This document shows positions 1-64,000 of a stretch of DNA of 64,000 nt, piece by piece (the stretch's first letter is position 1; each line of letters begins with the position of its first letter). The stretch is from positions 224,001-288,000 of the forward strand of contig CAWHHI010000020.1 in the NCBI GenBank assembly GCA_963829055.1. Direction: 5' to 3'. Both the position numbers and the translations under genes were made by a program. This stretch comes from an uncultured Gemmatimonadaceae bacterium (GTDB lineage Bacteria; Gemmatimonadota; Gemmatimonadetes; Gemmatimonadales; Gemmatimonadaceae). The notes below the pieces were generated by a model. It was not told where the DNA came from. It saw nothing but the letters and a program-made list of their open reading frames with translations, and did no database searches.

Positions 1-245
1 ACCGCGCTCATGAGGGACACGCTTATCCAGTACCCGAACAGCATGAGCACGCTGTAGCCAGCCGTTAGGCGCGCGATCTGCTGATCGAGCTGCGTGGCCG
101 GTCCGAGAATGACGAGCTGCAGCACGAGGATCGGCGCGTAGCAGACGGCCGACATGAGCAGATAGGTCAGCGGGTCGCGCCGGTAGAGTTGGAACGCGGC
201 GTCGACGATTTCGCTCGCCGACCGTGGCCGAAGGGGCAGAGACAC
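1..245 (-). CDS. Membrane protein, N-terminal part; runs off the left edge
   Basis: Hand translation from GTG at 245: MSLPLRPRSASEIVDAAFQLYRRDPLTYLLMSAVCYAPILVLQLVIL..., open to position 1 with hydrophobic helices. Not in the ORF track because it is truncated. Confidence 0.7.
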   Translation of the reverse strand, partial: MSLPLRPRSASEIVDAAFQLYRRDPLTYLLMSAVCYAPILVLQLVILGPATQLDQQIARLTAGYSVLMLFGYWISVSLMSA

Positions 246-503
246 AGGTGGGGACCGGGAATGGGGAACCGGGAACGGGCACTGCCCCGCAAGATGTTGT
301 GTCGTTGGAGGGTCTACCAGCGGCTTGGCCACGATATCCGGGTGGCGTTCGGCCTTGGGGCCCTGATCGCCCCCGGATCGGCACCCGTTATGGCAACTTG
401 CCCCTAACCTCTTCCCCCGGTCCGTTTTCGGCGTGTATCCTAGGTCGGACGGGAAACCCCTCGCGCTGGACGACCGACGTTGGCTCGCTCGGAGGATGCC
501 TAA

Positions 504-818
504 ATGGAAGCTGCCATCTCCGCATGGCTGCAGGACCTCGCGATTCGCGCGTTCGGAATCTCGCTGTTCGTCATGCTGGCGATCGACGGCGCGTTCGCCG
601 TGATCCTCCTCGCGACGCGCGACCGGGCCATCGTGAACCGCTGGACGTCGCGCGTGCTGGCCGTCAATCTCGTGCTCGCTGGCACAGGCATCGGCGTGCC
701 CGTCCTTGCCCTCAGCACGAGACTCGCCGTGCGCATGATCGCGCCGCTCATTCCGAAGCTCCCGGGCGTCATGATCATCGACGACGACGCTCCGGAGGGC
801 GTAGGAAGGAGGCCGTAG
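504..818 (+). CDS. Hypothetical small membrane protein (104 aa)
   Basis: GGAGG upstream of the ATG; two hydrophobic segments; GC-rich third positions. Confidence 0.7.
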   Translation: MEAAISAWLQDLAIRAFGISLFVMLAIDGAFAVILLATRDRAIVNRWTSRVLAVNLVLAGTGIGVPVLALSTRLAVRMIAPLIPKLPGVMIIDDDAPEGVGRRP

Positions 819-888
819 GAGCGGCCGGGAAGGAGGCCTTAGGAAGGAGGAGGGCGGATAGCGGAAGGCGGATGGCGGAGAAGAGGCG

Positions 889-994
889 TGTCATCCCGAG
901 CGCCAGCGACGAGGGATCTTCTCGAACGTTCTCGTGGCCGAGACTGGCCACGACGTACATCACAGGAGATCCCTCGCTGCCGCTCGGGATGACA
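889..994. repeat. REP-like palindromic element, family A copy 1
   Basis: TGTCATCCCGAG...GAGGGATCT / AGATCCCTC...CTCGGGATGACA inverted arms with an inner GTGGCC-n-GGCCAC hairpin; lies between convergent genes. Confidence 0.9.
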
Positions 995-1055
995 TGGCTC
1001 CTTCCTACGGCCTCCTTCCTCCGCCCTGCCTCCTACGGCCCGCGCCCTGCGGGCG

Positions 1056-1745
1056 CTACACCCCGAAGCAGTAGAACAGCCCCGCCCCGCCCGTCGCGAC
1101 GAGGTCCGCCTGACTGCACGACCGGCTCATGTGCGCGGCGTTCCAGGACGAGTTGCCGCCTCCCGACCGATCGTGATGCCCGAGCATGGCCGACCCGGCC
1201 GAGTCGCTCGTCCAGTTGTTGCACGTCGTGCCTGCGGGCGTGCCTAACAACACCCGGCCGAACGAGTCGGAGCCGGTGAGAATGTCGTGCTGGTTCGGCG
1301 TGTCGCCGCGACCGTTGACGGGCAATCCCTTCTCGTTGAGCGCGAACTCCTTGTTGATGGAGTTGCGGTCGCGCTGGATGTCACCGTGGAGATCGGCGAC
1401 GTTCCAGGCGATGAGCGCGCCCTTGGCATTGTACCACGGCCCGTTGCCGATGCGATCGCGGGCATTGATCGGCGGCTGACCCGCGGCCGCGGCGGCGCTC
1501 AGGTACGCGTGCCAGGTGCGGCTCCCTGCACCAGCCGCGCGCGCGAGGGTCAGGCAGTGCTCGTCCGCCCCGGCGAGTCCGCCGAGGTTCGCGCCGGCGC
1601 CTTTGCCGACGCTGGTGACGAAGAAACCCATCGGCTGCTGCGGTTGCTGCGGCTGGGCGGGCGTGGCCTGAGCCGCGACGGTCGAGGCGGCGAGGAGCAG
1701 GGCTGCAGGTAGCGCGTGGGTTAGCGATCTATTCAGCGTATTCAT
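1056..1745 (-). CDS. Secreted lectin/endostatin-like protein
   Basis: Signal peptide, then FFVTS..GANLGGLAGADEHC..WHAYLS..ARDRIGNGPW..TCNNWTS..WNAAH..C..FYCF, the pattern of bacterial endostatin-like lectins. Confidence 0.75.
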   Translation of the reverse strand: MNTLNRSLTHALPAALLLAASTVAAQATPAQPQQPQQPMGFFVTSVGKGAGANLGGLAGADEHCLTLARAAGAGSRTWHAYLSAAAAAGQPPINARDRIGNGPWYNAKGALIAWNVADLHGDIQRDRNSINKEFALNEKGLPVNGRGDTPNQHDILTGSDSFGRVLLGTPAGTTCNNWTSDSAGSAMLGHHDRSGGGNSSWNAAHMSRSCSQADLVATGGAGLFYCFGV

Positions 1746-1812
1746 GAAAAGGGCTCCGTCCGGTTTGAACCGATAGACTCGCTATGTAGGGAGCCATTCG
1801 GAATAGGACGGG

Positions 1813-1828
1813 TGACAGTCATTTGTCA
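1813..1828. promoter_or_regulatory. Candidate operator TGACA-N6-TGTCA
   Basis: Perfect 5-6-5 inverted repeat in a divergent intergenic region; regulator unknown. Confidence 0.3.
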
Positions 1829-2042
1829 GGCGTCCACGGATAACACGCTCGGGGCAAGCGCGCGGCGCGCGGCAGGTGCGACGCCGTTAGGCAGCTTTGG
1901 CTACGGTCGCACGGGGGAGGCACCCGGCTTCGCTCGCTCGAAATGACACGCTCCACCTCCACTGGCGCTCGAGCGCCACGAGCAACAGGCTATGCTCGAC
2001 GTCGACCCAGCCGCGATCCGCACCGCTGCGCTCCCATTCTGG

Positions 2043-4667
2043 ATGACCCCGTTTCTCCTTGCTGCCCTGGCGCTCACCGCGCGAATCTCGACGCTTCAGG
2101 CCGTCGCCCAGGACTCGACGGCGCCGACCGCGGTCGCCGTCCGCGCGCGCGGTGGTGTGCGCATTGATGGACGCCTGGACGAAGAGGCATGGAAAGCGGC
2201 GACCCCGGTCACGTCGTTCACGCAGCGAGACCCCGATGCCGGCCGACCCGCAACCGAGCGGACAGAGGTCCGCATCATCTATGACGCCGCCGCGATCTAC
2301 ATCGGCGCGCGGCTCTTCGATTCGACGGGCGCCGTGCGCAGTCGATTGGGACGGCGAGATAGCGAGCTGTCCGGTTCGGATTGGTTCTTCGTGACGCTGG
2401 ATAGCTACCACGACCACCTCACGGCGTATCGCTTCGGCGTCAATCCGAGTGGCGTTAGGCGTGACGAGAAGGTGAGTACCGAGACGGACGAAGACGAGTC
2501 GTGGGACCCTATCTGGGAGGCCGCTGCGACACGCGACGCCGCGGGTTGGATGGCGGAGCTCCGCATTCCACTCAGCCAGCTTCGCTTTCGCGACGTTGAC
2601 GAGCAGACGTGGGGCATTCAGCTCGTCCGCCAGATCGCACGCAACAATGAAGAGAGCTGGTTCGCGTTCGTCCCGAAACGCGAGCGCGCCGTTGTGGGTC
2701 GCTACGGACATCTCACCGGAATGCGCGGTCTCATGCCGCGCGGCCGCCTCGAGCTGCTCCCATACGCCGTTAGCCGCGTCCGCTACGATACGCCTGCGCA
2801 GAGCGAGGACGTTCCGTTCGTGAACCCGTTCCGCGACGGCTCGGAGCAGACGGCATTGTTAGGTCTCGACCTCAAGTATCGATTGGCGAGCAACGTAACG
2901 CTGGACGCGACGGTGAATCCGGATTTCGGTCAGGTTGAAGTCGATCCCGCCGTTGTGAACCTCACTGCGTTCGAGACGCGCTTCGAGGAGCGGCGACCGT
3001 TCTTCATCGAAGGCTCCGAGATCTTCGGCTTCAATGGGACGGAACTGTTCTATTCGCGCCGCATCGGAGCACCACCTCCAGGCCGTCCGCCGTCAGGCGC
3101 GGTCTACGACAACATGCCCGAGAACGTGACGATTCTCTCGGCAGCGAAGCTGTCGGGGAAGGCGCGTGGGTGGTCACTCGCGGTGCTCGACGCCGTGACG
3201 GGCCGCGAGCACGCGTCCTATGTCGGCGAGAATGGCGACCGAGGCCAAGCGGAGGTTGCGCCACTCGCGAACTACTTCGTTGGACGAGCGCGTCGCGAGC
3301 TGCACGAAGGCAACACAGTGGTCGGCGCCATGGCGACGGCCGTGCACCGGGACCTCAGCGACAGTGCGCTCACCTCTCGCGTGCGCTCGCGGGCATTCTC
3401 AGGAGGAATCGATTTCTCACACGACTGGGACGAGCGCAAATGGTCGCTGGAAGGCTTCGCCGCCGGCTCGCACATCACCGGCTCGAACGCTGTGATCACC
3501 GCTGCCCAGCGGTCGTCGGCGCGCTACTATCAACGCCCCGATGCGTCGCGCCTAACGCTCGACTCGTCCGCCACGACGCTCGCGGGCTTCGCCAGCCGTC
3601 TCGAGCTGCGGCGAGCCGCGGGCGAACACTGGCGTGGAGACGCGACTGCCGCGACGGTGAGTCCCGGGTTCGAGACGAACGACATCGGCTTCCAGGCGCG
3701 CGCCGACCAGCACTCCGCGACCGCGACGGTGCAGTACGTCCAGGAGGAACCGGGACGGATCCTGCGTGAGTGGAGCCTCGAGGGCGGTCCGCGCGGCACC
3801 TGGAACTGGGATGGCAATCGCATCGGGACGCGGCTCAACTTCGAGGGTGATGCGCAACTGCTGAATTACTGGAGTGGCGATTTCGAGGTGAACCGCGAGT
3901 TCGCCGTCCTCGATGACAGGCTGACACGTGGCGGTCCGCTCGTGCGCTCACCGGCCCGAACGAACGTGTCGGTCAGCATCGAGAGCGACCCGCGGCGGGT
4001 GTGGACGCTCGACATGGGCGTCGACGGCTGGTGGGGGCCGGTGAGCCGCAGTGCATCGGTCGACGTCGAGGTCGGGGTCAAGCCGGCGCCCAACTGGAAC
4101 GTGTCCATCGCCCCGGAGTGGTCACGCGACCGCGCCAGCAACCAATACGTGACGTCGGTCGCCAATGCGCTGGCTCCCGCGACGTTCGGCCGCCGGTACG
4201 TGTTCGCCGACCTCGATCAGACGGAACTCTCCATCGCGACCCACATCAACGTGACATTCACGCCGTCACTGTCACTCGAGGTATTCGCTCGGCCATTCAT
4301 CGGGAGCGGCACGTTCGGCGCCTTGAAGGAACTGACTCAACCGCGCGCGCTTTCCTTCGCTCGGTATGACAGCGTGGGGACCGTCACGCGCAACGGCAGC
4401 GAGGTCATCGTCGACCCGGACGGCGACGGGCCGGCAGATGAATTCGGGGTGGACGACGAGACGTTCACAACGCGGTCGCTCCGCGGGAACGCGGTGCTGC
4501 GGTGGGAGTGGCGGCCGGGCTCGACGCTGTTTCTCGTCTGGCAGCAGCAGCGCGAGGTGGAGGACGCGAGCGGCGACCTGCGGCTCCGCCGCGACCTCCG
4601 TCGACTCGGTCGGGCGAGCCCGGACAACGTGTTCGTCATCAAGGCGACCTGGTGGCTCAATCCATAG
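2043..4667 (+). CDS. CBM9-like plus DUF5916 protein (probable outer-membrane beta-barrel)
   Basis: Signal peptide; IDGRLDEEAW, TEVRIIYD and WMAELRIPLSQLRF (CBM9-like); LDATVNPDFGQVEVD..FEERRPFFIEG..LFYSRRIG (DUF5916); C-terminal KATWWLNP. Alternative start at 1992. Confidence 0.88.
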   Translation: MTPFLLAALALTARISTLQAVAQDSTAPTAVAVRARGGVRIDGRLDEEAWKAATPVTSFTQRDPDAGRPATERTEVRIIYDAAAIYIGARLFDSTGAVRSRLGRRDSELSGSDWFFVTLDSYHDHLTAYRFGVNPSGVRRDEKVSTETDEDESWDPIWEAAATRDAAGWMAELRIPLSQLRFRDVDEQTWGIQLVRQIARNNEESWFAFVPKRERAVVGRYGHLTGMRGLMPRGRLELLPYAVSRVRYDTPAQSEDVPFVNPFRDGSEQTALLGLDLKYRLASNVTLDATVNPDFGQVEVDPAVVNLTAFETRFEERRPFFIEGSEIFGFNGTELFYSRRIGAPPPGRPPSGAVYDNMPENVTILSAAKLSGKARGWSLAVLDAVTGREHASYVGENGDRGQAEVAPLANYFVGRARRELHEGNTVVGAMATAVHRDLSDSALTSRVRSRAFSGGIDFSHDWDERKWSLEGFAAGSHITGSNAVITAAQRSSARYYQRPDASRLTLDSSATTLAGFASRLELRRAAGEHWRGDATAATVSPGFETNDIGFQARADQHSATATVQYVQEEPGRILREWSLEGGPRGTWNWDGNRIGTRLNFEGDAQLLNYWSGDFEVNREFAVLDDRLTRGGPLVRSPARTNVSVSIESDPRRVWTLDMGVDGWWGPVSRSASVDVEVGVKPAPNWNVSIAPEWSRDRASNQYVTSVANALAPATFGRRYVFADLDQTELSIATHINVTFTPSLSLEVFARPFIGSGTFGALKELTQPRALSFARYDSVGTVTRNGSEVIVDPDGDGPADEFGVDDETFTTRSLRGNAVLRWEWRPGSTLFLVWQQQREVEDASGDLRLRRDLRRLGRASPDNVFVIKATWWLNP

Positions 4668-4674
4668 ATTGAGG

Positions 4675-4871
4675 GTCATTCCGAGCGGAGCCGCGAAGCG
4701 GCGCAGTCGAGGAGCTATGTCATTCCGAGCGAACGAAGTGAGTCGAGGAATCGTTGCTGTCCGAGTAGAGATGCCGCTCTACCGGGACGCGAAGGATTCC
4801 TCGATGCGCCCAGAGGCACCCGCGGCCTGCGGCCTCCGCTCGGAATGACACGGGCGGGCGCTCGGAATGAC
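4675..4871. repeat. REP-like palindromic element, family B copy 1
   Basis: GTCATTCCGAGCG (x2)..GAGGAATC..GTAGAG-n-CTCTAC..GATTCCTC..CGCTCGGAATGAC (x2). Confidence 0.9.
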
Positions 4872-4901
4872 GGCCTCGCCCACCACGCTCCCCAAGTGAC
4901 C

Positions 4902-6306
4902 ATGCTCGCACCACTCGTCGTCGCCGCCGCGCTGCTCACCCAGCAACCGAATCAGGGTGTCCGCCAGTTCGTCTCCGTCTCCGATTCCGTCGTCGCACTG
5001 ACGAACGTCCGGGTCATCGACGGCACCGGCGCCGCCCCGCGCGCCGGTCAGACCGTCGTCATGAAGGGCGGCGTCATCCAATCGATCGGCGACGCGGCCT
5101 CGGCGAAGATCCCCGCTGGCGCCCGCACCATGGACCTCGCGGGACGTACCGTCATGCCCGGCTACGTGATGCTCCACGAGCATCTGTTCTATCCATCGGG
5201 CGGCGGCGCGATCTACAACGAGCAGGGGTACAGCTTCCCGCGGCTCTACCTCGCCGGTGGCGTCACGACCATGCGCACCGCCGGCAACATGTCCGGGTAC
5301 GCCGACATCGGGATCAAGAAGGCGATCGACGAAGGCACAATGCTCGGGCCGACGGTCGACGTCACCGCGCCCTACCTCGAGGGCCCTGGCCTCCCGATTC
5401 CGCAGGTGAAAGCGCTCCGCGACGCCGCCGACGCACGAAAGATGGTGAACTACTGGGCCGATGAGGGCGCGACGTCGTTCAAGGCCTACATGCACATCAC
5501 GCGCGCGGAGCTTGGCGCCGCGGCGCAGGAGGCGCACAAGCGGAATCTCAAGATCACCGGGCACCTGTGCTCGGTGACGTTCAAGGAAGCCGCGGCGTTA
5601 GGCATCGACGACCTCGAGCACGGCTTCGTCGTCGCCAGCGACTTCGTCCCCGACAAGAAGCCTGACGAGTGCCCGGCCGGCAACGCCGTGCAGCGCTCCA
5701 TCGCGGCACTCGACGTGAACGGCGCCGGCGCCCGCGATCTCATCGCCGAGCTCGTGCGCCGGAAGGTCGCGATCACGTCGACGCTCACGATCTTCGAGAC
5801 GTTCGCGGCATCGAATGCCTAACGCGCCGACGAAAGCGCTCGACGCGCTGCTTCCCGAGGCACGCCGGCAGTATGAGCAACGCCGAGCGGCGATCGCGCA
5901 GTCGCCGGACACGACGTGGAACGTGCTCGTGAGGAAAGAGATGCAGCTGGAGAAGATGTTCGCGGACGCTGGCGGGCTGCTCGTCGTCGGCACGGACCCG
6001 ACGGGCTTCGGCGGCGTCGTCGCGGGCTACTCGAACCAGCGCGCGCTCGAGCTGCTGGTGCAGGCGGGCTTCACGCCGGTCGAGGCGATCAAGGTCGCGA
6101 CGCTCAACGGCGCGAAATACCTCGGCCGCGACGCGAAGATCGGGACGCTCGCTGCTGGAAAGCAGGCGGACCTGGTGGTCGTTCGGGGCGACCCGTCCAC
6201 GAAGATCGACGACGTCGAGAACGTCGAGATCGTGTTCAAGGGCGGGGTCGGCTACGACTCGGCCAAGATCTTCGAGTCCGTGAAGGGACGAGTCGGGTTG
6301 CACTAG
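4902..6306 (+). CDS. Secreted amidohydrolase (imidazolonepropionase-like); one frameshift near 5815
   Basis: MPGYVMLHEH metal motif, GVTTMRTAG, GH, LEHG; second ORF continues with GTD and GTLAAGKQADLVVV. ORFs 4845-5822 and 5815-6306 join into one protein. Confidence 0.88.
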
Positions 6307-6331
6307 CTGCGCGAGACGCGCAGAGTGCTTC

Positions 6332-6493
6332 GTCATTCCGAGCGGAGGGCCGAAGGCCCGGAGTCGAGGAGGTCGTCATTCCGAGCGGAGCGCCGGAGGC
6401 GCGCAGTCGAGGAATCGAGATTGTCCTAATAGAGGGGCCCTCTACCGGGACGATCGCGATTCCTCGACTCGCTGTCGCTCGCTCGGAATGACA
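6332..6493. repeat. Family B copy 2
   Basis: Same arms; inner TAGAGGGGCCCTCTA hairpin. Confidence 0.9.
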
Positions 6494-6644
6494 TAAACTG
6501 AGTGACTGACCCACTTGGAACTGGCCATGCCGCCGCCGGATGCCCAGCCATATAGCCATATCCGTCGCTCCGACGGTCGACCTGAAACCGATGCCGGGCC
6601 GTGTCGTACTTTGCCTGAGCACTACTCTCCCCGGGAGCTACCCT

Positions 6645-7814
6645 GTGACCCCACGCCTCGTCCGCGTGGCGGCTGCCGTCGTCGTCGCCGCCTTTTTCTT
6701 CGTTTCCTCGCAGGCCACCGCCCAGGATGATCGTGGCGGCAATGGCCAGGATGATCGCCGCAGCCTCGACCTCGGCGTGAGTGGCGTCGGCATCAGCATT
6801 GGCGACTCGCGGCGCTGGACCGGCCTTCGCCTCAACTTTCGAGACTCCCGACTCGAGGAAGCGAACGGCATCAACGCGACCATCTGGGGTCCGTACAAGG
6901 GGGGCGCCGGGCGAGTGAACGGTCTTGCCCTCGGGCTCCCGGCTACCGGAGCGAGCAGCCTCTCCGGGCTCGGCGTCGGGATCTTTGGCTTCGGCGTCGA
7001 GCGTTCGTTCACCGGCATCGGCGTCGCCGGCGTCGGGATGGGCGGCGGTGGTGACATGAAAGGTGTCATGGTCGCCGGGATTGGCATGGGCGGGGGCGGT
7101 AACATCAGCGGGATCAGCATCGCCGGTCTCGGCATGGGCGGCGGCGGCGACCTCAATGGCATCGCCATCGGTGGCCTCGGCGCAGGGATGGGAGGCAACC
7201 TGACGGGGGTCTTCGTCGCCGGGCTCGGCGCGGGTGGCGGCGGCAACGTCCGAGGAATTGGCGTCGGCGGCCTGGGACTCGGCGCCGGCGGCAGCCTAAC
7301 GGGCATCGCGGTCGGCGGCCTCGGCGTAGGCGCTGGCGGCAGCGCGAAAGGATTGCTCGTGGGTGGGCTCGGCGCCGGAGTGGGCGGCGACCTGACCGGC
7401 ATCGGCCTCGGAGGTCTTGGCATTGGCGCTGGTGGCGACATCACCGGCCTCGTGATCGGCGGACTCGGTGCCGGATTCGGCGGAACGCTACGCGGAGTCG
7501 GCATCGGCGGCGTCGGTGTCGGTGGCTCGCGCATTCGGGGGATCGCGATCGGCGGTGTGGGCGTGGGCGGTGAGGACCTCAAGGGCGGCTTCGCCACGAT
7601 TGGCGTTCTCAAGGTCGAGAACAACGGCCACTTTCAGGGCGTCGGCGTCGCGGGCTTCAGCCAGATCAAAGGACAGCAGAGCGGGTTGACGATTGGGCTC
7701 GTGAACTACGCGTGGGACCTGCGCGGCGTGCAGGTCGGCGTGATCAACATCGCGCGGAGCAATCCGAAAGCGACGCGCGTGCTGCCGCTGTTCAACGCGG
7801 ATTTCTCGAAATGA
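6645..7814 (+). CDS. Secreted glycine-rich 16-aa repeat protein (LA_2272-like surface repeat)
   Basis: GTG start after GGGAG; signal peptide; about 12 repeats such as GGGDLNGIAIGGLGAG; C-terminal GLTIGLVNYA..GVQVGVIN..VLPLFNADF. Confidence 0.75.
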   Translation: MTPRLVRVAAAVVVAAFFFVSSQATAQDDRGGNGQDDRRSLDLGVSGVGISIGDSRRWTGLRLNFRDSRLEEANGINATIWGPYKGGAGRVNGLALGLPATGASSLSGLGVGIFGFGVERSFTGIGVAGVGMGGGGDMKGVMVAGIGMGGGGNISGISIAGLGMGGGGDLNGIAIGGLGAGMGGNLTGVFVAGLGAGGGGNVRGIGVGGLGLGAGGSLTGIAVGGLGVGAGGSAKGLLVGGLGAGVGGDLTGIGLGGLGIGAGGDITGLVIGGLGAGFGGTLRGVGIGGVGVGGSRIRGIAIGGVGVGGEDLKGGFATIGVLKVENNGHFQGVGVAGFSQIKGQQSGLTIGLVNYAWDLRGVQVGVINIARSNPKATRVLPLFNADFSK

Positions 7815-7944
7815 TCGAGTCGCGCCCGTCGATGGTGGTGGATTGAGGTCGACCGGGATGCGAAGATTCGGCGGACGCTGAATCGCCGGGAAGACTCGCC
7901 GGTTGCGGCGGAATCATCCCGATACCTCGACAGGCCAGGATACG

Positions 7945-9593
7945 ATGCGCGCTTTCGCCGGAGCCTCAGCACTCCTTCTCAGCGCGGCGCTGAGCCTTCC
8001 AGCTCAGCAGCCTAACGACTCGGTTCGGGCGCGCGTCGATCGCGTCTTCGCCCAGTGGAGCTCCCGAGAGGGGCCGGGCTGCTCCGCAGCGGCAAGCCAG
8101 GATGGGAAGACGATCTACGAGGCCGGGTACGGCTCCGCCAATCTCGAGGCGGACGTCCCCATCACGCCGAGCTCGATCTTCCACGCCGCGTCGGTCTCGA
8201 AGCAGTTCACGGCGATGGCGGTCATGCTCCTCGTGCGGGAAGGCAAGCTGTCGCTCGATGCCGACGTGCACACGTACATCCCCGAGCTCCCCGACTATCG
8301 CGGGCAGCGCATCACGCTCCGCCACCTGCTCACGCACACGAGCGGCCTCCGCGATCAGTGGGACCTGCTGGCGATCGCGCGCGGGCGCTTCGAGGAGAAC
8401 CGCATCACGCAGGACGACGTCCTCGACATCGTGACGCGACAGAAGGCGCTCAACTTCCCACCCGGCACCGAATACCTGTACAGCAACAGCGGCTATACGC
8501 TCGCCGCGATCATCGTCAGCCGAGTCGCGGGGATGCCGATGCGGCAGTTCGCGGAGGAGCGGATCTTCAAGCCGTTAGGCATGACGCGCACGCACTTTCA
8601 CGACGACTACACGATGGTCGTGAAGGGTCGCACATCCGCCTACGAACGCAGGCGGGATGGACAGTGGCATGTCAGCATCCCGAACTTCGACACGTACGGC
8701 GCGACGAGTCTCTTCACGACGGTCGGTGATCTTCTGAAATGGCAGGAGAACTTCCGACGCCCGGTCGTAGGTGACACCGCCCTGCTCCGCGCCATGCAGA
8801 CCAACGCGATTCTCACCAACGGCGATACGGTCGGGTATGGTCTGGGCCTAACGCTTGGTGGCGCGCCCGGCATGCGGATGATTGGTCACAACGGCGCTGA
8901 CGCCGGCTATCGCGCAATGACGGGGCGATACCCGGACCAGGGATTCGCGATCTCTGTCCTCTGCAACGCGGCGTCAGCGGATCCATCGGGGCTCGCGACG
9001 AAAGCGAGTGAGATCTTTCTGGGCAAAGGTCTGCCGGAGCTGCCCAGCCCGGTCGCACTGCAGCACCGGCCACCGCCGGAGCAGCTCGCGCGATACACGG
9101 GACTCTACGTCCATCCGGTCACCGGCGATGTCACGTACGTGTCGCTCAAGGACCGCGAGCTCATCGTCGGGCGGACGAGCGGACCGGCACTGGTGCCCGT
9201 CGGCGATAGTCGCTTCTGGCTGCCTGGGCAGCGGATCGAATGGACGTTTCAGCCTAACGGGAGCGTCGTCCAGACGTACCGCAGACGGCTGTCGCAACAT
9301 CCGGTGACGCTCGTGCGACACGACGCGGTCAGACCGTCGGCAGCGGAGCTGGCCCAGTATGCCGGTGACTACACGAGCCCGGAGCTCGGCGCGACCTACA
9401 CGGTTTCGGTCGCCGACACGGCCCTGAGCTTTCGCACGGGTGTCACTGACGCATGGAAGGCAACTCCCACCTACACGATGCCTTCGACGGAGAGGTGCAA
9501 GTCGAGTTCACGCGCGACCCTGGCGGACGTCTCACCGGGCTGCAGATGAGCACGGGTCGCGTGAGGAGAGTCTGGTTCGAGAAGGTGAGGTAG
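7945..9593 (+). CDS. Serine hydrolase, beta-lactamase/AmpC-like family, with C-terminal extension; frameshift near 9475
   Basis: SxxK (ASVSKQF), LLTHTSG, YSN and HNG motifs; the shifted frame gives DAFDGEVQVEFTRD..GRVRRVWFEKVR with TAG at 9591-9593. Confidence 0.88.
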
Positions 9594-9595
9594 GG

Positions 9596-9726
9596 TGTCA
9601 TTCCGAGCGCTGTGAGGACATTCGCGAGCGAGCGTGAGCGGTCGAGGAATCGAGACCGTACAGGTAGAGAGCCCTCTATCCGGACGATCGCGATTCCTCG
9701 ACTCGCTGTCGCTCGCTCGGAATGAC
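9596..9726. repeat. Family B copy 3
   Basis: TGTCATTCCGAGCG...CGCTCGGAATGAC with inner GTAGAGAGCCCTCTA. Confidence 0.9.
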
Positions 9727-9769
9727 GCAACGCTATTTTTCGGCATGACGTCGACGCCGAGTAGCACTC

Positions 9770-10849
9770 ATGCCGCAGCGCACCGGTAGCGCCACCCTCC
9801 CGCTTCACACCGGGCGAGCACCCGCGTGGCTGTTCGGACGTATGGCCAGGCTCGCGCCGGAGATCGTCGAGGCCATCGTGCTCGCGCACGGGCGGAGCGC
9901 GTTCCTCGAGCGACTCTCGGACCCGCACTGGTTCCAGGCGTTCGGCTGCGTGCTCGGCTTCGACTGGCACTCGAGCGGTGTGACGACCACGGTGTGTGGC
10001 GCGCTCAAGGAAGGGCTCGCTCCTCGTGCCGCCGACCTCGGCCTCTACGTCGCCGGCGGCAAGGGCAAGACGTCGCGGCAGACGCCTAACGAGCTACAGG
10101 AGTTCGGCGCGCGGCTCGGCATGGACGGCGACCGGCTCGCCTACAACAGCCGCATGGCCGCGAAGGTGGACTCCGCCGCCGTACAGGACGGCTTCGACAT
10201 CTACCATCACAGCTTCTTCCTCTCGAGTGATGGCGAGTGGGCCGTCGTGCAACAGGGCATGCGCGAGCACGACGGCAACGCGCGCCGCTACCACTGGCTC
10301 GGCTCCCGGGTGAGCGATTTCGTGAACGAGCCGCACGCGGCTATCGCGAGCGACGCGCAGGAGCAGACGGTGCTCAACCTGGTGGCGGCTGAATCGGCGG
10401 ACAGTCGCACGGCGTCGGCGGAATTCGCGCGTCTCGAGCCGCGGCTCGTCGATCGTGAGATCGCGAGAGTGATCACGCTCGCGCTTCCGGGCCGCCACTG
10501 GGTGGACGTGCGGAAGGACATCAACCCGGCGCATCTGCGGAAGGTGCTGCTGTCCACGTACGAGGCGGCGCCGCAGAACTTCGAGGAGATGCTCGCGGTC
10601 CCGGGCGTTGGCGCCAAAGCGGTGCGTGCGCTCGCGCTGGTGGCCGAGGTGGTGTATGGCTCGCCGGCGAGCGTGAAGGATCCGGCGCGGTTCAGCTTCG
10701 CGCATGGCGGCAAGGATGGGCATCCCTACCCGGTCAATCGCGACGTGTACGACCACTCGGTGGAGTGGCTTCGTGAGGCGGTGTCGAAGGCGAAGATCGG
10801 CCGGAGCGAGCAGCTCCACGCGCTGCAGCGATTGGCGGACTGGCGTTAG
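9770..10849 (+). CDS. DUF763 family protein
   Basis: LPLHTGRAPAWL, RLSDPHWFQAFGCVLGFDWHSSGVTT, AKVDSAAVQDG, WAVVQQGM, FSFAHGGKDGHPYPV. Confidence 0.92.
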   Translation: MPQRTGSATLPLHTGRAPAWLFGRMARLAPEIVEAIVLAHGRSAFLERLSDPHWFQAFGCVLGFDWHSSGVTTTVCGALKEGLAPRAADLGLYVAGGKGKTSRQTPNELQEFGARLGMDGDRLAYNSRMAAKVDSAAVQDGFDIYHHSFFLSSDGEWAVVQQGMREHDGNARRYHWLGSRVSDFVNEPHAAIASDAQEQTVLNLVAAESADSRTASAEFARLEPRLVDREIARVITLALPGRHWVDVRKDINPAHLRKVLLSTYEAAPQNFEEMLAVPGVGAKAVRALALVAEVVYGSPASVKDPARFSFAHGGKDGHPYPVNRDVYDHSVEWLREAVSKAKIGRSEQLHALQRLADWR

Positions 10850-11127
10850 GTTCCGGGACGCTTCGCCGGCACGCCCTCGAGCATGCCACGCACGCTGAGG
10901 TCCTCGTCAACGTCGGGCCAGTGAATGCCCGTCCCCTCGCCGATGATCTCGTACCGTGACTCGCTGATCGGGCGTCGCGTCGGACAACCGCCACGACCAC
11001 GAGAGCGGGTACGCCGATCGTCCGTCCATCTGCGAGCACGCGCGATGATCATGTCCTCGGTCACCTCGACCGCGGTCACTCGCGCCGTTCCACTGCCACC
11101 GCTATTGGGCTTCGCCGCAGTGCTCAC
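10846..11127 (-). CDS. DUF2442 family protein (putative antitoxin); internal compensating frameshifts
   Basis: VEVTED..LADGRTIGVP (alternate frame)..RYEIIGEGTGIHWPDVDEDLSVRGML. Confidence 0.8.
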   Translation of the reverse strand: MSTAAKPNSGGSGTARVTAVEVTEDMIIARARRWTDDRRTRSRGRGGCPTRRPISESRYEIIGEGTGIHWPDVDEDLSVRGMLEGVPAKRPGT

Positions 11128-11347
11128 GCCAGGCCTCCAGAATCTGCCCTCTGTACTCTAAGATAGTTCGCCGAACAATTGCGAGGTCGCGGGAGGACAG
11201 ACCATGGTTCACCGCCAACTGGATCGGGTCGAGCCAGAACTTGCACGTCGCCCGGTCACGCCTGACATGAACATGCGCTGGCTCGTTGCAGTCGAAGCTG
11301 TAGAAGAAGAACCGGAATGGGCCGGGAATCCCTGAGATCGTCGGCAT
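11102..11347 (-). CDS. DUF4160 family protein (putative toxin)
   Basis: MPTI..GPFRFFFYSFDCNEPAHVHVRR..CKFWLDP..LEAWREH; overlaps the DUF2442 start. Confidence 0.88.
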   Translation of the reverse strand: MPTISGIPGPFRFFFYSFDCNEPAHVHVRRDRATCKFWLDPIQLAVNHGLSSRDLAIVRRTILEYRGQILEAWREHCGEAQ

Positions 11348-11387
11348 CGGTAACAGAAGATGCCGTCGTCGAACCGTTCGCCTCTCA

Positions 11388-13659
11388 TCAGTTCGGTGCC
11401 GACTGTTCCCGAATATCCCGCCGTAGACCTGCGACGATCCCCGAAAACTCCGGCGCCACCCTCAGCGCGGCCATTGGCGGCGAATGCAGCGCAAACGCCG
11501 ACAACAGCGGATCGCGAATCTCCACCGCGTGCCTGAGGAACTCGAGCGCCTCCGCACGACGCCCCGCACTCTCCGCCGCCGGCGCCAGCACCGCCGGCTG
11601 CACGTACTCGTTGCGCGACCGCGCCACCAGCTCGAGATACACCGCGTCCGCCTGTTCCCTGTATCCAAGCCTCGCGCACGCCGCCGCGAGCGCCAGCATC
11701 AGCCACGGATGTCGACCATAACGCGGCAGCAGCGTCGGGATCAGATCCACCATCTCCTGCGCATTGCCACCGTACGCGTGCGCGTTCACGTACGACCACA
11801 CGGCGAAGAACGAGTGCGCGTCGAGCTCCCGCGCACGCCGTGCCTCTACCAGCGCCTCGTCGTACCGTCGCGCGAAGCTCAGGATGATCGAGAGCTGCGA
11901 ATGCGCGATCGCGCTCAGCGGATCGCGCTCGATGATCGACCGCAGCTCGCTGACCGCCTCATCGAACTTGCCACGCGCATAGCACAGATCGAACGCCGCG
12001 TGCATCACGCGCGCCTCCGGATCCGAGGCATCGATCGCCAGCGCACGATTCCACGTCTCCGTCGCACGGTCGGGGTCGAAGTCGATGCACGTCGCCACGA
12101 GCGCCGACGCGGTGTACGCACCCACGAGCGTCTTGTGATGCGCCAGCGCCGACGCCGCGGCCCACTTGGCGCGCGCCGTGATGCGATCCGGCGATGACAT
12201 TCCCCAGAAGCTCGACAGGATCAGCGTCTGCGCGAGGTCCGCCAGCGCCGGCGCGAACTCCGGATCGAGCGCGACGGCCTGCTCCAGTAGATCGATCGCG
12301 GTCAGCAACGACGGCCCACGTTCCTTCATCAGCGGGCGAGCCTTGAGATACAGCTCGTACGCGTCGATGTTGGACGTCGACGGCCTAACGAGCGCGCCGC
12401 CGGCGCCCACTCCGCCGCGCAACGCGACCGCGAGCCGCGACGCGATCGCCGTCGCGATCTCGTCCTGGATGGCGAAGATGTCCGTCAGCTCACGGTCGTA
12501 GCGCTCCGACCAGAGATGATAGCCATCGTTCACGCTGATGAGCTGCGCCGTGATCCGCACGCGATTGCCCGCGCGACGAACGCTTCCCTCGACCACCGCG
12601 CCCGACGTTCAGCTTCTCGCCGATCGCGCGAAAGTCATGCGCCTTCCCCTTGAACGCGAACGCGGACGTTCGCGCCGCCACGCGCAGCCCCGGCACCTGC
12701 GCCAGCGCGTTGATGATCTCCTCGGCTATCCCATCACCGAAGTATTCGTTCTCCGGATCGGCGCTCATGTTCGCGAACGGCAGCACGGCGACGGACGCAT
12801 CCGCGCCGGGCGTCGACGCCCACGGCTGCGCTGGCGCCCGCAGTGCGTCGAGGAAGCGCTCCATCGTCGCGAACCGCTCGTTAGGATCGCGAGCCATGGC
12901 CGTCAGCATTGCGCCGTCGATGTGGCGAGGGATGTCCGGACGTCGCGTGCTGGCGCGCGGCGGCGGGCGGGTGAAGCGCCTAACGAGCAGCGCTTCGACC
13001 GACGGGCCGGAAAACGGCGGCTCACCCACCAGCATCTCGAACAGCACGCACGCCAGGCTGTACTGATCGGACCGCCCGTCCACGTGCGGGTCGGCGGCGG
13101 CCTGCTCGGGGCTCATGTACGCCGGAGTCCCGAGCGTCAGCCCGGCGGTGGTGATGCGATCGTTACCGGCCGGGCTGTGCGCACGAGCGATGCCGAAGTC
13201 CGCGACGAGCGCATGGCCCGACTGCAGCAGGATGTTCTCGGGCTTGATGTCGCGGTGAATCACCCCATTCGCGTGCGCGTACGCGAGCGCGTCGGCGACC
13301 TCACGAGTGATGCGCTGCGCTTCGTGAGTGTCGATGATCCGCTCACGCTCGAGCCGAGTGCGAAGGGATTCGCCGGCGACGAAGGGCATGACGTAGTACA
13401 GGACTCCTTCATCGTCGCCCGAATCGAACAGCGGCAGGATGTTCGGGTGCGCGAGCTTCGCCGTCGTATGAATCTCGGCCAGAAAGCGCTCGGCGCCGAC
13501 AGACGCGGCCACGTCGGCGTGCAGGATCTTGATCGCCACTGGTCGGTCATGACGCTCGTCGTGAGCGAGGTAGACCGTGGCCATTCCCCCTGAGCCGAGC
13601 TCTCGCTCGAGTCGGTACTGGCCGGACAGGGCGGCGGAAAGACGTGTGTCGGTGGGCAC
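11388..13659 (-). CDS. Hanks-type Ser/Thr kinase with TolB-like (SVAVLPF) and TPR domains; frameshift near 12600
   Basis: ELGSGGMATVY, VAIK, HRDIKPEN, DFG, GTPAYMSPEQ; SVAVLPFANMSADPENEYF; VEGSVRRAGNRVRITAQLI; TPR-like helices. Confidence 0.92.
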
Positions 13660-13751
13660 CCTGAATAATGCTACTCCCCACTCAGCGCCGCACGCGGGAA
13701 GCGGTGACGCACGGTTCGAGGACGCGGCCGAGTCGAGTACTTTCCACGCCC

Positions 13752-14408
13752 ATGACCCTCCGCGACTCGCCCTGGTATTCCGCGCTCTCGCCGTACGTCG
13801 AGCGAGACGACCTGACCGTGACACTGGCCCATCCATTTCTGCGGCCGACGGGTGAACGCGTAGGTGAGATTCCCAGCGTCTTCATGCGCTTCCCCATGTG
13901 GCGCGGGGCGCCGTTCGCCGACGACTTCGGGAAGAAGAGCGCGGCGATGGTCGATCTCGATGGCGAGCACCTGTTCGCCGAGCTCGCGATCCTGCGGCTG
14001 CTGGAGCGCGATGGGTGGGAAGGCCGCTGGATCTACACGACCGGAAGCGGCGAGGTCTCGAAGTACCTGTACACGTGGCGTGACGTGCCGCGTCAGGAGC
14101 AGCCGAACCGCCCGATCCAGAACGACGCCGCGCGCGCGCTGCTGTACGCGATCGCCGACCGGTCGGGGAATCGGTACGGCGGATGCTGGGGCGTGTTCGC
14201 CTGGCGCGAGAACAGCTTCGCGTTCTTCGAGGCGAAGCGGCAGGCGTCGCCGAAGGACAAGGAGAAGCTCAAGCCGGCGCAGGAAGCGTGGGTGCGCGCC
14301 GCGCTCTCGCTCCGCGAGCAGCACATGTCGGCGCGCGACTTCGCGTTCGTCCAGTGGGACTACGGTGTGTCATCCCGAGGAGCGCCAGCGACGAGGGACC
14401 TTGTGTGA
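13752..14408 (+). CDS. VRR-NUC-like PD-(D/E)XK fold protein
   Basis: FAELAILRLLERDGWEGRW; GGCWGVFAWRE..FFEAKR..DKEKLKPAQEAWVRA resembles the VRR-NUC G-x-x-D..F-x-E-x-K..D..Q..W pattern. Confidence 0.55.
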   Translation: MTLRDSPWYSALSPYVERDDLTVTLAHPFLRPTGERVGEIPSVFMRFPMWRGAPFADDFGKKSAAMVDLDGEHLFAELAILRLLERDGWEGRWIYTTGSGEVSKYLYTWRDVPRQEQPNRPIQNDAARALLYAIADRSGNRYGGCWGVFAWRENSFAFFEAKRQASPKDKEKLKPAQEAWVRAALSLREQHMSARDFAFVQWDYGVSSRGAPATRDLV

Positions 14409-14474
14409 AGTACTCGTGGTGAGACTGGCCACGATGACGTCACACAAGGTCCCTCGCTGTCGCTCGGGATGACA
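14368..14474. repeat. Family A copy 2; overlaps the 3' end of the VRR-NUC-like gene
   Basis: TGTCATCCCGAG..GAGGGACCTTGTGTGA / TCACACAAGGTCCCTC..CTCGGGATGACA. Confidence 0.9.
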
Positions 14475-14482
14475 GGCCGGCG

Positions 14483-16402
14483 TCACATACCCAGTCGCTC
14501 GTGGAGTAGGCAGATGCTGCTCATCCACATGAGCGTGGAATCCATGCGCGTCCTCGTTGGCCCGTCCATGGACGGGAACGAGTCCAGCAGCCCGACGACC
14601 TTCTTCCGGTCGTAGATCCCCGGCCCGTCGAGCATCTCGCTCCGCAACGTGTCCTGCAGCATCGTGAACAGCTTGCCACCCTGCTGCACCGTGGACGGCG
14701 GCGACATGAACGGGTGCTTTTGTCTCCTGTACACTGTATCCGTGATGACGGGTTTCGCAGCCTCGCGCAGCACCCACTTCTCCGTCATGCCGTTGATCTT
14801 CATCGACACCGGCATCTGCGCCACCGCCTCCACGACGTGATGGTCCAGGAACGGCAGGCGGCCTTCGACCGAGTGCGCCATCTCCATCCGATCGCCGAGG
14901 TTGCTCAGGATGTAGTTAGGCAGCATCGTCTTCGCCCAGACGTAGAGCGACTGATTCACCACGTCACGGCCATCCATCTGCCGCTCGACGTCGAGACAGT
15001 TCATGAGCAGACGATACGTATCGCGGTCGGCATACGCGTTCGTGAAATCATCGCTCGCGACCGAGAGCAGACTGCTACCGATCTGTGACCACGTCTCGAG
15101 CTGCGATGGAACGTAGCCGAGTGCCTGCCTAACGCTTTCGATCCGCGTGCCCGGCTGCGGCATGAGCAGACCCGCCGACACACGATTTGCCGCCTCGAGC
15201 TGCGCGAGCAGCTGCTGCTTCGACGCCGCGTCGAGCCCGTCGCTCCCATACATCACCGCGTCACGCCGGAAGTGGGGATATCCAGCGAGAATCTCGTCGC
15301 TCCCCTCCCCCGTCAGCACGACCTTTACCCCAGAATCACGCACCGCTCGGCTCAACAGATACTTCGCCACCACGTGCGAGTTCGCGAACGGTCGCTCGGC
15401 GTGATACAGCGCGTCCGCGAGATGATCGGCCATGTGCTCCGAACGGATGTCGATGCGACAGAACTCCGCACCGGAGAGCCTGGCCTGCTCCTCGGCGATC
15501 GCCCCTTCGTCGTAGTCGGCGTGGTCGAACGACAGCGTGTACGCGCGCAGCGGTCGCGACGAGAGCTTCGACGCGACGCCGAGCACGGTGCACGAATCGA
15601 TGCCGCCGCTGAGGTAGCAGGCGACGGGAACGTCCGCGCGGAGGCGCAGTCGCACCGCTTCCTCGAACTCGTGCTGGAAGCGCTCGATGTGCTCGCGCGG
15701 ATCCTTCGGGACGACAGCGCCGTCCTTGAGCGGATAGTCCCAGTCCCAGTACTGCGTGACGCGTACGTGCTCGCCGTCGGTCATGAGATAGCTCCCCGGC
15801 GGAAGCTGATAGATCCCCTCGAACAGCGAGCGATCGGGCGCGTGCGTGACGAAGTGAATGTCGTAGAGCGTGTCGCGATCCCAGCGCAGCGGGACGCCGA
15901 ACTCCGCGAACGCCTTGATCTCCGACGCGAGATAGAAGGTGCCGTTATGCACCGTGTAATACATCGGCTTGATGCCGAACCGATCGCGCGCCGCGAACAG
16001 GACGCCGTCGCGCTCATCCCAGATCGCGTAGGCGAATTCACCGCGCAGCGCGTGAACCGACCGCGCGCCGCGATCCTCGAAGAGGTGAAGCGCGATCTCC
16101 GAGTCCGAGCGGGTGTTGAAGACGTGACCCTGCTTCTCCAACTCGCAGCGGATGCGCTCGAAGTCGTAGAACTCGCCGTTGGCGACGATGCGAAGCTGCT
16201 GGTTCTCGTTGGCGATCGGCTGATCGCCGGTCGCCAGGTCGATGATGCTCAGACGCGCGTGGCCGAGCCCGGCGCGACAGCGCGGGTCGACCCAGACGCG
16301 ATGCGCGTCGGGGCCGCGATGGTGGAGCTTACGCGACGCGCGATGGAGGGCGTCGGCGGAGACACTGCCCTGACGCGAGACTGCTGCTACGATGCCGCAC
16401 AT
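14483..16402 (-). CDS. asnB: Asparagine synthase (glutamine-hydrolysing)
   Basis: MCGI N-terminus, HRGPD, RLSIIDL, NGEFY, DSE, RDRFGIKPMYY, LSGGIDS, LTGEGSDE, DRMEMAHSVEGRLPFLDH. Confidence 0.95.
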   Translation of the reverse strand: MCGIVAAVSRQGSVSADALHRASRKLHHRGPDAHRVWVDPRCRAGLGHARLSIIDLATGDQPIANENQQLRIVANGEFYDFERIRCELEKQGHVFNTRSDSEIALHLFEDRGARSVHALRGEFAYAIWDERDGVLFAARDRFGIKPMYYTVHNGTFYLASEIKAFAEFGVPLRWDRDTLYDIHFVTHAPDRSLFEGIYQLPPGSYLMTDGEHVRVTQYWDWDYPLKDGAVVPKDPREHIERFQHEFEEAVRLRLRADVPVACYLSGGIDSCTVLGVASKLSSRPLRAYTLSFDHADYDEGAIAEEQARLSGAEFCRIDIRSEHMADHLADALYHAERPFANSHVVAKYLLSRAVRDSGVKVVLTGEGSDEILAGYPHFRRDAVMYGSDGLDAASKQQLLAQLEAANRVSAGLLMPQPGTRIESVRQALGYVPSQLETWSQIGSSLLSVASDDFTNAYADRDTYRLLMNCLDVERQMDGRDVVNQSLYVWAKTMLPNYILSNLGDRMEMAHSVEGRLPFLDHHVVEAVAQMPVSMKINGMTEKWVLREAAKPVITDTVYRRQKHPFMSPPSTVQQGGKLFTMLQDTLRSEMLDGPGIYDRKKVVGLLDSFPSMDGPTRTRMDSTLMWMSSICLLHERLGM

Positions 16403-16669
16403 GTATGGATCTCCCTCGCGGCCGGCGACAGGAAATCAACCGACCGCATTTGGTTAGAGCTTTCTGAATTTCCGGAAGATCGGGTTTTCGGGGGCCGCAG
16501 CAAGCCGACAGGAGTGGGGATCGAACCCTGTCGATGGTCAGGGATTCACGGGGAGAGCCTGCGGTGAAACGGCTCTGACAGCATTGGAACGATTGTACTG
16601 ACCTGAAAGCTTCGCTCTAGCGTTGCGGGAGCGTCAGGGGACTCGCAAGCGCGAGCGTCCCATAGCCGT

Positions 16670-16696
16670 AATCCTGTCAATCCTGCCAATCCTGTC
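16670..16696. repeat. Family D left arm: 3 x 9-mer AATCCTGYC
   Basis: AATCCTGTC AATCCTGCC AATCCTGTC, ending 26 bp before the GxxExxY start codon. Confidence 0.85.
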
Positions 16697-16722
16697 TGCT
16701 GTTCTTTTCCCGAGATTCTGTC

Positions 16723-17140
16723 ATGCAGCACGCAGACATCACCGAGAAGGTCATCGGGTGCTCCATGAAGGTGCACCGGCACGCTCGGCCCCGGCTACCT
16801 GGAATCAGTGTATCGCAACGCGCTCGCGCACGAGCTTCAGCAGCGGGCCATACCGTTCGAACGAGAGAAGCGCGTGCGAGTTTGGTATGACGGCATCGTC
16901 GTCGGCGATTACTCCGCTGATCTGCTGGTCCAGGAGTGCGTGCTGGTCGAGGTCAAAGCTGTCCGCTGCCTCGCTCCCGGCCACGAGGCGCAGTTGGTCA
17001 ACTATCTGACTGGGATCCAGTTGGACGTTGGACTGCTCATCAACTTCGGCGCGGAGAGTCTGGAGTTCAGACGAAAGGCCCGGGCGTATCAGCCACGCCA
17101 GAAAAACGCGACAGGATTGACAGGATTGGCAGGATTGTGA
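16723..17140 (+). CDS. GxxExxY family protein (PD-(D/E)XK-like); frameshift near 16778
   Basis: MQHADITEKVIGCSMKVH / TLGPGYLESVYRNALAHEL..ADLLVQECVLVEVKA..HEAQLVNYL..GLLINFG. Confidence 0.92.
17110..17136. repeat. Family D right arm: 3 x 9-mer GRCAGGATT
   Basis: GACAGGATT GACAGGATT GGCAGGATT is the reverse complement of the left arm (25 of 27 positions). Confidence 0.85.
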
Positions 17141-17212
17141 CGGCGGTAATCGTGTCATGCTCCTTCAGTTGCGCGACTGCGACCGCCGACCGCAGGATAG
17201 GTTTTCTATATC

Positions 17213-17626
17213 ATGTCCGACGCACCAGTACTTCTCTACGACGGCCTCTGTGGCTTCTGCGACGGCACCGTGCAGTTCATCCTCGAGCACGATCGCCGAG
17301 GGGCGCTTCGCTTCGCGACGCTGCAGGGTGACTTTGCTCGCGGCGTGATCGAACGGCACCCCGAGCTCGCGGGGGTCGATTCACTCGTGCTTGTCGAGCG
17401 CGGTGCGTCAGGGGAGGAGCGGATCTACGTCCGCTCAGAGGGCGCATTGCAGGTCGCGAAATATCTCGGCGGCGCATGGACGCTCGCGCGTGGGCTCAGG
17501 ATCGTGCCGCGATTTCTGCGCGACCTCGTGTACGACGGCTTCGCGCGCGTCCGATACCGGGTCTTCGGCCGCTACGACGCCTGCCCGATCCCGAGCGCGG
17601 AGCAGCGGGCTCGCTTCATCGACTAG
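17213..17626 (+). CDS. DCC family thiol-disulfide oxidoreductase (DUF393)
   Basis: LLYDGLCGFC, LRFATLQ, RSEGAL, RDLVYDGFARVRYRVFG..C. Confidence 0.93.
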   Translation: MSDAPVLLYDGLCGFCDGTVQFILEHDRRGALRFATLQGDFARGVIERHPELAGVDSLVLVERGASGEERIYVRSEGALQVAKYLGGAWTLARGLRIVPRFLRDLVYDGFARVRYRVFGRYDACPIPSAEQRARFID

Positions 17627-17634
17627 CGTGGGTC

Positions 17635-17804
17635 GTCATTCCGAGCGGGCTTGTCATTCCGAGCGAGCGTCAGCCGGGTGCCCGCAACGCGGGCGCACGA
17701 GGAATCGAGACCGTACAGGTAGAGAGCCCTCTATCCGGACGATCAGCGATTCCTCACGCGCCCAGAGGGCACTCGCGGCCTTCGGGCCTCCGCTCGGAAT
17801 GACA
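17635..17804. repeat. Family B copy 4
   Basis: Doubled left arm; inner segment GAGGAATCGAGACCGTACAGGTAGAGAGCCCTCTATCCGGACGATC matches copy 3. Confidence 0.9.
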
Positions 17805-17827
17805 ACCCGCTCGGAGCGACACCAGGG

Positions 17828-19201
17828 CTACCGATTGAACGGCTGCTCCTGAATCCAGTTGAACTTGCGGCTGACCAGATTCAACCGATTCGGGTCGAAG
17901 CGCCGAAGTCGCACGACGAGCGAGTCGGCACCGACCTTCCCCGCCAACACGAGATGCTCGGCGTCTGGTTTCGTGTAGGTCATGGTCCGCCCCTGCTTCG
18001 GATTGAACCGATTCGTGAGCGTGAGCTCCGGCTTGGTGCTGTCCGCCTTCACGGCATAACGCTCCACAGAGTCCGACATTGAGCGGAACACCGCGCGGTT
18101 GAACTCGCCGAACACGACCCGCTTGAGGAGAAGCGAATCCGAGAGGAGCAGTGGTTGGTCGACGCCGTTCTTCGTCAGTGACTCGACGTCCCAGATCCCA
18201 TGGACCGGAAGCTTCGGCGCGTTCGGTCCGGTCAACGTGCGATAGTAGCCGAGTCCTCCGGAGAGGTTCGTGTACATGTTGTAGCCCACGAAGCACGTGA
18301 CGATGACGGTCGCGATGACCCTCGCGCGCCACGTCGAGAACAGCGGTGGCATCACCCGCGGCGCGACGGGCCGGTTGAGCACGAGCGCGTTCAGCAGTCG
18401 CTTCGCGTCGGGCGCGGCGAGGAAGATCGCCATGAGCAGCAGGTGCGTCGAGTACAGCTTGACCGGCACATCGAACGTGTAGTTGAGCAGCACGACGTTC
18501 GCGAGCACGCCGCAGAGCAGGAGCGCGCCTAACGTCGTCGTGCGGCGGAACACCAGCAGGAAGCCGCCGATGGCCTCGCCGAATCCGGTGAAGCTCTGGT
18601 AGATGGCGGAGTGACCCATGAACGCCCAGAGGACGCCCATGGGCGAGAATTCCCCGTACGGCTCGACGAGCCGGTCCAGCATCGGCGCCGGCATCTGCGT
18701 GGGGATGATCTTCGCGAATCCGTAGCCGAACATGATGCTCATGAGCCCGAAGCGGACGTACACCTGCAGCCACTGGCTCAGGCGTCCGTACTCACGTCGC
18801 TTGCGGTCGAGGAGCGTCCAGATGACTGTGATGCCTAACGCGAGCAGCAGGCAGTTCACCAGCGACGCATAGTTCATCATGGTGTCACCGCTGCCGGTCG
18901 GCACGACGGGCACCGGTTTCTCGAGCCCCAGGATGTGCGTCTCGGTCCAGAGCGCGAGCCACTGTTCGCCCTTCCCCCACCAGCGCGCTGGGTTCCATGA
19001 GCCGGGGATGATCCCGAGCGGGAACGGGATCAGGTAGAGCACGAAATACGCGAACAGGAAGCGGAAGCCGATGCGCTTGGCGGCGCTCCACTCCATGGCC
19101 GGCGATGTCGCGGATTCGCCGTTAGGCGATGGCGCACCCTTGGGGCGGATGAACTCGATGGGATCGAGGGTCGTGCGTTCGGGCACCTGCGTGGCGGACA
19201 T
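17828..19201 (-). CDS. DoxX-like multi-pass membrane protein
   Basis: IGFRFLFAYF, TGSGDT, YGFAKIIPTQ, YGEFSPMGVLWAFMGHS, RRTTTLGALL, NYTFDVPVK, C-terminal FNWIQEQPFNR. Confidence 0.75.
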   Translation of the reverse strand: MSATQVPERTTLDPIEFIRPKGAPSPNGESATSPAMEWSAAKRIGFRFLFAYFVLYLIPFPLGIIPGSWNPARWWGKGEQWLALWTETHILGLEKPVPVVPTGSGDTMMNYASLVNCLLLALGITVIWTLLDRKRREYGRLSQWLQVYVRFGLMSIMFGYGFAKIIPTQMPAPMLDRLVEPYGEFSPMGVLWAFMGHSAIYQSFTGFGEAIGGFLLVFRRTTTLGALLLCGVLANVVLLNYTFDVPVKLYSTHLLLMAIFLAAPDAKRLLNALVLNRPVAPRVMPPLFSTWRARVIATVIVTCFVGYNMYTNLSGGLGYYRTLTGPNAPKLPVHGIWDVESLTKNGVDQPLLLSDSLLLKRVVFGEFNRAVFRSMSDSVERYAVKADSTKPELTLTNRFNPKQGRTMTYTKPDAEHLVLAGKVGADSLVVRLRRFDPNRLNLVSRKFNWIQEQPFNR

Positions 19202-19334
19202 CAGCGAGGCTCCATGGACGTGGCGACTCGCGAAGCTAGAGTCGTGTCACGCGTCTCGCGAGGGCGACCTGATACGGTTCGTCCCATGTCTGGCGATGGC
19301 GCTGGATCCTGGTGCGACGATGGCGCTGATCCTG

Positions 19335-19700
19335 GATCGTCGCGCCGGAGCCGGTGGGAACTACGATTGGGCGGATGACACGGAAAACGGCCGGATACGA
19401 CTTTGCATTGACGCTGGCTCTCGCCGGACCCTGAATGAAAAGAGGAACGGCCGCTCGGGACGCGCAGTGCGTCCCGAGCGGCCGTTCCCAAGAAATCCCG
19501 GCTCGTGGCGAGAGGAGCCGGACTCTACCGAGCGCTATCCTGCTTCTTCCGTGTCATCCGCCAAATCGCGGTTCCCACCGGCCCCGCGCAACGATGGCGG
19601 GAGTGCAAAGCCGTATCCGGCAGTTTCGCAGTACAGATCCGCCCAATCGTAGTCCCCACCGGCTCCGGCGCGATGATGCCTGAATGCAAAGCGTCGCGAC
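19335..19700. repeat. Long multi-hairpin element, family C copy 1
   Basis: Shares blocks with 35735-36100 and 39275-39852; central perfect 20-bp stem GGAACGGCCGCTCGGGACGC. Confidence 0.9.
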
Positions 19701-19745
19701 GAACCATCGCGGCACACCTAACGCCACGCCGACCATACTAACCAG

Positions 19746-21046
19746 CTATGGTGCCGTGACGATAAGCGGCCCGAGCTCGAACTCGATGTTCTCCAGCGGA
19801 CTGAACACGAGGATCGGACCGAAGGCCGTCGTCCCGCCGCCCCAGAGAATCCCGTAGAGCGTCACGTCGTTCGTGAACGCCGCCTGACTCCCGAAGATCG
19901 GGGAACCGCTATCGCCGCCTGCGTTCCCCGACAACACCTCGTCCTGGCACAGCTGAACGATGTCGGTATCCGTGACGCCGACGTCCACACACGTGCGCGA
20001 CGACGGTACCGACCGTCCATCCCGTCGTCCGTCCAATCTTGTCCAGCGTCTCACCGAAGATGGAGAACGGCTGCCGGTCGGTGATCGTGAACGTCGGTTG
20101 CTGGTCATAGATCGTGAGCGGGCCGGATGTCAGACCGCGGAACGTCGTCTGGGCGATCGCGCCGACTCTCGCATCTGTCCCCGAGAAGTACCGCGCGAGG
20201 GATGCGTCGCTGAAGCGGCAGCGGCGGTGGAGATAGCACCCATCGGTGAAGTACTCCGGATCGAGGTGCTCGATCGCGATCAGGTTGGCGGGCAGCGGCG
20301 TCGGCTGGAAAATCTCGGTGTGCTGCACGCCACCCTGCGTCCCGCTGCAGTGCGAGTTCGTGACGAGGTACGTGTCCGAGCTCTGCGCACTACGTGCATT
20401 GAACCCGAGCGTGCAGACGAAGAAGAATCCCGGCGGAAGGTCGGCACTGTTGAACGCGATCTGCAGCCCGCCCACGGTCGGGCGAATCCTGTCGCGCAGC
20501 GTGGCGAGGAATCGGATGGGCTCCGCGTCCTCGACGGTGAACGCATCGGGCGGGACATTGAGCTTGGCGATCTCCGATTCGAAGAGCTCGTGCGACGTTC
20601 CCTTCTCCACACCAATGCGCAGGTGATTGTTCGACTCGTCGATATCGAGGATAGACGAATCTCGGAAGATCGGCCGACTCGCGAATGCGCGTCCGCCAGT
20701 CCGTGAGGCGGACGTAGTCGAACTTCGCCGGGCGTACCTGAATTCGACTGACGTCCACTCCGCGGAACAGGGCTGGGCGCGCCGCAATCGCCTGCTTCGC
20801 CGCGGCGGCCTGGTTCGGGTCGGTCAGGTGGAGGACCGCTGACCCGTCAGGCGCGCGCGATAGCCCGCCGAACCCCGGGACCGTGCGCGCAATCTGCGCG
20901 AACTCGCGATCGAGTCCTCGCAACGCGCGCCGAGCTTGAGGACTCGCGGGCGGCCTGGCGCCGCTGGGTCCGACCGGGTCACTACAGGCGCTGGCGATGA
21001 ACGCCAGCGCGACGACACCGAACCGCGCCGTGGTGCGCGTACGCAT
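19746..21046 (-). CDS. Lipoprotein S1 (chymotrypsin/alpha-lytic-like) serine protease; several frameshifts
   Basis: Lipobox-like IASACS; CTLGF..VTNSHC (His), DASLA (Asp), KIGRTTGWT, GGDSGSP (Ser), GILWGG, spread over three ORFs. Confidence 0.82.
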
Positions 21047-21545
21047 GGAGCCTTCCTCACCGACGAGGGCCAGGACGCGTGCAGAGACGGCGACCCGCAT
21101 CAGGTCCGTCGGCCCCCGTGCAGCGCGGACCCGCGTGCGCCGAGCTGGCCGCCGAAGGGCCCGCCATGCTATGTGGTGTCCGCTACGGTGTCAAAGTCAG
21201 CCGTTAGGCGGCGCCGCTCCTCAAAGATCAGCCCGCCACGAATACGCGCCTCGTGCCTAACGCTTCCTGGCACACGTATCCGCGAATTCGCGAGGCGAGA
21301 TCCACGATCGCGGCGTGCGCATCGCACCGGATGGGCGGCGACGAGATGCCGCCGGAACCGAGGGCCGCAGCAACGGGCGTCGGACACGGAATCCTTATCG
21401 GCCAAGACGACAGGCGCGCCCACGCGTGCATCCCGTCGCACGGCGCGCCAACCCAGTCAATGGCCCCGCTCGCGGCGGTTGCCGTCTTCGCGGTAAATTC
21501 CGGAGGACGTCGTGATACCCGATGACCCTTACCCTCGAGCGCCAC

Positions 21546-21707
21546 ATGAAACGCAAAGGACCGAGATCGGTTCCGGACTTCTCTCGCAAGCCGAAGGGCA
21601 AGCCGGACGCCGCGCAGGCAGACACCAACGCCCCGCCTCCCAAGCAGGTGGATCGAGTCGTGAAACCCACCACCAAGTCCGGCGGCGCCGGCCGACGCGG
21701 CGGCTGA
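21546..21707 (+). CDS. Small basic hypothetical protein (53 aa)
   Basis: MKRKGPRSVPDFSRKPK...KSGGAGRRGG; GC-rich third positions; directly upstream of the DinB gene. Confidence 0.5.
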   Translation: MKRKGPRSVPDFSRKPKGKPDAAQADTNAPPPKQVDRVVKPTTKSGGAGRRGG

Positions 21708-21740
21708 CCGCAACTGCACCCTCACTGCCCGGACACTGCG

Positions 21741-22229
21741 ATGAGCTTCGCCGAGTCGCTGCTCCCCGAGTTCGACATGGAGATGGCCAGCACACGCAAG
21801 GCGATCGAGCGTGTGCCATCGGACAAGGGCGCCTGGAAGCCCCACCCAAAATCCTTCTCGCTCGGCCACCTCACGCAGCTCGTCGCAACCATGCCGGGGT
21901 GGATCACGAACATGGCCACGCAACCCGAGCTGGATCTCGCCGCCGCACCGGGCTACAGCCTCCAAAGCACGGAGTCGCTCCTGGCGAGATTCGACAAGCT
22001 CGTCGCCGAAGCGCGCGCGGCGATCGCTGCGTTGAAGGACGCGGACGTCGCAACGCCGTGGTCCCTGAAGCACGGCGAGCGCGTGCTGATGACGTCACCG
22101 CGTGGCGCCACCATCCGGCAGACGATCAACCACCTCATCCACCACCGCGGTCAGCTCACGGTCTACCTGCGTCTGGTGGACGTCCCCGTGCCGTCGATCT
22201 ACGGGCCGACGGCCGACGAGCCATGGTGA
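21741..22229 (+). CDS. DinB family protein
   Basis: WKPHPKSFSLGHL, NHLIHHRGQLTVYLRL, VPSIYGPTADE. Confidence 0.92.
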   Translation: MSFAESLLPEFDMEMASTRKAIERVPSDKGAWKPHPKSFSLGHLTQLVATMPGWITNMATQPELDLAAAPGYSLQSTESLLARFDKLVAEARAAIAALKDADVATPWSLKHGERVLMTSPRGATIRQTINHLIHHRGQLTVYLRLVDVPVPSIYGPTADEPW

Positions 22230-22231
22230 GC

Positions 22232-22371
22232 TGTCATTCCGAGCGGGTTGTCATTCCGAGCGGAGCGTCAAGCGAGTCGAGGAATCGCGACCATCCGGGT
22301 AGAGAGGCCCCTCTACCAGTACGATCCCGATTCCTCGACTCCGCGCCTCCGGCGCTCCGCTCGGAATGACA
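22232..22371. repeat. Family B copy 5
   Basis: Arms plus GTAGAGAGGCCCCTCTAC; between convergent genes. Confidence 0.9.
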
Positions 22372-22373
22372 AG

Positions 22374-24815
22374 CTACTCCCGCCGCAGCGCCTCCAGCGG
22401 ATCGACGCCGGACGCCCGTCTCGCCGGTAGCCAGCTCGCGAGCGCCGCAACGGCCGTGAGCAGCAGCGGGACGCCGATGAACGTCACCGGATCCACCACG
22501 CTCGATCCGTAGAGAATCCCCCGCAGCAGGCGGCTCGCCCCGAGCGCGCCACCAATCCCGATCGCGGCGCCGATGACCACGAGCGAGAGCCCCTGCTTCA
22601 TGATCATGCCGACGACGTCCGCCGACGCGGCACCGATCGCCATACGAATCCCGATCTCGCGCCGACGCTGACTCACGGTGTACGCCATCACGCCGTACAT
22701 CCCGACGCTCGCCAGTACGAGACCGAGGAGACCGAACACACCGAGTGCCGCACCAGCCAGGCGTGCCGGCATCAGGGCAAGGCCGAGATGCTTGGACATC
22801 GTGCGCACGCTGCTCACCGGCAGCGTCTCATCGAACGCCGTGACGGCCGCACGAAGTGCCGGCGCGACCGCTTCCGGATCGCCGGTAGTGCGAATGACGA
22901 TGTCCATCGCTTCGCTCCAGTGCTGCGCCTGGGCGACGTAGTAGAACGGTGTCGGTGGCTCACCGAGCCGCTGGTACTTGCCGGTGGGCACCACGCCAAT
23001 GACGGTGTGATCCCGTCCTGCATAGCGGACTGTCCGGCCAATGGGACTCGTGCCCGGCCAGTACTTCCTGGCCATCTGCTCGTTCACGACCATCACGCGA
23101 ACCGAAGCGCTGTCGTCCTGCTCGGTGAAGCCGCGCCCCTGTTTGAACTGGATGCCCATCGCCTCGAAGTACCCGGGCGTCACCTGCGTGCGCTGCAGCG
23201 ACATGTTCTCGTTCTTCGCCGGCGTGTATCCCGCGATCTCGACGTAGGAGTCGCTCTCGTTCAGGCCTAATGGGACGATCGCCGTGTAGCCGACGGCCTT
23301 CACGTTCGGCAGCGCCGTCAGTTTCTCACGCAACCGGCGATAGAGCTCCTCACTGCGCGCTCGGTCATAGCCCTGGAGGCCCGGCGCCAGGTTGGCCATC
23401 AGGAGGTTGTCGCTGACGAACCCCTTGTCGACCGTCGTGGCGTTCTGAAGGTCGCGCAGGAAGAGTCCCGCGCTCACGAGCAGCACGATCGAAAGCGCCA
23501 TCTGCGCCACGACCAGCCCCTTGCTCGCGCGCGAGCGCGATTGTCCGGCCGGCGCTTCGCCCTTGAGCGCCGGAATCAATGAAGGACGCGTCGCCTGCAG
23601 TGCCGGCGCGAGTCCGAACAGCAGCCCGGTGATCAGCGACACGCCGAAGGCGAAGGCGACCACCAATGGACTCAGGTGGAGATCGGCGCTGAAGTCCACG
23701 TCCATCGGAATCTGGATCTTGTTGGCGAGGCCGATGACCCACCACGCGAGCGCGATGCCGACGAGTCCCGACGCGCCGGCGAAGAGCAGGCTCTCCGTCA
23801 GCAGCTGCTGCACGAGACGCCCGCGTCGCGCGCCAAGGCTGATTCGGATCGCCATCTCCCGCGCGCGGTCGCGCGCTCGGGCCAGAAAGAGATTCGCCAC
23901 GTTCACGCACGCGATGAGCAGCAGCATGCCGACGACCGCCATGACGACCGACGAGAGTGCGACCTGCGCGCTCTTGAAGGAGGGATGAATCCCCGCCTCG
24001 GACTGCAGCACGAGGTTGATGCCGCTATCGTCGTAGTCCTTGGGATGCTCGGTTCGCAGGCCCGCGATCAGCGCCTTCATGTGCTCGTTCGCCTGCGGCA
24101 CAGTCACGCCGGGCTTGAGGCGCGCGACGATGCTGAACGAGTTGTCGCCACGACTGGTGTACGCCTCACGGTCGCCGGGGATGATGTCGTCGAACTGCGT
24201 GAGCGGGACCCAGAGCGCCGGAATGACCAGCGGTACCGTGCCTCGGAATCCCGCTGGCGTGACGCCGACGATCTGATAGCTGCGGCCGTTCAGGACGAGC
24301 GACTTGCCGACGATTCCGGAGTCCCCGCCGAATGCGTTCTTCCACGTGGACCAGCTGAGCACCGCCACGGGATGCGCGCCACGTCCGCTATCCTCGGCCG
24401 GCACGAACGTGCGACCCAGTGCCGCGTTCACGCCGAGTACCGAGAAGTGATTCGCGCTGGCCATGACCCCGAGCACGCGCTGGTTCCGGCCCCCCGCGGT
24501 GAGGTTCATGCTCTCGAAGCTCCACAGCGACACTCCCGAGAACGTGTCGCCGGACCGGTCGCGCACATCCTGGAAATGCGGGACCGAGTTGGACCCGTAC
24601 AGCATGTCACCGCGGTAGGTGCGGTAGAGCTGAACCAGCTCGTCCGGGGCGCGCGTGCCCGGCAGGGGCCGCAGCAGCAGTCCGTCGATGACGGAGAAGA
24701 CGGCGGTGTTGAGGCCTATCCCGAGCGCGAGCGTCACGACGACGACGCCCGTGAAGACGGGATTCTTGACCAACAGACGGACCGCGTAGCGGAGGTCTTC
24801 GAGCAGCGTGTGCAT
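22374..24815 (-). CDS. ADOP-type duplicated MacB/FtsX ABC permease
   Basis: DLRYAVRLLVKNPVF, TLALGIGLNTAVFS, LLIACVNVANL, REMAIRISLGA, RRREIGIRMAIGA, PARRASGVDP. Confidence 0.93.
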   Translation of the reverse strand: MHTLLEDLRYAVRLLVKNPVFTGVVVVTLALGIGLNTAVFSVIDGLLLRPLPGTRAPDELVQLYRTYRGDMLYGSNSVPHFQDVRDRSGDTFSGVSLWSFESMNLTAGGRNQRVLGVMASANHFSVLGVNAALGRTFVPAEDSGRGAHPVAVLSWSTWKNAFGGDSGIVGKSLVLNGRSYQIVGVTPAGFRGTVPLVIPALWVPLTQFDDIIPGDREAYTSRGDNSFSIVARLKPGVTVPQANEHMKALIAGLRTEHPKDYDDSGINLVLQSEAGIHPSFKSAQVALSSVVMAVVGMLLLIACVNVANLFLARARDRAREMAIRISLGARRGRLVQQLLTESLLFAGASGLVGIALAWWVIGLANKIQIPMDVDFSADLHLSPLVVAFAFGVSLITGLLFGLAPALQATRPSLIPALKGEAPAGQSRSRASKGLVVAQMALSIVLLVSAGLFLRDLQNATTVDKGFVSDNLLMANLAPGLQGYDRARSEELYRRLREKLTALPNVKAVGYTAIVPLGLNESDSYVEIAGYTPAKNENMSLQRTQVTPGYFEAMGIQFKQGRGFTEQDDSASVRVMVVNEQMARKYWPGTSPIGRTVRYAGRDHTVIGVVPTGKYQRLGEPPTPFYYVAQAQHWSEAMDIVIRTTGDPEAVAPALRAAVTAFDETLPVSSVRTMSKHLGLALMPARLAGAALGVFGLLGLVLASVGMYGVMAYTVSQRRREIGIRMAIGAASADVVGMIMKQGLSLVVIGAAIGIGGALGASRLLRGILYGSSVVDPVTFIGVPLLLTAVAALASWLPARRASGVDPLEALRRE

Positions 24816-24896
24816 GTACCGCCTGCCTGGGACGAATCGTAGTCGGGAAACTCTGGGTGGTCTCCCTACTGCTCGGCCGGCGATCTGGTTTCTGCA

Positions 24897-25035
24897 GTCA
24901 TTCCGAGCGGAGCGAAGCGAGTCGAGGAATCGCGATCGTGATAGGTAGAGGGGGCCCTCTACCCGTATGATCGCGATTCCTCGACTCCGGCCTTCGGCCT
25001 TCGCTCGGAATGACAGCCGCTCGCTCGGAATGACA
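24897..25035. repeat. Family B copy 6
   Basis: Arms plus GTAGAGGGGGCCCTCTAC; doubled right arm. Confidence 0.9.
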
Positions 25036-25039
25036 GCCG

Positions 25040-27091
25040 CTACGGGACGACCTTCCGTGGATCGATGCGCACGATCCACAGGCCCGTGACCATGTCGTTG
25101 ACGTACGCCATGCCGTTCTTCACCACCACGCCCCACGTCATTGTCTTGTTAGGCACCACGCCCACCGTATCGGCGGGCAGCATCTCGACGATCGTGCGAC
25201 CCTGCGCCTTGAGGTCGCCGCGCAGCTCGCCCGAGATGTCGAACGCGTGGAAGCCGCCGTTGTACGCGCCCATGTACAGCGTGTCGCCGGCGGTCCAGAC
25301 GTTATGCACGCCGCCGTACTCCGGCTCGTACCACGCCACGGACTTCGGGTGCTCGATGTCGCTCACGTCGATCACCTGCAGGCGTCCGTACGCGCGGATC
25401 GACGAGACATCCCACGTGCCCGTCGGCGCGAAGGGCGGAAACACCTCGTCCGAGATGAAGACGTAGTTCTTGTGACGCCACGCCGTGTGCGTGCCGCTGA
25501 TGAACCCCGGCCCGTAGTCCGCCGTCGCGCCCGGATACAGCGCCTCGGCGTTGTACTTGTAGTTGCTGATGAGTTTCGGCTCCGTCGGGGTCCCGCCTTT
25601 CATCCCGTTCCCGACATCGAGGATCACGAGCCCATCGCTCCAGTACGCGATGTAGGCGATACCGTCCTTCACGTCGATGTCGTGCAGCGCTCGCCCGGCC
25701 CGCGTCTCCTTCGTCTGCCACGTCGCCACGCGCTTCGGCTTGAGCGGGTCGTTGATATCGATGATGTCGAGCGAGCCGGTGCCGCTATTCGTGAGATACA
25801 CGAACGTGCCGTACTTGGCCTGCGTGTTCACGAACGCCGAGTGCACGCCGGCGGTGACGCCGTCGGTGAATTCCGCGACCGCTTTCGGGTGGGCCGGGTC
25901 GGCCGTCGACGCGATGACGATGCCGTTCTTCCGATCGGCCGCGCCCTCGCGCGTGAACACCATCCACTTGCCGTCCTCGGTCGTCATGAGGTCGTTCATC
26001 GACCGCGAGTTCGCCATGATCGAGTCGGTGATCACCGGGTTCGCCGGGTTGCTGACATCGATCGCATAGATGCGGTCCCCGCCTAACGTGGTGCCGAGGT
26101 AGAGGTGTTTTCCGTCGGGGTGGGCCCACACCTCGCTGGTGTAGAACGCACTGCGTGGCAGACGACCCATGACCGTGGCCGTACGGCGCACGTCGCGCGC
26201 GCCTAACGTCACGGTCGCGTCGACGGTCTGTGCGCCAAGCGATGCCGTGACGACGTACGTGCCGGCCACGTTGCCGACGAACGCGCCGCTCTCATCGATC
26301 GTGCCCTGACCCGGGGAGAAGCTCCACGCCGGCGTTAGGCCCGCGAGCGTCTGACCGCGCGCGTCCTTGACGGTGAGCGCGAATCGCACGACGTCGCCCT
26401 GGCGGGCACGCGTGCGCTCGGGCGTGATCGATGCCGTCACGCCGCTGGACGGAATCACGGTGAGCGGGATTGTCGCGGTCGCCCGGGTACCCGTTCCGGC
26501 ACGCGCCGTGATGGCGGTCGTGCCCGCCCCGACCGCGACGACGACACCGTCCGTGACACGCGCGACGCTCGGATTCGCGCTCGTCCACGCGATCGCGTCG
26601 TCGCGCGCGTCCCCTGCGGCCGAGAGTGCGGTCGCGGCAAGCCGAAGGCGCTGACCGACCAGCATCTTCGATACGGCTGGCGTCACGACAACGCGCGCGG
26701 CCGGACCGGGCGTGATATGCACCTCGATCTTCTCGACGATCGGACGACCGCCGGGCACGAGCGCCGACACGGCGACGGGCACGGTTCCGGGCGAGCCGGC
26801 TCGTACCCAGCCTAACGAATCGACCGCGCCCTGGAAGCGTCCGCCCTGCGCGTTGAAGCGCACGATCGCCCCCGGCACGACGTTGCCGCGCGTGTCCAGC
26901 GCCTGCACCACGAGCTGGAGTGAGTCGCCGACCGCGATAGTCCGGACCGCCGGCGTGATGCGGACGCGCTCGACGGCCGCACCTGGCGTTTGCGCGGAGA
27001 GAATCGCCGGCGCCGCCAATCGAACAAGCAACGCAGTGACGGCACTCGGGCCGGAGAGCCTGGAAAGCCGAAGCATGATCGTTGGGGTCAT
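25040..27091 (-). CDS. Secreted Ig-like domain plus LVIVD-repeat protein
   Basis: WTSANPSVARV (Ig-like); YAIDVSNPANP, LDIIDINDP, GLVILDV, LQVIDVSD repeats; several conserved-looking His (GVHS, LHD, GTH, GVHN). Confidence 0.82.
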   Translation of the reverse strand: MTPTIMLRLSRLSGPSAVTALLVRLAAPAILSAQTPGAAVERVRITPAVRTIAVGDSLQLVVQALDTRGNVVPGAIVRFNAQGGRFQGAVDSLGWVRAGSPGTVPVAVSALVPGGRPIVEKIEVHITPGPAARVVVTPAVSKMLVGQRLRLAATALSAAGDARDDAIAWTSANPSVARVTDGVVVAVGAGTTAITARAGTGTRATATIPLTVIPSSGVTASITPERTRARQGDVVRFALTVKDARGQTLAGLTPAWSFSPGQGTIDESGAFVGNVAGTYVVTASLGAQTVDATVTLGARDVRRTATVMGRLPRSAFYTSEVWAHPDGKHLYLGTTLGGDRIYAIDVSNPANPVITDSIMANSRSMNDLMTTEDGKWMVFTREGAADRKNGIVIASTADPAHPKAVAEFTDGVTAGVHSAFVNTQAKYGTFVYLTNSGTGSLDIIDINDPLKPKRVATWQTKETRAGRALHDIDVKDGIAYIAYWSDGLVILDVGNGMKGGTPTEPKLISNYKYNAEALYPGATADYGPGFISGTHTAWRHKNYVFISDEVFPPFAPTGTWDVSSIRAYGRLQVIDVSDIEHPKSVAWYEPEYGGVHNVWTAGDTLYMGAYNGGFHAFDISGELRGDLKAQGRTIVEMLPADTVGVVPNKTMTWGVVVKNGMAYVNDMVTGLWIVRIDPRKVVP

Positions 27092-27096
27092 CGCGA

Positions 27097-28084
27097 CTAC
27101 CGCAGAGTAGAGCTGTCGGCAGAACGCCCAGCCGCCTTCCGCCCGATGTCGACTGCCTTGAAGCCGGCCTCGCCCCAGTTGATGACGAAGACGCTGAAGC
27201 CCTGCTGCATGCGCGCTTCGATGTCCGTGGCCGTTGCCGGGTAGCCGCACGCGACGTTGAACTCCTTGCACGCCGCGAGCACCTGCTGGATCGCGGCCTC
27301 CCACCCTTTCTCGTCGAACACGCGCTGCCCGTTCGCGTCGGTCGCAGTGAACACCCCGCGTAGCGTGCCGGCTCCCGGGAACAACACGCCGATCCCCTTC
27401 ACCGCCGCGATCTCCCTGACGCGAGCGAGTCCGGCCTTGCTCTCGACGATGGTGAAGTTGACGAGCTCACCCTTCGGGTCGAGCGGCCAGACGTCGGCCT
27501 TCTCCTTGTACTCCTTCTCGCTCATGCCCCAGTAGGCTGGCGCGCTACCGACGTTGTCGGAGCGCGTGCCGCCCTTCGACTTGAAGCGCATGGCGGCAAG
27601 CCCGGTCTTCACTTCCTCGGGGCTCTCGACGCCGACGAACACCACACCGCTCACGCCGAGGTCGAGCTGCTTGCCGATGTCCGCGACTGCCTTTGCGGGG
27701 TCGGGCGCGATCTCGTGCATCTTCACGAAGAGCGGATGATGGAAGCGCGCCGCCGCCCCCTTCGCGACCATGCCGCCCTCGGCGATCCCCTTCGCGAATT
27801 CGGCGTACGCGGGATAGGCGCGATCGAAGTCGCCTTCCATGCTGCCATCGAAGAGATAGTCGGCGGTCGTGTAGCCTAACGCGTCCTTGGCCAGCTCGGA
27901 CTGCGACTTCGGCTTCACGGTGTCGGCCGTCGTCGCGGCACCCGGGCGGGCACGCGGATTCCGCGGGCCATACACGCCGAACACGGGCTTCTTGCTGGGC
28001 GAGGAGATCGACGACCGGATTCAAATGACGCAGCGACTGCAGGAGCACCACGCACGCTACCGACACCGCACGCCATCGTGACAT
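27097..28084 (-). CDS. HpcH/HpaI aldolase/citrate-lyase fold protein; frameshift near 27990
   Basis: LDLGVSGVVF..VESPEEV..AMRF, YWG..Y..KADVWPLDPKGEL..IVESKAGL..EIAAVKGI..ACKEFNVACG. Confidence 0.75.
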
Positions 28085-28230
28085 GCACGCCGACTCGCAT
28101 AGACTCAATCCCTGGGCGAAAGACGTAAGGCGCGGTCAGTGCGCGGGTTCGTCGGAGCCAAGTATCTCGTCACAGACTCGGCGGCCGTCGGCCAGACCCG
28201 CGGCCGCCACGGATCCGCGGCAGCATGGCG

Positions 28231-28282
28231 CAGTCACTCAGTACCGAGGTACTCAGTCGTCGAGTCATCAGTCATCAGTCGG
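28231..28282. repeat. Heptamer-like tandem repeats (CAGTCAT/CAGTCAC) upstream of the four-helix-bundle gene
   Basis: CAGTCACT CAGTACC GAGGTACT CAGTCGT CGAGTCAT CAGTCAT CAGTC; degenerate. Confidence 0.55.
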
Positions 28283-28393
28283 AGTCTGTCGGTTGGTAGT
28301 ACGATCTCGTCGGACCAGCGAGCCTGTTCGGTACATGTACGGGCCGATTGTATCGACGGGCGACTGGACGAGCATCGGACGCATGTTGGTCGT

Positions 28394-28845
28394 ATGCAAG
28401 ATTTCCGGCGGTTATCGTCTGGAGACGCGCGCACGTTTTCGCGATCGACGTACGACAGCGTGACGAAGACATTCCCGCGCACAGGCTACTCGCGATCTCA
28501 AGTCGCAGCTGCGCCGCGCGGCGGAGTCGATCGCAAGCAATATCGTCGAGGGTTGGCGCGGCGACACGAAAGGAATTCGCGCGTTTCCTCGACATCAGCA
28601 TCAAGTCGACTTCGGAGGTCGACTACCAACTCGAGCTTGCGCGAGACTACGGCGTTCTCCCGTATCATGCTTGGAAGCCACTGCCGTCGGAGGTCGTGCA
28701 GATAAGGAAGATGCTCTTCGCCCTGCGACGCGCGGTTCTCGCGGCTGACCAGGCGGCTCACTCGACCGGCCGCCGCACGCCGAACCACCCGATCCACCCG
28801 ATTCAGAGACCGCAGCCGCCGAAACCCGGAGTCCCTAGGAACTGA
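28394..28845 (+). CDS. Four-helix-bundle protein (23S rRNA IVP / bAvd-like family); several frameshifts
   Basis: Reconstructed across frames: MQDFRRL.VWRRAH..VTKTFP..LKSQLRRAAESIASNIVEG..KEFARFLDISIKSTSEVDYQLELARDYG. Confidence 0.85.
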
Positions 28846-28880
28846 AACCTGATGACTGGCAACTAAGCACTGACGACTTG
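28841..28880. repeat. Inverted heptamer-like repeats downstream of the four-helix-bundle gene
   Basis: ACTGAAA CCTGATG ACTGGCA ACTAAGC ACTGACG ACT; includes CTGATGACTG, the reverse complement of CAGTCATCAG in the left tract. Confidence 0.55.
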
Positions 28881-29039
28881 TTACCGACCGGACGGTTCGC
28901 GATGCCAGCCCTCTCAGGTCTCCAGCCCAAACCCAGCCTCCGTCCGTAGCAGCCACCAGCCTTGCTGCCCCAACGGCTCGTCCCCACTATACGTAGTTAG
29001 GCAGCACCCCCCCCGCCTGGCTCTATTCGGAGGACCGGC

Positions 29040-31546
29040 ATGAAGTCAGTGTTTGCCGCCGCGGCATCGAGCGCAGTGCTCGTCGTCGCGGGTTCTACTG
29101 TCTACTTCGGTCCTCGCCCGATCGAGGCGGCCCGCCTCCCGAGCTACGGGCATGCTCCCCTCCCCAAACGCGCGCCCGCTGTCTCCAACGAAGCCCTAAC
29201 AGCTGTCGTCAGAGGCACTTGCGGCACCTGCCACAGCGAAAAGACGCGCTCCGGCAATCTCGTCCTCGCCACGTTCGACGTCGCCAACGCCGCGTCGACG
29301 CCCGAGACGGCCGAGAAGATGATCGCCAAGCTGCGCGCCGGGATGATGCCGCCGCCCGGGCGCAGACGACCCGGCGGCGACACCCTCGTCGCGCTCGCTG
29401 ACGACGCTCGAGCGGCTCGTCGACCACGCCGCCGCGGCGAAGCCCGAACCCGGCGCGCGCACCTTCCAGCGCCTGAATCGCGCCGAGTACGAGCGCTCCG
29501 ATCAAGCGACCTGCTCGACGCTCGACGTCGACGCCGGCAAGTGGCTGCCGCTCGACACGAAGAGCGCGAACTTCGACAACATCGCCGACGTGCAGACTGC
29601 CGTCGGCCACGCTGCTCGACGCCTACCTCGACGCCGCGAGCGAGATCAGCCGCCTCGCGGTCGGCGACCCGAAGGCCAGCGTCACGTCCGCGACCTACAA
29701 GCTGCCGCGCCTCGCCTCGCAGATGGACCAGGTCGAAGGCGCGCCGATCGGCACGCGCGGCGGCATCGCCGTCACGCACAACTTCCCGGCCGACGGCGAG
29801 TACGTCTTCGCGGTCGTCGCTGCACGCGATCCCGACCGGCCAGCTCTTCGGCTCGACGCTCCGTTCGACGAGAAGATCGAGGTCTCGGTCAACGGCGAGC
29901 GCGTCGCGCTGCTCGACATCGATCGCTGGATGTCGCAGGCCGACCCGAACGGCCTGGAGATCAAGACGAACCCGATTCCGGTCCGCGCCGGGCCGCAGCG
30001 CGTCACCGCGGCGTTCCTCACGACGTTCGACGGCCCGGTCAACGACCTGATCGCGCCGATCGGCCACAGCATCGCCGACACGCAGATCGGATCGCAGATC
30101 GGGCATCACGAGCATGCCCGCACCTGCAGGACTTCACCGTCACGCGGGCCGTACAACCCGACCGGCGTGTCCGAGACGCCGAGCCGGCAGTCGCATCTTC
30201 ACGCTGTCGCCCGACGCACGCCGACGAAGCGCGCCCCTGCGCCGAGAAGATCGTCACCCGACCTCGGCGGCGAGGCCTATCGCCGGCCGCTGACGCCGAG
30301 CGACGTGAAGGCGCTCATGGCGTTCTACGATGAAGGCGCTACGCGAGGGCGGATTCGAGCTCGGGATTCGCACGGCGCTCGAGGCGATCCTGGCGAGCCC
30401 GCACTTCGTCTTCCGCATGGAGGACACGCCGCGCGGCGCCAAGCCCGGCGACGCGCGTATGCGATCGGCGAGCTCGACCTCGCCTCGCGGCTCTCGTTCT
30501 TCCTCTGGGGCGAGCCGCCCGACGATCGCTGATCGCGGTCGCAAAGCAGCGGACGCGCTGTCGCACTCCGACGGTGCTCAAGGCGCAGACGCAGCGCATG
30601 CTCGCCGATCCGCGCTCCGAGGCGCTGGCGACGCGCTTCGCCGCGCAGTGGCTCCGGCTTCAGGACATCGAGAAGGTCCACCCGGACGCGCTCCAGTACC
30701 CGGACTTCCACAAGCAGCTCGCCGACGACATGCAGCGCGAGACGGAGCTGTTCTTCTACTCAGCTCGTCCGCGAGAACCGCAGCATGCTCGATCTGTACA
30801 CGGCCGACTACACGTACGTCAACGAGACCGCTCGCGAAGCACTACGGCATTCCGGGCGTCACCGGCGACGAGTTCCGCCGCGTGCGCTATCCGGACGACC
30901 GGCGCCGCGGCCTGCTCGGCCAGGCGAGCGTGCTGACGCTGACGTCGCACGCGAACCGCACGTCGCCGGTGCTGCGCGGCAAGTGGGTGATGGAAGTGCT
31001 TGCTCGGCTCGCCGCCGCCACCGCCGCCGCCGGACGTGCCCGATCTCGAGCAAGACCGGCGAGGCGAAGGAAGGCCGCATGCTCACGACGCGCGAGCGGA
31101 TGGAGATGCATCGCGTCGAACCCGCAGTGCCGCTCGTGTCACCAGTTCATGGATCCGATCGGTCTCGCGCTCGACAACTTCGACGTGACCGGACAGTGGC
31201 GCATTCGCGAGAACGGCGCGGCGCTCGACACGCGCGGGCAGCTTCTACGACGGCACGCCGGTCTCGAATCTCGGCCGAGCTGCAGCGCGGCGCTGCTCAA
31301 GCGCCCGACGCCGCTGATCCGCACGTTCACGCGAACCTGATGGCGTACGCGCTCGGCCGTCGCATCGAGTACTACGACAGCCCGATCGATCCGCCACATC
31401 GCGAACGACGCGGCCGCCGAGCGGCTACACAGTGCAGCGACTTCATGCTCGGCGTCGTGACGAGCGACGCGTTCCGGGCGAGGCGCGTACCCGCGGCCGC
31501 GGCCGACGTCGGCAGATCGACGACACTGACCAGCTCGAAACCCTAA
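29040..31546 (+). CDS. Cytochrome c-like DUF1587/DUF1595/DUF1592/DUF1588/DUF1585 protein; heavily frameshifted
   Basis: CGTCH and CRSCH heme motifs, KLRAGMMPP, RLNRAEY, AYRRP, ILASPHFVFR, LASRLSFFLW, FAAQWL, RTSPVLRGKWVM, ALDNFD, MAYALGR. Confidence 0.88.
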
Positions 31547-31570
31547 CGACGTACGCGGAGATTCTGGTCC

Positions 31571-32970
31571 ATGCATTTCCTGACCGGCAAGCCTCTTCCT
31601 CGCCGCACGTTCGTCCGGGCATGGGCGCCACGTTCGCGCTGCCGTTCCTCGACGCGATGCTGCCCGATCGGTTCGCGCCGCGAGTCGTCTCGCGCCGGAT
31701 CGCACGCGCTTCGTCGCCATCGAGATGGTGCACGGCGCCGCCGGCTGCAACGAGCTCGGCGCGAAGCTGAACCTCTGGTCGCCGGCCGCAGCCGGGACGG
31801 CAGTTCGACCTCGGCCCGACGGCGCTCAAGTCGCTCGAGCCGTACCGCGAGCACCTGACGATCGTCAGCAACACGGACGTCCGGCAGGCCGAGCCGGTGA
31901 CGCCGAAGGAGATCGGCGGCGACCACTTCCGGTCGAGCGCCGTGTTCCTCACGCAGTCGCATCCGAAGCAGACCGAGGGCTCCGACGTCTACGTCGGGAC
32001 GTCGCTCGATCAGATGTACGCGCAGCGCTTCGGCCAGGAGACGCCGATTCCGTCGATGCAGCTGTGCATCGAGAACGTCGACCAGGCCGGCGGCTGCGCG
32101 TACGGCTACGCCTGCGTCTACACGGACTCGATCAGCTGGGCGTCGCCGACCGAGCCGCTGCCCGTCATTCGCGATCCGCGCGTGGCGTTCGAGAAGCTGT
32201 TCGGCGTCGGCGGCTCGCCCGAGGAGCGCGCGAGCCGTCGTCGAACGCGTCGCAGCATTCTGGACTTCGTCGCCACCGAGATGACGTCGATGAAGCGCGA
32301 CGTTAGGCGCCGAGGACCGCGGCGCGCATGGACCGCTACCTCGAGGACATCCGCGAGGTCGAGCGCCGCATCCAGCGCATCGAAGCGCGCAACGATCGAG
32401 AGCGGCGAGCCGCGCGAGCTTGCCGGCGCGCCGGCTGGCGTGCCCGACTCGTTCGCCGAGCACGTGCAAGCTGATGTTCGACCTGCAGGTGCTCGCGTTC
32501 GCGGCCGACATCACGCGCGTGTTCTCGTTCAAGATGGGCCGCGACGGCTCGAGCCGCGTGTACCCGGAGAGCGGCTCGGACAAGCCGTTCCACCCGGCGT
32601 CGCACCACGGCGGCAACGAGAAGGGCGTGAAGGAGTTCTACCTGATCAACAAGTATCACGTCGCCATGCTGCCGTACTTCCTCGACAAGCTGAAGAGCAT
32701 GCAGGAAGGCGAGAGCAACCTGCTCGACAAGACGCTGATCATGTACGGCTCGCCGATGGGCGACTCGAACCTCCACAACCATCGTCGCTGCCCGCTCATC
32801 CTGCTCGGCGGCGCGAACGGGAAGCTGGCGGGCAACACTGCACATCAAGGCGCCGGACGGCACGCCGATGGCGAACGCGATGCTCACGGTCGATGCACAC
32901 GCTCGGCATGGACGACATGAAGACGTTCGGCGACAGCACCGGCACTGTCCGTAGCCTCCAACGCTTCAGG
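31571..32970 (+). CDS. DUF1552 family protein; heavily frameshifted, 3' end approximate
   Basis: RRTF..ALPFLDAM, GGDHFRSSAVFLT, SLDQ, GYACVYTDSISW, RSILD, FHPASHHG, LLDKTLIMYGSPMGDSNLHNH, FGDSTG. Confidence 0.88.
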
Positions 32971-32971
32971 C

Positions 32972-33021
32972 TGTCATTCCGAGCGATGCGCAGTCGAGCT
33001 CGCAGGAATCGCGATGCCTCG
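32972..33021. repeat. Family B partial (left arm only)
   Basis: TGTCATTCCGAGCG..GCAGTCGAG..AGGAATCGCGAT. Confidence 0.6.
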
Positions 33022-35013
33022 AAGAGGGCTCAGCGATCGTCGGCGCATGATGCTCGCGCTGCTCCTCGGCGCCGCGACGCTGCTGCGTCCGCGACCCCGC
33101 ACTACCGCGCCCGATCGCCGACGCCCCGTCGCCGACGCCGCCATGCGCGGCGACGCGCGCGACGGTCCGCGCGCTGCTCAAGCAGGGCGCCGACGTGAAC
33201 GCCGCGCAGGGCGACGGCATGACCGCGCTGCACTGGGCGGCATCGCACGGCGACGTCGACGCAGGCGCGGATGCTGATCTACGCCGGCGCGCGCGTCGAA
33301 GCCGTCGACGCGCAACGGCAACTACACGCCGCTGCACCTCGCGGCGCAAGGCGGGCAAGTCTGTCGGTGGTGCAAGGCGCTGCTCGACGCTGGCGCGAAC
33401 GTCAACGCGAAGACGATCGTCGGGCGGCGCGACGCCGCTGCATCTCGCCGCCGCGCAGGGGAACGCCGACGTCGATCGAACGCGCTGCTCGACAAGAGCG
33501 CCGAAGGTCGACGCGCGCGAACGGCGCATGGAGCGAGACGCCGCTCATGTGGGCCGCGGCGTACAATCGCGTGGACGCGATGCAAGCGCTGCGTCAAGCA
33601 CGGCGCGAACATCAACGCCGCGTCGAAGGTCGAGGACATGCCGGCGCGCGAGACGCGCGGATCGTGCCGCGCGCGGCGCTTCGCAATCGACGAGTCGCGG
33701 CGCTCAAGGCGGCCGAGCAGCCGCCGCGTCCCGCCGGCGCCGCGCCGAACGCCCCGCGTGATTCATCAGCCGCGCGCGATGGCGCACCGACAGACTCCGC
33801 GGCGGCGCGGGCTTCGCGCACCACGCGGGATTCGACTGCGGGGAAGGCGTCGTACCCGAAGGATTCCGCCGCCATGAAAGGCGCCGCGCAGCCGCTCGTC
33901 ACGAACGGCCGCCCTAGCGCTCCTGGCGCACCCGCCGGCGCGAACCCGCCCGGTGGACGCCCAGCGCAGTCGGACTCGGCGCGCCAGGCGGATCGCGGAG
34001 TCGTCGTACGGCGAGCTCGTCGGCAACAAGGGCGGCCTCACGCCGCTGCTGTTCGCGGTTCGGCAGGGGAACGCCGAAGCCGCGATGGCGCTGCTCGAGG
34101 CGGGCGCGAACGATCAACCAGGTGAGCGCGGGCGATCACACGAGCCCGCTGCTCCTGGCGACGATCAATGGCCACTTCGACCTCGCGAAGACGCTGCTCG
34201 CGCGCGGCGCGAATCCGAAGCTCGCGAGCGACGCGGGCACGACGCCGCTCTACGCGACGATCAACGTGCAGTGGGCCGCGAAGTCGCTGTACCCGCAGCC
34301 GACGGCGCAGACGCAGCAGCAGACGACGTATCTCGAGCTGATGGAGGCGCTGCTCAAGGCGGGCGCCGATCCGAACGCGCGCCTGACGAAGCACCTCTGG
34401 TACATGTCGTACAACTTCGACCTGCTCGGCGTGAACACGACGGGCGCGACGCCGTTCTGGCGCGCGGCGTACGGCACCGACGTGCCGGCGATGAAGCTGC
34501 TCGTGAAGTACGGCGCCGATCCGAAGATCCCGACGATCAAGCCGGCCGGTCGTCAGCGCGGCGACGATGCGCCGGCCGAGGAAGACAGCGCGAGCAAGGC
34601 GGATCCGTCGGGGCTCGCGCCGATTCCGACCGGCGGCCCGGGCGTCTATCCCGATTCACGCCGCGTCAGGCGTCGGCTACGGCGAAGGGTACGCGGCGAA
34701 CTCGCATCAGCACGCGCCGGACGGCTGGCTGCCGTCGGTGAAGTACCTGGTCGAGGAGTTGCGACGCCGACGTGAACGCGCGCGACTTCAACGGCTACAA
34801 CCCGCTGCACCACGCGGCCGCGCGCGGCGACAATCGAGCTCATCGAGTATCTCGTGTCGAAGGGCGCGGACGTCACGGCGGTGAGCCGGAAGGGGCAGAC
34901 GATCGCCGACATGGCGAACGGCCCGGTGCAGCGAATCCCGCCGTTCCTCGAGACGGTCGCGCTGCTCGAGAAGCTCGGGCTCGAAGAACAACCACAAGTG
35001 CAAGTCGTGCTGA
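33014..35013 (+). CDS. Secreted ankyrin-repeat protein ending in NHKCKSC; heavily frameshifted, start approximate
   Basis: DGMTALHWAA, TPLHLAA, TPLMWAA, GGLTPLLFA, GATPFWRAAY, GYNPLHHAA; stop TGA at 35011-35013. Confidence 0.88.
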
Positions 35014-35077
35014 GACGATTGCATGGATGACGCCGACGGCCCCAGATAGCACCTAACGAGAGAACGGCAGAACACTG

Positions 35078-35120
35078 AAACGGCCTCGGGAAGCGCAATG
35101 GCTCCCGAGGCCGCTTTTGT
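35078..35120 (+). terminator. Probable intrinsic terminator
   Basis: 11-bp stem CGGCCTCGGGA / TCCCGAGGCCG followed by CTTTTGT, 65 bp after the ankyrin stop. Confidence 0.7.
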
Positions 35121-35157
35121 CAGGTCCGATCCCAGCAATCCTGTGCAGGACGACCGA

Positions 35158-35412
35158 AACTGCAACTGCAGACAGGATGGCCAGGATTGGCCAGGATTGA
35201 GAAGATGACTGCCTCGGCGTCGGGGAGCGTGTCGCCGGGGCCTAACGAATGAAGGAACACATCTCAGGGCGAGTGGCGTCCCCAGCGGCCGTTCCTCTCA
35301 CACTGGGCTCGTTGCGGGAGGGACCCGAGTGCGACACGGAGCCTCTGTTCAATCCTGTCCATCCTGCCAATCCTGTCCTGCCGTTGCCGTTGCCGTTGCC
35401 GTTACCGTTACC
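35158..35412. repeat. Family D gene-less element 1
   Basis: AACTGC x2, GACAGGATGGCCAGGATTGG..., core GGGGCCTAACGAATGAAGGAACACATCTC, GAGCCTCTGTTCAATCCTGTCCATCCTGCCAATCCTGTC, then a (CCGTTG)n tract. Confidence 0.85.
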
Positions 35413-35419
35413 GGCTGAT

Positions 35420-35665
35420 CTAGTCGTTATGACTCCGCTCGTACTTGAGCTGCTCGTGGGTCTTGTCCTTGGCCTGCGCGGAATCACGCTTCTTCGCCGC
35501 ACCGAGCGCGCGTTCGCGGCTCCCCTCGGAGTTCACTGTCGGCAGTGACAGCAGACGCTCCAGTTCGGCGCTATCGCATGCGGCGCACTTCGGCGTTTCG
35601 CCCGAGCGGACGAGCGTTTCGAACTGATGATTGCAGCTCTTGCAGGTGTACTCGTAGATCGGCAT
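35420..35665 (-). CDS. FmdB family zinc-ribbon protein
   Basis: MPIYEYTCKSCNHQFE..CAAC..LERLLS. Confidence 0.92.
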   Translation of the reverse strand: MPIYEYTCKSCNHQFETLVRSGETPKCAACDSAELERLLSLPTVNSEGSRERALGAAKKRDSAQAKDKTHEQLKYERSHND

Positions 35666-35734
35666 TCGATTCCCTGGTCATCACCTGTTCATAGAATGTC
35701 ACGCGGTCGCGGATATCGCGAGTCCAGTGAGCAG

Positions 35735-36100
35735 CATTCATGCATCGTCGCGCGGGGCCGGTGGGAACTACGATTTGGCGGATGACACGGAAAACGGCCG
35801 GATCCGGCTTTGCATTGACGCTGGCTCTCGCCGGACTCTGAAGATAATGGGAACGGCCGCTCGGGACGCACTGGTGTCCCGAGCGGCCGTTCCCAACAAT
35901 TCCCGGCTCGTTGCGCGAGGAACCGTCCCGAACGCGATCTATCCTGCTTCTTTCGCGTCATCCGCGAAATCGTCGTCCCCCCAAGCCGCGGCGCAATGAG
36001 GCCTGAATGCAAAGCCGTATCCGGTAGTTCCGCAGTACAGATCCGCCCAATCGTAGTCCCCACCGGCCCCGGCGCAAAGCAGCAGGAATGCGAAGCCCAA
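35735..36100. repeat. Family C copy 2
   Basis: Same block order as copy 1. Confidence 0.9.
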
Positions 36101-36139
36101 TCCAGTAGTCGCGCAACGCAACCATACCGAAGAAAGACC

Positions 36140-38821
36140 CTACTCCGATCGCAACACTGCGTTCGGATCCACGCGAACAGCCCGCCGAGCCGGAATCGCA
36201 CTCGCGAGCAACGCGACGATGATCAGCGTCAATGCCACAGCACCGTACACCGTGACGTCCTTCGCCGACTGCGCGTACAACAGCGGCTGCACCCAACGCG
36301 CCGCGAATAGTGCAAGCACGGTTCCCAGGGTCACACCGGCGACGGCGAAGCGGATACCCTGGCCCACGACCAGCCGCGCAATGTCGGGTGCCTGCGCTCC
36401 GAGCGCGACGCGCACGCCGAGCTCCTGCATCCGTTGCGCGACGTTGTACGCCACGACTCCGTACAGCCCGACGGCCGCCACCACCAACGCCAGCCCGCCG
36501 AACGCGACGAACATCGTCGCGCCCACTTGCCACGACCGGCGCTCGCCATCGACGATCGCGCGCATCGGTCGCACCGTCACGTAGGTCTCGCCGGGCATGA
36601 CCGCCTGCAGCGCGCGCCGGACGAGGTCGACGGAGAGCTCCGGGTCATTCCGCATCCGGAGCACGACCGCGTAGCCGGCCGTCGGCCGGAACTGCTCGAT
36701 CGGCACGTAGTAGCGGTAGCGCTGCTCATCCGTGAGACTTTCCTGCGCCGCATTCTCGGCCACACCGACGACGGTGGTACACGGCATTGTGTCGGCGCCG
36801 AATCGGATGCACTTGCCTAACGCGTCCACACCCGGCCAGAGCACGTTCGCCATGCCCTCGCTCACGACGACGATGCGCGGACTTGTCGCGCGGTCATCCT
36901 TCGTGAACCCGCGGCCACGGACGATGCGCGTGCCCATGGTCTGGAAGTAGTCGGTCGTCCCCTGCTGATACGTGAACTCGCCGAGTCGACTCGCCGAGTC
37001 GACGCCGGGTACGGAGAAACGCGAAGTCGATGTGGTGTAGAACGGAATGCTGCTCACCCACGCCGCCCGCTCGACGCCGGGAATGGACTGCGAGGCCTCG
37101 AGCAGGCGCTTGCCCAACTGGACCGTCTCGCTGTCGCTCATGTTGGCCCCGCGGAGATTCCGCGTCACCGTCAACAGACGGTCCGCATCGTAGCCCAGGC
37201 GTGCTTCTCTCACGTGCTGCAGGCTTCTCACGAACAGACCGGCGCCAACGAGCAGGAGCATCGACAGCGCACCCTGCGTGATCAGCAACATCGATCGGGC
37301 GCGCGAGCGATGGTACGTCCCCTCACGAGCTCCCATCTTGAGCGTCGTGACGAGATCACCGCGCCTGCTGAACAGGACGGACGCGATGCCAGTGACCAAC
37401 CCCGCCACGAGCGCGACGGAGAGCGCCACCAGCAACGTCCGCGAGTCGGTCACGACATCCCACCGGGACACCTGCTCGATGAACAGCCGTCGGAGAGCAA
37501 CGCCACCCCACTGCGCCACCACGAGCCCCAACACGCACCCGAGCAATGACAGGACGATGCTCTCCGTGAGCGACTGGGCGACGAGCCGCGCACGACTGAC
37601 GCCGAGCGCGACCCGGAGCGCGACTTCGCGCCGCCGACGAAGCGCACGCGCGAGAAGCAGATTCGCCACGTTTGCGCACGCGATCAGCAGCACGATGGCC
37701 GCCACACCGGTCACCCAGAGCAAGGTTCGCGACTCGAGTCCGGGGTCGGGCCCCGCGGCTTCACGCAACGCAGACGCGACGGCTCGGGGACGAGCCTCCT
37801 CGGCCGGCGGAAGCGATGGGCGTCCCGCACGCTCGACGTTCCAGCTGCGCGCGTGCGCCGTCGTGAGGTCGGCGTTCGCCGCGGCCAGGCTGACGTCAGG
37901 CTTGCGGCGCACCATCATCTGCATCCAGCCCCACGAGTAGTCGAGGTAGTACTCCTTGGCGCCGGGTCCCAGCTGCGTGCCCGCATACGTGGTGATGGGA
38001 ATGTAGACCGCCGGCGATGCGCCTTCGGACGCACCGCTGAACCCCTCAGGGGCGACGCCGATGATCGTGTACGTCGTGTTGCCGATGCGGATCGTCTCGC
38101 CGAGCACGTTCCGGCGACCGTAGTCCGTCTGCCAGAACGTGTGATCGAGCACGGCGACGGCGGCGCCAATGGGCGTCGAGTCTTCCGCGGCGACGAAAAA
38201 GCGGCCTAACGCGGGCCGTGCATCGAAGAAGCCGAAGAAGCTCGCGCTCACCGCCTCGACCGGGCGCTGGCGTGCGGCCTGGCCGACGCCGATGGCCACC
38301 GCGCCGTCCGCGTACGCCGCGTAGTCCGAGAACGACGTCGTCCAGCGGCGCAGATCCAGGTACCGCGTGTACTCGAACGTGCCGCGCGTGACCTGACGGT
38401 CGCGATCCGTCAGCTGCAGATACACGCGGTGCACGTGGCCAGGATCCCTGAGGTACGGGTGCGGCCGGAACATCAGCCGATCGACGACGCCGAACATCGC
38501 GGCGTTGGCGCCGATCCCGAGGCCGAGCGTGATGATCGCGCTCACTGTGAAGCCCGGCGATCTGCGCAGCCCGCGAAACGCGTAGCGGATGTCCTGCTGC
38601 AGGTGGTCGAGCCACGGAACGGACCATCGCTCTCGCGCTTGCTCCACGACGCGGGTCGAATTCCCCAGTTGCCGGCGCGCTATCAATGCATTGTCCTCGG
38701 CGCTCGCTCCTCGCGCATCACGCTCGAGCTGCGCGCGGTGGAAGCGCAGCTCCTCCTGGAGCTCGGCGTCGAGTCGATCTCGCCGCACCCAGTCGATGAT
38801 TCTGGAGAACCATTCACGCAT
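36140..38821 (-). CDS. ADOP-type duplicated MacB/FtsX ABC permease
   Basis: N-terminal ELQEELRFH prefix, DIRYAFRGLRRSPGF, LLIACANVANL, ELGVRVALGA, PARRAVRVDP. Confidence 0.93.
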   Translation of the reverse strand: MREWFSRIIDWVRRDRLDAELQEELRFHRAQLERDARGASAEDNALIARRQLGNSTRVVEQARERWSVPWLDHLQQDIRYAFRGLRRSPGFTVSAIITLGLGIGANAAMFGVVDRLMFRPHPYLRDPGHVHRVYLQLTDRDRQVTRGTFEYTRYLDLRRWTTSFSDYAAYADGAVAIGVGQAARQRPVEAVSASFFGFFDARPALGRFFVAAEDSTPIGAAVAVLDHTFWQTDYGRRNVLGETIRIGNTTYTIIGVAPEGFSGASEGASPAVYIPITTYAGTQLGPGAKEYYLDYSWGWMQMMVRRKPDVSLAAANADLTTAHARSWNVERAGRPSLPPAEEARPRAVASALREAAGPDPGLESRTLLWVTGVAAIVLLIACANVANLLLARALRRRREVALRVALGVSRARLVAQSLTESIVLSLLGCVLGLVVAQWGGVALRRLFIEQVSRWDVVTDSRTLLVALSVALVAGLVTGIASVLFSRRGDLVTTLKMGAREGTYHRSRARSMLLITQGALSMLLLVGAGLFVRSLQHVREARLGYDADRLLTVTRNLRGANMSDSETVQLGKRLLEASQSIPGVERAAWVSSIPFYTTSTSRFSVPGVDSASRLGEFTYQQGTTDYFQTMGTRIVRGRGFTKDDRATSPRIVVVSEGMANVLWPGVDALGKCIRFGADTMPCTTVVGVAENAAQESLTDEQRYRYYVPIEQFRPTAGYAVVLRMRNDPELSVDLVRRALQAVMPGETYVTVRPMRAIVDGERRSWQVGATMFVAFGGLALVVAAVGLYGVVAYNVAQRMQELGVRVALGAQAPDIARLVVGQGIRFAVAGVTLGTVLALFAARWVQPLLYAQSAKDVTVYGAVALTLIIVALLASAIPARRAVRVDPNAVLRSE

Positions 38822-38869
38822 CGCGGCGTCCTCTGGATGATGAGTCTCGCGGATACCCCATCGGCGCGC

Positions 38870-39205
38870 TCACGCCGGCCTCATGACACGGGCGATGGCG
38901 TCGAGCAGATCAGCGAAGCTCGATTCCTGCTCGCCGAGCTGGCGTCGTCCGAGCGTCGTGATGGTGTAGTACCGGGCGCGCTGGTTGTTAGGCGTCTGGC
39001 CCCACTCCGCCTTGATCCATCCCTTCTGACGCATGCGCTGCAAGGCCGGGTACAAGGACCCTTCCTCTACGCGCAGAACGTCACGCGAGAGACGCTGGAT
39101 GTGCTGCGCGATCCCGTAACCGTGCATCGGCTGAACGGTCAGTGATCCGAGGATGAGCATGTCGAGCGTGCCCGGGAGCAGATCGCGTTTTCCTGCAGGA
39201 GCCAT
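38870..39205 (-). CDS. PadR family transcriptional regulator (acidobacterial type)
   Basis: LLPGTLDMLIL..MHGYGIAQHI..VEEGSLYPALQRM..RARYYTIT..GRRQL. Confidence 0.95.
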   Translation of the reverse strand: MAPAGKRDLLPGTLDMLILGSLTVQPMHGYGIAQHIQRLSRDVLRVEEGSLYPALQRMRQKGWIKAEWGQTPNNQRARYYTITTLGRRQLGEQESSFADLLDAIARVMRPA

Positions 39206-39210
39206 GTGTG

Positions 39211-39229
39211 CCAGTAGAGAGTCTAGGGG
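39211..39229. promoter_or_regulatory. Candidate PadR autoregulatory site
   Basis: Imperfect palindrome CCAGTAGA-GAG-TCTAGGGG a few bp upstream of the PadR start. Confidence 0.4.
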
Positions 39230-39274
39230 ATAGATGTACTATGTCCTTTGCAGTGGAGCGATGCAAGCCTCGTC

Positions 39275-39852
39275 GCGCATTCCTGGTTCATCGCGCCGGG
39301 GCCGGTGGGGACTGCGATTGGGCGGATCTGATGCCTGCGGAAACCCCCGGATACGACTTTGCATTCACGCATCATCGCGCCGCGGTCGGTGTTAACTACG
39401 ATTTCGCGGATGACACGGAAAACGGCCGGATACAGCTTTGCACCGACGCTGGCTCTCGCCGGACTCTGAAATAATGGGAACGGCCGCTCGGGACGCAGGC
39501 GTCTCCCGAGCGGCCGTTCCCAAAGAATCCCGGCTCGTTGCGCGAGGGGCCGTCCCGAACGCGATCGATCCTGCTTCTTCCGCGTCATCCGCGAAATCGC
39601 CGTTCCCCAGGCCGCGGCGCGATGATCCGTGAATGCAGAGCCGGCCTGTCATTCCGAGCGCAGTCGAGGAATCGCGATCGTCCCGATAGAGGGGCCACCT
39701 CTGCCAGTACCGCTCACGATTCCTCGACTGCGGCCTGACGGCCTCGCTCGGAATGACAGCCGCGCTCGGAATGACACCTATCCGGCAGTTTTGCAGTTCA
39801 TCCGCCCAATCGCAGTTCCCACCGGCCCAGGCGCGATGAACCAGGAATGCAG
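39275..39852. repeat. Family C copy 3, with an extra left module and a nested family B element
   Basis: Ends GCATTCCTGGTTCATCGCGCC / GGCGCGATGAACCAGGAATGC form a 21-bp perfect inverted repeat. Confidence 0.9.
39647..39776. repeat. Family B copy 7, nested in family C copy 3
   Basis: TGTCATTCCGAGCG...CGCTCGGAATGACA (x2), splitting a conserved family C block. Confidence 0.9.
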
Positions 39853-39863
39853 CCGCGCGGATC

Positions 39864-41581
39864 CTATCGCTTTGCCTCGTCTCGCCAGCGCTCGAGCGCG
39901 GCAACACGGGCTTCGAGCGAACCGACGCGATCCGCCTGAGCACCCGGCTTCCCCCCGGGAGGCGTCGGCACGCCATTTCCCGAACCGGACGGAGCATGCA
40001 CCGCCGCGTGTGTCGCGCTCGGAATCGCCCTACTCGGAATCGCTTGTCACTCGGGATCGTCGTGCCTAACGGGCGCTTCGCCACACCCCGTGCCGAGAAC
40101 CACAGAAACGCGCGGCCGAGCGGGCCAAGCCAGACCACCCGGAAGAGCCGCTCACCGATCGGCATGCGGAACGGACTGCGCACGAGCAGGAGAAGGCTTA
40201 TTCCGAGCAGGCTGAGGCCAGAACCCGCCATCAGAAGGTTCCGTAACGTCGACGGCACCGACTCGGCTGGCGGCGTCTCGTTGATCGCGACCTGCGCCTG
40301 GTTCGTCAGCGTCCACTGGAGGTGGAGCGAGAACTGAATGAGCAGCAGGGCGACGGGCAGCTGCAGCAAGGCAATGATCAGTGTCTTTCGTCGCCGGCGC
40401 CGCGTATCCGGATCCATGCGCAGTTGCTGACGCATGCTCTCGCGCTCATCGACCGTCGCGCGCATGCCAGTCACCACATCCTCTGTCCGGAACCCGAGGA
40501 CCGCGAGCCGGCGCGCGGCCGAGGAAGCCAACAGCGCACGGGTGAAGCCGATGGAACCAAGGAAGATCCCCGGTATCGCCGCCCATGCCGCGCCGACCTT
40601 GCTGCTGAACGTCTGCAGCATCAGCCAGCTCATGATCGTCAGGAAGACGAGCACCAGGCCGAGCGTCCCCGCCTCCTGCGCGAACAGTCTGATGGGCAGC
40701 GGAATCTCCGGAGCGGCGAGCTGGGCCTCGTCGATTGCCTCGACCAGCGCTTCCGCCGTAGCGAAGCGGGCGGCTGGCTCTTTTGCCACACAGCGGTCGA
40801 TGGCTACCCCGAGCGCCTCGGGAAGATCGGCGCGCAGTGACGTCGCGGGCGGCGGTGTCTCGGTCAGCTGCTTGACGAGAATCTGCTGCGTGCTGTCACC
40901 CGTGATGACCGACTGTCCCGTCAGCGCGAACAGCGCCACCAGGCCTAACGAGTACAGATCGCTCCGGCCATCGACCACGTCTCCGGACGCCTGCTCCGGA
41001 CTCATGTACTCCGCCGTGCCGACCACTTCGCCGACGCGCGTCAGGCCTTGCGTGAATCCCTTCGGCTCGACCTTCGTCACGATCGAGCGCGAGATCCCAA
41101 AATCCATGAGCAGGGCGCGGCCCGTCGCGCGCTCGAGCATGATGTTGTCGGGCTTGATGTCGCGGTGCACGACACCGCGGCCATGCGCGTACGCGAGTGC
41201 GTACCCGATATCCTGCAGCAGACGTACGATGCTCCGTACATCCAGCGGGCCCGCGCGCCGCACACGCTCCGCGATGCTCTCGCCTTCGACGTACCCCATC
41301 GCGAACGCGAGGACGCCCTCGCGCTCCTCGACAGCGTGCACCGGCACGATGTTCGGGTGCGAGAACGACGCGGCCGTCCGCGTCTCCCGCAGAAATCGCT
41401 CGCGCAGCGCGGAGTCGCCGGCGAATTCCGCCGGCAGGACCTTGAGCGCGACCTGTCGATCGAGCCGCAGGTCGCGCGCGAGATACACGGCGCCCATGCC
41501 GCCGCGACCCAACTCACGCTCGATGGCATAACGATCACCGAGCTGCTGACGAATATCGGGGACTGCGGTCGGTGCGGTCAT
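39864..41581 (-). CDS. Hanks-type Ser/Thr kinase with C-terminal membrane helices; frameshift near 40000-40030
   Basis: ELGRGGMGAVY, VALK, HRDIKPDN, DFG, GTAEYMSPEQ; shifted frame ends LEARVAALERWRDEAKR with TAG at 39864. Confidence 0.88.
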
Positions 41582-41703
41582 GGCCTGGGGTGAAGAGTCC
41601 TACGAAGACCGCCTCCAAGATGCGGTCCGACGCGGACATCCGCACGCGTCGCAGCCACTCCGGCGACTGTTCCTTGACTTGAAGTGGGGCAATTCACATA
41701 TTC

Positions 41704-41721
41704 GGTAACCAATCGGTTACC
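41704..41721. promoter_or_regulatory. Candidate ArsR operator GGTAACC-N4-GGTTACC
   Basis: Perfect 7-4-7 inverted repeat 12 bp upstream of the ArsR start. Confidence 0.7.
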
Positions 41722-41733
41722 CATCATCGCTCC

Positions 41734-42078
41734 ATGTCCCGAGCCCGCGCCAGCGCCGACGTATTCCACGCCATCGCCGATCCGACACGCCGCGCGATCC
41801 TGGATCGCCTGCGTGGCGGCGGCGTCGCGGTCGCCGAGCTCGCGGCGGGATTCGACATGACTCGGCCCGCGGTCTCGAAGCATCTGCGCGTGCTGCGCGA
41901 CGCACAGCTCGTTCGCGAAGACCGCGAAGGGGGTGACGGACGCCAGCGCGTGTACCGCCTCACGCCCGGCCCGCTCCGCGACCTGTCTCAGTGGGTCGAG
42001 TCATATCGGAGCTTCTGGCCGACAAATCTCCTGAGCCTCAAACGCCACCTCGAAGGTAGGAAGGACTCCTCTCGATGA
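41734..42078 (+). CDS. ArsR/SmtB family regulator
   Basis: DVFHAIADPTRRAILDRL..MTRPAVSKHLRVL..GRQRVYRL. Confidence 0.95.
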   Translation: MSRARASADVFHAIADPTRRAILDRLRGGGVAVAELAAGFDMTRPAVSKHLRVLRDAQLVREDREGGDGRQRVYRLTPGPLRDLSQWVESYRSFWPTNLLSLKRHLEGRKDSSR

Positions 42079-42518
42079 AGCTCGCCACGCTCATTGCGGC
42101 CGCCGCTACGGTGACTCTCGCGGCGCCACTTTCACTCGTCGCGCAGCAGGCGACAGCCACACAATCGACGCCGTCCGCGCCCCCGGGATTCGAGATCCCG
42201 AAGGACATGACGACGTACTATGTCGCGCTGTACGTGCGCGGGCCGAAGTTCATGGCGAACGACTCGCCGGACCATCAGGCGCTCACGCGGCGGCATCTCT
42301 CGTACATCCGCCGCATGATCGAGGAGAAGAAGTACGTGTTCGCCGGCCCGCTGCTCGATGAAGGAGACAAGCAGGGGTTGGCAATCGTCTCCGCCGCGAG
42401 CGCCGAGGAAGCGAAGCGTATCGCCGAGAGTGACCCGGCGATCGCAGCGGGGCACATGGCCATCGAGCTGCACCCCGCGATGCTCCCGTCGCTGAAATCC
42501 GTCGCGGTCAAGTACTGA
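42075..42518 (+). CDS. Secreted YciI-like protein
   Basis: Signal peptide; HLSYI..FAGPLLD..AEEAKRIAESDPAI; ATGA overlap with ArsR. Confidence 0.82.
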   Translation: MKLATLIAAAATVTLAAPLSLVAQQATATQSTPSAPPGFEIPKDMTTYYVALYVRGPKFMANDSPDHQALTRRHLSYIRRMIEEKKYVFAGPLLDEGDKQGLAIVSAASAEEAKRIAESDPAIAAGHMAIELHPAMLPSLKSVAVKY

Positions 42519-42559
42519 GCGGCCGTCGCGCGGGACCTAACGACAAACAACGGAACGAG

Positions 42560-43012
42560 ATGCGTGCACTGGCGAACGTCGACGGCGGCGTCGTGAAAGC
42601 GGAGATCGAGATCGAAGCGCCGCCCGAGCGGGTGTTTCACTCGCTGACCGATCCTGGCGAGCTCGCGGCGTGGTGGGGTTCGGACGACATGTACCGGACG
42701 CACGACTGGCAGATCGACCTCCGGGAGGGCGGGAGGTGGAGCGTGCAGACTCGCGCGACCGATGGCACCCAGATGTCCGTGCACGGGACCTACATCGAGA
42801 TCGACCCGCCGCGCCGTCTCGTGTACACCTGGTGCCCGAGTTGGGACGACTTCGCGGAGACGACGATTGAAGTCGACCTGCAGCCGACGACCGGTGGGAC
42901 TCGCGTGCTCGTGACGCATACCGGCTTCGGCGACCGGGCCACCGCCGCGGAAGGCACCGGCGAGGGCTGGAAGCGCGTGCTCGAGTGGCTGGGGGAGCAC
43001 GTTAGCCGGTAG
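42560..43012 (+). CDS. SRPBCC / AHSA1 domain protein
   Basis: IEAPPERVFHSLTDP..WWG..DLREGGRW..GTYIEIDPPRRLVYTW..GTRVLVTH..GWKRVL. Confidence 0.92.
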   Translation: MRALANVDGGVVKAEIEIEAPPERVFHSLTDPGELAAWWGSDDMYRTHDWQIDLREGGRWSVQTRATDGTQMSVHGTYIEIDPPRRLVYTWCPSWDDFAETTIEVDLQPTTGGTRVLVTHTGFGDRATAAEGTGEGWKRVLEWLGEHVSR

Positions 43013-43088
43013 CCTGGGGCCGAGTCGGTAGTCCAAGGTGTAAGTTCGAAGGGTACGGAAGCGAACACATCCCCGTCCCGAGTCTCAG

Positions 43089-45992
43089 ATGTCCGAGCAC
43101 ATGCCGCCCGAGGATGACCCGATCATCCGCGGCCTCCGCAACGCAGGCATCCGACCGCTGCCGCCTCGCGGTACCGGTCACCGGCCGACGCTCCCGCGAT
43201 CGGCGCTGCTGGTGATTGGCCTGGTGCTGCTCTGCGTCGCGTTCGTTCCATTCCTGGCAGGCCGTCTCACCGATTGGCTCTGGTACCGGGAGATTGGTTT
43301 CGAGCGCGTCTTCCTCACGAAGGTCATCGCCCAGTGGGCCCTTGGGCTTCCCACCGCGCTGATCGCGTTCGTCGTGATGTACGGCAACGCGCGGTTCGCG
43401 TTGCGCGGGGGCGAGCTGCGACGGCAGGCACCGGTGAGCGCCGTGCGATCGGGCGCGGACCTGCGCCAGGCGGCACACAACCTGTTCGAGCGCGGCATCG
43501 AGTGGCTTGCGCTACCGGCAGCGGCGGTGCTCTCGGTGCTCGTCGCGCTCGGTGCCGCGGGCCAGTGGCGCACGCTATTGCAGGCGGCTTACGCGACACC
43601 GTTCGGCGTCAGCGATCCGGTGTTTGGCCGAGACGTGGGCTACTACGTGTTCACGCTCCCGGCCATCGAGCTCGTGACGGGGCTCCTCTACGGGCTTCTC
43701 CTGCTCACGCTCATCGCCGTCGTTCTTCCGATCCATCTCTTTCGGGGCGAGATCGAGCGGTCGCCGCGCGGCGGCATCTCGATCGGGCCGCGTGCCCAGA
43801 CGCATCTGGCGGCGCTCGTCGGCCTGGCGCTCATCGTGACTGCGGTCCGCATCCACTTCGTGCGCATTCCCGGCTTGCTGTTCGGAGAGCATCAGCCGCT
43901 CATCGGGGCGAGCTACGTCGATCTCCACACGCGGCTCCCTGCCCTCCACGTGTTGAGCGTCATCGCACTCGCGGGCGGGCTGCTCATTCTGTGGGCCGGC
44001 ATGCGCGGTCGGCTGGTGGCGATGGCGGCGCGCGTCGTCGTCGGCTACCTGATCGCGACCGGATTGACGGCCCTCGTGCCCGCCGCCTATCAGCGCCTGG
44101 TGGTGCAGCCTAACGAGCTCGCGCGTGAAACGCCGCAGATCCTCAACCACATCCACGCCACACGTCAGGCATGGGGGCTCGAGGGGATCGAAGAGCGCGA
44201 GCTGAGCAGCGACACTCGCCTGACGCCGCAGCTGGTCGCGGCGAACCGGGCGACGATCGACAACGTCCGCCTGTGGGATCGCGAGCCGCTACTGCAGACG
44301 TTCGGGCAGATCCAGTCGATCCGCACGTACTACGACTTCCTCGCTGTGGACGACGATCGCTACCGGATCGGCGGCCAGCTGCGTCAGGTATTGCTGTCGG
44401 CGCGCGAGATGAACACGTCGTCGCTGCCGACGCGCGGGTTCATCAACGAGCATCTGACCTACACGCACGGCATGGGCGTGACGTTAGGTCCGTCCAACGC
44501 GGTCACGAGCGAGGGCCTGCCGGTCCTGTTCATCAAGGATCTGCCGCCGGTGTCGACGATCGATGTGAAGGTCACGCGGCCGCAGATCTACTACGGCGAG
44601 ATGTCGAACGACTTCGTGCTCGCGCCGAGTCGGCAGCGGGAGTTCGACTATCCGGCAGGGGAAGGCGATGCAGCAGCGTACTCGTCGTACGACGGACGCG
44701 GTGGTGTGGACGCGTGGATCGTTCGCTCGGCGGCTGCTGTACGCGATTCGCTTCGGGTCGCTCAACATCCTGCTGTCGAACGATCTCACGGATCGCACGA
44801 AGATTCTCTACTACCGCGACGTGAACGAGCGCGCCGAACGGGCGCTCCCGTTCGTGGCGTTCGATCGCGACGCGTACCTCGTGATCACCGACGCCGGGCG
44901 CCTCGTGTGGATGCTCGACGGCTACACGACGTCCGACCGGTACCCGTATGCGCGCGGAGTTGGCGACGGCGTGAACTACATGCGCAACAGCGTGAAGGTG
45001 ACGGTGGACGCGTACGACGGGAACGTGCGTGCGTACCTCGCGGCACCTAACGATCCGATCATCCGGACGCTGACGCGGATCTATCCGGGGCTGCTGCAGC
45101 CACTGGATTCGATGCCCGCCGACCTGCGCGCGCACGTCCGGTATCCACAGGACCTCTTCCAGCTGCAGAGCGCCTTGTTCGCCACGTATCACATGGCGAA
45201 CCCCGAGACGTTCTACCATCGCGAGGATCAGTGGCAGATCCCTAACGTGGCCAGCGGCTCCAGCGCGAGCGAATCACAGGGGCGGTCCGCATCCGAGGCG
45301 TTCCTGCGTCACATGGTGATGCGTCTGCCGGGCGAACGTGACGCCCGAGTTCATCCTCATGCGGCCGTTCACGCCACGGCAGAAGGACAACCTCGCGGCG
45401 TGGATGGTGGCGCGGAACGACGGCGCGAACTACGGCAAGCTCGCGGTCTACCGTTTCCCGCGGCAGAGTCTCGTGTTCGGCCCGAACCAGATCGTGAATC
45501 GCATCAATCAGGATACCGAGGTCGTCGCGGCAGATCACACTCTGGGATCAGCGCGGGTCGGAGGTGCTGCGCGGAGAGCTGCTCGTACTGCCGATCGAGG
45601 GCGCGCTGATCTACGTGCAGCCGCTGTACCTTCGCGCGCAGGGCGGACGCATTCCCGAGCTCAAGCGCGTCGTCGCGGCACACGAGGGGCGCGTCTCGAT
45701 GGCGGAAACGCTGGACGGCGCGCTCGCCGCATTGCTCGGTGGGAGTGTGCCGGCCGCGGATTCGACTGCCGCCGTGGTCGCGTCGACTCCAAGCGAGACG
45801 CCGCCTGGAGCGAGCGGCGCAGCGCCGCCAACGGTCGCCGCGGGCGCGGCCGAGCTCACGAAGCAGGCGCGTGAGCACTACGATCGCGCGCGGGCAGCGC
45901 AGCGCGCCGACGACTGGGCGACGTACGGCGCCGAGATGCGCCGGCTCGGTGAGGTGCTACGACAACTCGAGGCCGGAGGAAAGAGGCCATAG
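43089..45992 (+). CDS. UPF0182 family membrane protein; frameshifts near 44710, 45340 and 45530
   Basis: [87 protein letters not shown]. Confidence 0.93.
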
Positions 45993-46017
45993 GAAGGAGG
46001 CCTGAGGAAGGAGGAGT

Positions 46018-46148
46018 TGTCATCCCGAGCGTCAGCAGTTGTCATCCCGAGCGCAGCGAGGGATCTCTCGACGTCATCGTGGATCTCGTGGCTCGGCCGA
46101 GCTACGATGAACGGTCGAGAAGATCCCTCGCGGATGCTCGGGATGACA
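46018..46148. repeat. Family A copy 3
   Basis: TGTCATCCCGAG (x2)..GAGGGATCT / AGATCCCTC..CTCGGGATGACA; between convergent genes. Confidence 0.9.
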
Positions 46149-46227
46149 TGCCCTTTTCCGCCGTCCGCCGTCCGCCGTCCGCCGTCCGCCCTCCTTCCTC
46201 AGGCTGCCGCCGGATGCTCCGCGTCGT

Positions 46228-46908
46228 CTACTGGTCGCCGAGTGGAGTGATCTTGACTCCGCCGTTAGGCGCGTCGAGCAGGAGCACCGTCCTGATCCAC
46301 AGCGCGTCCACGCGAATCGGCGCGCTCTCGGCCAACACCTGCGTCCCACCTTTCGGCGTCACCCGGATCACCCAGTTGCCCGGGGTGCTCTCCATGAATG
46401 GCGTCTTGGCCTCGAACGGGAATGGATCCATGAACTTCACGAACGTCGAGAAGTCGGGCTGCGTGCGGTAGACGTCGATCGCCGGCGCGTTCGCGGCGAG
46501 GTGTATCACGCGCAGCTTGCCCTTTCCGGCAACCGGTGTCGCGCCGGTATCCCCGAGCGCGACCGGAGTGAGCGCGCTCGGGGTCCCGGTCACCACCACG
46601 CGCGTCGTGTCGCCGGCGCGTAGCGTGACGGTCGTCCCACCCTGGGACGGGGCCGTACCTGCGGGCACGACCTTCACCTGATGCTGACCTAACGAGAGCG
46701 CGATGGGACTCGACGGAACGCCGTACGCCACGCTCGTGAGGCGGGTCTGGCCGTCGACGACGACGTCGACGGACGCGACCGCCGCGACGCCGGGTACGAC
46801 CTGCAAGCGACCGTCGGTATTGCCGGTAGTAGCCGGGCCGGAGGGATCATCGGAGCAGGCGGCCGCGGTGAGCAAGGCTGGCAGCAGCCACAAGGTTCGA
46901 GCGTTCAT
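46228..46908 (-). CDS. DUF4397 domain lipoprotein
   Basis: Lipobox LTAAAC; VDVVVDG; KLRVIHLAANAPAIDVY. Confidence 0.8.
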   Translation of the reverse strand: MNARTLWLLPALLTAAACSDDPSGPATTGNTDGRLQVVPGVAAVASVDVVVDGQTRLTSVAYGVPSSPIALSLGQHQVKVVPAGTAPSQGGTTVTLRAGDTTRVVVTGTPSALTPVALGDTGATPVAGKGKLRVIHLAANAPAIDVYRTQPDFSTFVKFMDPFPFEAKTPFMESTPGNWVIRVTPKGGTQVLAESAPIRVDALWIRTVLLLDAPNGGVKITPLGDQ

Positions 46909-47051
46909 GCGAGGCTCCCATCTTGAATGGAGGTTGGTTCTCTCAATCCTTGAAACCCCGGGGGCGCTCGGGGCGTCACCGCCAGCCGGCAAACTGCAAG
47001 CTGGTTGCTGGGTGGTCGTGCTGGGTGCTGGGTGACGCTGGGTGGGAGCTA

Positions 47052-47181
47052 TGTCATCCCGAGGAGCGCAAGCGACGAGGGACCTTCTGTAATGTCATTG
47101 TAGCCGGACAGGCCACAATCACGTTCACAGAAGATCCCTCGCTGCCGCTCGGGATGACAGCAGCTGACGCTCGGGATGACA
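47052..47181. repeat. Family A copy 4
   Basis: TGTCATCCCGAGG..GAGGGACCTTCTGT / ACAGAAGATCCCTC..CTCGGGATGACA (x2). Confidence 0.9.
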
Positions 47182-47185
47182 GACG

Positions 47186-48100
47186 TTATTCGATCGCTAC
47201 GTATGTGCCCGACGCTCGTCTCCGCGTGTTCTTCTCCACGAGCATCAGCGCATCCGCCTCGGCGATGAGATCGTTCAGCTTCACGCTCGGGCCGGCCGTG
47301 AAGCACAGTACGCCCGCGCTGATGGACAGCCGCGGGACACCGGCGTCCGCGTTGTCGTTGCGTAACGCGATCTGATGCTGGAGCTTGGCCAGCACGTGGT
47401 GCGCGTCCTCCTGGGTCGCTCCGTCCGCGAGCACGACGAACTCGTCACCGCCCATGCGTGCTACCAGGTCGGTACGACGGAACGCCGACTGAAGCGCGCG
47501 CGCCGCATCCACCAACAGCCGGTCGCCCGCTTCGTGACCCATCGTGTCGTTCGCTGCCTTGAGACCGTCGACGTCCGCGAAGATCAGCAGACACAGCGAC
47601 GCGCCGCGCTCGAGCAGCTGCAGGCGCTGGTCGGCCATCGTGAGGAACGCGCGCCGGTTGTGTAGCCCCGTCAGCTCGTCCGTGAGCGACAGCGCACTGA
47701 TCTCTTCCAGCAGCCGATGCCGTTCGCGTGCATAACGAATCGCGCGCTCGAGCATGTCGCTCGTCACACGACCCTTCACGAGATAGTCGGCGGCCCCGGC
47801 GTGCATCGCGTTGAGATCGGTCGTGCGATCCGCCTGCCCGGTCAACATGATGACCGGCGTTCGGCATCCCCGCGCGCGCGCCTCGCGAAGCAGGTCGAGC
47901 CCCGTCTCGCTGCCGAGATGAAAATCCAGGAGCGCCACGTCGAACGGCGTCTCCGTCAACAGGTCGAGTCCCGCGGTGCGCGTGCTCGCCCACTCCACGG
48001 TGACCTGACCGCCAAAACCTTCGGCGAGCAGGTCCCGGGTCAGGACGAAATCATCCTCGTCATCCTCCACGAGGAGCACACGCACCACGACGTCATGCAT
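47186..48100 (-). CDS. Response regulator plus diguanylate cyclase (REC-GGDEF)
   Basis: VLLVEDD..LLDFHL..DYLVKG; TDELTGLHNRR, DVDGLKAAND..GHEAGD, RMGGDEF. Confidence 0.93.
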   Translation of the reverse strand: MHDVVVRVLLVEDDEDDFVLTRDLLAEGFGGQVTVEWASTRTAGLDLLTETPFDVALLDFHLGSETGLDLLREARARGCRTPVIMLTGQADRTTDLNAMHAGAADYLVKGRVTSDMLERAIRYARERHRLLEEISALSLTDELTGLHNRRAFLTMADQRLQLLERGASLCLLIFADVDGLKAANDTMGHEAGDRLLVDAARALQSAFRRTDLVARMGGDEFVVLADGATQEDAHHVLAKLQHQIALRNDNADAGVPRLSISAGVLCFTAGPSVKLNDLIAEADALMLVEKNTRRRASGTYVAIE

Positions 48101-48557
48101 GCTGGTGTGTGCCTCCCGGGAGCTCGACGATCTCGAACCAGTACGTGCCTAACGCGCGTACGATGTCCACGAGCCGGTCGAACGTCACCGGCTTCGAGAT
48201 GAAGGAGTTGGCGCCGAGGTCGTAGGACCGCAGCACGTCTTCCTCGGTCTTCGATGTCGTGAGGATGACGACGGGAATGCGGCGGAGGTCCGGATCGCGC
48301 TTGATCTCCTGGAGCGCCTGCCGGCCGTCCTTTCGCGGCATGTTGAGATCGAGCAGGATGAGTCCCGGACGCGGCGCGTCGACGACGGCGTACTTGCCGC
48401 GACGCATCAGATAGTCCATGAGCTCCTGCCCGTCCTCCACACAGCGGAACGTGTTGCCGAGGCGACTCTCGCGCATCGCGTCCGCTGCCATCATGCGGTC
48501 GTCCGCGTCGTCATCGGCCATGAGGATCGTGATGGTCCCCGGTGCTTCATGCTGCAT
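48093..48557 (-). CDS. Single-domain response regulator (Rcp1-like)
   Basis: ILMADDD, LILLDLNMPRKDG, IPVVILTTS, SYDLGANSFISKP, YWF. Confidence 0.93.
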   Translation of the reverse strand: MQHEAPGTITILMADDDADDRMMAADAMRESRLGNTFRCVEDGQELMDYLMRRGKYAVVDAPRPGLILLDLNMPRKDGRQALQEIKRDPDLRRIPVVILTTSKTEEDVLRSYDLGANSFISKPVTFDRLVDIVRALGTYWFEIVELPGGTHQHA

Positions 48558-51500
48558 GCTGCCGCTCTCCGATTCGCTCCTGAGTGGGAAGGGCCAGAAC
48601 GAAGCGTGAGCCCTTTCCGGGCACACCCTCCGCGTGGATCGTACCGCCATGTCGTTCGACGATCTTCTGGCAGATCGTCAGGCCAATGCCCGTACCCTCG
48701 TACTCCGAGCGTCCGTGGAGTCGATGGAACGGCAGGAAGACGCGCTCCGCGTCCTTGTTGTCGAAGCCGATGCCGTTGTCCTCCACGAAGATCTCGGTCT
48801 GTCCGGGCGAGCGACGCAGCGCGTAGACCTGCACCACTGGCGCCTCGCCCGGTTTGTGGAACTTGAGTGCGTTGCCGATGAGATTCTGAAAGACCTGACG
48901 AATCTGCACGGGGTCACCTTCGATGCGCGGCAGCTCCCCGACGTTCACGGTGCCGCCGGTCGACTGGATACGGACCTCGAGGTCGCTCAGCACCTCGTGC
49001 ACGAGCGGGACGAGGTCGATCAGCTCCGCTTCTTTCTTCTTCGTCGTGATGCGCGAGAGGCTGAGCAGCGCGTCGATCAGACGCTGCATGCGCGCCGCCG
49101 CGCCGTTCATGCGTTGCAGGTAATCGCGTCCCTGATCATCCAGCGCGGCCGAGTACTGCTTCGTCACGCGGTCGGAGAACGCCTGGATCTTGCGCAGCGG
49201 CTCCTGCAGGTCGTGCGATGCCACGTACGCGAAGTGCTCGAGATCGCGGTTCGACGCCTCGAGGTGGACGTTCTTTTCCGCGAGCTCGTGCGTGTGCCGT
49301 GCGACGAGCGCCTGCAGCCCGCGCCGCTCGCGTCGGAGCGAGCGCACGTGGAAGAGCGGGAGTCCGGCAGCGGCGCAGAGCAGGCCCAGCACGCCTAACG
49401 TCCGGAACCACCACGTCTGCCAGTACGCCGGCAGGATCTCGAACGCGAGCCCCGCCGGTACGGAGCTGGACGCGCGCCCGTTCACCGCCAGCACCTCGAA
49501 GCGATAGTTCCCTGGCGCCAGTCCGGCGTAGGTGATGGTGCGATCGGATGTCAGCGCCGACCAACGCTCGTTCGTCCCGGCCAGGCGGTAGCGAAAGCGC
49601 ACCGCCGACTCATCGCGGAATGTCGGTGACGAGAAGCCGATGCGCACCGACCCCACGACTCAGTCGAGCGATCGCGTTCGGTGTGCCGGTGACGATGGGT
49701 GATCCGTCGAGTGTCGCCTCCTCGATGAAGATCGGCGGCTCGATCGGCTTCACCGCGCCAAGCGCTTCGGTGTATCGCAGCAGACCGGCACCGGTTCCGA
49801 ACCAGAGGTTACCCTCGCGGTCCTCGAACGAGGCGCTCGCCGTGCCCTCGAGGTCGATGAGTCCATCGCCACGCCCGTAATGCGTCAGGTCCTCACCGGT
49901 GAAGCGGTCAATGCCTTCGCTGCCGAACAGCCAGACATGGCCGCGAGAGTCGCCGAGGATCTGCCAGATGAAGTTGGAGGCGAGGCCGTCGTGGCTCGTG
50001 AAGCGTCGAACGCCGCGGTCGTTGATCCGCAGCGCGCCGTCACCATTCGTGCCCGCCCACATGTTGCCCTGGGAGTCGAGCTGCAGGTCCCAGACGGTCT
50101 GATCGCTTCCACCTTCGTTCGGGCCGATGATGCGGACCGAGTCGCCATCGAGGATAGCCACACCGCCGGCGGTACGGCCCAACCAGAGCCGGCCCTGCTG
50201 GTCACGCGCCATGGAGATGATGCCGGACTTCGTGACCTCCGCCGGACCGATCGTCGTTATGCGCCCTCGTTCCCAGCGCGCGAGCCCGCGTTCGGTTCCG
50301 ATCCACACGCCGCCCTTCTCGTCCGGCAGCAAGCAGTACACCGCCTCGCCTGGCAGGCCCTCCTTCTCGCCATAGAGCCGCGTGCGGCCATTCTGGTACC
50401 ACACGAGCCCCCCACGCGTGCCAACGAGCATCCCGTCGTTAGGCTCGCGGGCCAGACCGTAGACGCGCTGGTCGGGCACTCCGGGGAGTGGAATCTGGCG
50501 GAAGCGCTCGCCCTCTCGCACCGCGACGCCGTTCCGCGTGCCAATCCACATCCTGCCTTGCTGATCGAACACCATGTCGCGCACGAACGGACTCGGCAGC
50601 CCATCGTCCGTCGTGTACGTGCGGAACGGCCCTGGAGCGTGCTTGCTCGCGCCGTTCTCGGTGCCGAACCAGATGTCGCCTTCGCGGTCGACCATGATGC
50701 GGATGACGAGATCGGACGACAGCCCATTCGCCTTGCCGATGTGGCTTACCTGGCCATTTTGAATGCGGAGCGCCCCGGTACGCGTCGCGACCCAGATCGT
50801 CCCAGTCTGGTCCATCGCGCCATCGATGAACGCGGTGCCCGGCGGGATCAATCCCTCGGCGATTGGAGTGACGGAGTCGCCGAAGCGGAGGTAGAGGTGC
50901 CCTTCGACGCCGATCAACAGTCCGCCGCGTGCCGCCGAGATGAACTGAACGGCGGTGTCGCCCGGGAGCTGGATCGCGTCGCGGACGAATCGGTCACCCT
51001 CGCGGCGTACCAACCCGTTAGGCGTCGCGACCCACACGCGTTTCGCCGAGTCCACCACGACGCTGATGACGCGCTCGGCCGGAAGTCCGTCCGCGGTCGT
51101 GTAGTTGCGGATCGTTCCGTTGGCCAGGTGCGAAAGCCCGACCAACGTTCCGATCCACGCGCCGCCAGTGCCGTCGAGTGTAATCGTGCGTGCGTTGTCG
51201 CTGACGAGGCCGTCGCTCTGGCGGCGGCACCGGAACTGGCCGTTCTCGCGAATACACAAGCCGCCCGACGTGGCGACGAGCATGCGCCCGCGGTCGTCCT
51301 CGACGATGTCGAAGACCGAGTTGGACGAGAGGCCGTTCTCCTTCGTGTACGTCCGGAACTGGCTGCCGTCGAGTCGACTGAGCCCGCCGTACGTGGCGAA
51401 CCACATGTAGCCGAGTCGGTCCTGGTACATCCCCATGACCTGGGCCTGGGGAAGTCCGTCGGCGCCCGTATACTGGCGAAAGTTGAGCGTCTGCGCGTGC

Positions 51501-51625
51501 ACGCTGAGCGCAGTGATCGCGTTGAAGGCAACGGCGACAACGGCGACGACGAGTGCACGAAGACCTAACGATGGCCTGGAGGAGCGATCGTTGGTCGTCG
51601 GTGCATGGTTCGAGCTGCAAGCCAT
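48547..51625 (-). CDS. Sensor histidine kinase with periplasmic beta-propeller (Reg_prop) and Y_Y_Y domains; frameshift near 49650
   Basis: Repeated DGL..W.GT motifs; FRYRLAG..YAGLAPGNYRFEV; FAYVASHDLQEPLRK; NLIGNALKF, DNGIG, GTGIGL. Start uncertain. Confidence 0.92.
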
Positions 51626-51817
51626 TCTCGTGCGTCCCGGCAATGTGTTTGAGGCGGTCGATGCGACTAGTAGGAGGACGACCCGCGGGACGCCCCCGTT
51701 ATAGGTATCGGGGAAATCGGCTAGAATCTGAACAGCCGAGTGGACGGCCTGATAAGCGGGCGAGATGCCCTGTCTGCCAAGGCCGTGCGCCGAGTGACAC
51801 GTCGGTGGTGCGATGCA

Positions 51818-53468
51818 TCACCTCGTGTCAGGTCGCCCGCGACGCAGAACGGACAGGACGAGCTCACGTTCTCGAGGCGTCAGCTCTCCCGTCGCCATGA
51901 GCACCACGACCACCAGCGTCGACAGCACGGCCAGCTCGACGAACACCATCGCGCCCGACGTCACCCACCGCGTGCCGACGACAATAGCGACGGTCGTCGC
52001 AAGCACCACGCGCAGGATGGTTGCCGGCACAGCGCGAGCTGACGCTCGCGCGGCGTCAGCTCGCCCATCACGATCAGGAGCAGCGATCACCGCGAGCGAC
52101 AGCACCGACAGCTCGACGAACACCATCGCGCCCGTCGTCGCCCACCGCGTGCCGACGACGATCGCCAGCACGGTCGTCGCGAGCGCTGCGCGCAGGGTCG
52201 CCGGCGGGCCACATGTGCCACGCACGTCGCACCGCCACCAACGCGAGCACCGCACCGACAGCCGCCACCGCCATCGTCACGACGGCCGCGCCGCTGGCGC
52301 CGTATCGCGGGATCACGAGCAGGTGACCCGCGACCGCGAGTGGCACAATGGGCAGCGCCGCGATCATCGCCCACGTCGCTTTGCCGGCCGCGGTGAGCAA
52401 CGCTGACGCGACCGAGATCACCACCACGGCGATCGCGCCGAAGATCAGGACGGACAGGAGCGCACCGGTCGGCGCGAACCGGGCGCCGAAGATCAGCGTC
52501 GCCAGTCCGGTCGAGGCGCCGGCCGCAACACCGGCGAACGGGAACAGCAGCAGGACGCCACGCAACGCGTTATGCACGAGCGAGCGCGCGCCGGCGTCAT
52601 CACCGAGGCGGATGGCGCGGCTCAGCGTCGAGAGCAGCAGCGTCGTCACCGACAGCGCGATGAGACCGGGCACGATCGTCAGGTTCTGGGCCGCACCGTA
52701 AATGCCGGCGATCGCCGCACCGGCGCCGAGCCCTTTGAGCATGAAGAGATCGAGCCTGTCGAAGAGTCGGAGCGACACGGCTGCCGCGAACAGGGGCACG
52801 GCGTACGACCACATTGCGCTGGCGTTGCCGCGACGCGCATCGCCGAGGCGCGGCTTCACGAACGAGCGCGCGACCGCGAGCTCCACCACTGACGCGCCGA
52901 CGATACCAGCGAGCGCGCCGTCGACGCCGAAGCCCGCGCTCACGAGCGCCAGCATGAGCACCATGCGGCCCATCCACCGCCACGCGGCGACGGTCGCGCG
53001 TCGTCCGTACTGACCCGTGCCGATCATCACCTGCTGGTGCGCCTGCGTCACCATGAACAGTGGAACGTCCAGGGCCAGCAACCGTAAGTGACGCGACAGC
53101 GACGGCTCGTGCATCAGCGCGCCTAACGACGGCGACGCGACCCACAGCACGAGCAGGCCCAGCATGCCCGTGATCGCGAACACGCGCAGCACCATCCCGC
53201 CAGCCGGACGCCAATCATCGGCGTCCGCGACATGCGCGTCCGCGATATGCTTCACGGCTGCGCGCGCGAACAGCGACGTGAGCGTCCATTCCAGCCACGC
53301 GACGATGGCGACCGTCAGCGTGAAGAGGCCGTAGTCGTCCGGGCCGAAGCGACGCGCGAGAAACCCGGCGGTGATGATTGCCGTGGGGAGCGACACCGCT
53401 TCGGCGACGAAGACGCGGGACGATCCTCCGAAGACCTCGCTCGTCGCCGACGCCGCGCGCACGCTCAC
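51818..53468 (-). CDS. Wzx-like oligosaccharide flippase; frameshifts and a duplicated 3' segment make the end uncertain
   Basis: LARRFGPDDYGLF, RLDLFML, AGIYGAA, LVIPRYGASGAAV; many TM helices. Confidence 0.85.
51859..52210. repeat. Diverged head-to-tail duplication of about 176 bp
   Basis: 51859-52034 versus 52035-52210 share CAGCTCGACGAACACCATCGCGCCCG and CCCACCGCGTGCCGACGAC. Confidence 0.85.
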
Positions 53469-54478
53469 GATGCCGTCATTTCACCGCGTCGCGTGTGGCT
53501 CGTTTGCTTCGTGTGTTTCATCCGGTGCCACTCGTACGCCGCGAGCTTCGCGTGCGTGTCGCCCGCCCCGAACGCATAGCCAGCCATCTGTCCGATGCCG
53601 TCGAGCACGAGCCCGATCGTCAGCGTCGGGACGACGCGGGCGAGGAACGGCGCCCCGCGTCCGAGCCGTCGCGCGTGACCGAGCGTGCGCGCGAGCCTAA
53701 CGAGCGGAATGGCCGGCGAGGCGGCGACGAACGCCAGGCGGCGGACGAGCGACCACTCCGCCGAGCGCGTGTCGGCGAACGCGCGTCCGTTGAGGAACAT
53801 CACCGGCAGCCACGACGACCAGAACCCGAAGTTCGTGTGGGCCGTGTGCGCGGCGGGCTCGAGGAGCAGGCGATGTCCCTTGCCGCGCAGATCCCACATG
53901 AGGACGGTCTCCGCCTCCATCAAGGTCTCGAGCGCTGTCCCGTACTCGATGAGGACCGCACGCTTGTAGCTGCTGTTGTGACCGGGCAGGAACTCCGTGT
54001 CCTGCCGCACGATAGGCGCAGCCCACGGTCCGTACCCGATGAGAAAATCGGCCCAGCTGACGATCGAGTCGGGATTCGCGTTATGCATGGCCGGCCCCAC
54101 CGCCGCGACCTCTTCGCGATGGGCGGCGAGCAATGCCTCGGCCCATGTGGTCGACGGAAAGCAGTGCTCTTCCCCGAACGCGACGATGGGCGCGCTCGCG
54201 GCGCGGATCCCAGCAGCGCGTCCCGGCCCCGTTGGCGTGAGCGACGCCATCGGAACGACGCGCACGCCGGCCAGCGGCGCGACGAGATCGTCGTCAACGT
54301 CGATGCGCGCTGCTTCGGGCGCGACGATCACGAGCTCGATACGCTCGCGCACCGTCTGCCGCGTCAGGCACTTGACCGTGCGGCGGATGGTCTCGAACGA
54401 GTCCGGCGTGATGAGTACGACCGACAGCGCTGGCGTCGCGTCGCTCGAAGCGGGGGACGGTTCAGGCTCCTGAGACAT
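53465..54478 (-). CDS. Glycosyltransferase family 2-like protein
   Basis: LSVVLIT..CLTRQT..IELVIV, GIRAASAPIVAFGEEHC, PGHNSSYKR; GEEH replaces the usual DxD. Confidence 0.8.
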   Translation of the reverse strand: MSQEPEPSPASSDATPALSVVLITPDSFETIRRTVKCLTRQTVRERIELVIVAPEAARIDVDDDLVAPLAGVRVVPMASLTPTGPGRAAGIRAASAPIVAFGEEHCFPSTTWAEALLAAHREEVAAVGPAMHNANPDSIVSWADFLIGYGPWAAPIVRQDTEFLPGHNSSYKRAVLIEYGTALETLMEAETVLMWDLRGKGHRLLLEPAAHTAHTNFGFWSSWLPVMFLNGRAFADTRSAEWSLVRRLAFVAASPAIPLVRLARTLGHARRLGRGAPFLARVVPTLTIGLVLDGIGQMAGYAFGAGDTHAKLAAYEWHRMKHTKQTSHTRRGEMTAS

Positions 54479-55560
54479 GCACCTGTGCTCGAGAAAGCAG
54501 TGGCGCCGATGCCGATTCTGCTATTGGCGCGTCGACAGCGACGAGTCGGCCTGACCGCGCCGATTGCTCGGCGGCTTCGACGACGGCGATCGTGCGGAGA
54601 CCGTCCGTCAGGCTCGGGGTCGCCGGCGTTCGGTCGGTGATGGCCTGGACGAACGCTGACATCGCCGATGGAAATGACGGGTCGTGCATGGGTGAGCGCA
54701 GCTTGCGGATGGCGTAAGGCAAGGCGCGCATCTCGCCAGCGAAGCGCGTCGCCGCCACACCGAGCGTACCGCTGGCGCTCGCCGGTGTCACTTCGACGCG
54801 GAGAGAGCGATAGCGATCGATGGTGAGGCGGCCAGCCGAACCGTGGAGCTCGATGCGGTCGTCGTCGATGGTGCCGAGAGAGCACATCATCTGCTCCGAC
54901 ACACCCGCTCGTTAGGCCGAGTTGTAGTGCCGCTGTGTCGTGCTCGGATTGGATGGAGCGAACGTCGGCGCTCACGTGTGCGATCTCCGTATCGAGCAGA
55001 AAGCGAACGAGGTCGATGTGATGCACGGCAAGATCGAGCAGCACGCCGCCACCGCTCTCGCGCCGCTGCTTCCACGCAGGGGTCGAGCGTTTCGGGGTCG
55101 CGAACACCGTGCGGATGCTCACCGGTGTGCCTATCGCGCCACTCGCGATTGCTGCGCGGGCTTCGACAACGAGGGGGTTGTAGCGATAGTTGAATCCCAT
55201 CATCGCCGTGAGCCCGCCTTGCCGCCACGCGTCGAGGACGCGAGTGGCGTCGGCGACACTCGTGGCAAGTGGCTTCTCGACGTAGACGTGTTTTCCTCGT
55301 TCGAGCGCCGCTACGGCGGCATCCGCATGGAGCATCGGTGGGAGCGCGATGATGACCGCGTCCACGTCCGACATCTCGAGCACGGCGCCGTAGTCGGCGA
55401 CGGCGCGGGCTTCGGGGGCGAGGGGTCGGGCGGCGTCGAGGTTCGCTGGCGATGTGTCCGCGAGGGCGATCACGCGCCCCCCGCGGATGCGAGAGAGCGA
55501 GCGAAGGTGCGCGGCGCGCGAGATGGCGCCACAACCGAGAATACCGAGCCGGACCGACAT
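54462..55560 (-). CDS. Gfo/Idh/MocA oxidoreductase; frameshift near 54900
   Basis: LGILGCGAI, DAVIIALP, GKHVYVEKPL, GFNYRY, GGGVLLDLAVHHIDL. Confidence 0.92.
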
Positions 55561-55685
55561 GTCGTAAGCTAGCAAGGGACCTTGTCATCCGCCTGTGCGT
55601 GGCCGCACATTGGGGCAGGAGTCGACGGGCAGCCGGAGGCTCGATTACCCGTCGCGTCTGGCGTTAGGCCCTGGCCCTCTTTCGA

Positions 55686-56165
55686 ATGGCCCGCGCGCTC
55701 ACCTACCCTTCCCCGTTCGAAGAATCGCGAGTCGCGCGCCTGGCCAAGCGCGTGTTGCTGGCGAGCATCGTGGTCCAACTCCCCATCGGCGCGATGTCGA
55801 GCTACCGCGCGTGGGTGCAGATCAAGGACCTCACGCTGACGACGACGAGCGCCGTGATCGCACCCGGTGTGGTGGTCCGCGCGGATCTCGTGAGCTGGGC
55901 GCGTACGGAGTCGGACGCCCGCATCGAGCTCGTTCAGGGGCGGCACGTCGAGATGCTCGGCGAGGTCTACCTGCACCGCAACCACGAGCCGGTGTTCGAC
56001 CCGCGACCGCGGCACGGCGCCGTGGTCGTGATGATCCGTCCGGCGCACCTCGCGGGCTTCTCGACCGGCCCCGCGACGCTGCGCGCGAGCGCGGTCGGCC
56101 GTCCGCAGTGGCTCCGGGTGCCTCCCCCGACGCTGCGCGAGCAGGCGGTCACGATCCGCCCGTAG
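55686..56165 (+). CDS. Hypothetical protein with N-terminal membrane anchor
   Basis: 159-aa ORF with coding-like codon use; no family recognised. Confidence 0.6.
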   Translation: MARALTYPSPFEESRVARLAKRVLLASIVVQLPIGAMSSYRAWVQIKDLTLTTTSAVIAPGVVVRADLVSWARTESDARIELVQGRHVEMLGEVYLHRNHEPVFDPRPRHGAVVVMIRPAHLAGFSTGPATLRASAVGRPQWLRVPPPTLREQAVTIRP

Positions 56166-56207
56166 ACCGTCGTCGCGCGAGTCCAGTCCCCGCCCGTCAG
56201 CCTGCCC

Positions 56208-56804
56208 GTGACTGAATCCCGTCAGCTCCTCCAGCACTTCCTCGCCGCACTCGCGTATCGCACGCAGAAGGCCGTGCGTGGTGCGCCCGATACATTCGCG
56301 GATTTTCGCATCGGTCCCACGAGCCGCACGCCGAAGGAGCTCGTGTGGCACATGACCAGCGTCATTGGCTATGCCCGGACGATGTTCCACGGCGGGCGCT
56401 TCACTCCGCCGGATCTTCCGACGTTCGCCGACCACGTCAACCGCTTCCACGAGACACTCGAAGCACTCCGTGCCGATTTCGGTGACGAGTCGCTCACCGC
56501 ACGCATCACGGATCAGCAGTTCCTCCAGGGACCGTTGTCGGACGCGATGACGCACGCGGGCCAGCTCGCGATGCTCCGCCGACTCGTCGGATCGCCCGTG
56601 CCGTCCGAGAACTTCATCTTCGCGGACGTGCGCCGCGAGAACGTCTCGGCTGCTCAACCGGAGCCGGCCGCGCCGGACGAGTGGTGGCGGGCGGACGATG
56701 CTCCTCGACCGCCGGGGGCGTTCAAGAGCGCCAGCGACGACAGGGTGGCGGACCGAACCGAGGCGCCAGGCAGTCTCGCGCAGGATCGTCGGCTTCCACA
56801 CTGA
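56208..56804 (+). CDS. DinB/YfiT-like protein
   Basis: HFLAALAYRTQKA, RTPKELVWHM, LQGPLSDAMTHAGQLAMLRRL, PSENF. Confidence 0.72.
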   Translation: MTESRQLLQHFLAALAYRTQKAVRGAPDTFADFRIGPTSRTPKELVWHMTSVIGYARTMFHGGRFTPPDLPTFADHVNRFHETLEALRADFGDESLTARITDQQFLQGPLSDAMTHAGQLAMLRRLVGSPVPSENFIFADVRRENVSAAQPEPAAPDEWWRADDAPRPPGAFKSASDDRVADRTEAPGSLAQDRRLPH

Positions 56805-56982
56805 CGACGTCGGCGACTGGGTGGCGGATCTCGAGTGCGGACATTCCCAACACGTGCGGCACGATCCGCCGTGGCAGAACCGTCCGTGGGTCGTGACGCC
56901 TGAAGGGCGGGCGCACTATCTCGGAACGGAGCTCCGCTGCGTCGTGTGTCTCGAGAGCGGTATCGATCGGCCGAAGCGTTAG
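56698..56982 (+). CDS. DUF3565 family protein; start uncertain
   Basis: IVGFHTDDVGDWVADLECGHSQHVRHDPPWQNRPWV..EGR..LG..L.C..C. Confidence 0.85.
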   Translation: MLLDRRGRSRAPATTGWRTEPRRQAVSRRIVGFHTDDVGDWVADLECGHSQHVRHDPPWQNRPWVVTPEGRAHYLGTELRCVVCLESGIDRPKR

Positions 56983-57558
56983 GTGGCTCGGGAGCAGCGC
57001 ATCATCCTCGTTCGCCACGGTCGGTCGGCGCACATCGAGAGCCCGGGCTGGATCGACGTGGACGGCGTGCATCGCTGGCAGGGGGCGTACGACGACGCCG
57101 GAATTCTCGCCGAGAGTGTGCCGCCGAGAGCGCTCGTCGATGTCGCCGCCAGCGCGGAGTGCCTGATCACCAGCGACATGCCTCGCGCGCTCGCATCCGC
57201 GGAGCGGCTCGCGCCGGGGAAAGTCGCTCGCGTGTCGCCGCTGCTTCGCGAGATGCACCTCGAGGTTCCGCGCTGGGTGCGCGCGCGATGGCCCCTGCCG
57301 GTGTGGGCGGTGTGCATCCACCTGCACTGGCTCGTCCGGGAGCGGCGTGGGGAGATCGCTGCTCCGTCGGAACTGCAGCGTGCCGCGGACGCGGTCGCCC
57401 TGCTCGACGATGCGTCGCGTGAGGCAGGGACGGTGGTCGCGGTGACTCACGGCGCGTTCCGGCGGCTACTCGCGCTGCAACTCGTGGCGGCCGGCTGGCG
57501 AGCCGAACGTCGAGTGGGTGGCTATCAGAACTGGAGCTCGTGGCCGTTCAGCCGCTAG
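56983..57558 (+). CDS. Histidine phosphatase (phosphoglycerate mutase-like) family protein
   Basis: IILVRHG, TSDMPRALASA, LLRE, VAVTHG. Confidence 0.82.
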   Translation: MAREQRIILVRHGRSAHIESPGWIDVDGVHRWQGAYDDAGILAESVPPRALVDVAASAECLITSDMPRALASAERLAPGKVARVSPLLREMHLEVPRWVRARWPLPVWAVCIHLHWLVRERRGEIAAPSELQRAADAVALLDDASREAGTVVAVTHGAFRRLLALQLVAAGWRAERRVGGYQNWSSWPFSR

Positions 57559-57560
57559 GG

Positions 57561-57726
57561 TGTCATTCCGAGCGGAGGCCGAAGGCCGCGGGTGCCCTCG
57601 GGCGCATGAGGAATCGCGATCATACGGGTAGAGGGGCCCCTCTATCGGGACGATCGCGATTCCTCATGCGCCCACTTCGTGGGCACCCGGCTGCGCTCGC
57701 TCGGAATGACACCCGCTCGGAATGAC
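57561..57726. repeat. Family B copy 8
   Basis: Arms plus GTAGAGGGGCCCCTCTA; between convergent genes. Confidence 0.9.
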
Positions 57727-60639
57727 TACCGCCTCGGCTCCGGGTGGACCGTGATCGGCTGCGTGAGGGTCTTGCCGTTCGCGGTCAGACGAACCGTGTA
57801 GTTGCCGACGATTGGCGGCGCCTCGGCCGCACCCCGCCCGCCGCCACCACCGCCGAATCCGCCAGTCGGCGTGAGGTTCCACGCGACGCGGTGCATGCCC
57901 GCCGCGCTCGACATCGGCTCGGGCGCCTGACGCCACAGGGGCGACGTGTTGGGAATGCCGCCTGGGCGTCCGCCGCCGAATCCACGGCCTGCCGGCTGTT
58001 GCTGGCGGGACGGGTCGGTGGAGTAGGTCGCCACGACCGCGTTGGCCGAGTCGAGGATCTCCACGGTCACAGGACCGCTGGCGGGCGATCGGAGGTAGTA
58101 GTCGATGTACGCGGCGTTAGGCGGGTTCGGCGCCTGCGGCTCGTCCTTCTGGAGCGGCGTGCCGTTGTCGCCACCCTGCTGGACGTTGATCGCATCCGAC
58201 GGCTTGAACAGGTAGACGTCCGCCTTCGCGATCTCGTCGCTCGCCTGACGCAGCACCGCGATGTCGTCGATGACCCAGAAGCCGCGCCCGTGCGTCGCGA
58301 CGATGAGGTCGTTCTCGTAGATCTCGAAGTCGCGCACGGACGTGACTGGGAGATTGAGCTGCAGCGGTTGCCAGCTGTCGCCATCGTCGAACGACAGGAA
58401 TGCGCCGCGCTCCGTTCCCGCGAACAGCAGTCCCTTTCGCTTGGGATCTTCCTTGACCGTGTGCACGTAGACGCCAGCCGGCAGACCGTTCGTGATCTTC
58501 TGCCAGCTCTTCCCCAGGTCGCGCGTGCGGTAGATGTACGGGTCGAAGTCCTGGAGCTGATGGCGGTCGACGCTCGCGTACGCCGTGTTCGCGTCGAAGT
58601 GGGACGCCTCCATCATCGTAACACGGCTCCATGCCGTGACGGCGTTAGGCGTCACGTTCTGCCACGTCGCGCCGTCATCAGGCGAGACCTGAATCAGGCC
58701 GTCGTCGGTGCCGATCCAGAGCAGCGGCGCGCGAAGCGGTGACGGCGAGATGGTGTAGATGACGCCGCGTTTTCCGTTGCGGTCCGTGTGCGCGGCGGCT
58801 GCGGCGTCGAGGTTCGACGGGACGCCGGGGTCGGGCCGCGTCAGGTCGTCGCTGATCCGCGTCCACGTCTGTGCGCCGTCCGTCGTCTTGAACAGGAACT
58901 GATTCGCGTAGTAGAGCGCGTGCGGGTCCGCCATCGAGAACACGAGCGGCTGCGTCCAGTCGTTGCGCGCCTGCTCGGGCGCCTGCGGCGCAGTCGTGCC
59001 GCGAACCGCGGTGTTCGTCTCGAGGTTCCAGCGCGTGCCGGTGCCGCCGAAGATGATGCCGGGATTGAGCGGATCGCCCGCGGTCATGCCACTCTCGCCA
59101 CCCGCACCGATCGGCTCCCAGTCTCGCATCGAGATCTCGGCGAACTTGCCGCGCGACCGCACGGCGACGGCGCCCGAGTCCTGCTGCGCGCCCGTCACCC
59201 AGTACGGGAAGCGGCGATCGACCGAGAGATGATAGATCTGCGCCGTCGGCTGATTCAGCCACGAGCTCCACGTCACGTCGTGCGGGTCGTCCGCACGAGC
59301 GTTGCGCGTGATGATCGCGCCCTGATCGCTGGCGACGATCATCGTGTTCGTGTCGTCCGGCGAGATCCACGCCTGGTGGTAGTCGTCGCCACCGGGCGAT
59401 CCGCGCAGCGCAACCCATGTCTTGCCGCCGTCGTGCGTGCGGCTGACCGAGACGTTAGGCACGTAGACCGTGTCGGCGTCCTTCGGGTCGACGACGAGCT
59501 TCTCGAAATACCAGCCGCGCCCCCAGAGCGCGGGATCGCCCGACATCTTCGTCCACGTCGCGCCGGCGTCGTCGGAGCGGAAGAATCCACCCTGCCCCGG
59601 CGGCGCCTGCGCTCCACCTCGCCCGCCGCCTGCGCCGGCTGGCGGCGCGGCCGGCGCGCGGCGCGTTAGGATCGGGAACGAGACAATCGACCACCGCGTA
59701 CAGGCGCCGCGGATTGCTCGGCGCGACGGCGATGCCGCTCCGCCCGATCCCCTCCTTCGGCAGGCCGGTGGTGAGTTGCGTCCACGTCGTACCGCCATCG
59801 GTGCTCTTGAAGATGCCGCCGCCCGGCCCGTTCGTCGGGGCGTACGTGTACCACGGCGGACGGCGCGTATTCCACAGACACGCGTACACGACGCGCGAGT
59901 TCGTCGGATCGATCACGACGTCCACGGCGCCGACGTCGTTGTTCTTGAACAACACCTTGCGCCACGTCTTGCCGCCGTCGGTCGACTTGAAGACGCCGCG
60001 GTCGGCGTTAGGTGCGTAGAGGTGCCCGATCGCGGCGACGAACACGATGTTCGGGTTCTTCGGGTCGACGGCGATCTTGCCGATGTGCTGCGTCTCGTCG
60101 AGTCCGAGATGCGTCCAGTGCTTGCCGGCATCGGTGGACTTGTAGACGCCGTTGCCGTACCCGACCGAATCACGAAGCGTCGACTCGCCGCTTCCGACGT
60201 AGATGGTGTCCGGGGCCGACGGCGCGACCGCAAGCGCGCCGATGGACGCGACGGGCTGCCCGTCGAAGATCGGCGTCCACACTCGGCCTGCGTCGATGGA
60301 CTTCCAGACGCCGCCGTTCACGGACCCGAAGTAGAACTCGTTAGGCCTCCCCGGGACACCGCTCACGGCGTCGACACGACCACCGCGGAAGGGGCCGAGC
60401 ATGCGCCACCGGAGGCCGGAGAACAGCGTGGCCATCTCGTCGGATGACGGACCGGTCGACCCGCCGACTCGGGTTCCGGATGGAACGAGCCCGCGCGCAA
60501 CGGACGGTCCGAACATCGAGACGGCGCCGCCGATCTGGGCGGCGCGAACGAGGAATCCGCGCCGCGACACTTCGCTGTCTGAAGACAGGATGGCGTCGGA
60601 TGTGGTTTCGGAATCCGTCTCATCGCGCTCGTCGCTCAC
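57726..60639 (-). CDS. Tat-exported BNR/Asp-box (VPS10/sialidase-like) glycosyl hydrolase; frameshift near 59670
   Basis: SRRGFL Tat motif; WRMLGPFRGGR; many SxDGGxTW Asp-boxes; GGDDYH; DLIVATHGRGFW. Confidence 0.9.
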
Positions 60640-60688
60640 GTTCCCTCCAACATAGTGGTATTGCTAGACAGCTTTGGGAAAAAAGAAG

Positions 60689-60880
60689 AACAACAAACAG
60701 CAACAGCAGGACAGGATGGCCAGGATTGGCAGGATTACAGGATGACTGCCACACCTCGAGCGGCGACTCGGCGGGGCCTAACGAATGAAGGAACACATCT
60801 CGGAGCCTCTGTTCAATCCTGTCCATCCTGCCAATCCTGTCATGTAGTTGCCGTTGCAGTTGCAGTTGCCGTCATCCTGC
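60689..60880. repeat. Family D gene-less element 2
   Basis: AACAGC repeats, GACAGGATGGCCAGGATTGGCAGGATT, same core and right arm as 35158-35412, then a GTTGC(A/C) tract. Confidence 0.85.
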
Positions 60881-60894
60881 CCTGCAGTTGTCGA

Positions 60895-62140
60895 CTACTT
60901 CTTGAGCGTCGCGCCCGTGAGCTGCGCGATGGCGCTCAGGGTCGTCTGCGCCGCGTTCATGCCGAGCAGAAAGTCCTTGTCGCTGTACGTCGTGAACACG
61001 TCGGTCGGCTGGTGCCAGTTCGGATCCCAACCAGCGCCGATCTCGCGACCACGCTCGTTCTCCCGCAGACTGATCGACGGGATCAGGTCCTGGAATGGCG
61101 CGCTGTCCGTGTTCGTCATGTGCGGACCCACCTGCGCCGGATAGTCCGTCGCGTACTTCTCGTTCGCGGAGTGGAGGATCCAGGCGAGCTTCTGCGACGC
61201 CCTCGGACATCTTCGAGTTCGACTGGAACTCGATGTTCACGTCCGCCTCCGGGCGCTGCTCCTTGCTCACCGTGCCGTCAGCGCGGGGCATGCCGTGATC
61301 CCACATCATCATGTCGTGCTGGATCATGCCGAGCCACTTGGGCTCCGGATATTTCTTCGATCCCGCCGGCGATTCCTTGCCCTGCAGCGCCTGGCGTTGT
61401 TCGACGTACGCGCGCGCGCCGTTGAGGCCCGTCTCCTCGTTGTTCCAGAGGATGAAGCGGATCGAGCGGTCGGTCTGCACATCCGGGCTGCTGAAGACCC
61501 GCGCGAGCTCCATCACGATCGCCGTTCCGGAGCCGTCGTCGTTCGCGGCCTCGCCCCAGCCGTGACCGTCCATGTGGCCACCGACGATGTACATCTCCTC
61601 CGGGTGCGTCGTGCCGACCTTCGTGCAGTACACCTCCTGGCGCTCTCCGGGCGTCGTCGGCTCCATGTTGATCGCCCGGATCTGCGGGTCGGGCTGCGCC
61701 AGCGAATCGGTGTTCACGCCAGTGCGAGCACGATTGCCGCGGAGACGTCCGCCGCCCGACGCCTGGGTGCTCCGAGCCGCCGCCGCGCGCCGTGCCGCAA
61801 TGGCCGCACTGTCCTGCGGCTGTGGTGGGCGCTGTCCGCCCGCCGCGGGCTGATAGTCGTACTTGATGCGCTCGGTGTTCGTGCAGCCGTAGCTCTTGAG
61901 CTGCGCCTCGATCCAGTCGACCGCGTCCCGGTTGCGCTTCGTGCCCTGCCGGCGGTCGCCGAACTGCGTGAGGCCCTTCACCGTCGCCTTGTATTTCGCC
62001 AGCTCGAGGCGGCTGACCATGGCGCGTATGGGGTCATTCGCGGTATCGGCCGGCGCATTGGCGCCGCCCTGCGCGAAGACGGGTGTGCCGAGGATGGCGA
62101 CCAACGACCAGGCCGCAACGATCGGGGATTTCACTCGCAT
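60895..62140 (-). CDS. Secreted M28 family peptidase; frameshift near 61200
   Basis: IVGGHMDG, AANDDGSG, WNNEETGLNG, MIQHDMM, NTDSAPF, PNWHQPTD. Confidence 0.88.
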
Positions 62141-62326
62141 GAATTTCCTGTTAGGCAACGGGTGAACGGGTGAGCGGGAGATGATAGCGCACGTGAAGCG
62201 CTTCGTCATGCTGGCGACAGCTACGCCGGTCTAGGTTGAGCAAAAAGACCGGCGAACTCAGCTCAAGTACGCTGTCTCGAGGCGGCACGTTGGGGCAGAG
62301 TCCGGCGCAGACGGGGAGGAAATGGC

Positions 62327-62478
62327 TGTCATTCCGAGCGGAGGCCGCAGGCCGCAGTCGAGGAATCCTACGCGTGCCGGTAGAGGGGCCCCTCTACCCG
62401 GACACCGACGATTCCTCATGCGCCCACCTGCTGGGCACCCGCGCTCGCTCGCCGAATGACAACCGCGCTCGGAATGAC
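62327..62478. repeat. Family B copy 9
   Basis: Arms plus GTAGAGGGGCCCCTCTAC; overlaps the next gene's start. Confidence 0.9.
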
Positions 62479-63281
62479 GCTCATCCTGTCGGCGTGCGCG
62501 CACGGCGACCAGCCAACCCACGTCGCGCGCGACCCCTGGCTCCGCGCCCAGCCGCTCTTCCTTTATTCAGCCGCCGACACGACGCGACCACCGCGCGCCG
62601 TGATCTTCTTCTTCGGGAACGACATCGGATTCTGGCAGCCACACCGCCAACTCGCCGGCTCCCTCGCACAATCGCAGTACGCCGTCGCCGGCTTCGACAT
62701 GCGCTCACTCCTGCGAACACTCCCGGAGCGCCACCCCGCGCGAGACAGCGCCTTCGCCCTGGCCATCCGTCCGCTCATCGCGCGGGCGCGACACGAGCTC
62801 GGTGGCGACTCCGTTCCACTCATCATCGCCGGCCACTCGATCGGAGCAGAGCTTGCGATCTGGACTGCGGCCCACGCGCGACCCGCAGGTACGACCGCGG
62901 TGCTCGCCATGTCGCCGGGCTCACGCAGTCATCTCCAGAGTATCGCTGAGCGACATCATGAACGGACCGGAGCCTACCGGACCAGATAGCTACACGGTCG
63001 CCGACGCCGTCGCCGCTGTCCCATGCGACGAGCGCGTCGCTATCGTCCGCGGCACCCGCGACCGGTACGTCAAAGCCGACTCGGCGCTCATTGCCGCGGG
63101 CGGCGACCGCGTCCGACGATTCCTCGTTCCGCTCGCGGGCCATTCACTGAAGCGGCTGGCGATCGCGGGCTTCGAGACGAAGCGGGCGCTCGACTGGCTG
63201 CTCGCGACTCCGCTGACGGTCGTTAGGCAGGCGGCGGGCGATTCGCTGTCGCGCGCTCCGGGTCCTCCGCCTCCGCGGTGA
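62456..63281 (+). CDS. AcvB/VirJ-like alpha/beta hydrolase lipoprotein; frameshift near 62940
   Basis: Lipobox LSAC; IFFFGNDIGFW, VAGFD, IAGHSIGAE (GxSxG), PLAGHS. Confidence 0.65.
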
Positions 63282-64000
63282 CCGCCGGCGTCTGCCGCGC
63301 GATGGTCGTGCCGGTCACGCAGATCGCCAGCCACGCCGTGCCCGCCGCGAATCCGCCGAGGACGTCCGTCGGAAAGTGGACGCCAAGGTAGATGCGACTC
63401 ACGCCGACGAGCAGCGCGAGGACCGCAGCCGAAAGGATGATGTAGCGTCGCTGTACGCGCCGCGGCCGCCAGTGGGTCGCGAGCATGTACGCCAGCATGC
63501 CGTACCCGATGGTGGCGGCCATCGTGTGTCCGCTCGGGAAGCTGAACGACATGACGTGCAGCCGCTCCATTGCCAGCGGTGGCCGGCTACGATGCACGAG
63601 CAGCTTGAGCAGCTTGTTGACCAGCACCCCGCCGACGAACGCCGACAGCCAGCACACCAGGAACAGTCGCCGGCGCTCGCGCCAGAGGACGAACGCTCCC
63701 GCGGCCGCAATCAGCGGGAATCGCGGGAACGTCACCGAGCCGCGTGATGAGCCCGAAGACGCGTAGACCGAGCGGCGTGACGCGGCCATCCACCCACGTC
63801 ATGCGCCGCCACGTCGAAGCGCACGACGGCCGCGTTGTCGAGCACCTCCTCGAGCAGCGCGCCGAACAGCCAGAGCGCGAGTGCCGCGACGCCGAGGCCG
63901 ACGGTCACGTGCAATCCCAGGTAGGCTTTGGGATCCAGGCGGGCCGCGACGAACCGCGCGACGCCAGCAAAGCGACCGGCGGGACGCGTTCGGGTCGGAT
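63223..64000 (-). CDS. PAP2 family membrane phosphatase; frameshift near 63795, start beyond the right edge
   Basis: KLLVHRSRP, SFPSGH, SRIYLGVHFPTDVLGG; upstream frame YLGLHVTVGL..LFGALLEEV. Confidence 0.9.

What the first reader, a model, noticed from the sequence alone, without database searches (positions are those of the whole stretch)
63..63228. Highly iterated non-palindromic octamer GCCTAACG/CGTTAGGC embedded in genes across the whole window
Seen: by hand I count about 47 exact GCCTAACG/CGTTAGGC and about 70 CCTAAC/GTTAGG cores, roughly one per 0.9 kb (e.g. 63, 1885, 2453, 3550, 5596, 7294, 8010, 8573, 10084, 12383, 18527, 26081, 26201, 36815, 44108, 49393, 58643, 63221). They occur on both strands regardless of gene direction and in several reading frames, forcing codons otherwise rare here: CGC-CTA-ACG at 3550, GCG-TTA-GGC at 5596, GTT-AGG at 2453, CCT-AAC at 8010. 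A large share of the window's TAA/TTA trinucleotides appear to sit in this motif. A rough base-composition estimate (assuming ~68% GC) expects only 2-3 octamers, before TA avoidance. Established: comparable genome-wide words are cyanobacterial HIP1 (palindromic), Neisseria/Haemophilus uptake sequences, and Chi/KOPS (strand-polarised). Inference: this one is neither palindromic nor locally polarised, so it may be an undescribed uptake tag, nucleoid-protein site or methylation/repair-driven motif. I know of no description of it but cannot search the literature.
Basis: partly seen in the sequence, partly recalled or inferred. Interest (0 to 1): 0.85.

Follow-up and report, generated by a model that had tools for sequence, protein, structure and literature searches.

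The report
Genome-wide self-tag word in Gemmatimonadaceae
A soil bacterium and many of its relatives carry thousands of copies of one eight-letter DNA word running through ordinary genes, much like the uptake tags by which a few bacteria recognise their own DNA, and the word has the same spelling as the core recombination site of integron gene cassettes.

Summary
The window holds 47 exact GCCTAACG/CGTTAGGC (dinucleotide shuffles give 1.15) and 70 hexamer cores. The genome is a 7.78 Mb Gemmatimonadaceae assembly with 5004 copies (0.64 per kb), 17- to 49-fold over Markov orders 0-3 and 22-fold over amino-acid-preserving codon shuffles. Flanks are random and strands are balanced. All four open frames are used, and 46% of TTA codons lie in the word. 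Spacing is more even than chance. Three DNA blocks that look foreign have none.

In 151 family genomes, 36 (20 of 75 genera) are at least 3-fold enriched and 94 are depleted. One genus favours a variant, GCCAAACG. Within the genus 49% of sites are conserved against 24% for control words. Between genera, positions are not shared.

The best reading (about 0.45) is a DUS/USS-like self tag spread by molecular drive. Its reader is unknown.

Relatives carry cassette arrays with it, and this genome has an integrase 15 kb from the window. Less than 1% of copies are attC sites, and 10 of 36 enriched genomes show no integrase.

Polarity, Vsr repair and artefact were rejected. Four earlier notes of this scan describe the same word in other genomes.

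The parts
63..70 (-). octamer copy, in gene (-) running off the window start; sense frame xGC CTA ACG
1885..1892 (-). octamer copy, outside my crude gene calls
2453..2460 (-). octamer copy in DUF5916 gene 1992-4664 (+); read as xxC GTT AGG C
3550..3557 (+). octamer copy in DUF5916 gene; xGC CTA ACG
5596..5603 (-). octamer copy in amidohydrolase-like gene 4845-5819 (+); xCG TTA GGC; kept in G001 and G002
5817..5824 (+). octamer copy at the overlap of genes 4845-5819 and 5815-6303; absent in G001 and G002
7294..7301 (+). octamer copy in gene 6540-7811 (+); xGC CTA ACG; kept in G005 only
8010..8017 (+). octamer copy in beta-lactamase-family gene 7903-9546 (+); G CCT AAC G; kept in 3 of 3 same-genus genomes
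8573..8580 (-). octamer copy in the same gene; xCG TTA GGC; kept in 3 of 3
8846..8853 (+). octamer copy in the same gene; xGC CTA ACG; absent in 3 of 3
9252..9259 (+). octamer copy in the same gene; G CCT AAC G; kept in 3 of 3
10084..10091 (+). octamer copy in DUF763 gene 9770-10846 (+); G CCT AAC G; kept in 2 of 2
12383..12390 (+). octamer copy in TPR gene 11391-12596 (-); antisense, read as C GTT AGG C
12978..12985 (+). octamer copy in Ser/Thr kinase gene 12493-13836 (-); the three relatives have GCCTGACG here
15127..15134 (+). octamer copy in asparagine synthase gene 14486-16402 (-); kept in 3 of 4
18527..18534 (+). octamer copy in gene 17831-19201 (-); xCG TTA GGC
18833..18840 (+). octamer copy in gene 17831-19201 (-); xCG TTA GGC
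19120..19127 (-). octamer copy in gene 17831-19201 (-); G CCT AAC G
21202..21209 (-). octamer copy outside gene calls; 53 bases from the next copy; no hairpin between them
21255..21262 (+). octamer copy outside gene calls
26081..26088 (+). octamer copy in LVIVD/Big_2 gene 25043-27304 (-); xCG TTA GGC
26201..26208 (+). octamer copy in the same gene; xCG TTA GGC
26333..26340 (-). octamer copy in the same gene; xGC CTA ACG
26810..26817 (+). octamer copy in the same gene; xCG TTA GGC
27874..27881 (+). octamer copy outside gene calls
32301..32308 (-). octamer copy outside gene calls
35240..35247 (+). octamer copy outside gene calls
36815..36822 (+). octamer copy in MacB/FtsX permease gene 36143-38821 (-); xCG TTA GGC
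38204..38211 (+). octamer copy in the same permease gene; xCG TTA GGC
40064..40071 (+). octamer copy in kinase gene 39395-41581 (-); xCG TTA GGC
40943..40950 (+). octamer copy in kinase gene 39395-41581 (-); xCG TTA GGC
44108..44115 (+). octamer copy in UPF0182 gene 43089-45047 (+); G CCT AAC G
46263..46270 (-). octamer copy in DUF4397 gene 46231-46992 (-); G CCT AAC G
48147..48154 (+). octamer copy in gene 48096-48650 (-); xCG TTA GGC
49393..49400 (+). octamer copy in histidine kinase gene 48550-49656 (-); xCG TTA GGC
50437..50444 (-). octamer copy in Reg_prop gene 49613-51643 (-); G CCT AAC G
51016..51023 (-). octamer copy in the same gene; G CCT AAC G
53121..53128 (+). octamer copy in polysaccharide flippase gene 52077-53468 (-); xCG TTA GGC
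53695..53702 (+). octamer copy in glycosyltransferase gene 53468-54478 (-); C GTT AGG C
54910..54917 (-). octamer copy outside gene calls
55662..55669 (-). octamer copy outside gene calls
58115..58122 (-). octamer copy in BNR/sortilin-like gene 57729-59798 (-); G CCT AAC G
58643..58650 (-). octamer copy in the same gene; G CCT AAC G
59453..59460 (-). octamer copy in the same gene; G CCT AAC G
60339..60346 (-). octamer copy outside gene calls
60776..60783 (+). octamer copy outside gene calls
63221..63228 (-). octamer copy at the edge of gene 63226-63789 (-)

Best explanation
GCCTAACG/CGTTAGGC is a lineage-specific 'self tag' written at the DNA level through the chromosomes of many Gemmatimonadaceae. 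Some protein that reads this exact 8-mer in either orientation gives DNA fragments carrying it a transmission advantage between cells of the same kind. The most likely route is preferential uptake during natural transformation, as with the DUS of Neisseriaceae and the USS of Pasteurellaceae. Better survival of the fragment after entry is a less likely route. Homologous recombination then copies tag-bearing alleles into recipients. Over time the word accumulates wherever proteins tolerate it, becomes evenly spaced, stays out of foreign DNA, and turns over site by site. Shown here: the word's excess, its exact length, strand balance, frame usage, spacing, absence from foreign blocks, phyletic spread, a variant spelling in one genus, and conservation together with turnover. 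Inferred, not shown: that a reader exists, that it acts in uptake, and that recombination drives the spread.
For: Excess: 5004 copies, O/E 17-49 at Markov orders 0-3, and the most over-represented octamer at orders 2 and 3. Codon shuffles give 142 +/- 12 against 3140 observed.

Exact 8-mer: 70% of 7103 CCTAAC cores carry both flanking G, and flanks are at background.

Strands: 2457 against 2547. Adjacent copies share a strand in 0.519 of cases, and the split is 55:45 across a GC-skew switch on C16.

Frames: all four stop-free frames are used (1204/861/580/465). 1209 of 2647 TTA codons lie in the word.

Spacing: gaps under 200 bases number 215 against 611 expected, and gaps of 400-1600 number 2593 against 2086. 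The depletion of short gaps is the same for direct, convergent and divergent pairs.

Density: 0.64 per kb here and 1.25 per kb in G014. This is the range of H. influenzae, A. pleuropneumoniae and N. meningitidis uptake sequences (1,471, 765 and 1,892 per genome; outline of PMC2817400).

Foreign DNA: three blocks of 50, 47 and 32 kb hold no copy. They carry second, 47-59% identical copies of FtsK, DAHP synthase and FolD and a partial TrpB match, whose other copies lie on C16. Low-GC bins are also poorer. This matches the report that DUS are absent from recently acquired genes (abstract of PMC2397512).

Phyletic spread: at least 3-fold over the reversed-word control in 36 of 151 family genomes (20 of 75 genera), and below 0.5-fold in 94 (hand tally).

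Variant spelling: G010 has 925 GCCAAACG against 110 control, besides 605 GCCTAACG.

Conservation with turnover: against G005 (79.8% identity), 41 of 83 sites are shared in each direction, compared with 24-25% for control 8-mers. Against other genera the figures are 4/33, 4/11, 2/15 and 2/51, with a baseline of 10%.

Protein cost: amino-acid identity at lineage-specific sites is 72-77%, against 77.7% overall, as reported for USS (abstract of PMC2817400).

Machinery: ComEC, a secretin and three PilT are encoded.
Against: No experiment shows transformation in this phylum, and my literature search found none. The competence genes I tested do not distinguish rich from poor genomes: ComEC is in 31 of 31 relatives, and a PilQ-like secretin is in 149 of 151, all below the curated cut-off. 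The ComEA model TIGR00426 found nothing in this 86%-complete genome. No candidate receptor was identified. Close inverted pairs that could serve as terminators, common for neisserial DUS, are rare here: 6 convergent pairs under 60 bases. The most used frame carries the rarest codon, TTA, whereas USS frames follow preferred codons (abstract of PMC2817400). All four frames here need a rare codon, so this is weak evidence. The identity with the integron core is not explained by this reading alone. The same patterns would also arise from selection on an in-place binding site.
Confidence: 0.45

Rival explanations
1. The word is a binding site used in place. An abundant DNA-binding protein (nucleoid organisation, repair or segregation) needs a site about every 1-2 kb, and selection keeps the sites.
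For: Spacing is even and short gaps are depleted whatever the orientation. Density is uniform, at 12.9 per 20 kb with a variance/mean of 1.35. Sites are conserved twice as often as control words within the genus. The 8-mer is sharply defined, with tolerated variants only at the outer positions.
Against: Half of the sites differ between species of one genus, and positions are not shared between genera. 94 of 151 family members do without the word, including one of three genomes of genus g55: 66 copies against 3896 and 4141. No known nucleoid protein needs an exact 8-mer at this density (recalled, not tested).
Confidence: 0.2
2. The word is read by the integron integrase or a related tyrosine recombinase. 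The solitary copies would be landing pads (attG-like) for gene cassettes, or decoys that soak up the integrase.
For: The word contains the canonical core GTTRRRY / RYYYAAC (passages of PMC3053210). In word-poor relatives G021 and G019 almost all copies sit in cassette arrays as the attC core. This genome has an integrase over the TIGR02249 cut-off at C20:208041-208958, 15 kb from the window, and about 23-27 attC sites. The commonest enriched variant genome-wide, CGTTAGGT (827 copies), is also the commonest variant core in this genome's own attC sites. Integrases can insert cassettes outside att sites; this rests on a title seen in a search term and on recall, and the paper was not read.
Against: Over 99% of copies have no attC partner or hairpin. 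An integrase match occurs in 26 of 36 enriched genomes and in 72 of 115 others, so there is no association. Ten enriched genomes have none, including G064 (97% complete, 3249 copies), G097 (94%, 4115) and G107 (99%, 2136) (hand tally). The G010 variant GCCAAACG departs from RYYYAAC, and G010 shows no integrase. Other spellings allowed by RYYYAAC (GTCTAACG and GCTTAACG, 24 copies each) are depleted. Of the 4 indels found between relatives, one begins beside a copy of the word but its end does not lie at the crossover point, one has a copy inside it and two have none. MAGs often lose integron regions, so the absences are soft.
Confidence: 0.1
3. The word is a Chi-like signal for a helicase-nuclease (AddAB/AdnAB type). 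It would protect linear self DNA and stimulate recombination.
For: Two PDDEXK_1 nuclease-domain matches lie 3.6 kb apart on C15, the layout of a two-subunit helicase-nuclease. Chi-type signals also mark self DNA and could spread by the same drive (inference).
Against: There is almost no replication-strand bias (55:45). Apparent same-strand runs in other genera were an artefact of the listing. RecC was not found. An excess of 17- to 49-fold over the Markov models is far above what I recall for known Chi sites; this comparison was not tested here.
Confidence: 0.1
4. The word is a by-product of a mutation or repair bias, for example a methyltransferase plus very-short-patch repair, as proposed for palindromic cyanobacterial repeats.
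For: Single-base variants at inner positions are depleted, with O/E 0.2-0.5. G-to-A changes turn GCCTGACG into the word between relatives.
Against: Vsr (PF03852) gave no match in G000, G001, G004 or the three g9 genomes. It matched 6 of 36 enriched genomes against 22 of 115 others. Depletion is not specific to T variants. One repaired position cannot create an exact 8-mer or even spacing. Methyltransferases were not surveyed.
Confidence: 0.07

Closest known systems
DNA uptake sequences: DUS of Neisseriaceae and USS of Pasteurellaceae
   Same: A short non-palindromic word at roughly one per kb on both strands. It lies inside genes in several frames with little cost to proteins. It is absent from foreign DNA, shared by related genera with variant spellings, conserved above background yet turning over, and regularly spaced (PMC2397512 abstract and passages; PMC2817400 abstract).
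   Different: The phylum is Gemmatimonadota, where no transformation is on record in my search. The word is only 8 letters with no flanking consensus. Terminator-like inverted pairs are rare. No receptor was found. Uptake has not been tested.
Integron attC / attI core site (GTTRRRY, inverse core RYYYAAC)
   Same: The spelling is identical: GTTAGGC / GCCTAAC. Real attC sites with this core occur in the same order and in this genome.
   Different: The 5004 copies are solitary and have no second box, hairpin or neighbouring cassette. They lie inside conserved genes, and their abundance does not follow the presence of an integrase.
Chi sites and KOPS/architecture-imparting words
   Same: Over-represented octamer-sized words read by DNA-processing machines.
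   Different: Those words are strand-polarised with replication (recalled). This one is not. Its excess is also much larger.
HIP1-type highly iterated palindromes of cyanobacteria
   Same: A genome-wide octamer at about one per kb inside genes, in a phylum-level clade, with an unknown cause.
   Different: This word is not.

Membership tests
DUS/USS uptake sequences | Hundreds to thousands of copies of one short word, far above chance | tested here: met
   5004 copies; O/E 17-49; 22-fold over codon shuffles
DUS/USS uptake sequences | Both orientations about equal, with no replication polarity | tested here: met
   2457 against 2547; adjacent copies on the same strand 0.519; mixed strands in four other genomes
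DUS/USS uptake sequences | Missing from recently acquired or foreign DNA | tested here: met
   0 copies in about 128 kb of three blocks that hold divergent second copies of housekeeping genes
DUS/USS uptake sequences | Shared across related genera, with variant spellings | tested here: met
   36 of 151 genomes in 20 of 75 genera; G010 has 925 GCCAAACG against 110 control
DUS/USS uptake sequences | Competence machinery encoded | tested here: inconclusive
   ComEC, a secretin and PilT are present and ComEA was not found. The same genes occur in word-poor relatives.
DUS/USS uptake sequences | DNA carrying the word is taken up preferentially; a cognate receptor exists | not testable with these tools
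   Needs uptake or transformation assays
DUS/USS uptake sequences | Frequent inverted pairs acting as terminators (neisserial DUS) | tested here: not met
   Only 6 convergent pairs under 60 bases among 4984 neighbouring pairs
Integron attC site | Inverse core and core paired 57-141 bases apart around an imperfect palindrome | tested here: not met
   Flanks are random. A profile of this genome's attC sites finds about 23 sites at E<1e-5 and about 27 at E<0.01, none in the window. The covariance model found 16 matches, but only 150 of 8088 candidates were scored.
Integron attC site | Core spelling GTTRRRY / RYYYAAC | tested here: met
   GTTAGGC / GCCTAAC
Chi / KOPS | Strand bias with the direction of replication | tested here: not met
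   55:45 on C16 across a GC-skew switch
HIP1-type palindromes | Palindromic word | tested here: not met
   The word differs from its reverse complement
REP/MITE-type interspersed repeat | Conserved sequence beyond the core | tested here: not met
   Positions -12 to -1 and +8 to +19 are at background apart from codon periodicity

The most novel reading that the evidence does not exclude
The word is an uptake (self-recognition) sequence whose spelling was set by integrons. Competent cells would then preferentially harvest gene cassettes released by relatives, because every cassette in this order's integrons carries the word. The same bias would, by drive, have filled the chromosome with solitary copies. 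That would tie natural transformation to integron cassette traffic by a shared DNA word. Transformation has been shown to feed cassette recruitment in V. cholerae (abstract of PMC12614218).
Probability: 0.12. Interest if true: 0.9.

Novelty: new variant of a known kind. Interest (0 to 1): 0.72.

Why it matters
Uptake-type self tags are known only from two proteobacterial families. A third case in Gemmatimonadota, a widespread soil phylum with few cultures, would imply frequent DNA exchange biased towards the same species in soil. It would also give a simple genomic marker for that exchange. The identity with the integron core site raises a testable link between transformation and cassette capture.

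Tried and rejected
Strand polarity. The listing showed runs of 11-27 same-strand copies in G064, G121, G161 and G088. The fetched DNA shows mixed strands (24+/36-, 31/27, 13/8, 23/27), so the truncated listing puts forward matches first. This was rejected.

All copies being attC sites. This was rejected. My first hairpin scan gave 179 hits but was too permissive for G+C-rich DNA, so I dropped it.

Integrase as a necessary reader: no association.

Vsr repair: no association.

ComEC and PilQ-like secretin as discriminators: both are universal.

Cassette insertion at solitary copies. Only 4 indels were found between relatives in the DNA I had. One starts beside a copy, but homology runs about 10 bases past it. 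Not conclusive.

Tandem repeats in the G021 array: none. Rfam on the arrays gave only a tRNA over its cut-off and a weak tmRNA fragment.

Other hyper-abundant octamers in 20 further Gemmatimonadota loci of 5-21 kb: none seen. Samples that small are weak evidence.

Literature. The exact word gave 0 papers. GTTAGGC/GCCTAAC with integron gave 1 paper. Gemmatimonadetes with integron and attC gave 2 unrelated papers. Gemmatimonadetes with natural transformation or uptake sequence gave no paper joining them.

Read laying. Bins without cover in run X1, and the 30 differences that were not shown, prove nothing either way.

Full report
Observation. The 100 dinucleotide-preserving shuffles give a mean of 1.15 and at most 5. 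There are 70 hexamer cores, and 47 of the window's 146 TAA/TTA trinucleotides lie in the word.

The window is C20:224001-288000 of a 7.78 Mb, 20-contig, 66.6% G+C assembly. The assembly is 86% complete with 4% contamination. A DUF763 protein of the window is closest to MAGs labelled Gemmatimonas sp. (84%) and Gemmatimonadaceae (76-79%).

The word in the whole genome. There are 5004 copies, at 0.48-0.80 per kb on every contig. Observed over expected is 17, 38, 49 and 19 at Markov orders 0 to 3. Among octamers seen at least 200 times it ranks first at orders 2 and 3.

The signal is exactly eight letters long. Of 7103 CCTAAC cores, 79% have G before and 90% have G after, and the flanks are at background apart from codon periodicity.

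I used a crude frame-plot gene finder of my own, which called 6042 genes covering 70% of the genome. With it, the word is read as xCG TTA GGC 1204 times, G CCT AAC G 861 times, xGC CTA ACG 580 times and C GTT AGG C 465 times. 1894 copies lie outside the calls. Shuffling synonymous codons within each gene gives 142 +/- 12 copies against 3140 observed. This null is conservative, because it keeps the codon usage that the word itself inflates. 1209 of 2647 TTA codons lie in the word. So this is a DNA-level signal, not a peptide or codon effect.

Strand and spacing. Neighbouring copies share a strand in 2589 of 4984 cases. Across a clear GC-skew and gene-orientation switch on C16 the split is 111:158 and 209:187. 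Gaps shorter than 200 bases number 215 against 611 expected from a Poisson process, and gaps of 400-1600 bases number 2593 against 2086. The shortage of short gaps is alike for direct, convergent and divergent pairs. Counts per 20 kb average 12.9 with a variance/mean of 1.35.

Word-free blocks. Three blocks hold no copy: C6:5440-55037, C6:591808-623330 and C11:0-46789. They encode ordinary metabolic and housekeeping proteins. Their FtsK, DAHP synthase and FolD are second copies, 47-59% identical to copies on C16, and TrpB has partial matches there. These blocks are therefore foreign islands or chimeric joins. Either way they act as an internal control: DNA of similar G+C in the same assembly lacks the word.

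Not an artefact. The stretch 7900-10900 occurs in 20 runs of 16 studies. Contigs of four runs from four studies cover it, and none of the 40 differences listed falls in its five copies, though 30 further differences were not shown.

Relatives. All 7 genomes of the genus have 2501-5112 copies. Most of the other 24 relatives have 3-65, which is below the reversed-word control of 42-433.

In a family sample of 151 genomes from 75 genera I tallied the table by hand. 36 genomes, in 20 genera, have at least 3 times the control. 16 have 1-3 times, 5 have 0.5-1 times and 94 have less than half. These tallies include four genomes flagged unpublished (G013, G050, G051, G147), none of them enriched. Genus g55 is split: 3896 and 4141 copies against 66.

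A 99 kb sample of G014 gives the same 8-mer at 1.25 per kb with O/E 49. G010 carries 605 copies of the word and 925 of the variant GCCAAACG (control 110). That variant is not enriched in G005 or G007. A single-gene tree leaves the word-rich lineages unresolved beside a well-supported word-poor clade.

Turnover. I compared 302 kb of G005 (same genus) with this genome; 106 kb aligned at 79.8% identity. 41 of 83 sites are shared in each direction, against 24-25% for control 8-mers. Where the word is missing, the other genome mostly has a one- or two-letter variant: ACCTAACG 13 times, GCCTGACG 8, GCCGAGCG 8. In the window itself, 19 of 32 site-by-genome comparisons keep the word. Against other genera the shares are 4/33, 4/11, 2/15 and 2/51, with a baseline of 10%. 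Amino-acid identity at lineage-specific sites is 72-77%, equal to the 77.7% background. Sites are thus maintained above chance, yet they are gained and lost in each lineage at little cost to proteins.

The integron link. Word-poor relatives showed dense same-strand arrays. Reading them shows classical cassette arrays. They are repeats of 88-136 bases every 400-1300 bases, mostly about 0.6 kb. Each is bounded by GCCTAAC and GTTAGGC around an imperfect palindrome. That is the RYYYAAC inverse core and GTTRRRY core of attC sites (passages of PMC3053210).

This genome has an integrase just over the TIGR02249 cut-off (265.7 against 265 bits) at C20:208041-208958, 15 kb left of the window. A profile of its own attC sites finds about 23 sites at E<1e-5 and about 27 at E<0.01. 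All lie on one strand and most lie on C20:97-208 kb. None is in the window. Cassette reading frames start 10-50 bases from the box that I had first taken for the inverse core. So CGTTAGGC is the crossover core, and the integrase points the same way as the cassettes.

Less than 1% of copies belong to attC sites. An integrase match is found in 26 of 36 enriched genomes and 72 of 115 others. Ten enriched genomes have none, including nearly complete ones (hand tally; MAGs can lose such regions). The G010 variant also breaks the consensus. The chance that a random hyper-abundant octamer contains this heptamer is 16 in 65,536. Even allowing for about 100 motifs I would have recognised, a coincidence has odds of a few per cent. 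The link is therefore unexplained rather than dismissed.

Mechanism. The pattern has eight parts: exact word, both strands, about one per kb, even spacing, use of all open frames without cost to proteins, absence from foreign DNA, spread across the family with a variant spelling, and conservation with turnover. These match what is described for DUS and USS (abstract and passages of PMC2397512; abstract of PMC2817400). I therefore favour a self tag spread by biased uptake plus recombination, at about 0.45.

That reading has three weaknesses. Transformation is unknown in this group. The competence genes I tested are universal in the family, and ComEA was not found. No reader is known.

The rivals are an in-place binding site (0.2), an integrase-related role (0.1), a Chi-like signal (0.1) and a repair bias (0.07). 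For the Chi-like signal, RecC was not found and two PDDEXK domains lie on C15. For the repair bias, Vsr is missing from this genus and unassociated with the word.

Earlier notes of this scan describe the same word in four other Gemmatimonadaceae genomes, and two mention the integron spelling. I found both points independently before looking. The notes agree with mine but are not independent evidence.

Noticed in passing
G000:C20:97000-209000 (15 kb and more to the left of the window start): A chromosomal integron. The integrase gene lies at C20:208041-208958 (-). About 20 attC sites, all on one strand, are spread loosely over 110 kb. Cassette frames point the same way as the integrase, which is an unusual layout. 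An inverted pair of the core sits at C20:207951-207977. A second integrase fragment lies at C4:2862-3170.
   Followed up: partly
window 9594-9730; also near 4675-4864, 6332-6485, 17635-17796, 22233-22363, 57562-57719: Intergenic hairpin repeats bounded by GTCATTCCGAGCG ... CGCTCGGAATGAC. The DNA fold is -47.8 kcal/mol. There are about 200 partial copies in the genome. Depth in metagenome contigs is 350-1720 against about 10 for the flanks, so the element is shared by many soil organisms.
   Followed up: partly
window 43089-45900: The UPF0182 gene appears broken into three overlapping frames (43089-45050, 44668-45609, 45338-45874). This is either a frameshift or an assembly error.
   Followed up: no
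G000:C6:5440-55037, C6:591808-623330, C11:1-46789: Word-free blocks with second, divergent copies of FtsK, DAHP synthase and FolD and a partial TrpB match. The first block starts beside a D5_N primase-like gene. Chorismate synthase there is split into two frames. These are either foreign islands or chimeric joins in the assembly.
   Followed up: partly
window 10861-13760: The TPR and Ser/Thr kinase genes form a 2.9 kb stretch that is missing in G002, where the DUF763 and asparagine synthase genes are neighbours. G001 and G005 have the stretch. The left end lies about 10 bases past a CGTTAGGT whose TAG is the DUF763 stop codon.
   Followed up: partly
G010 (whole genome): A second hyper-abundant word, GCCAAACG (925 copies against 110 control), occurs beside 605 GCCTAACG. 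This is a possible variant spelling of the tag.
   Followed up: partly
L104:2577-2660 (G021:C80): A tRNA gene (45.8 bits) lies between two attC sites of a cassette array.
   Followed up: no
output: When a genome has many pattern matches, the truncated list of places shows forward-strand matches first, which mimics strand polarity. The counts in the table are sound.
   Followed up: yes
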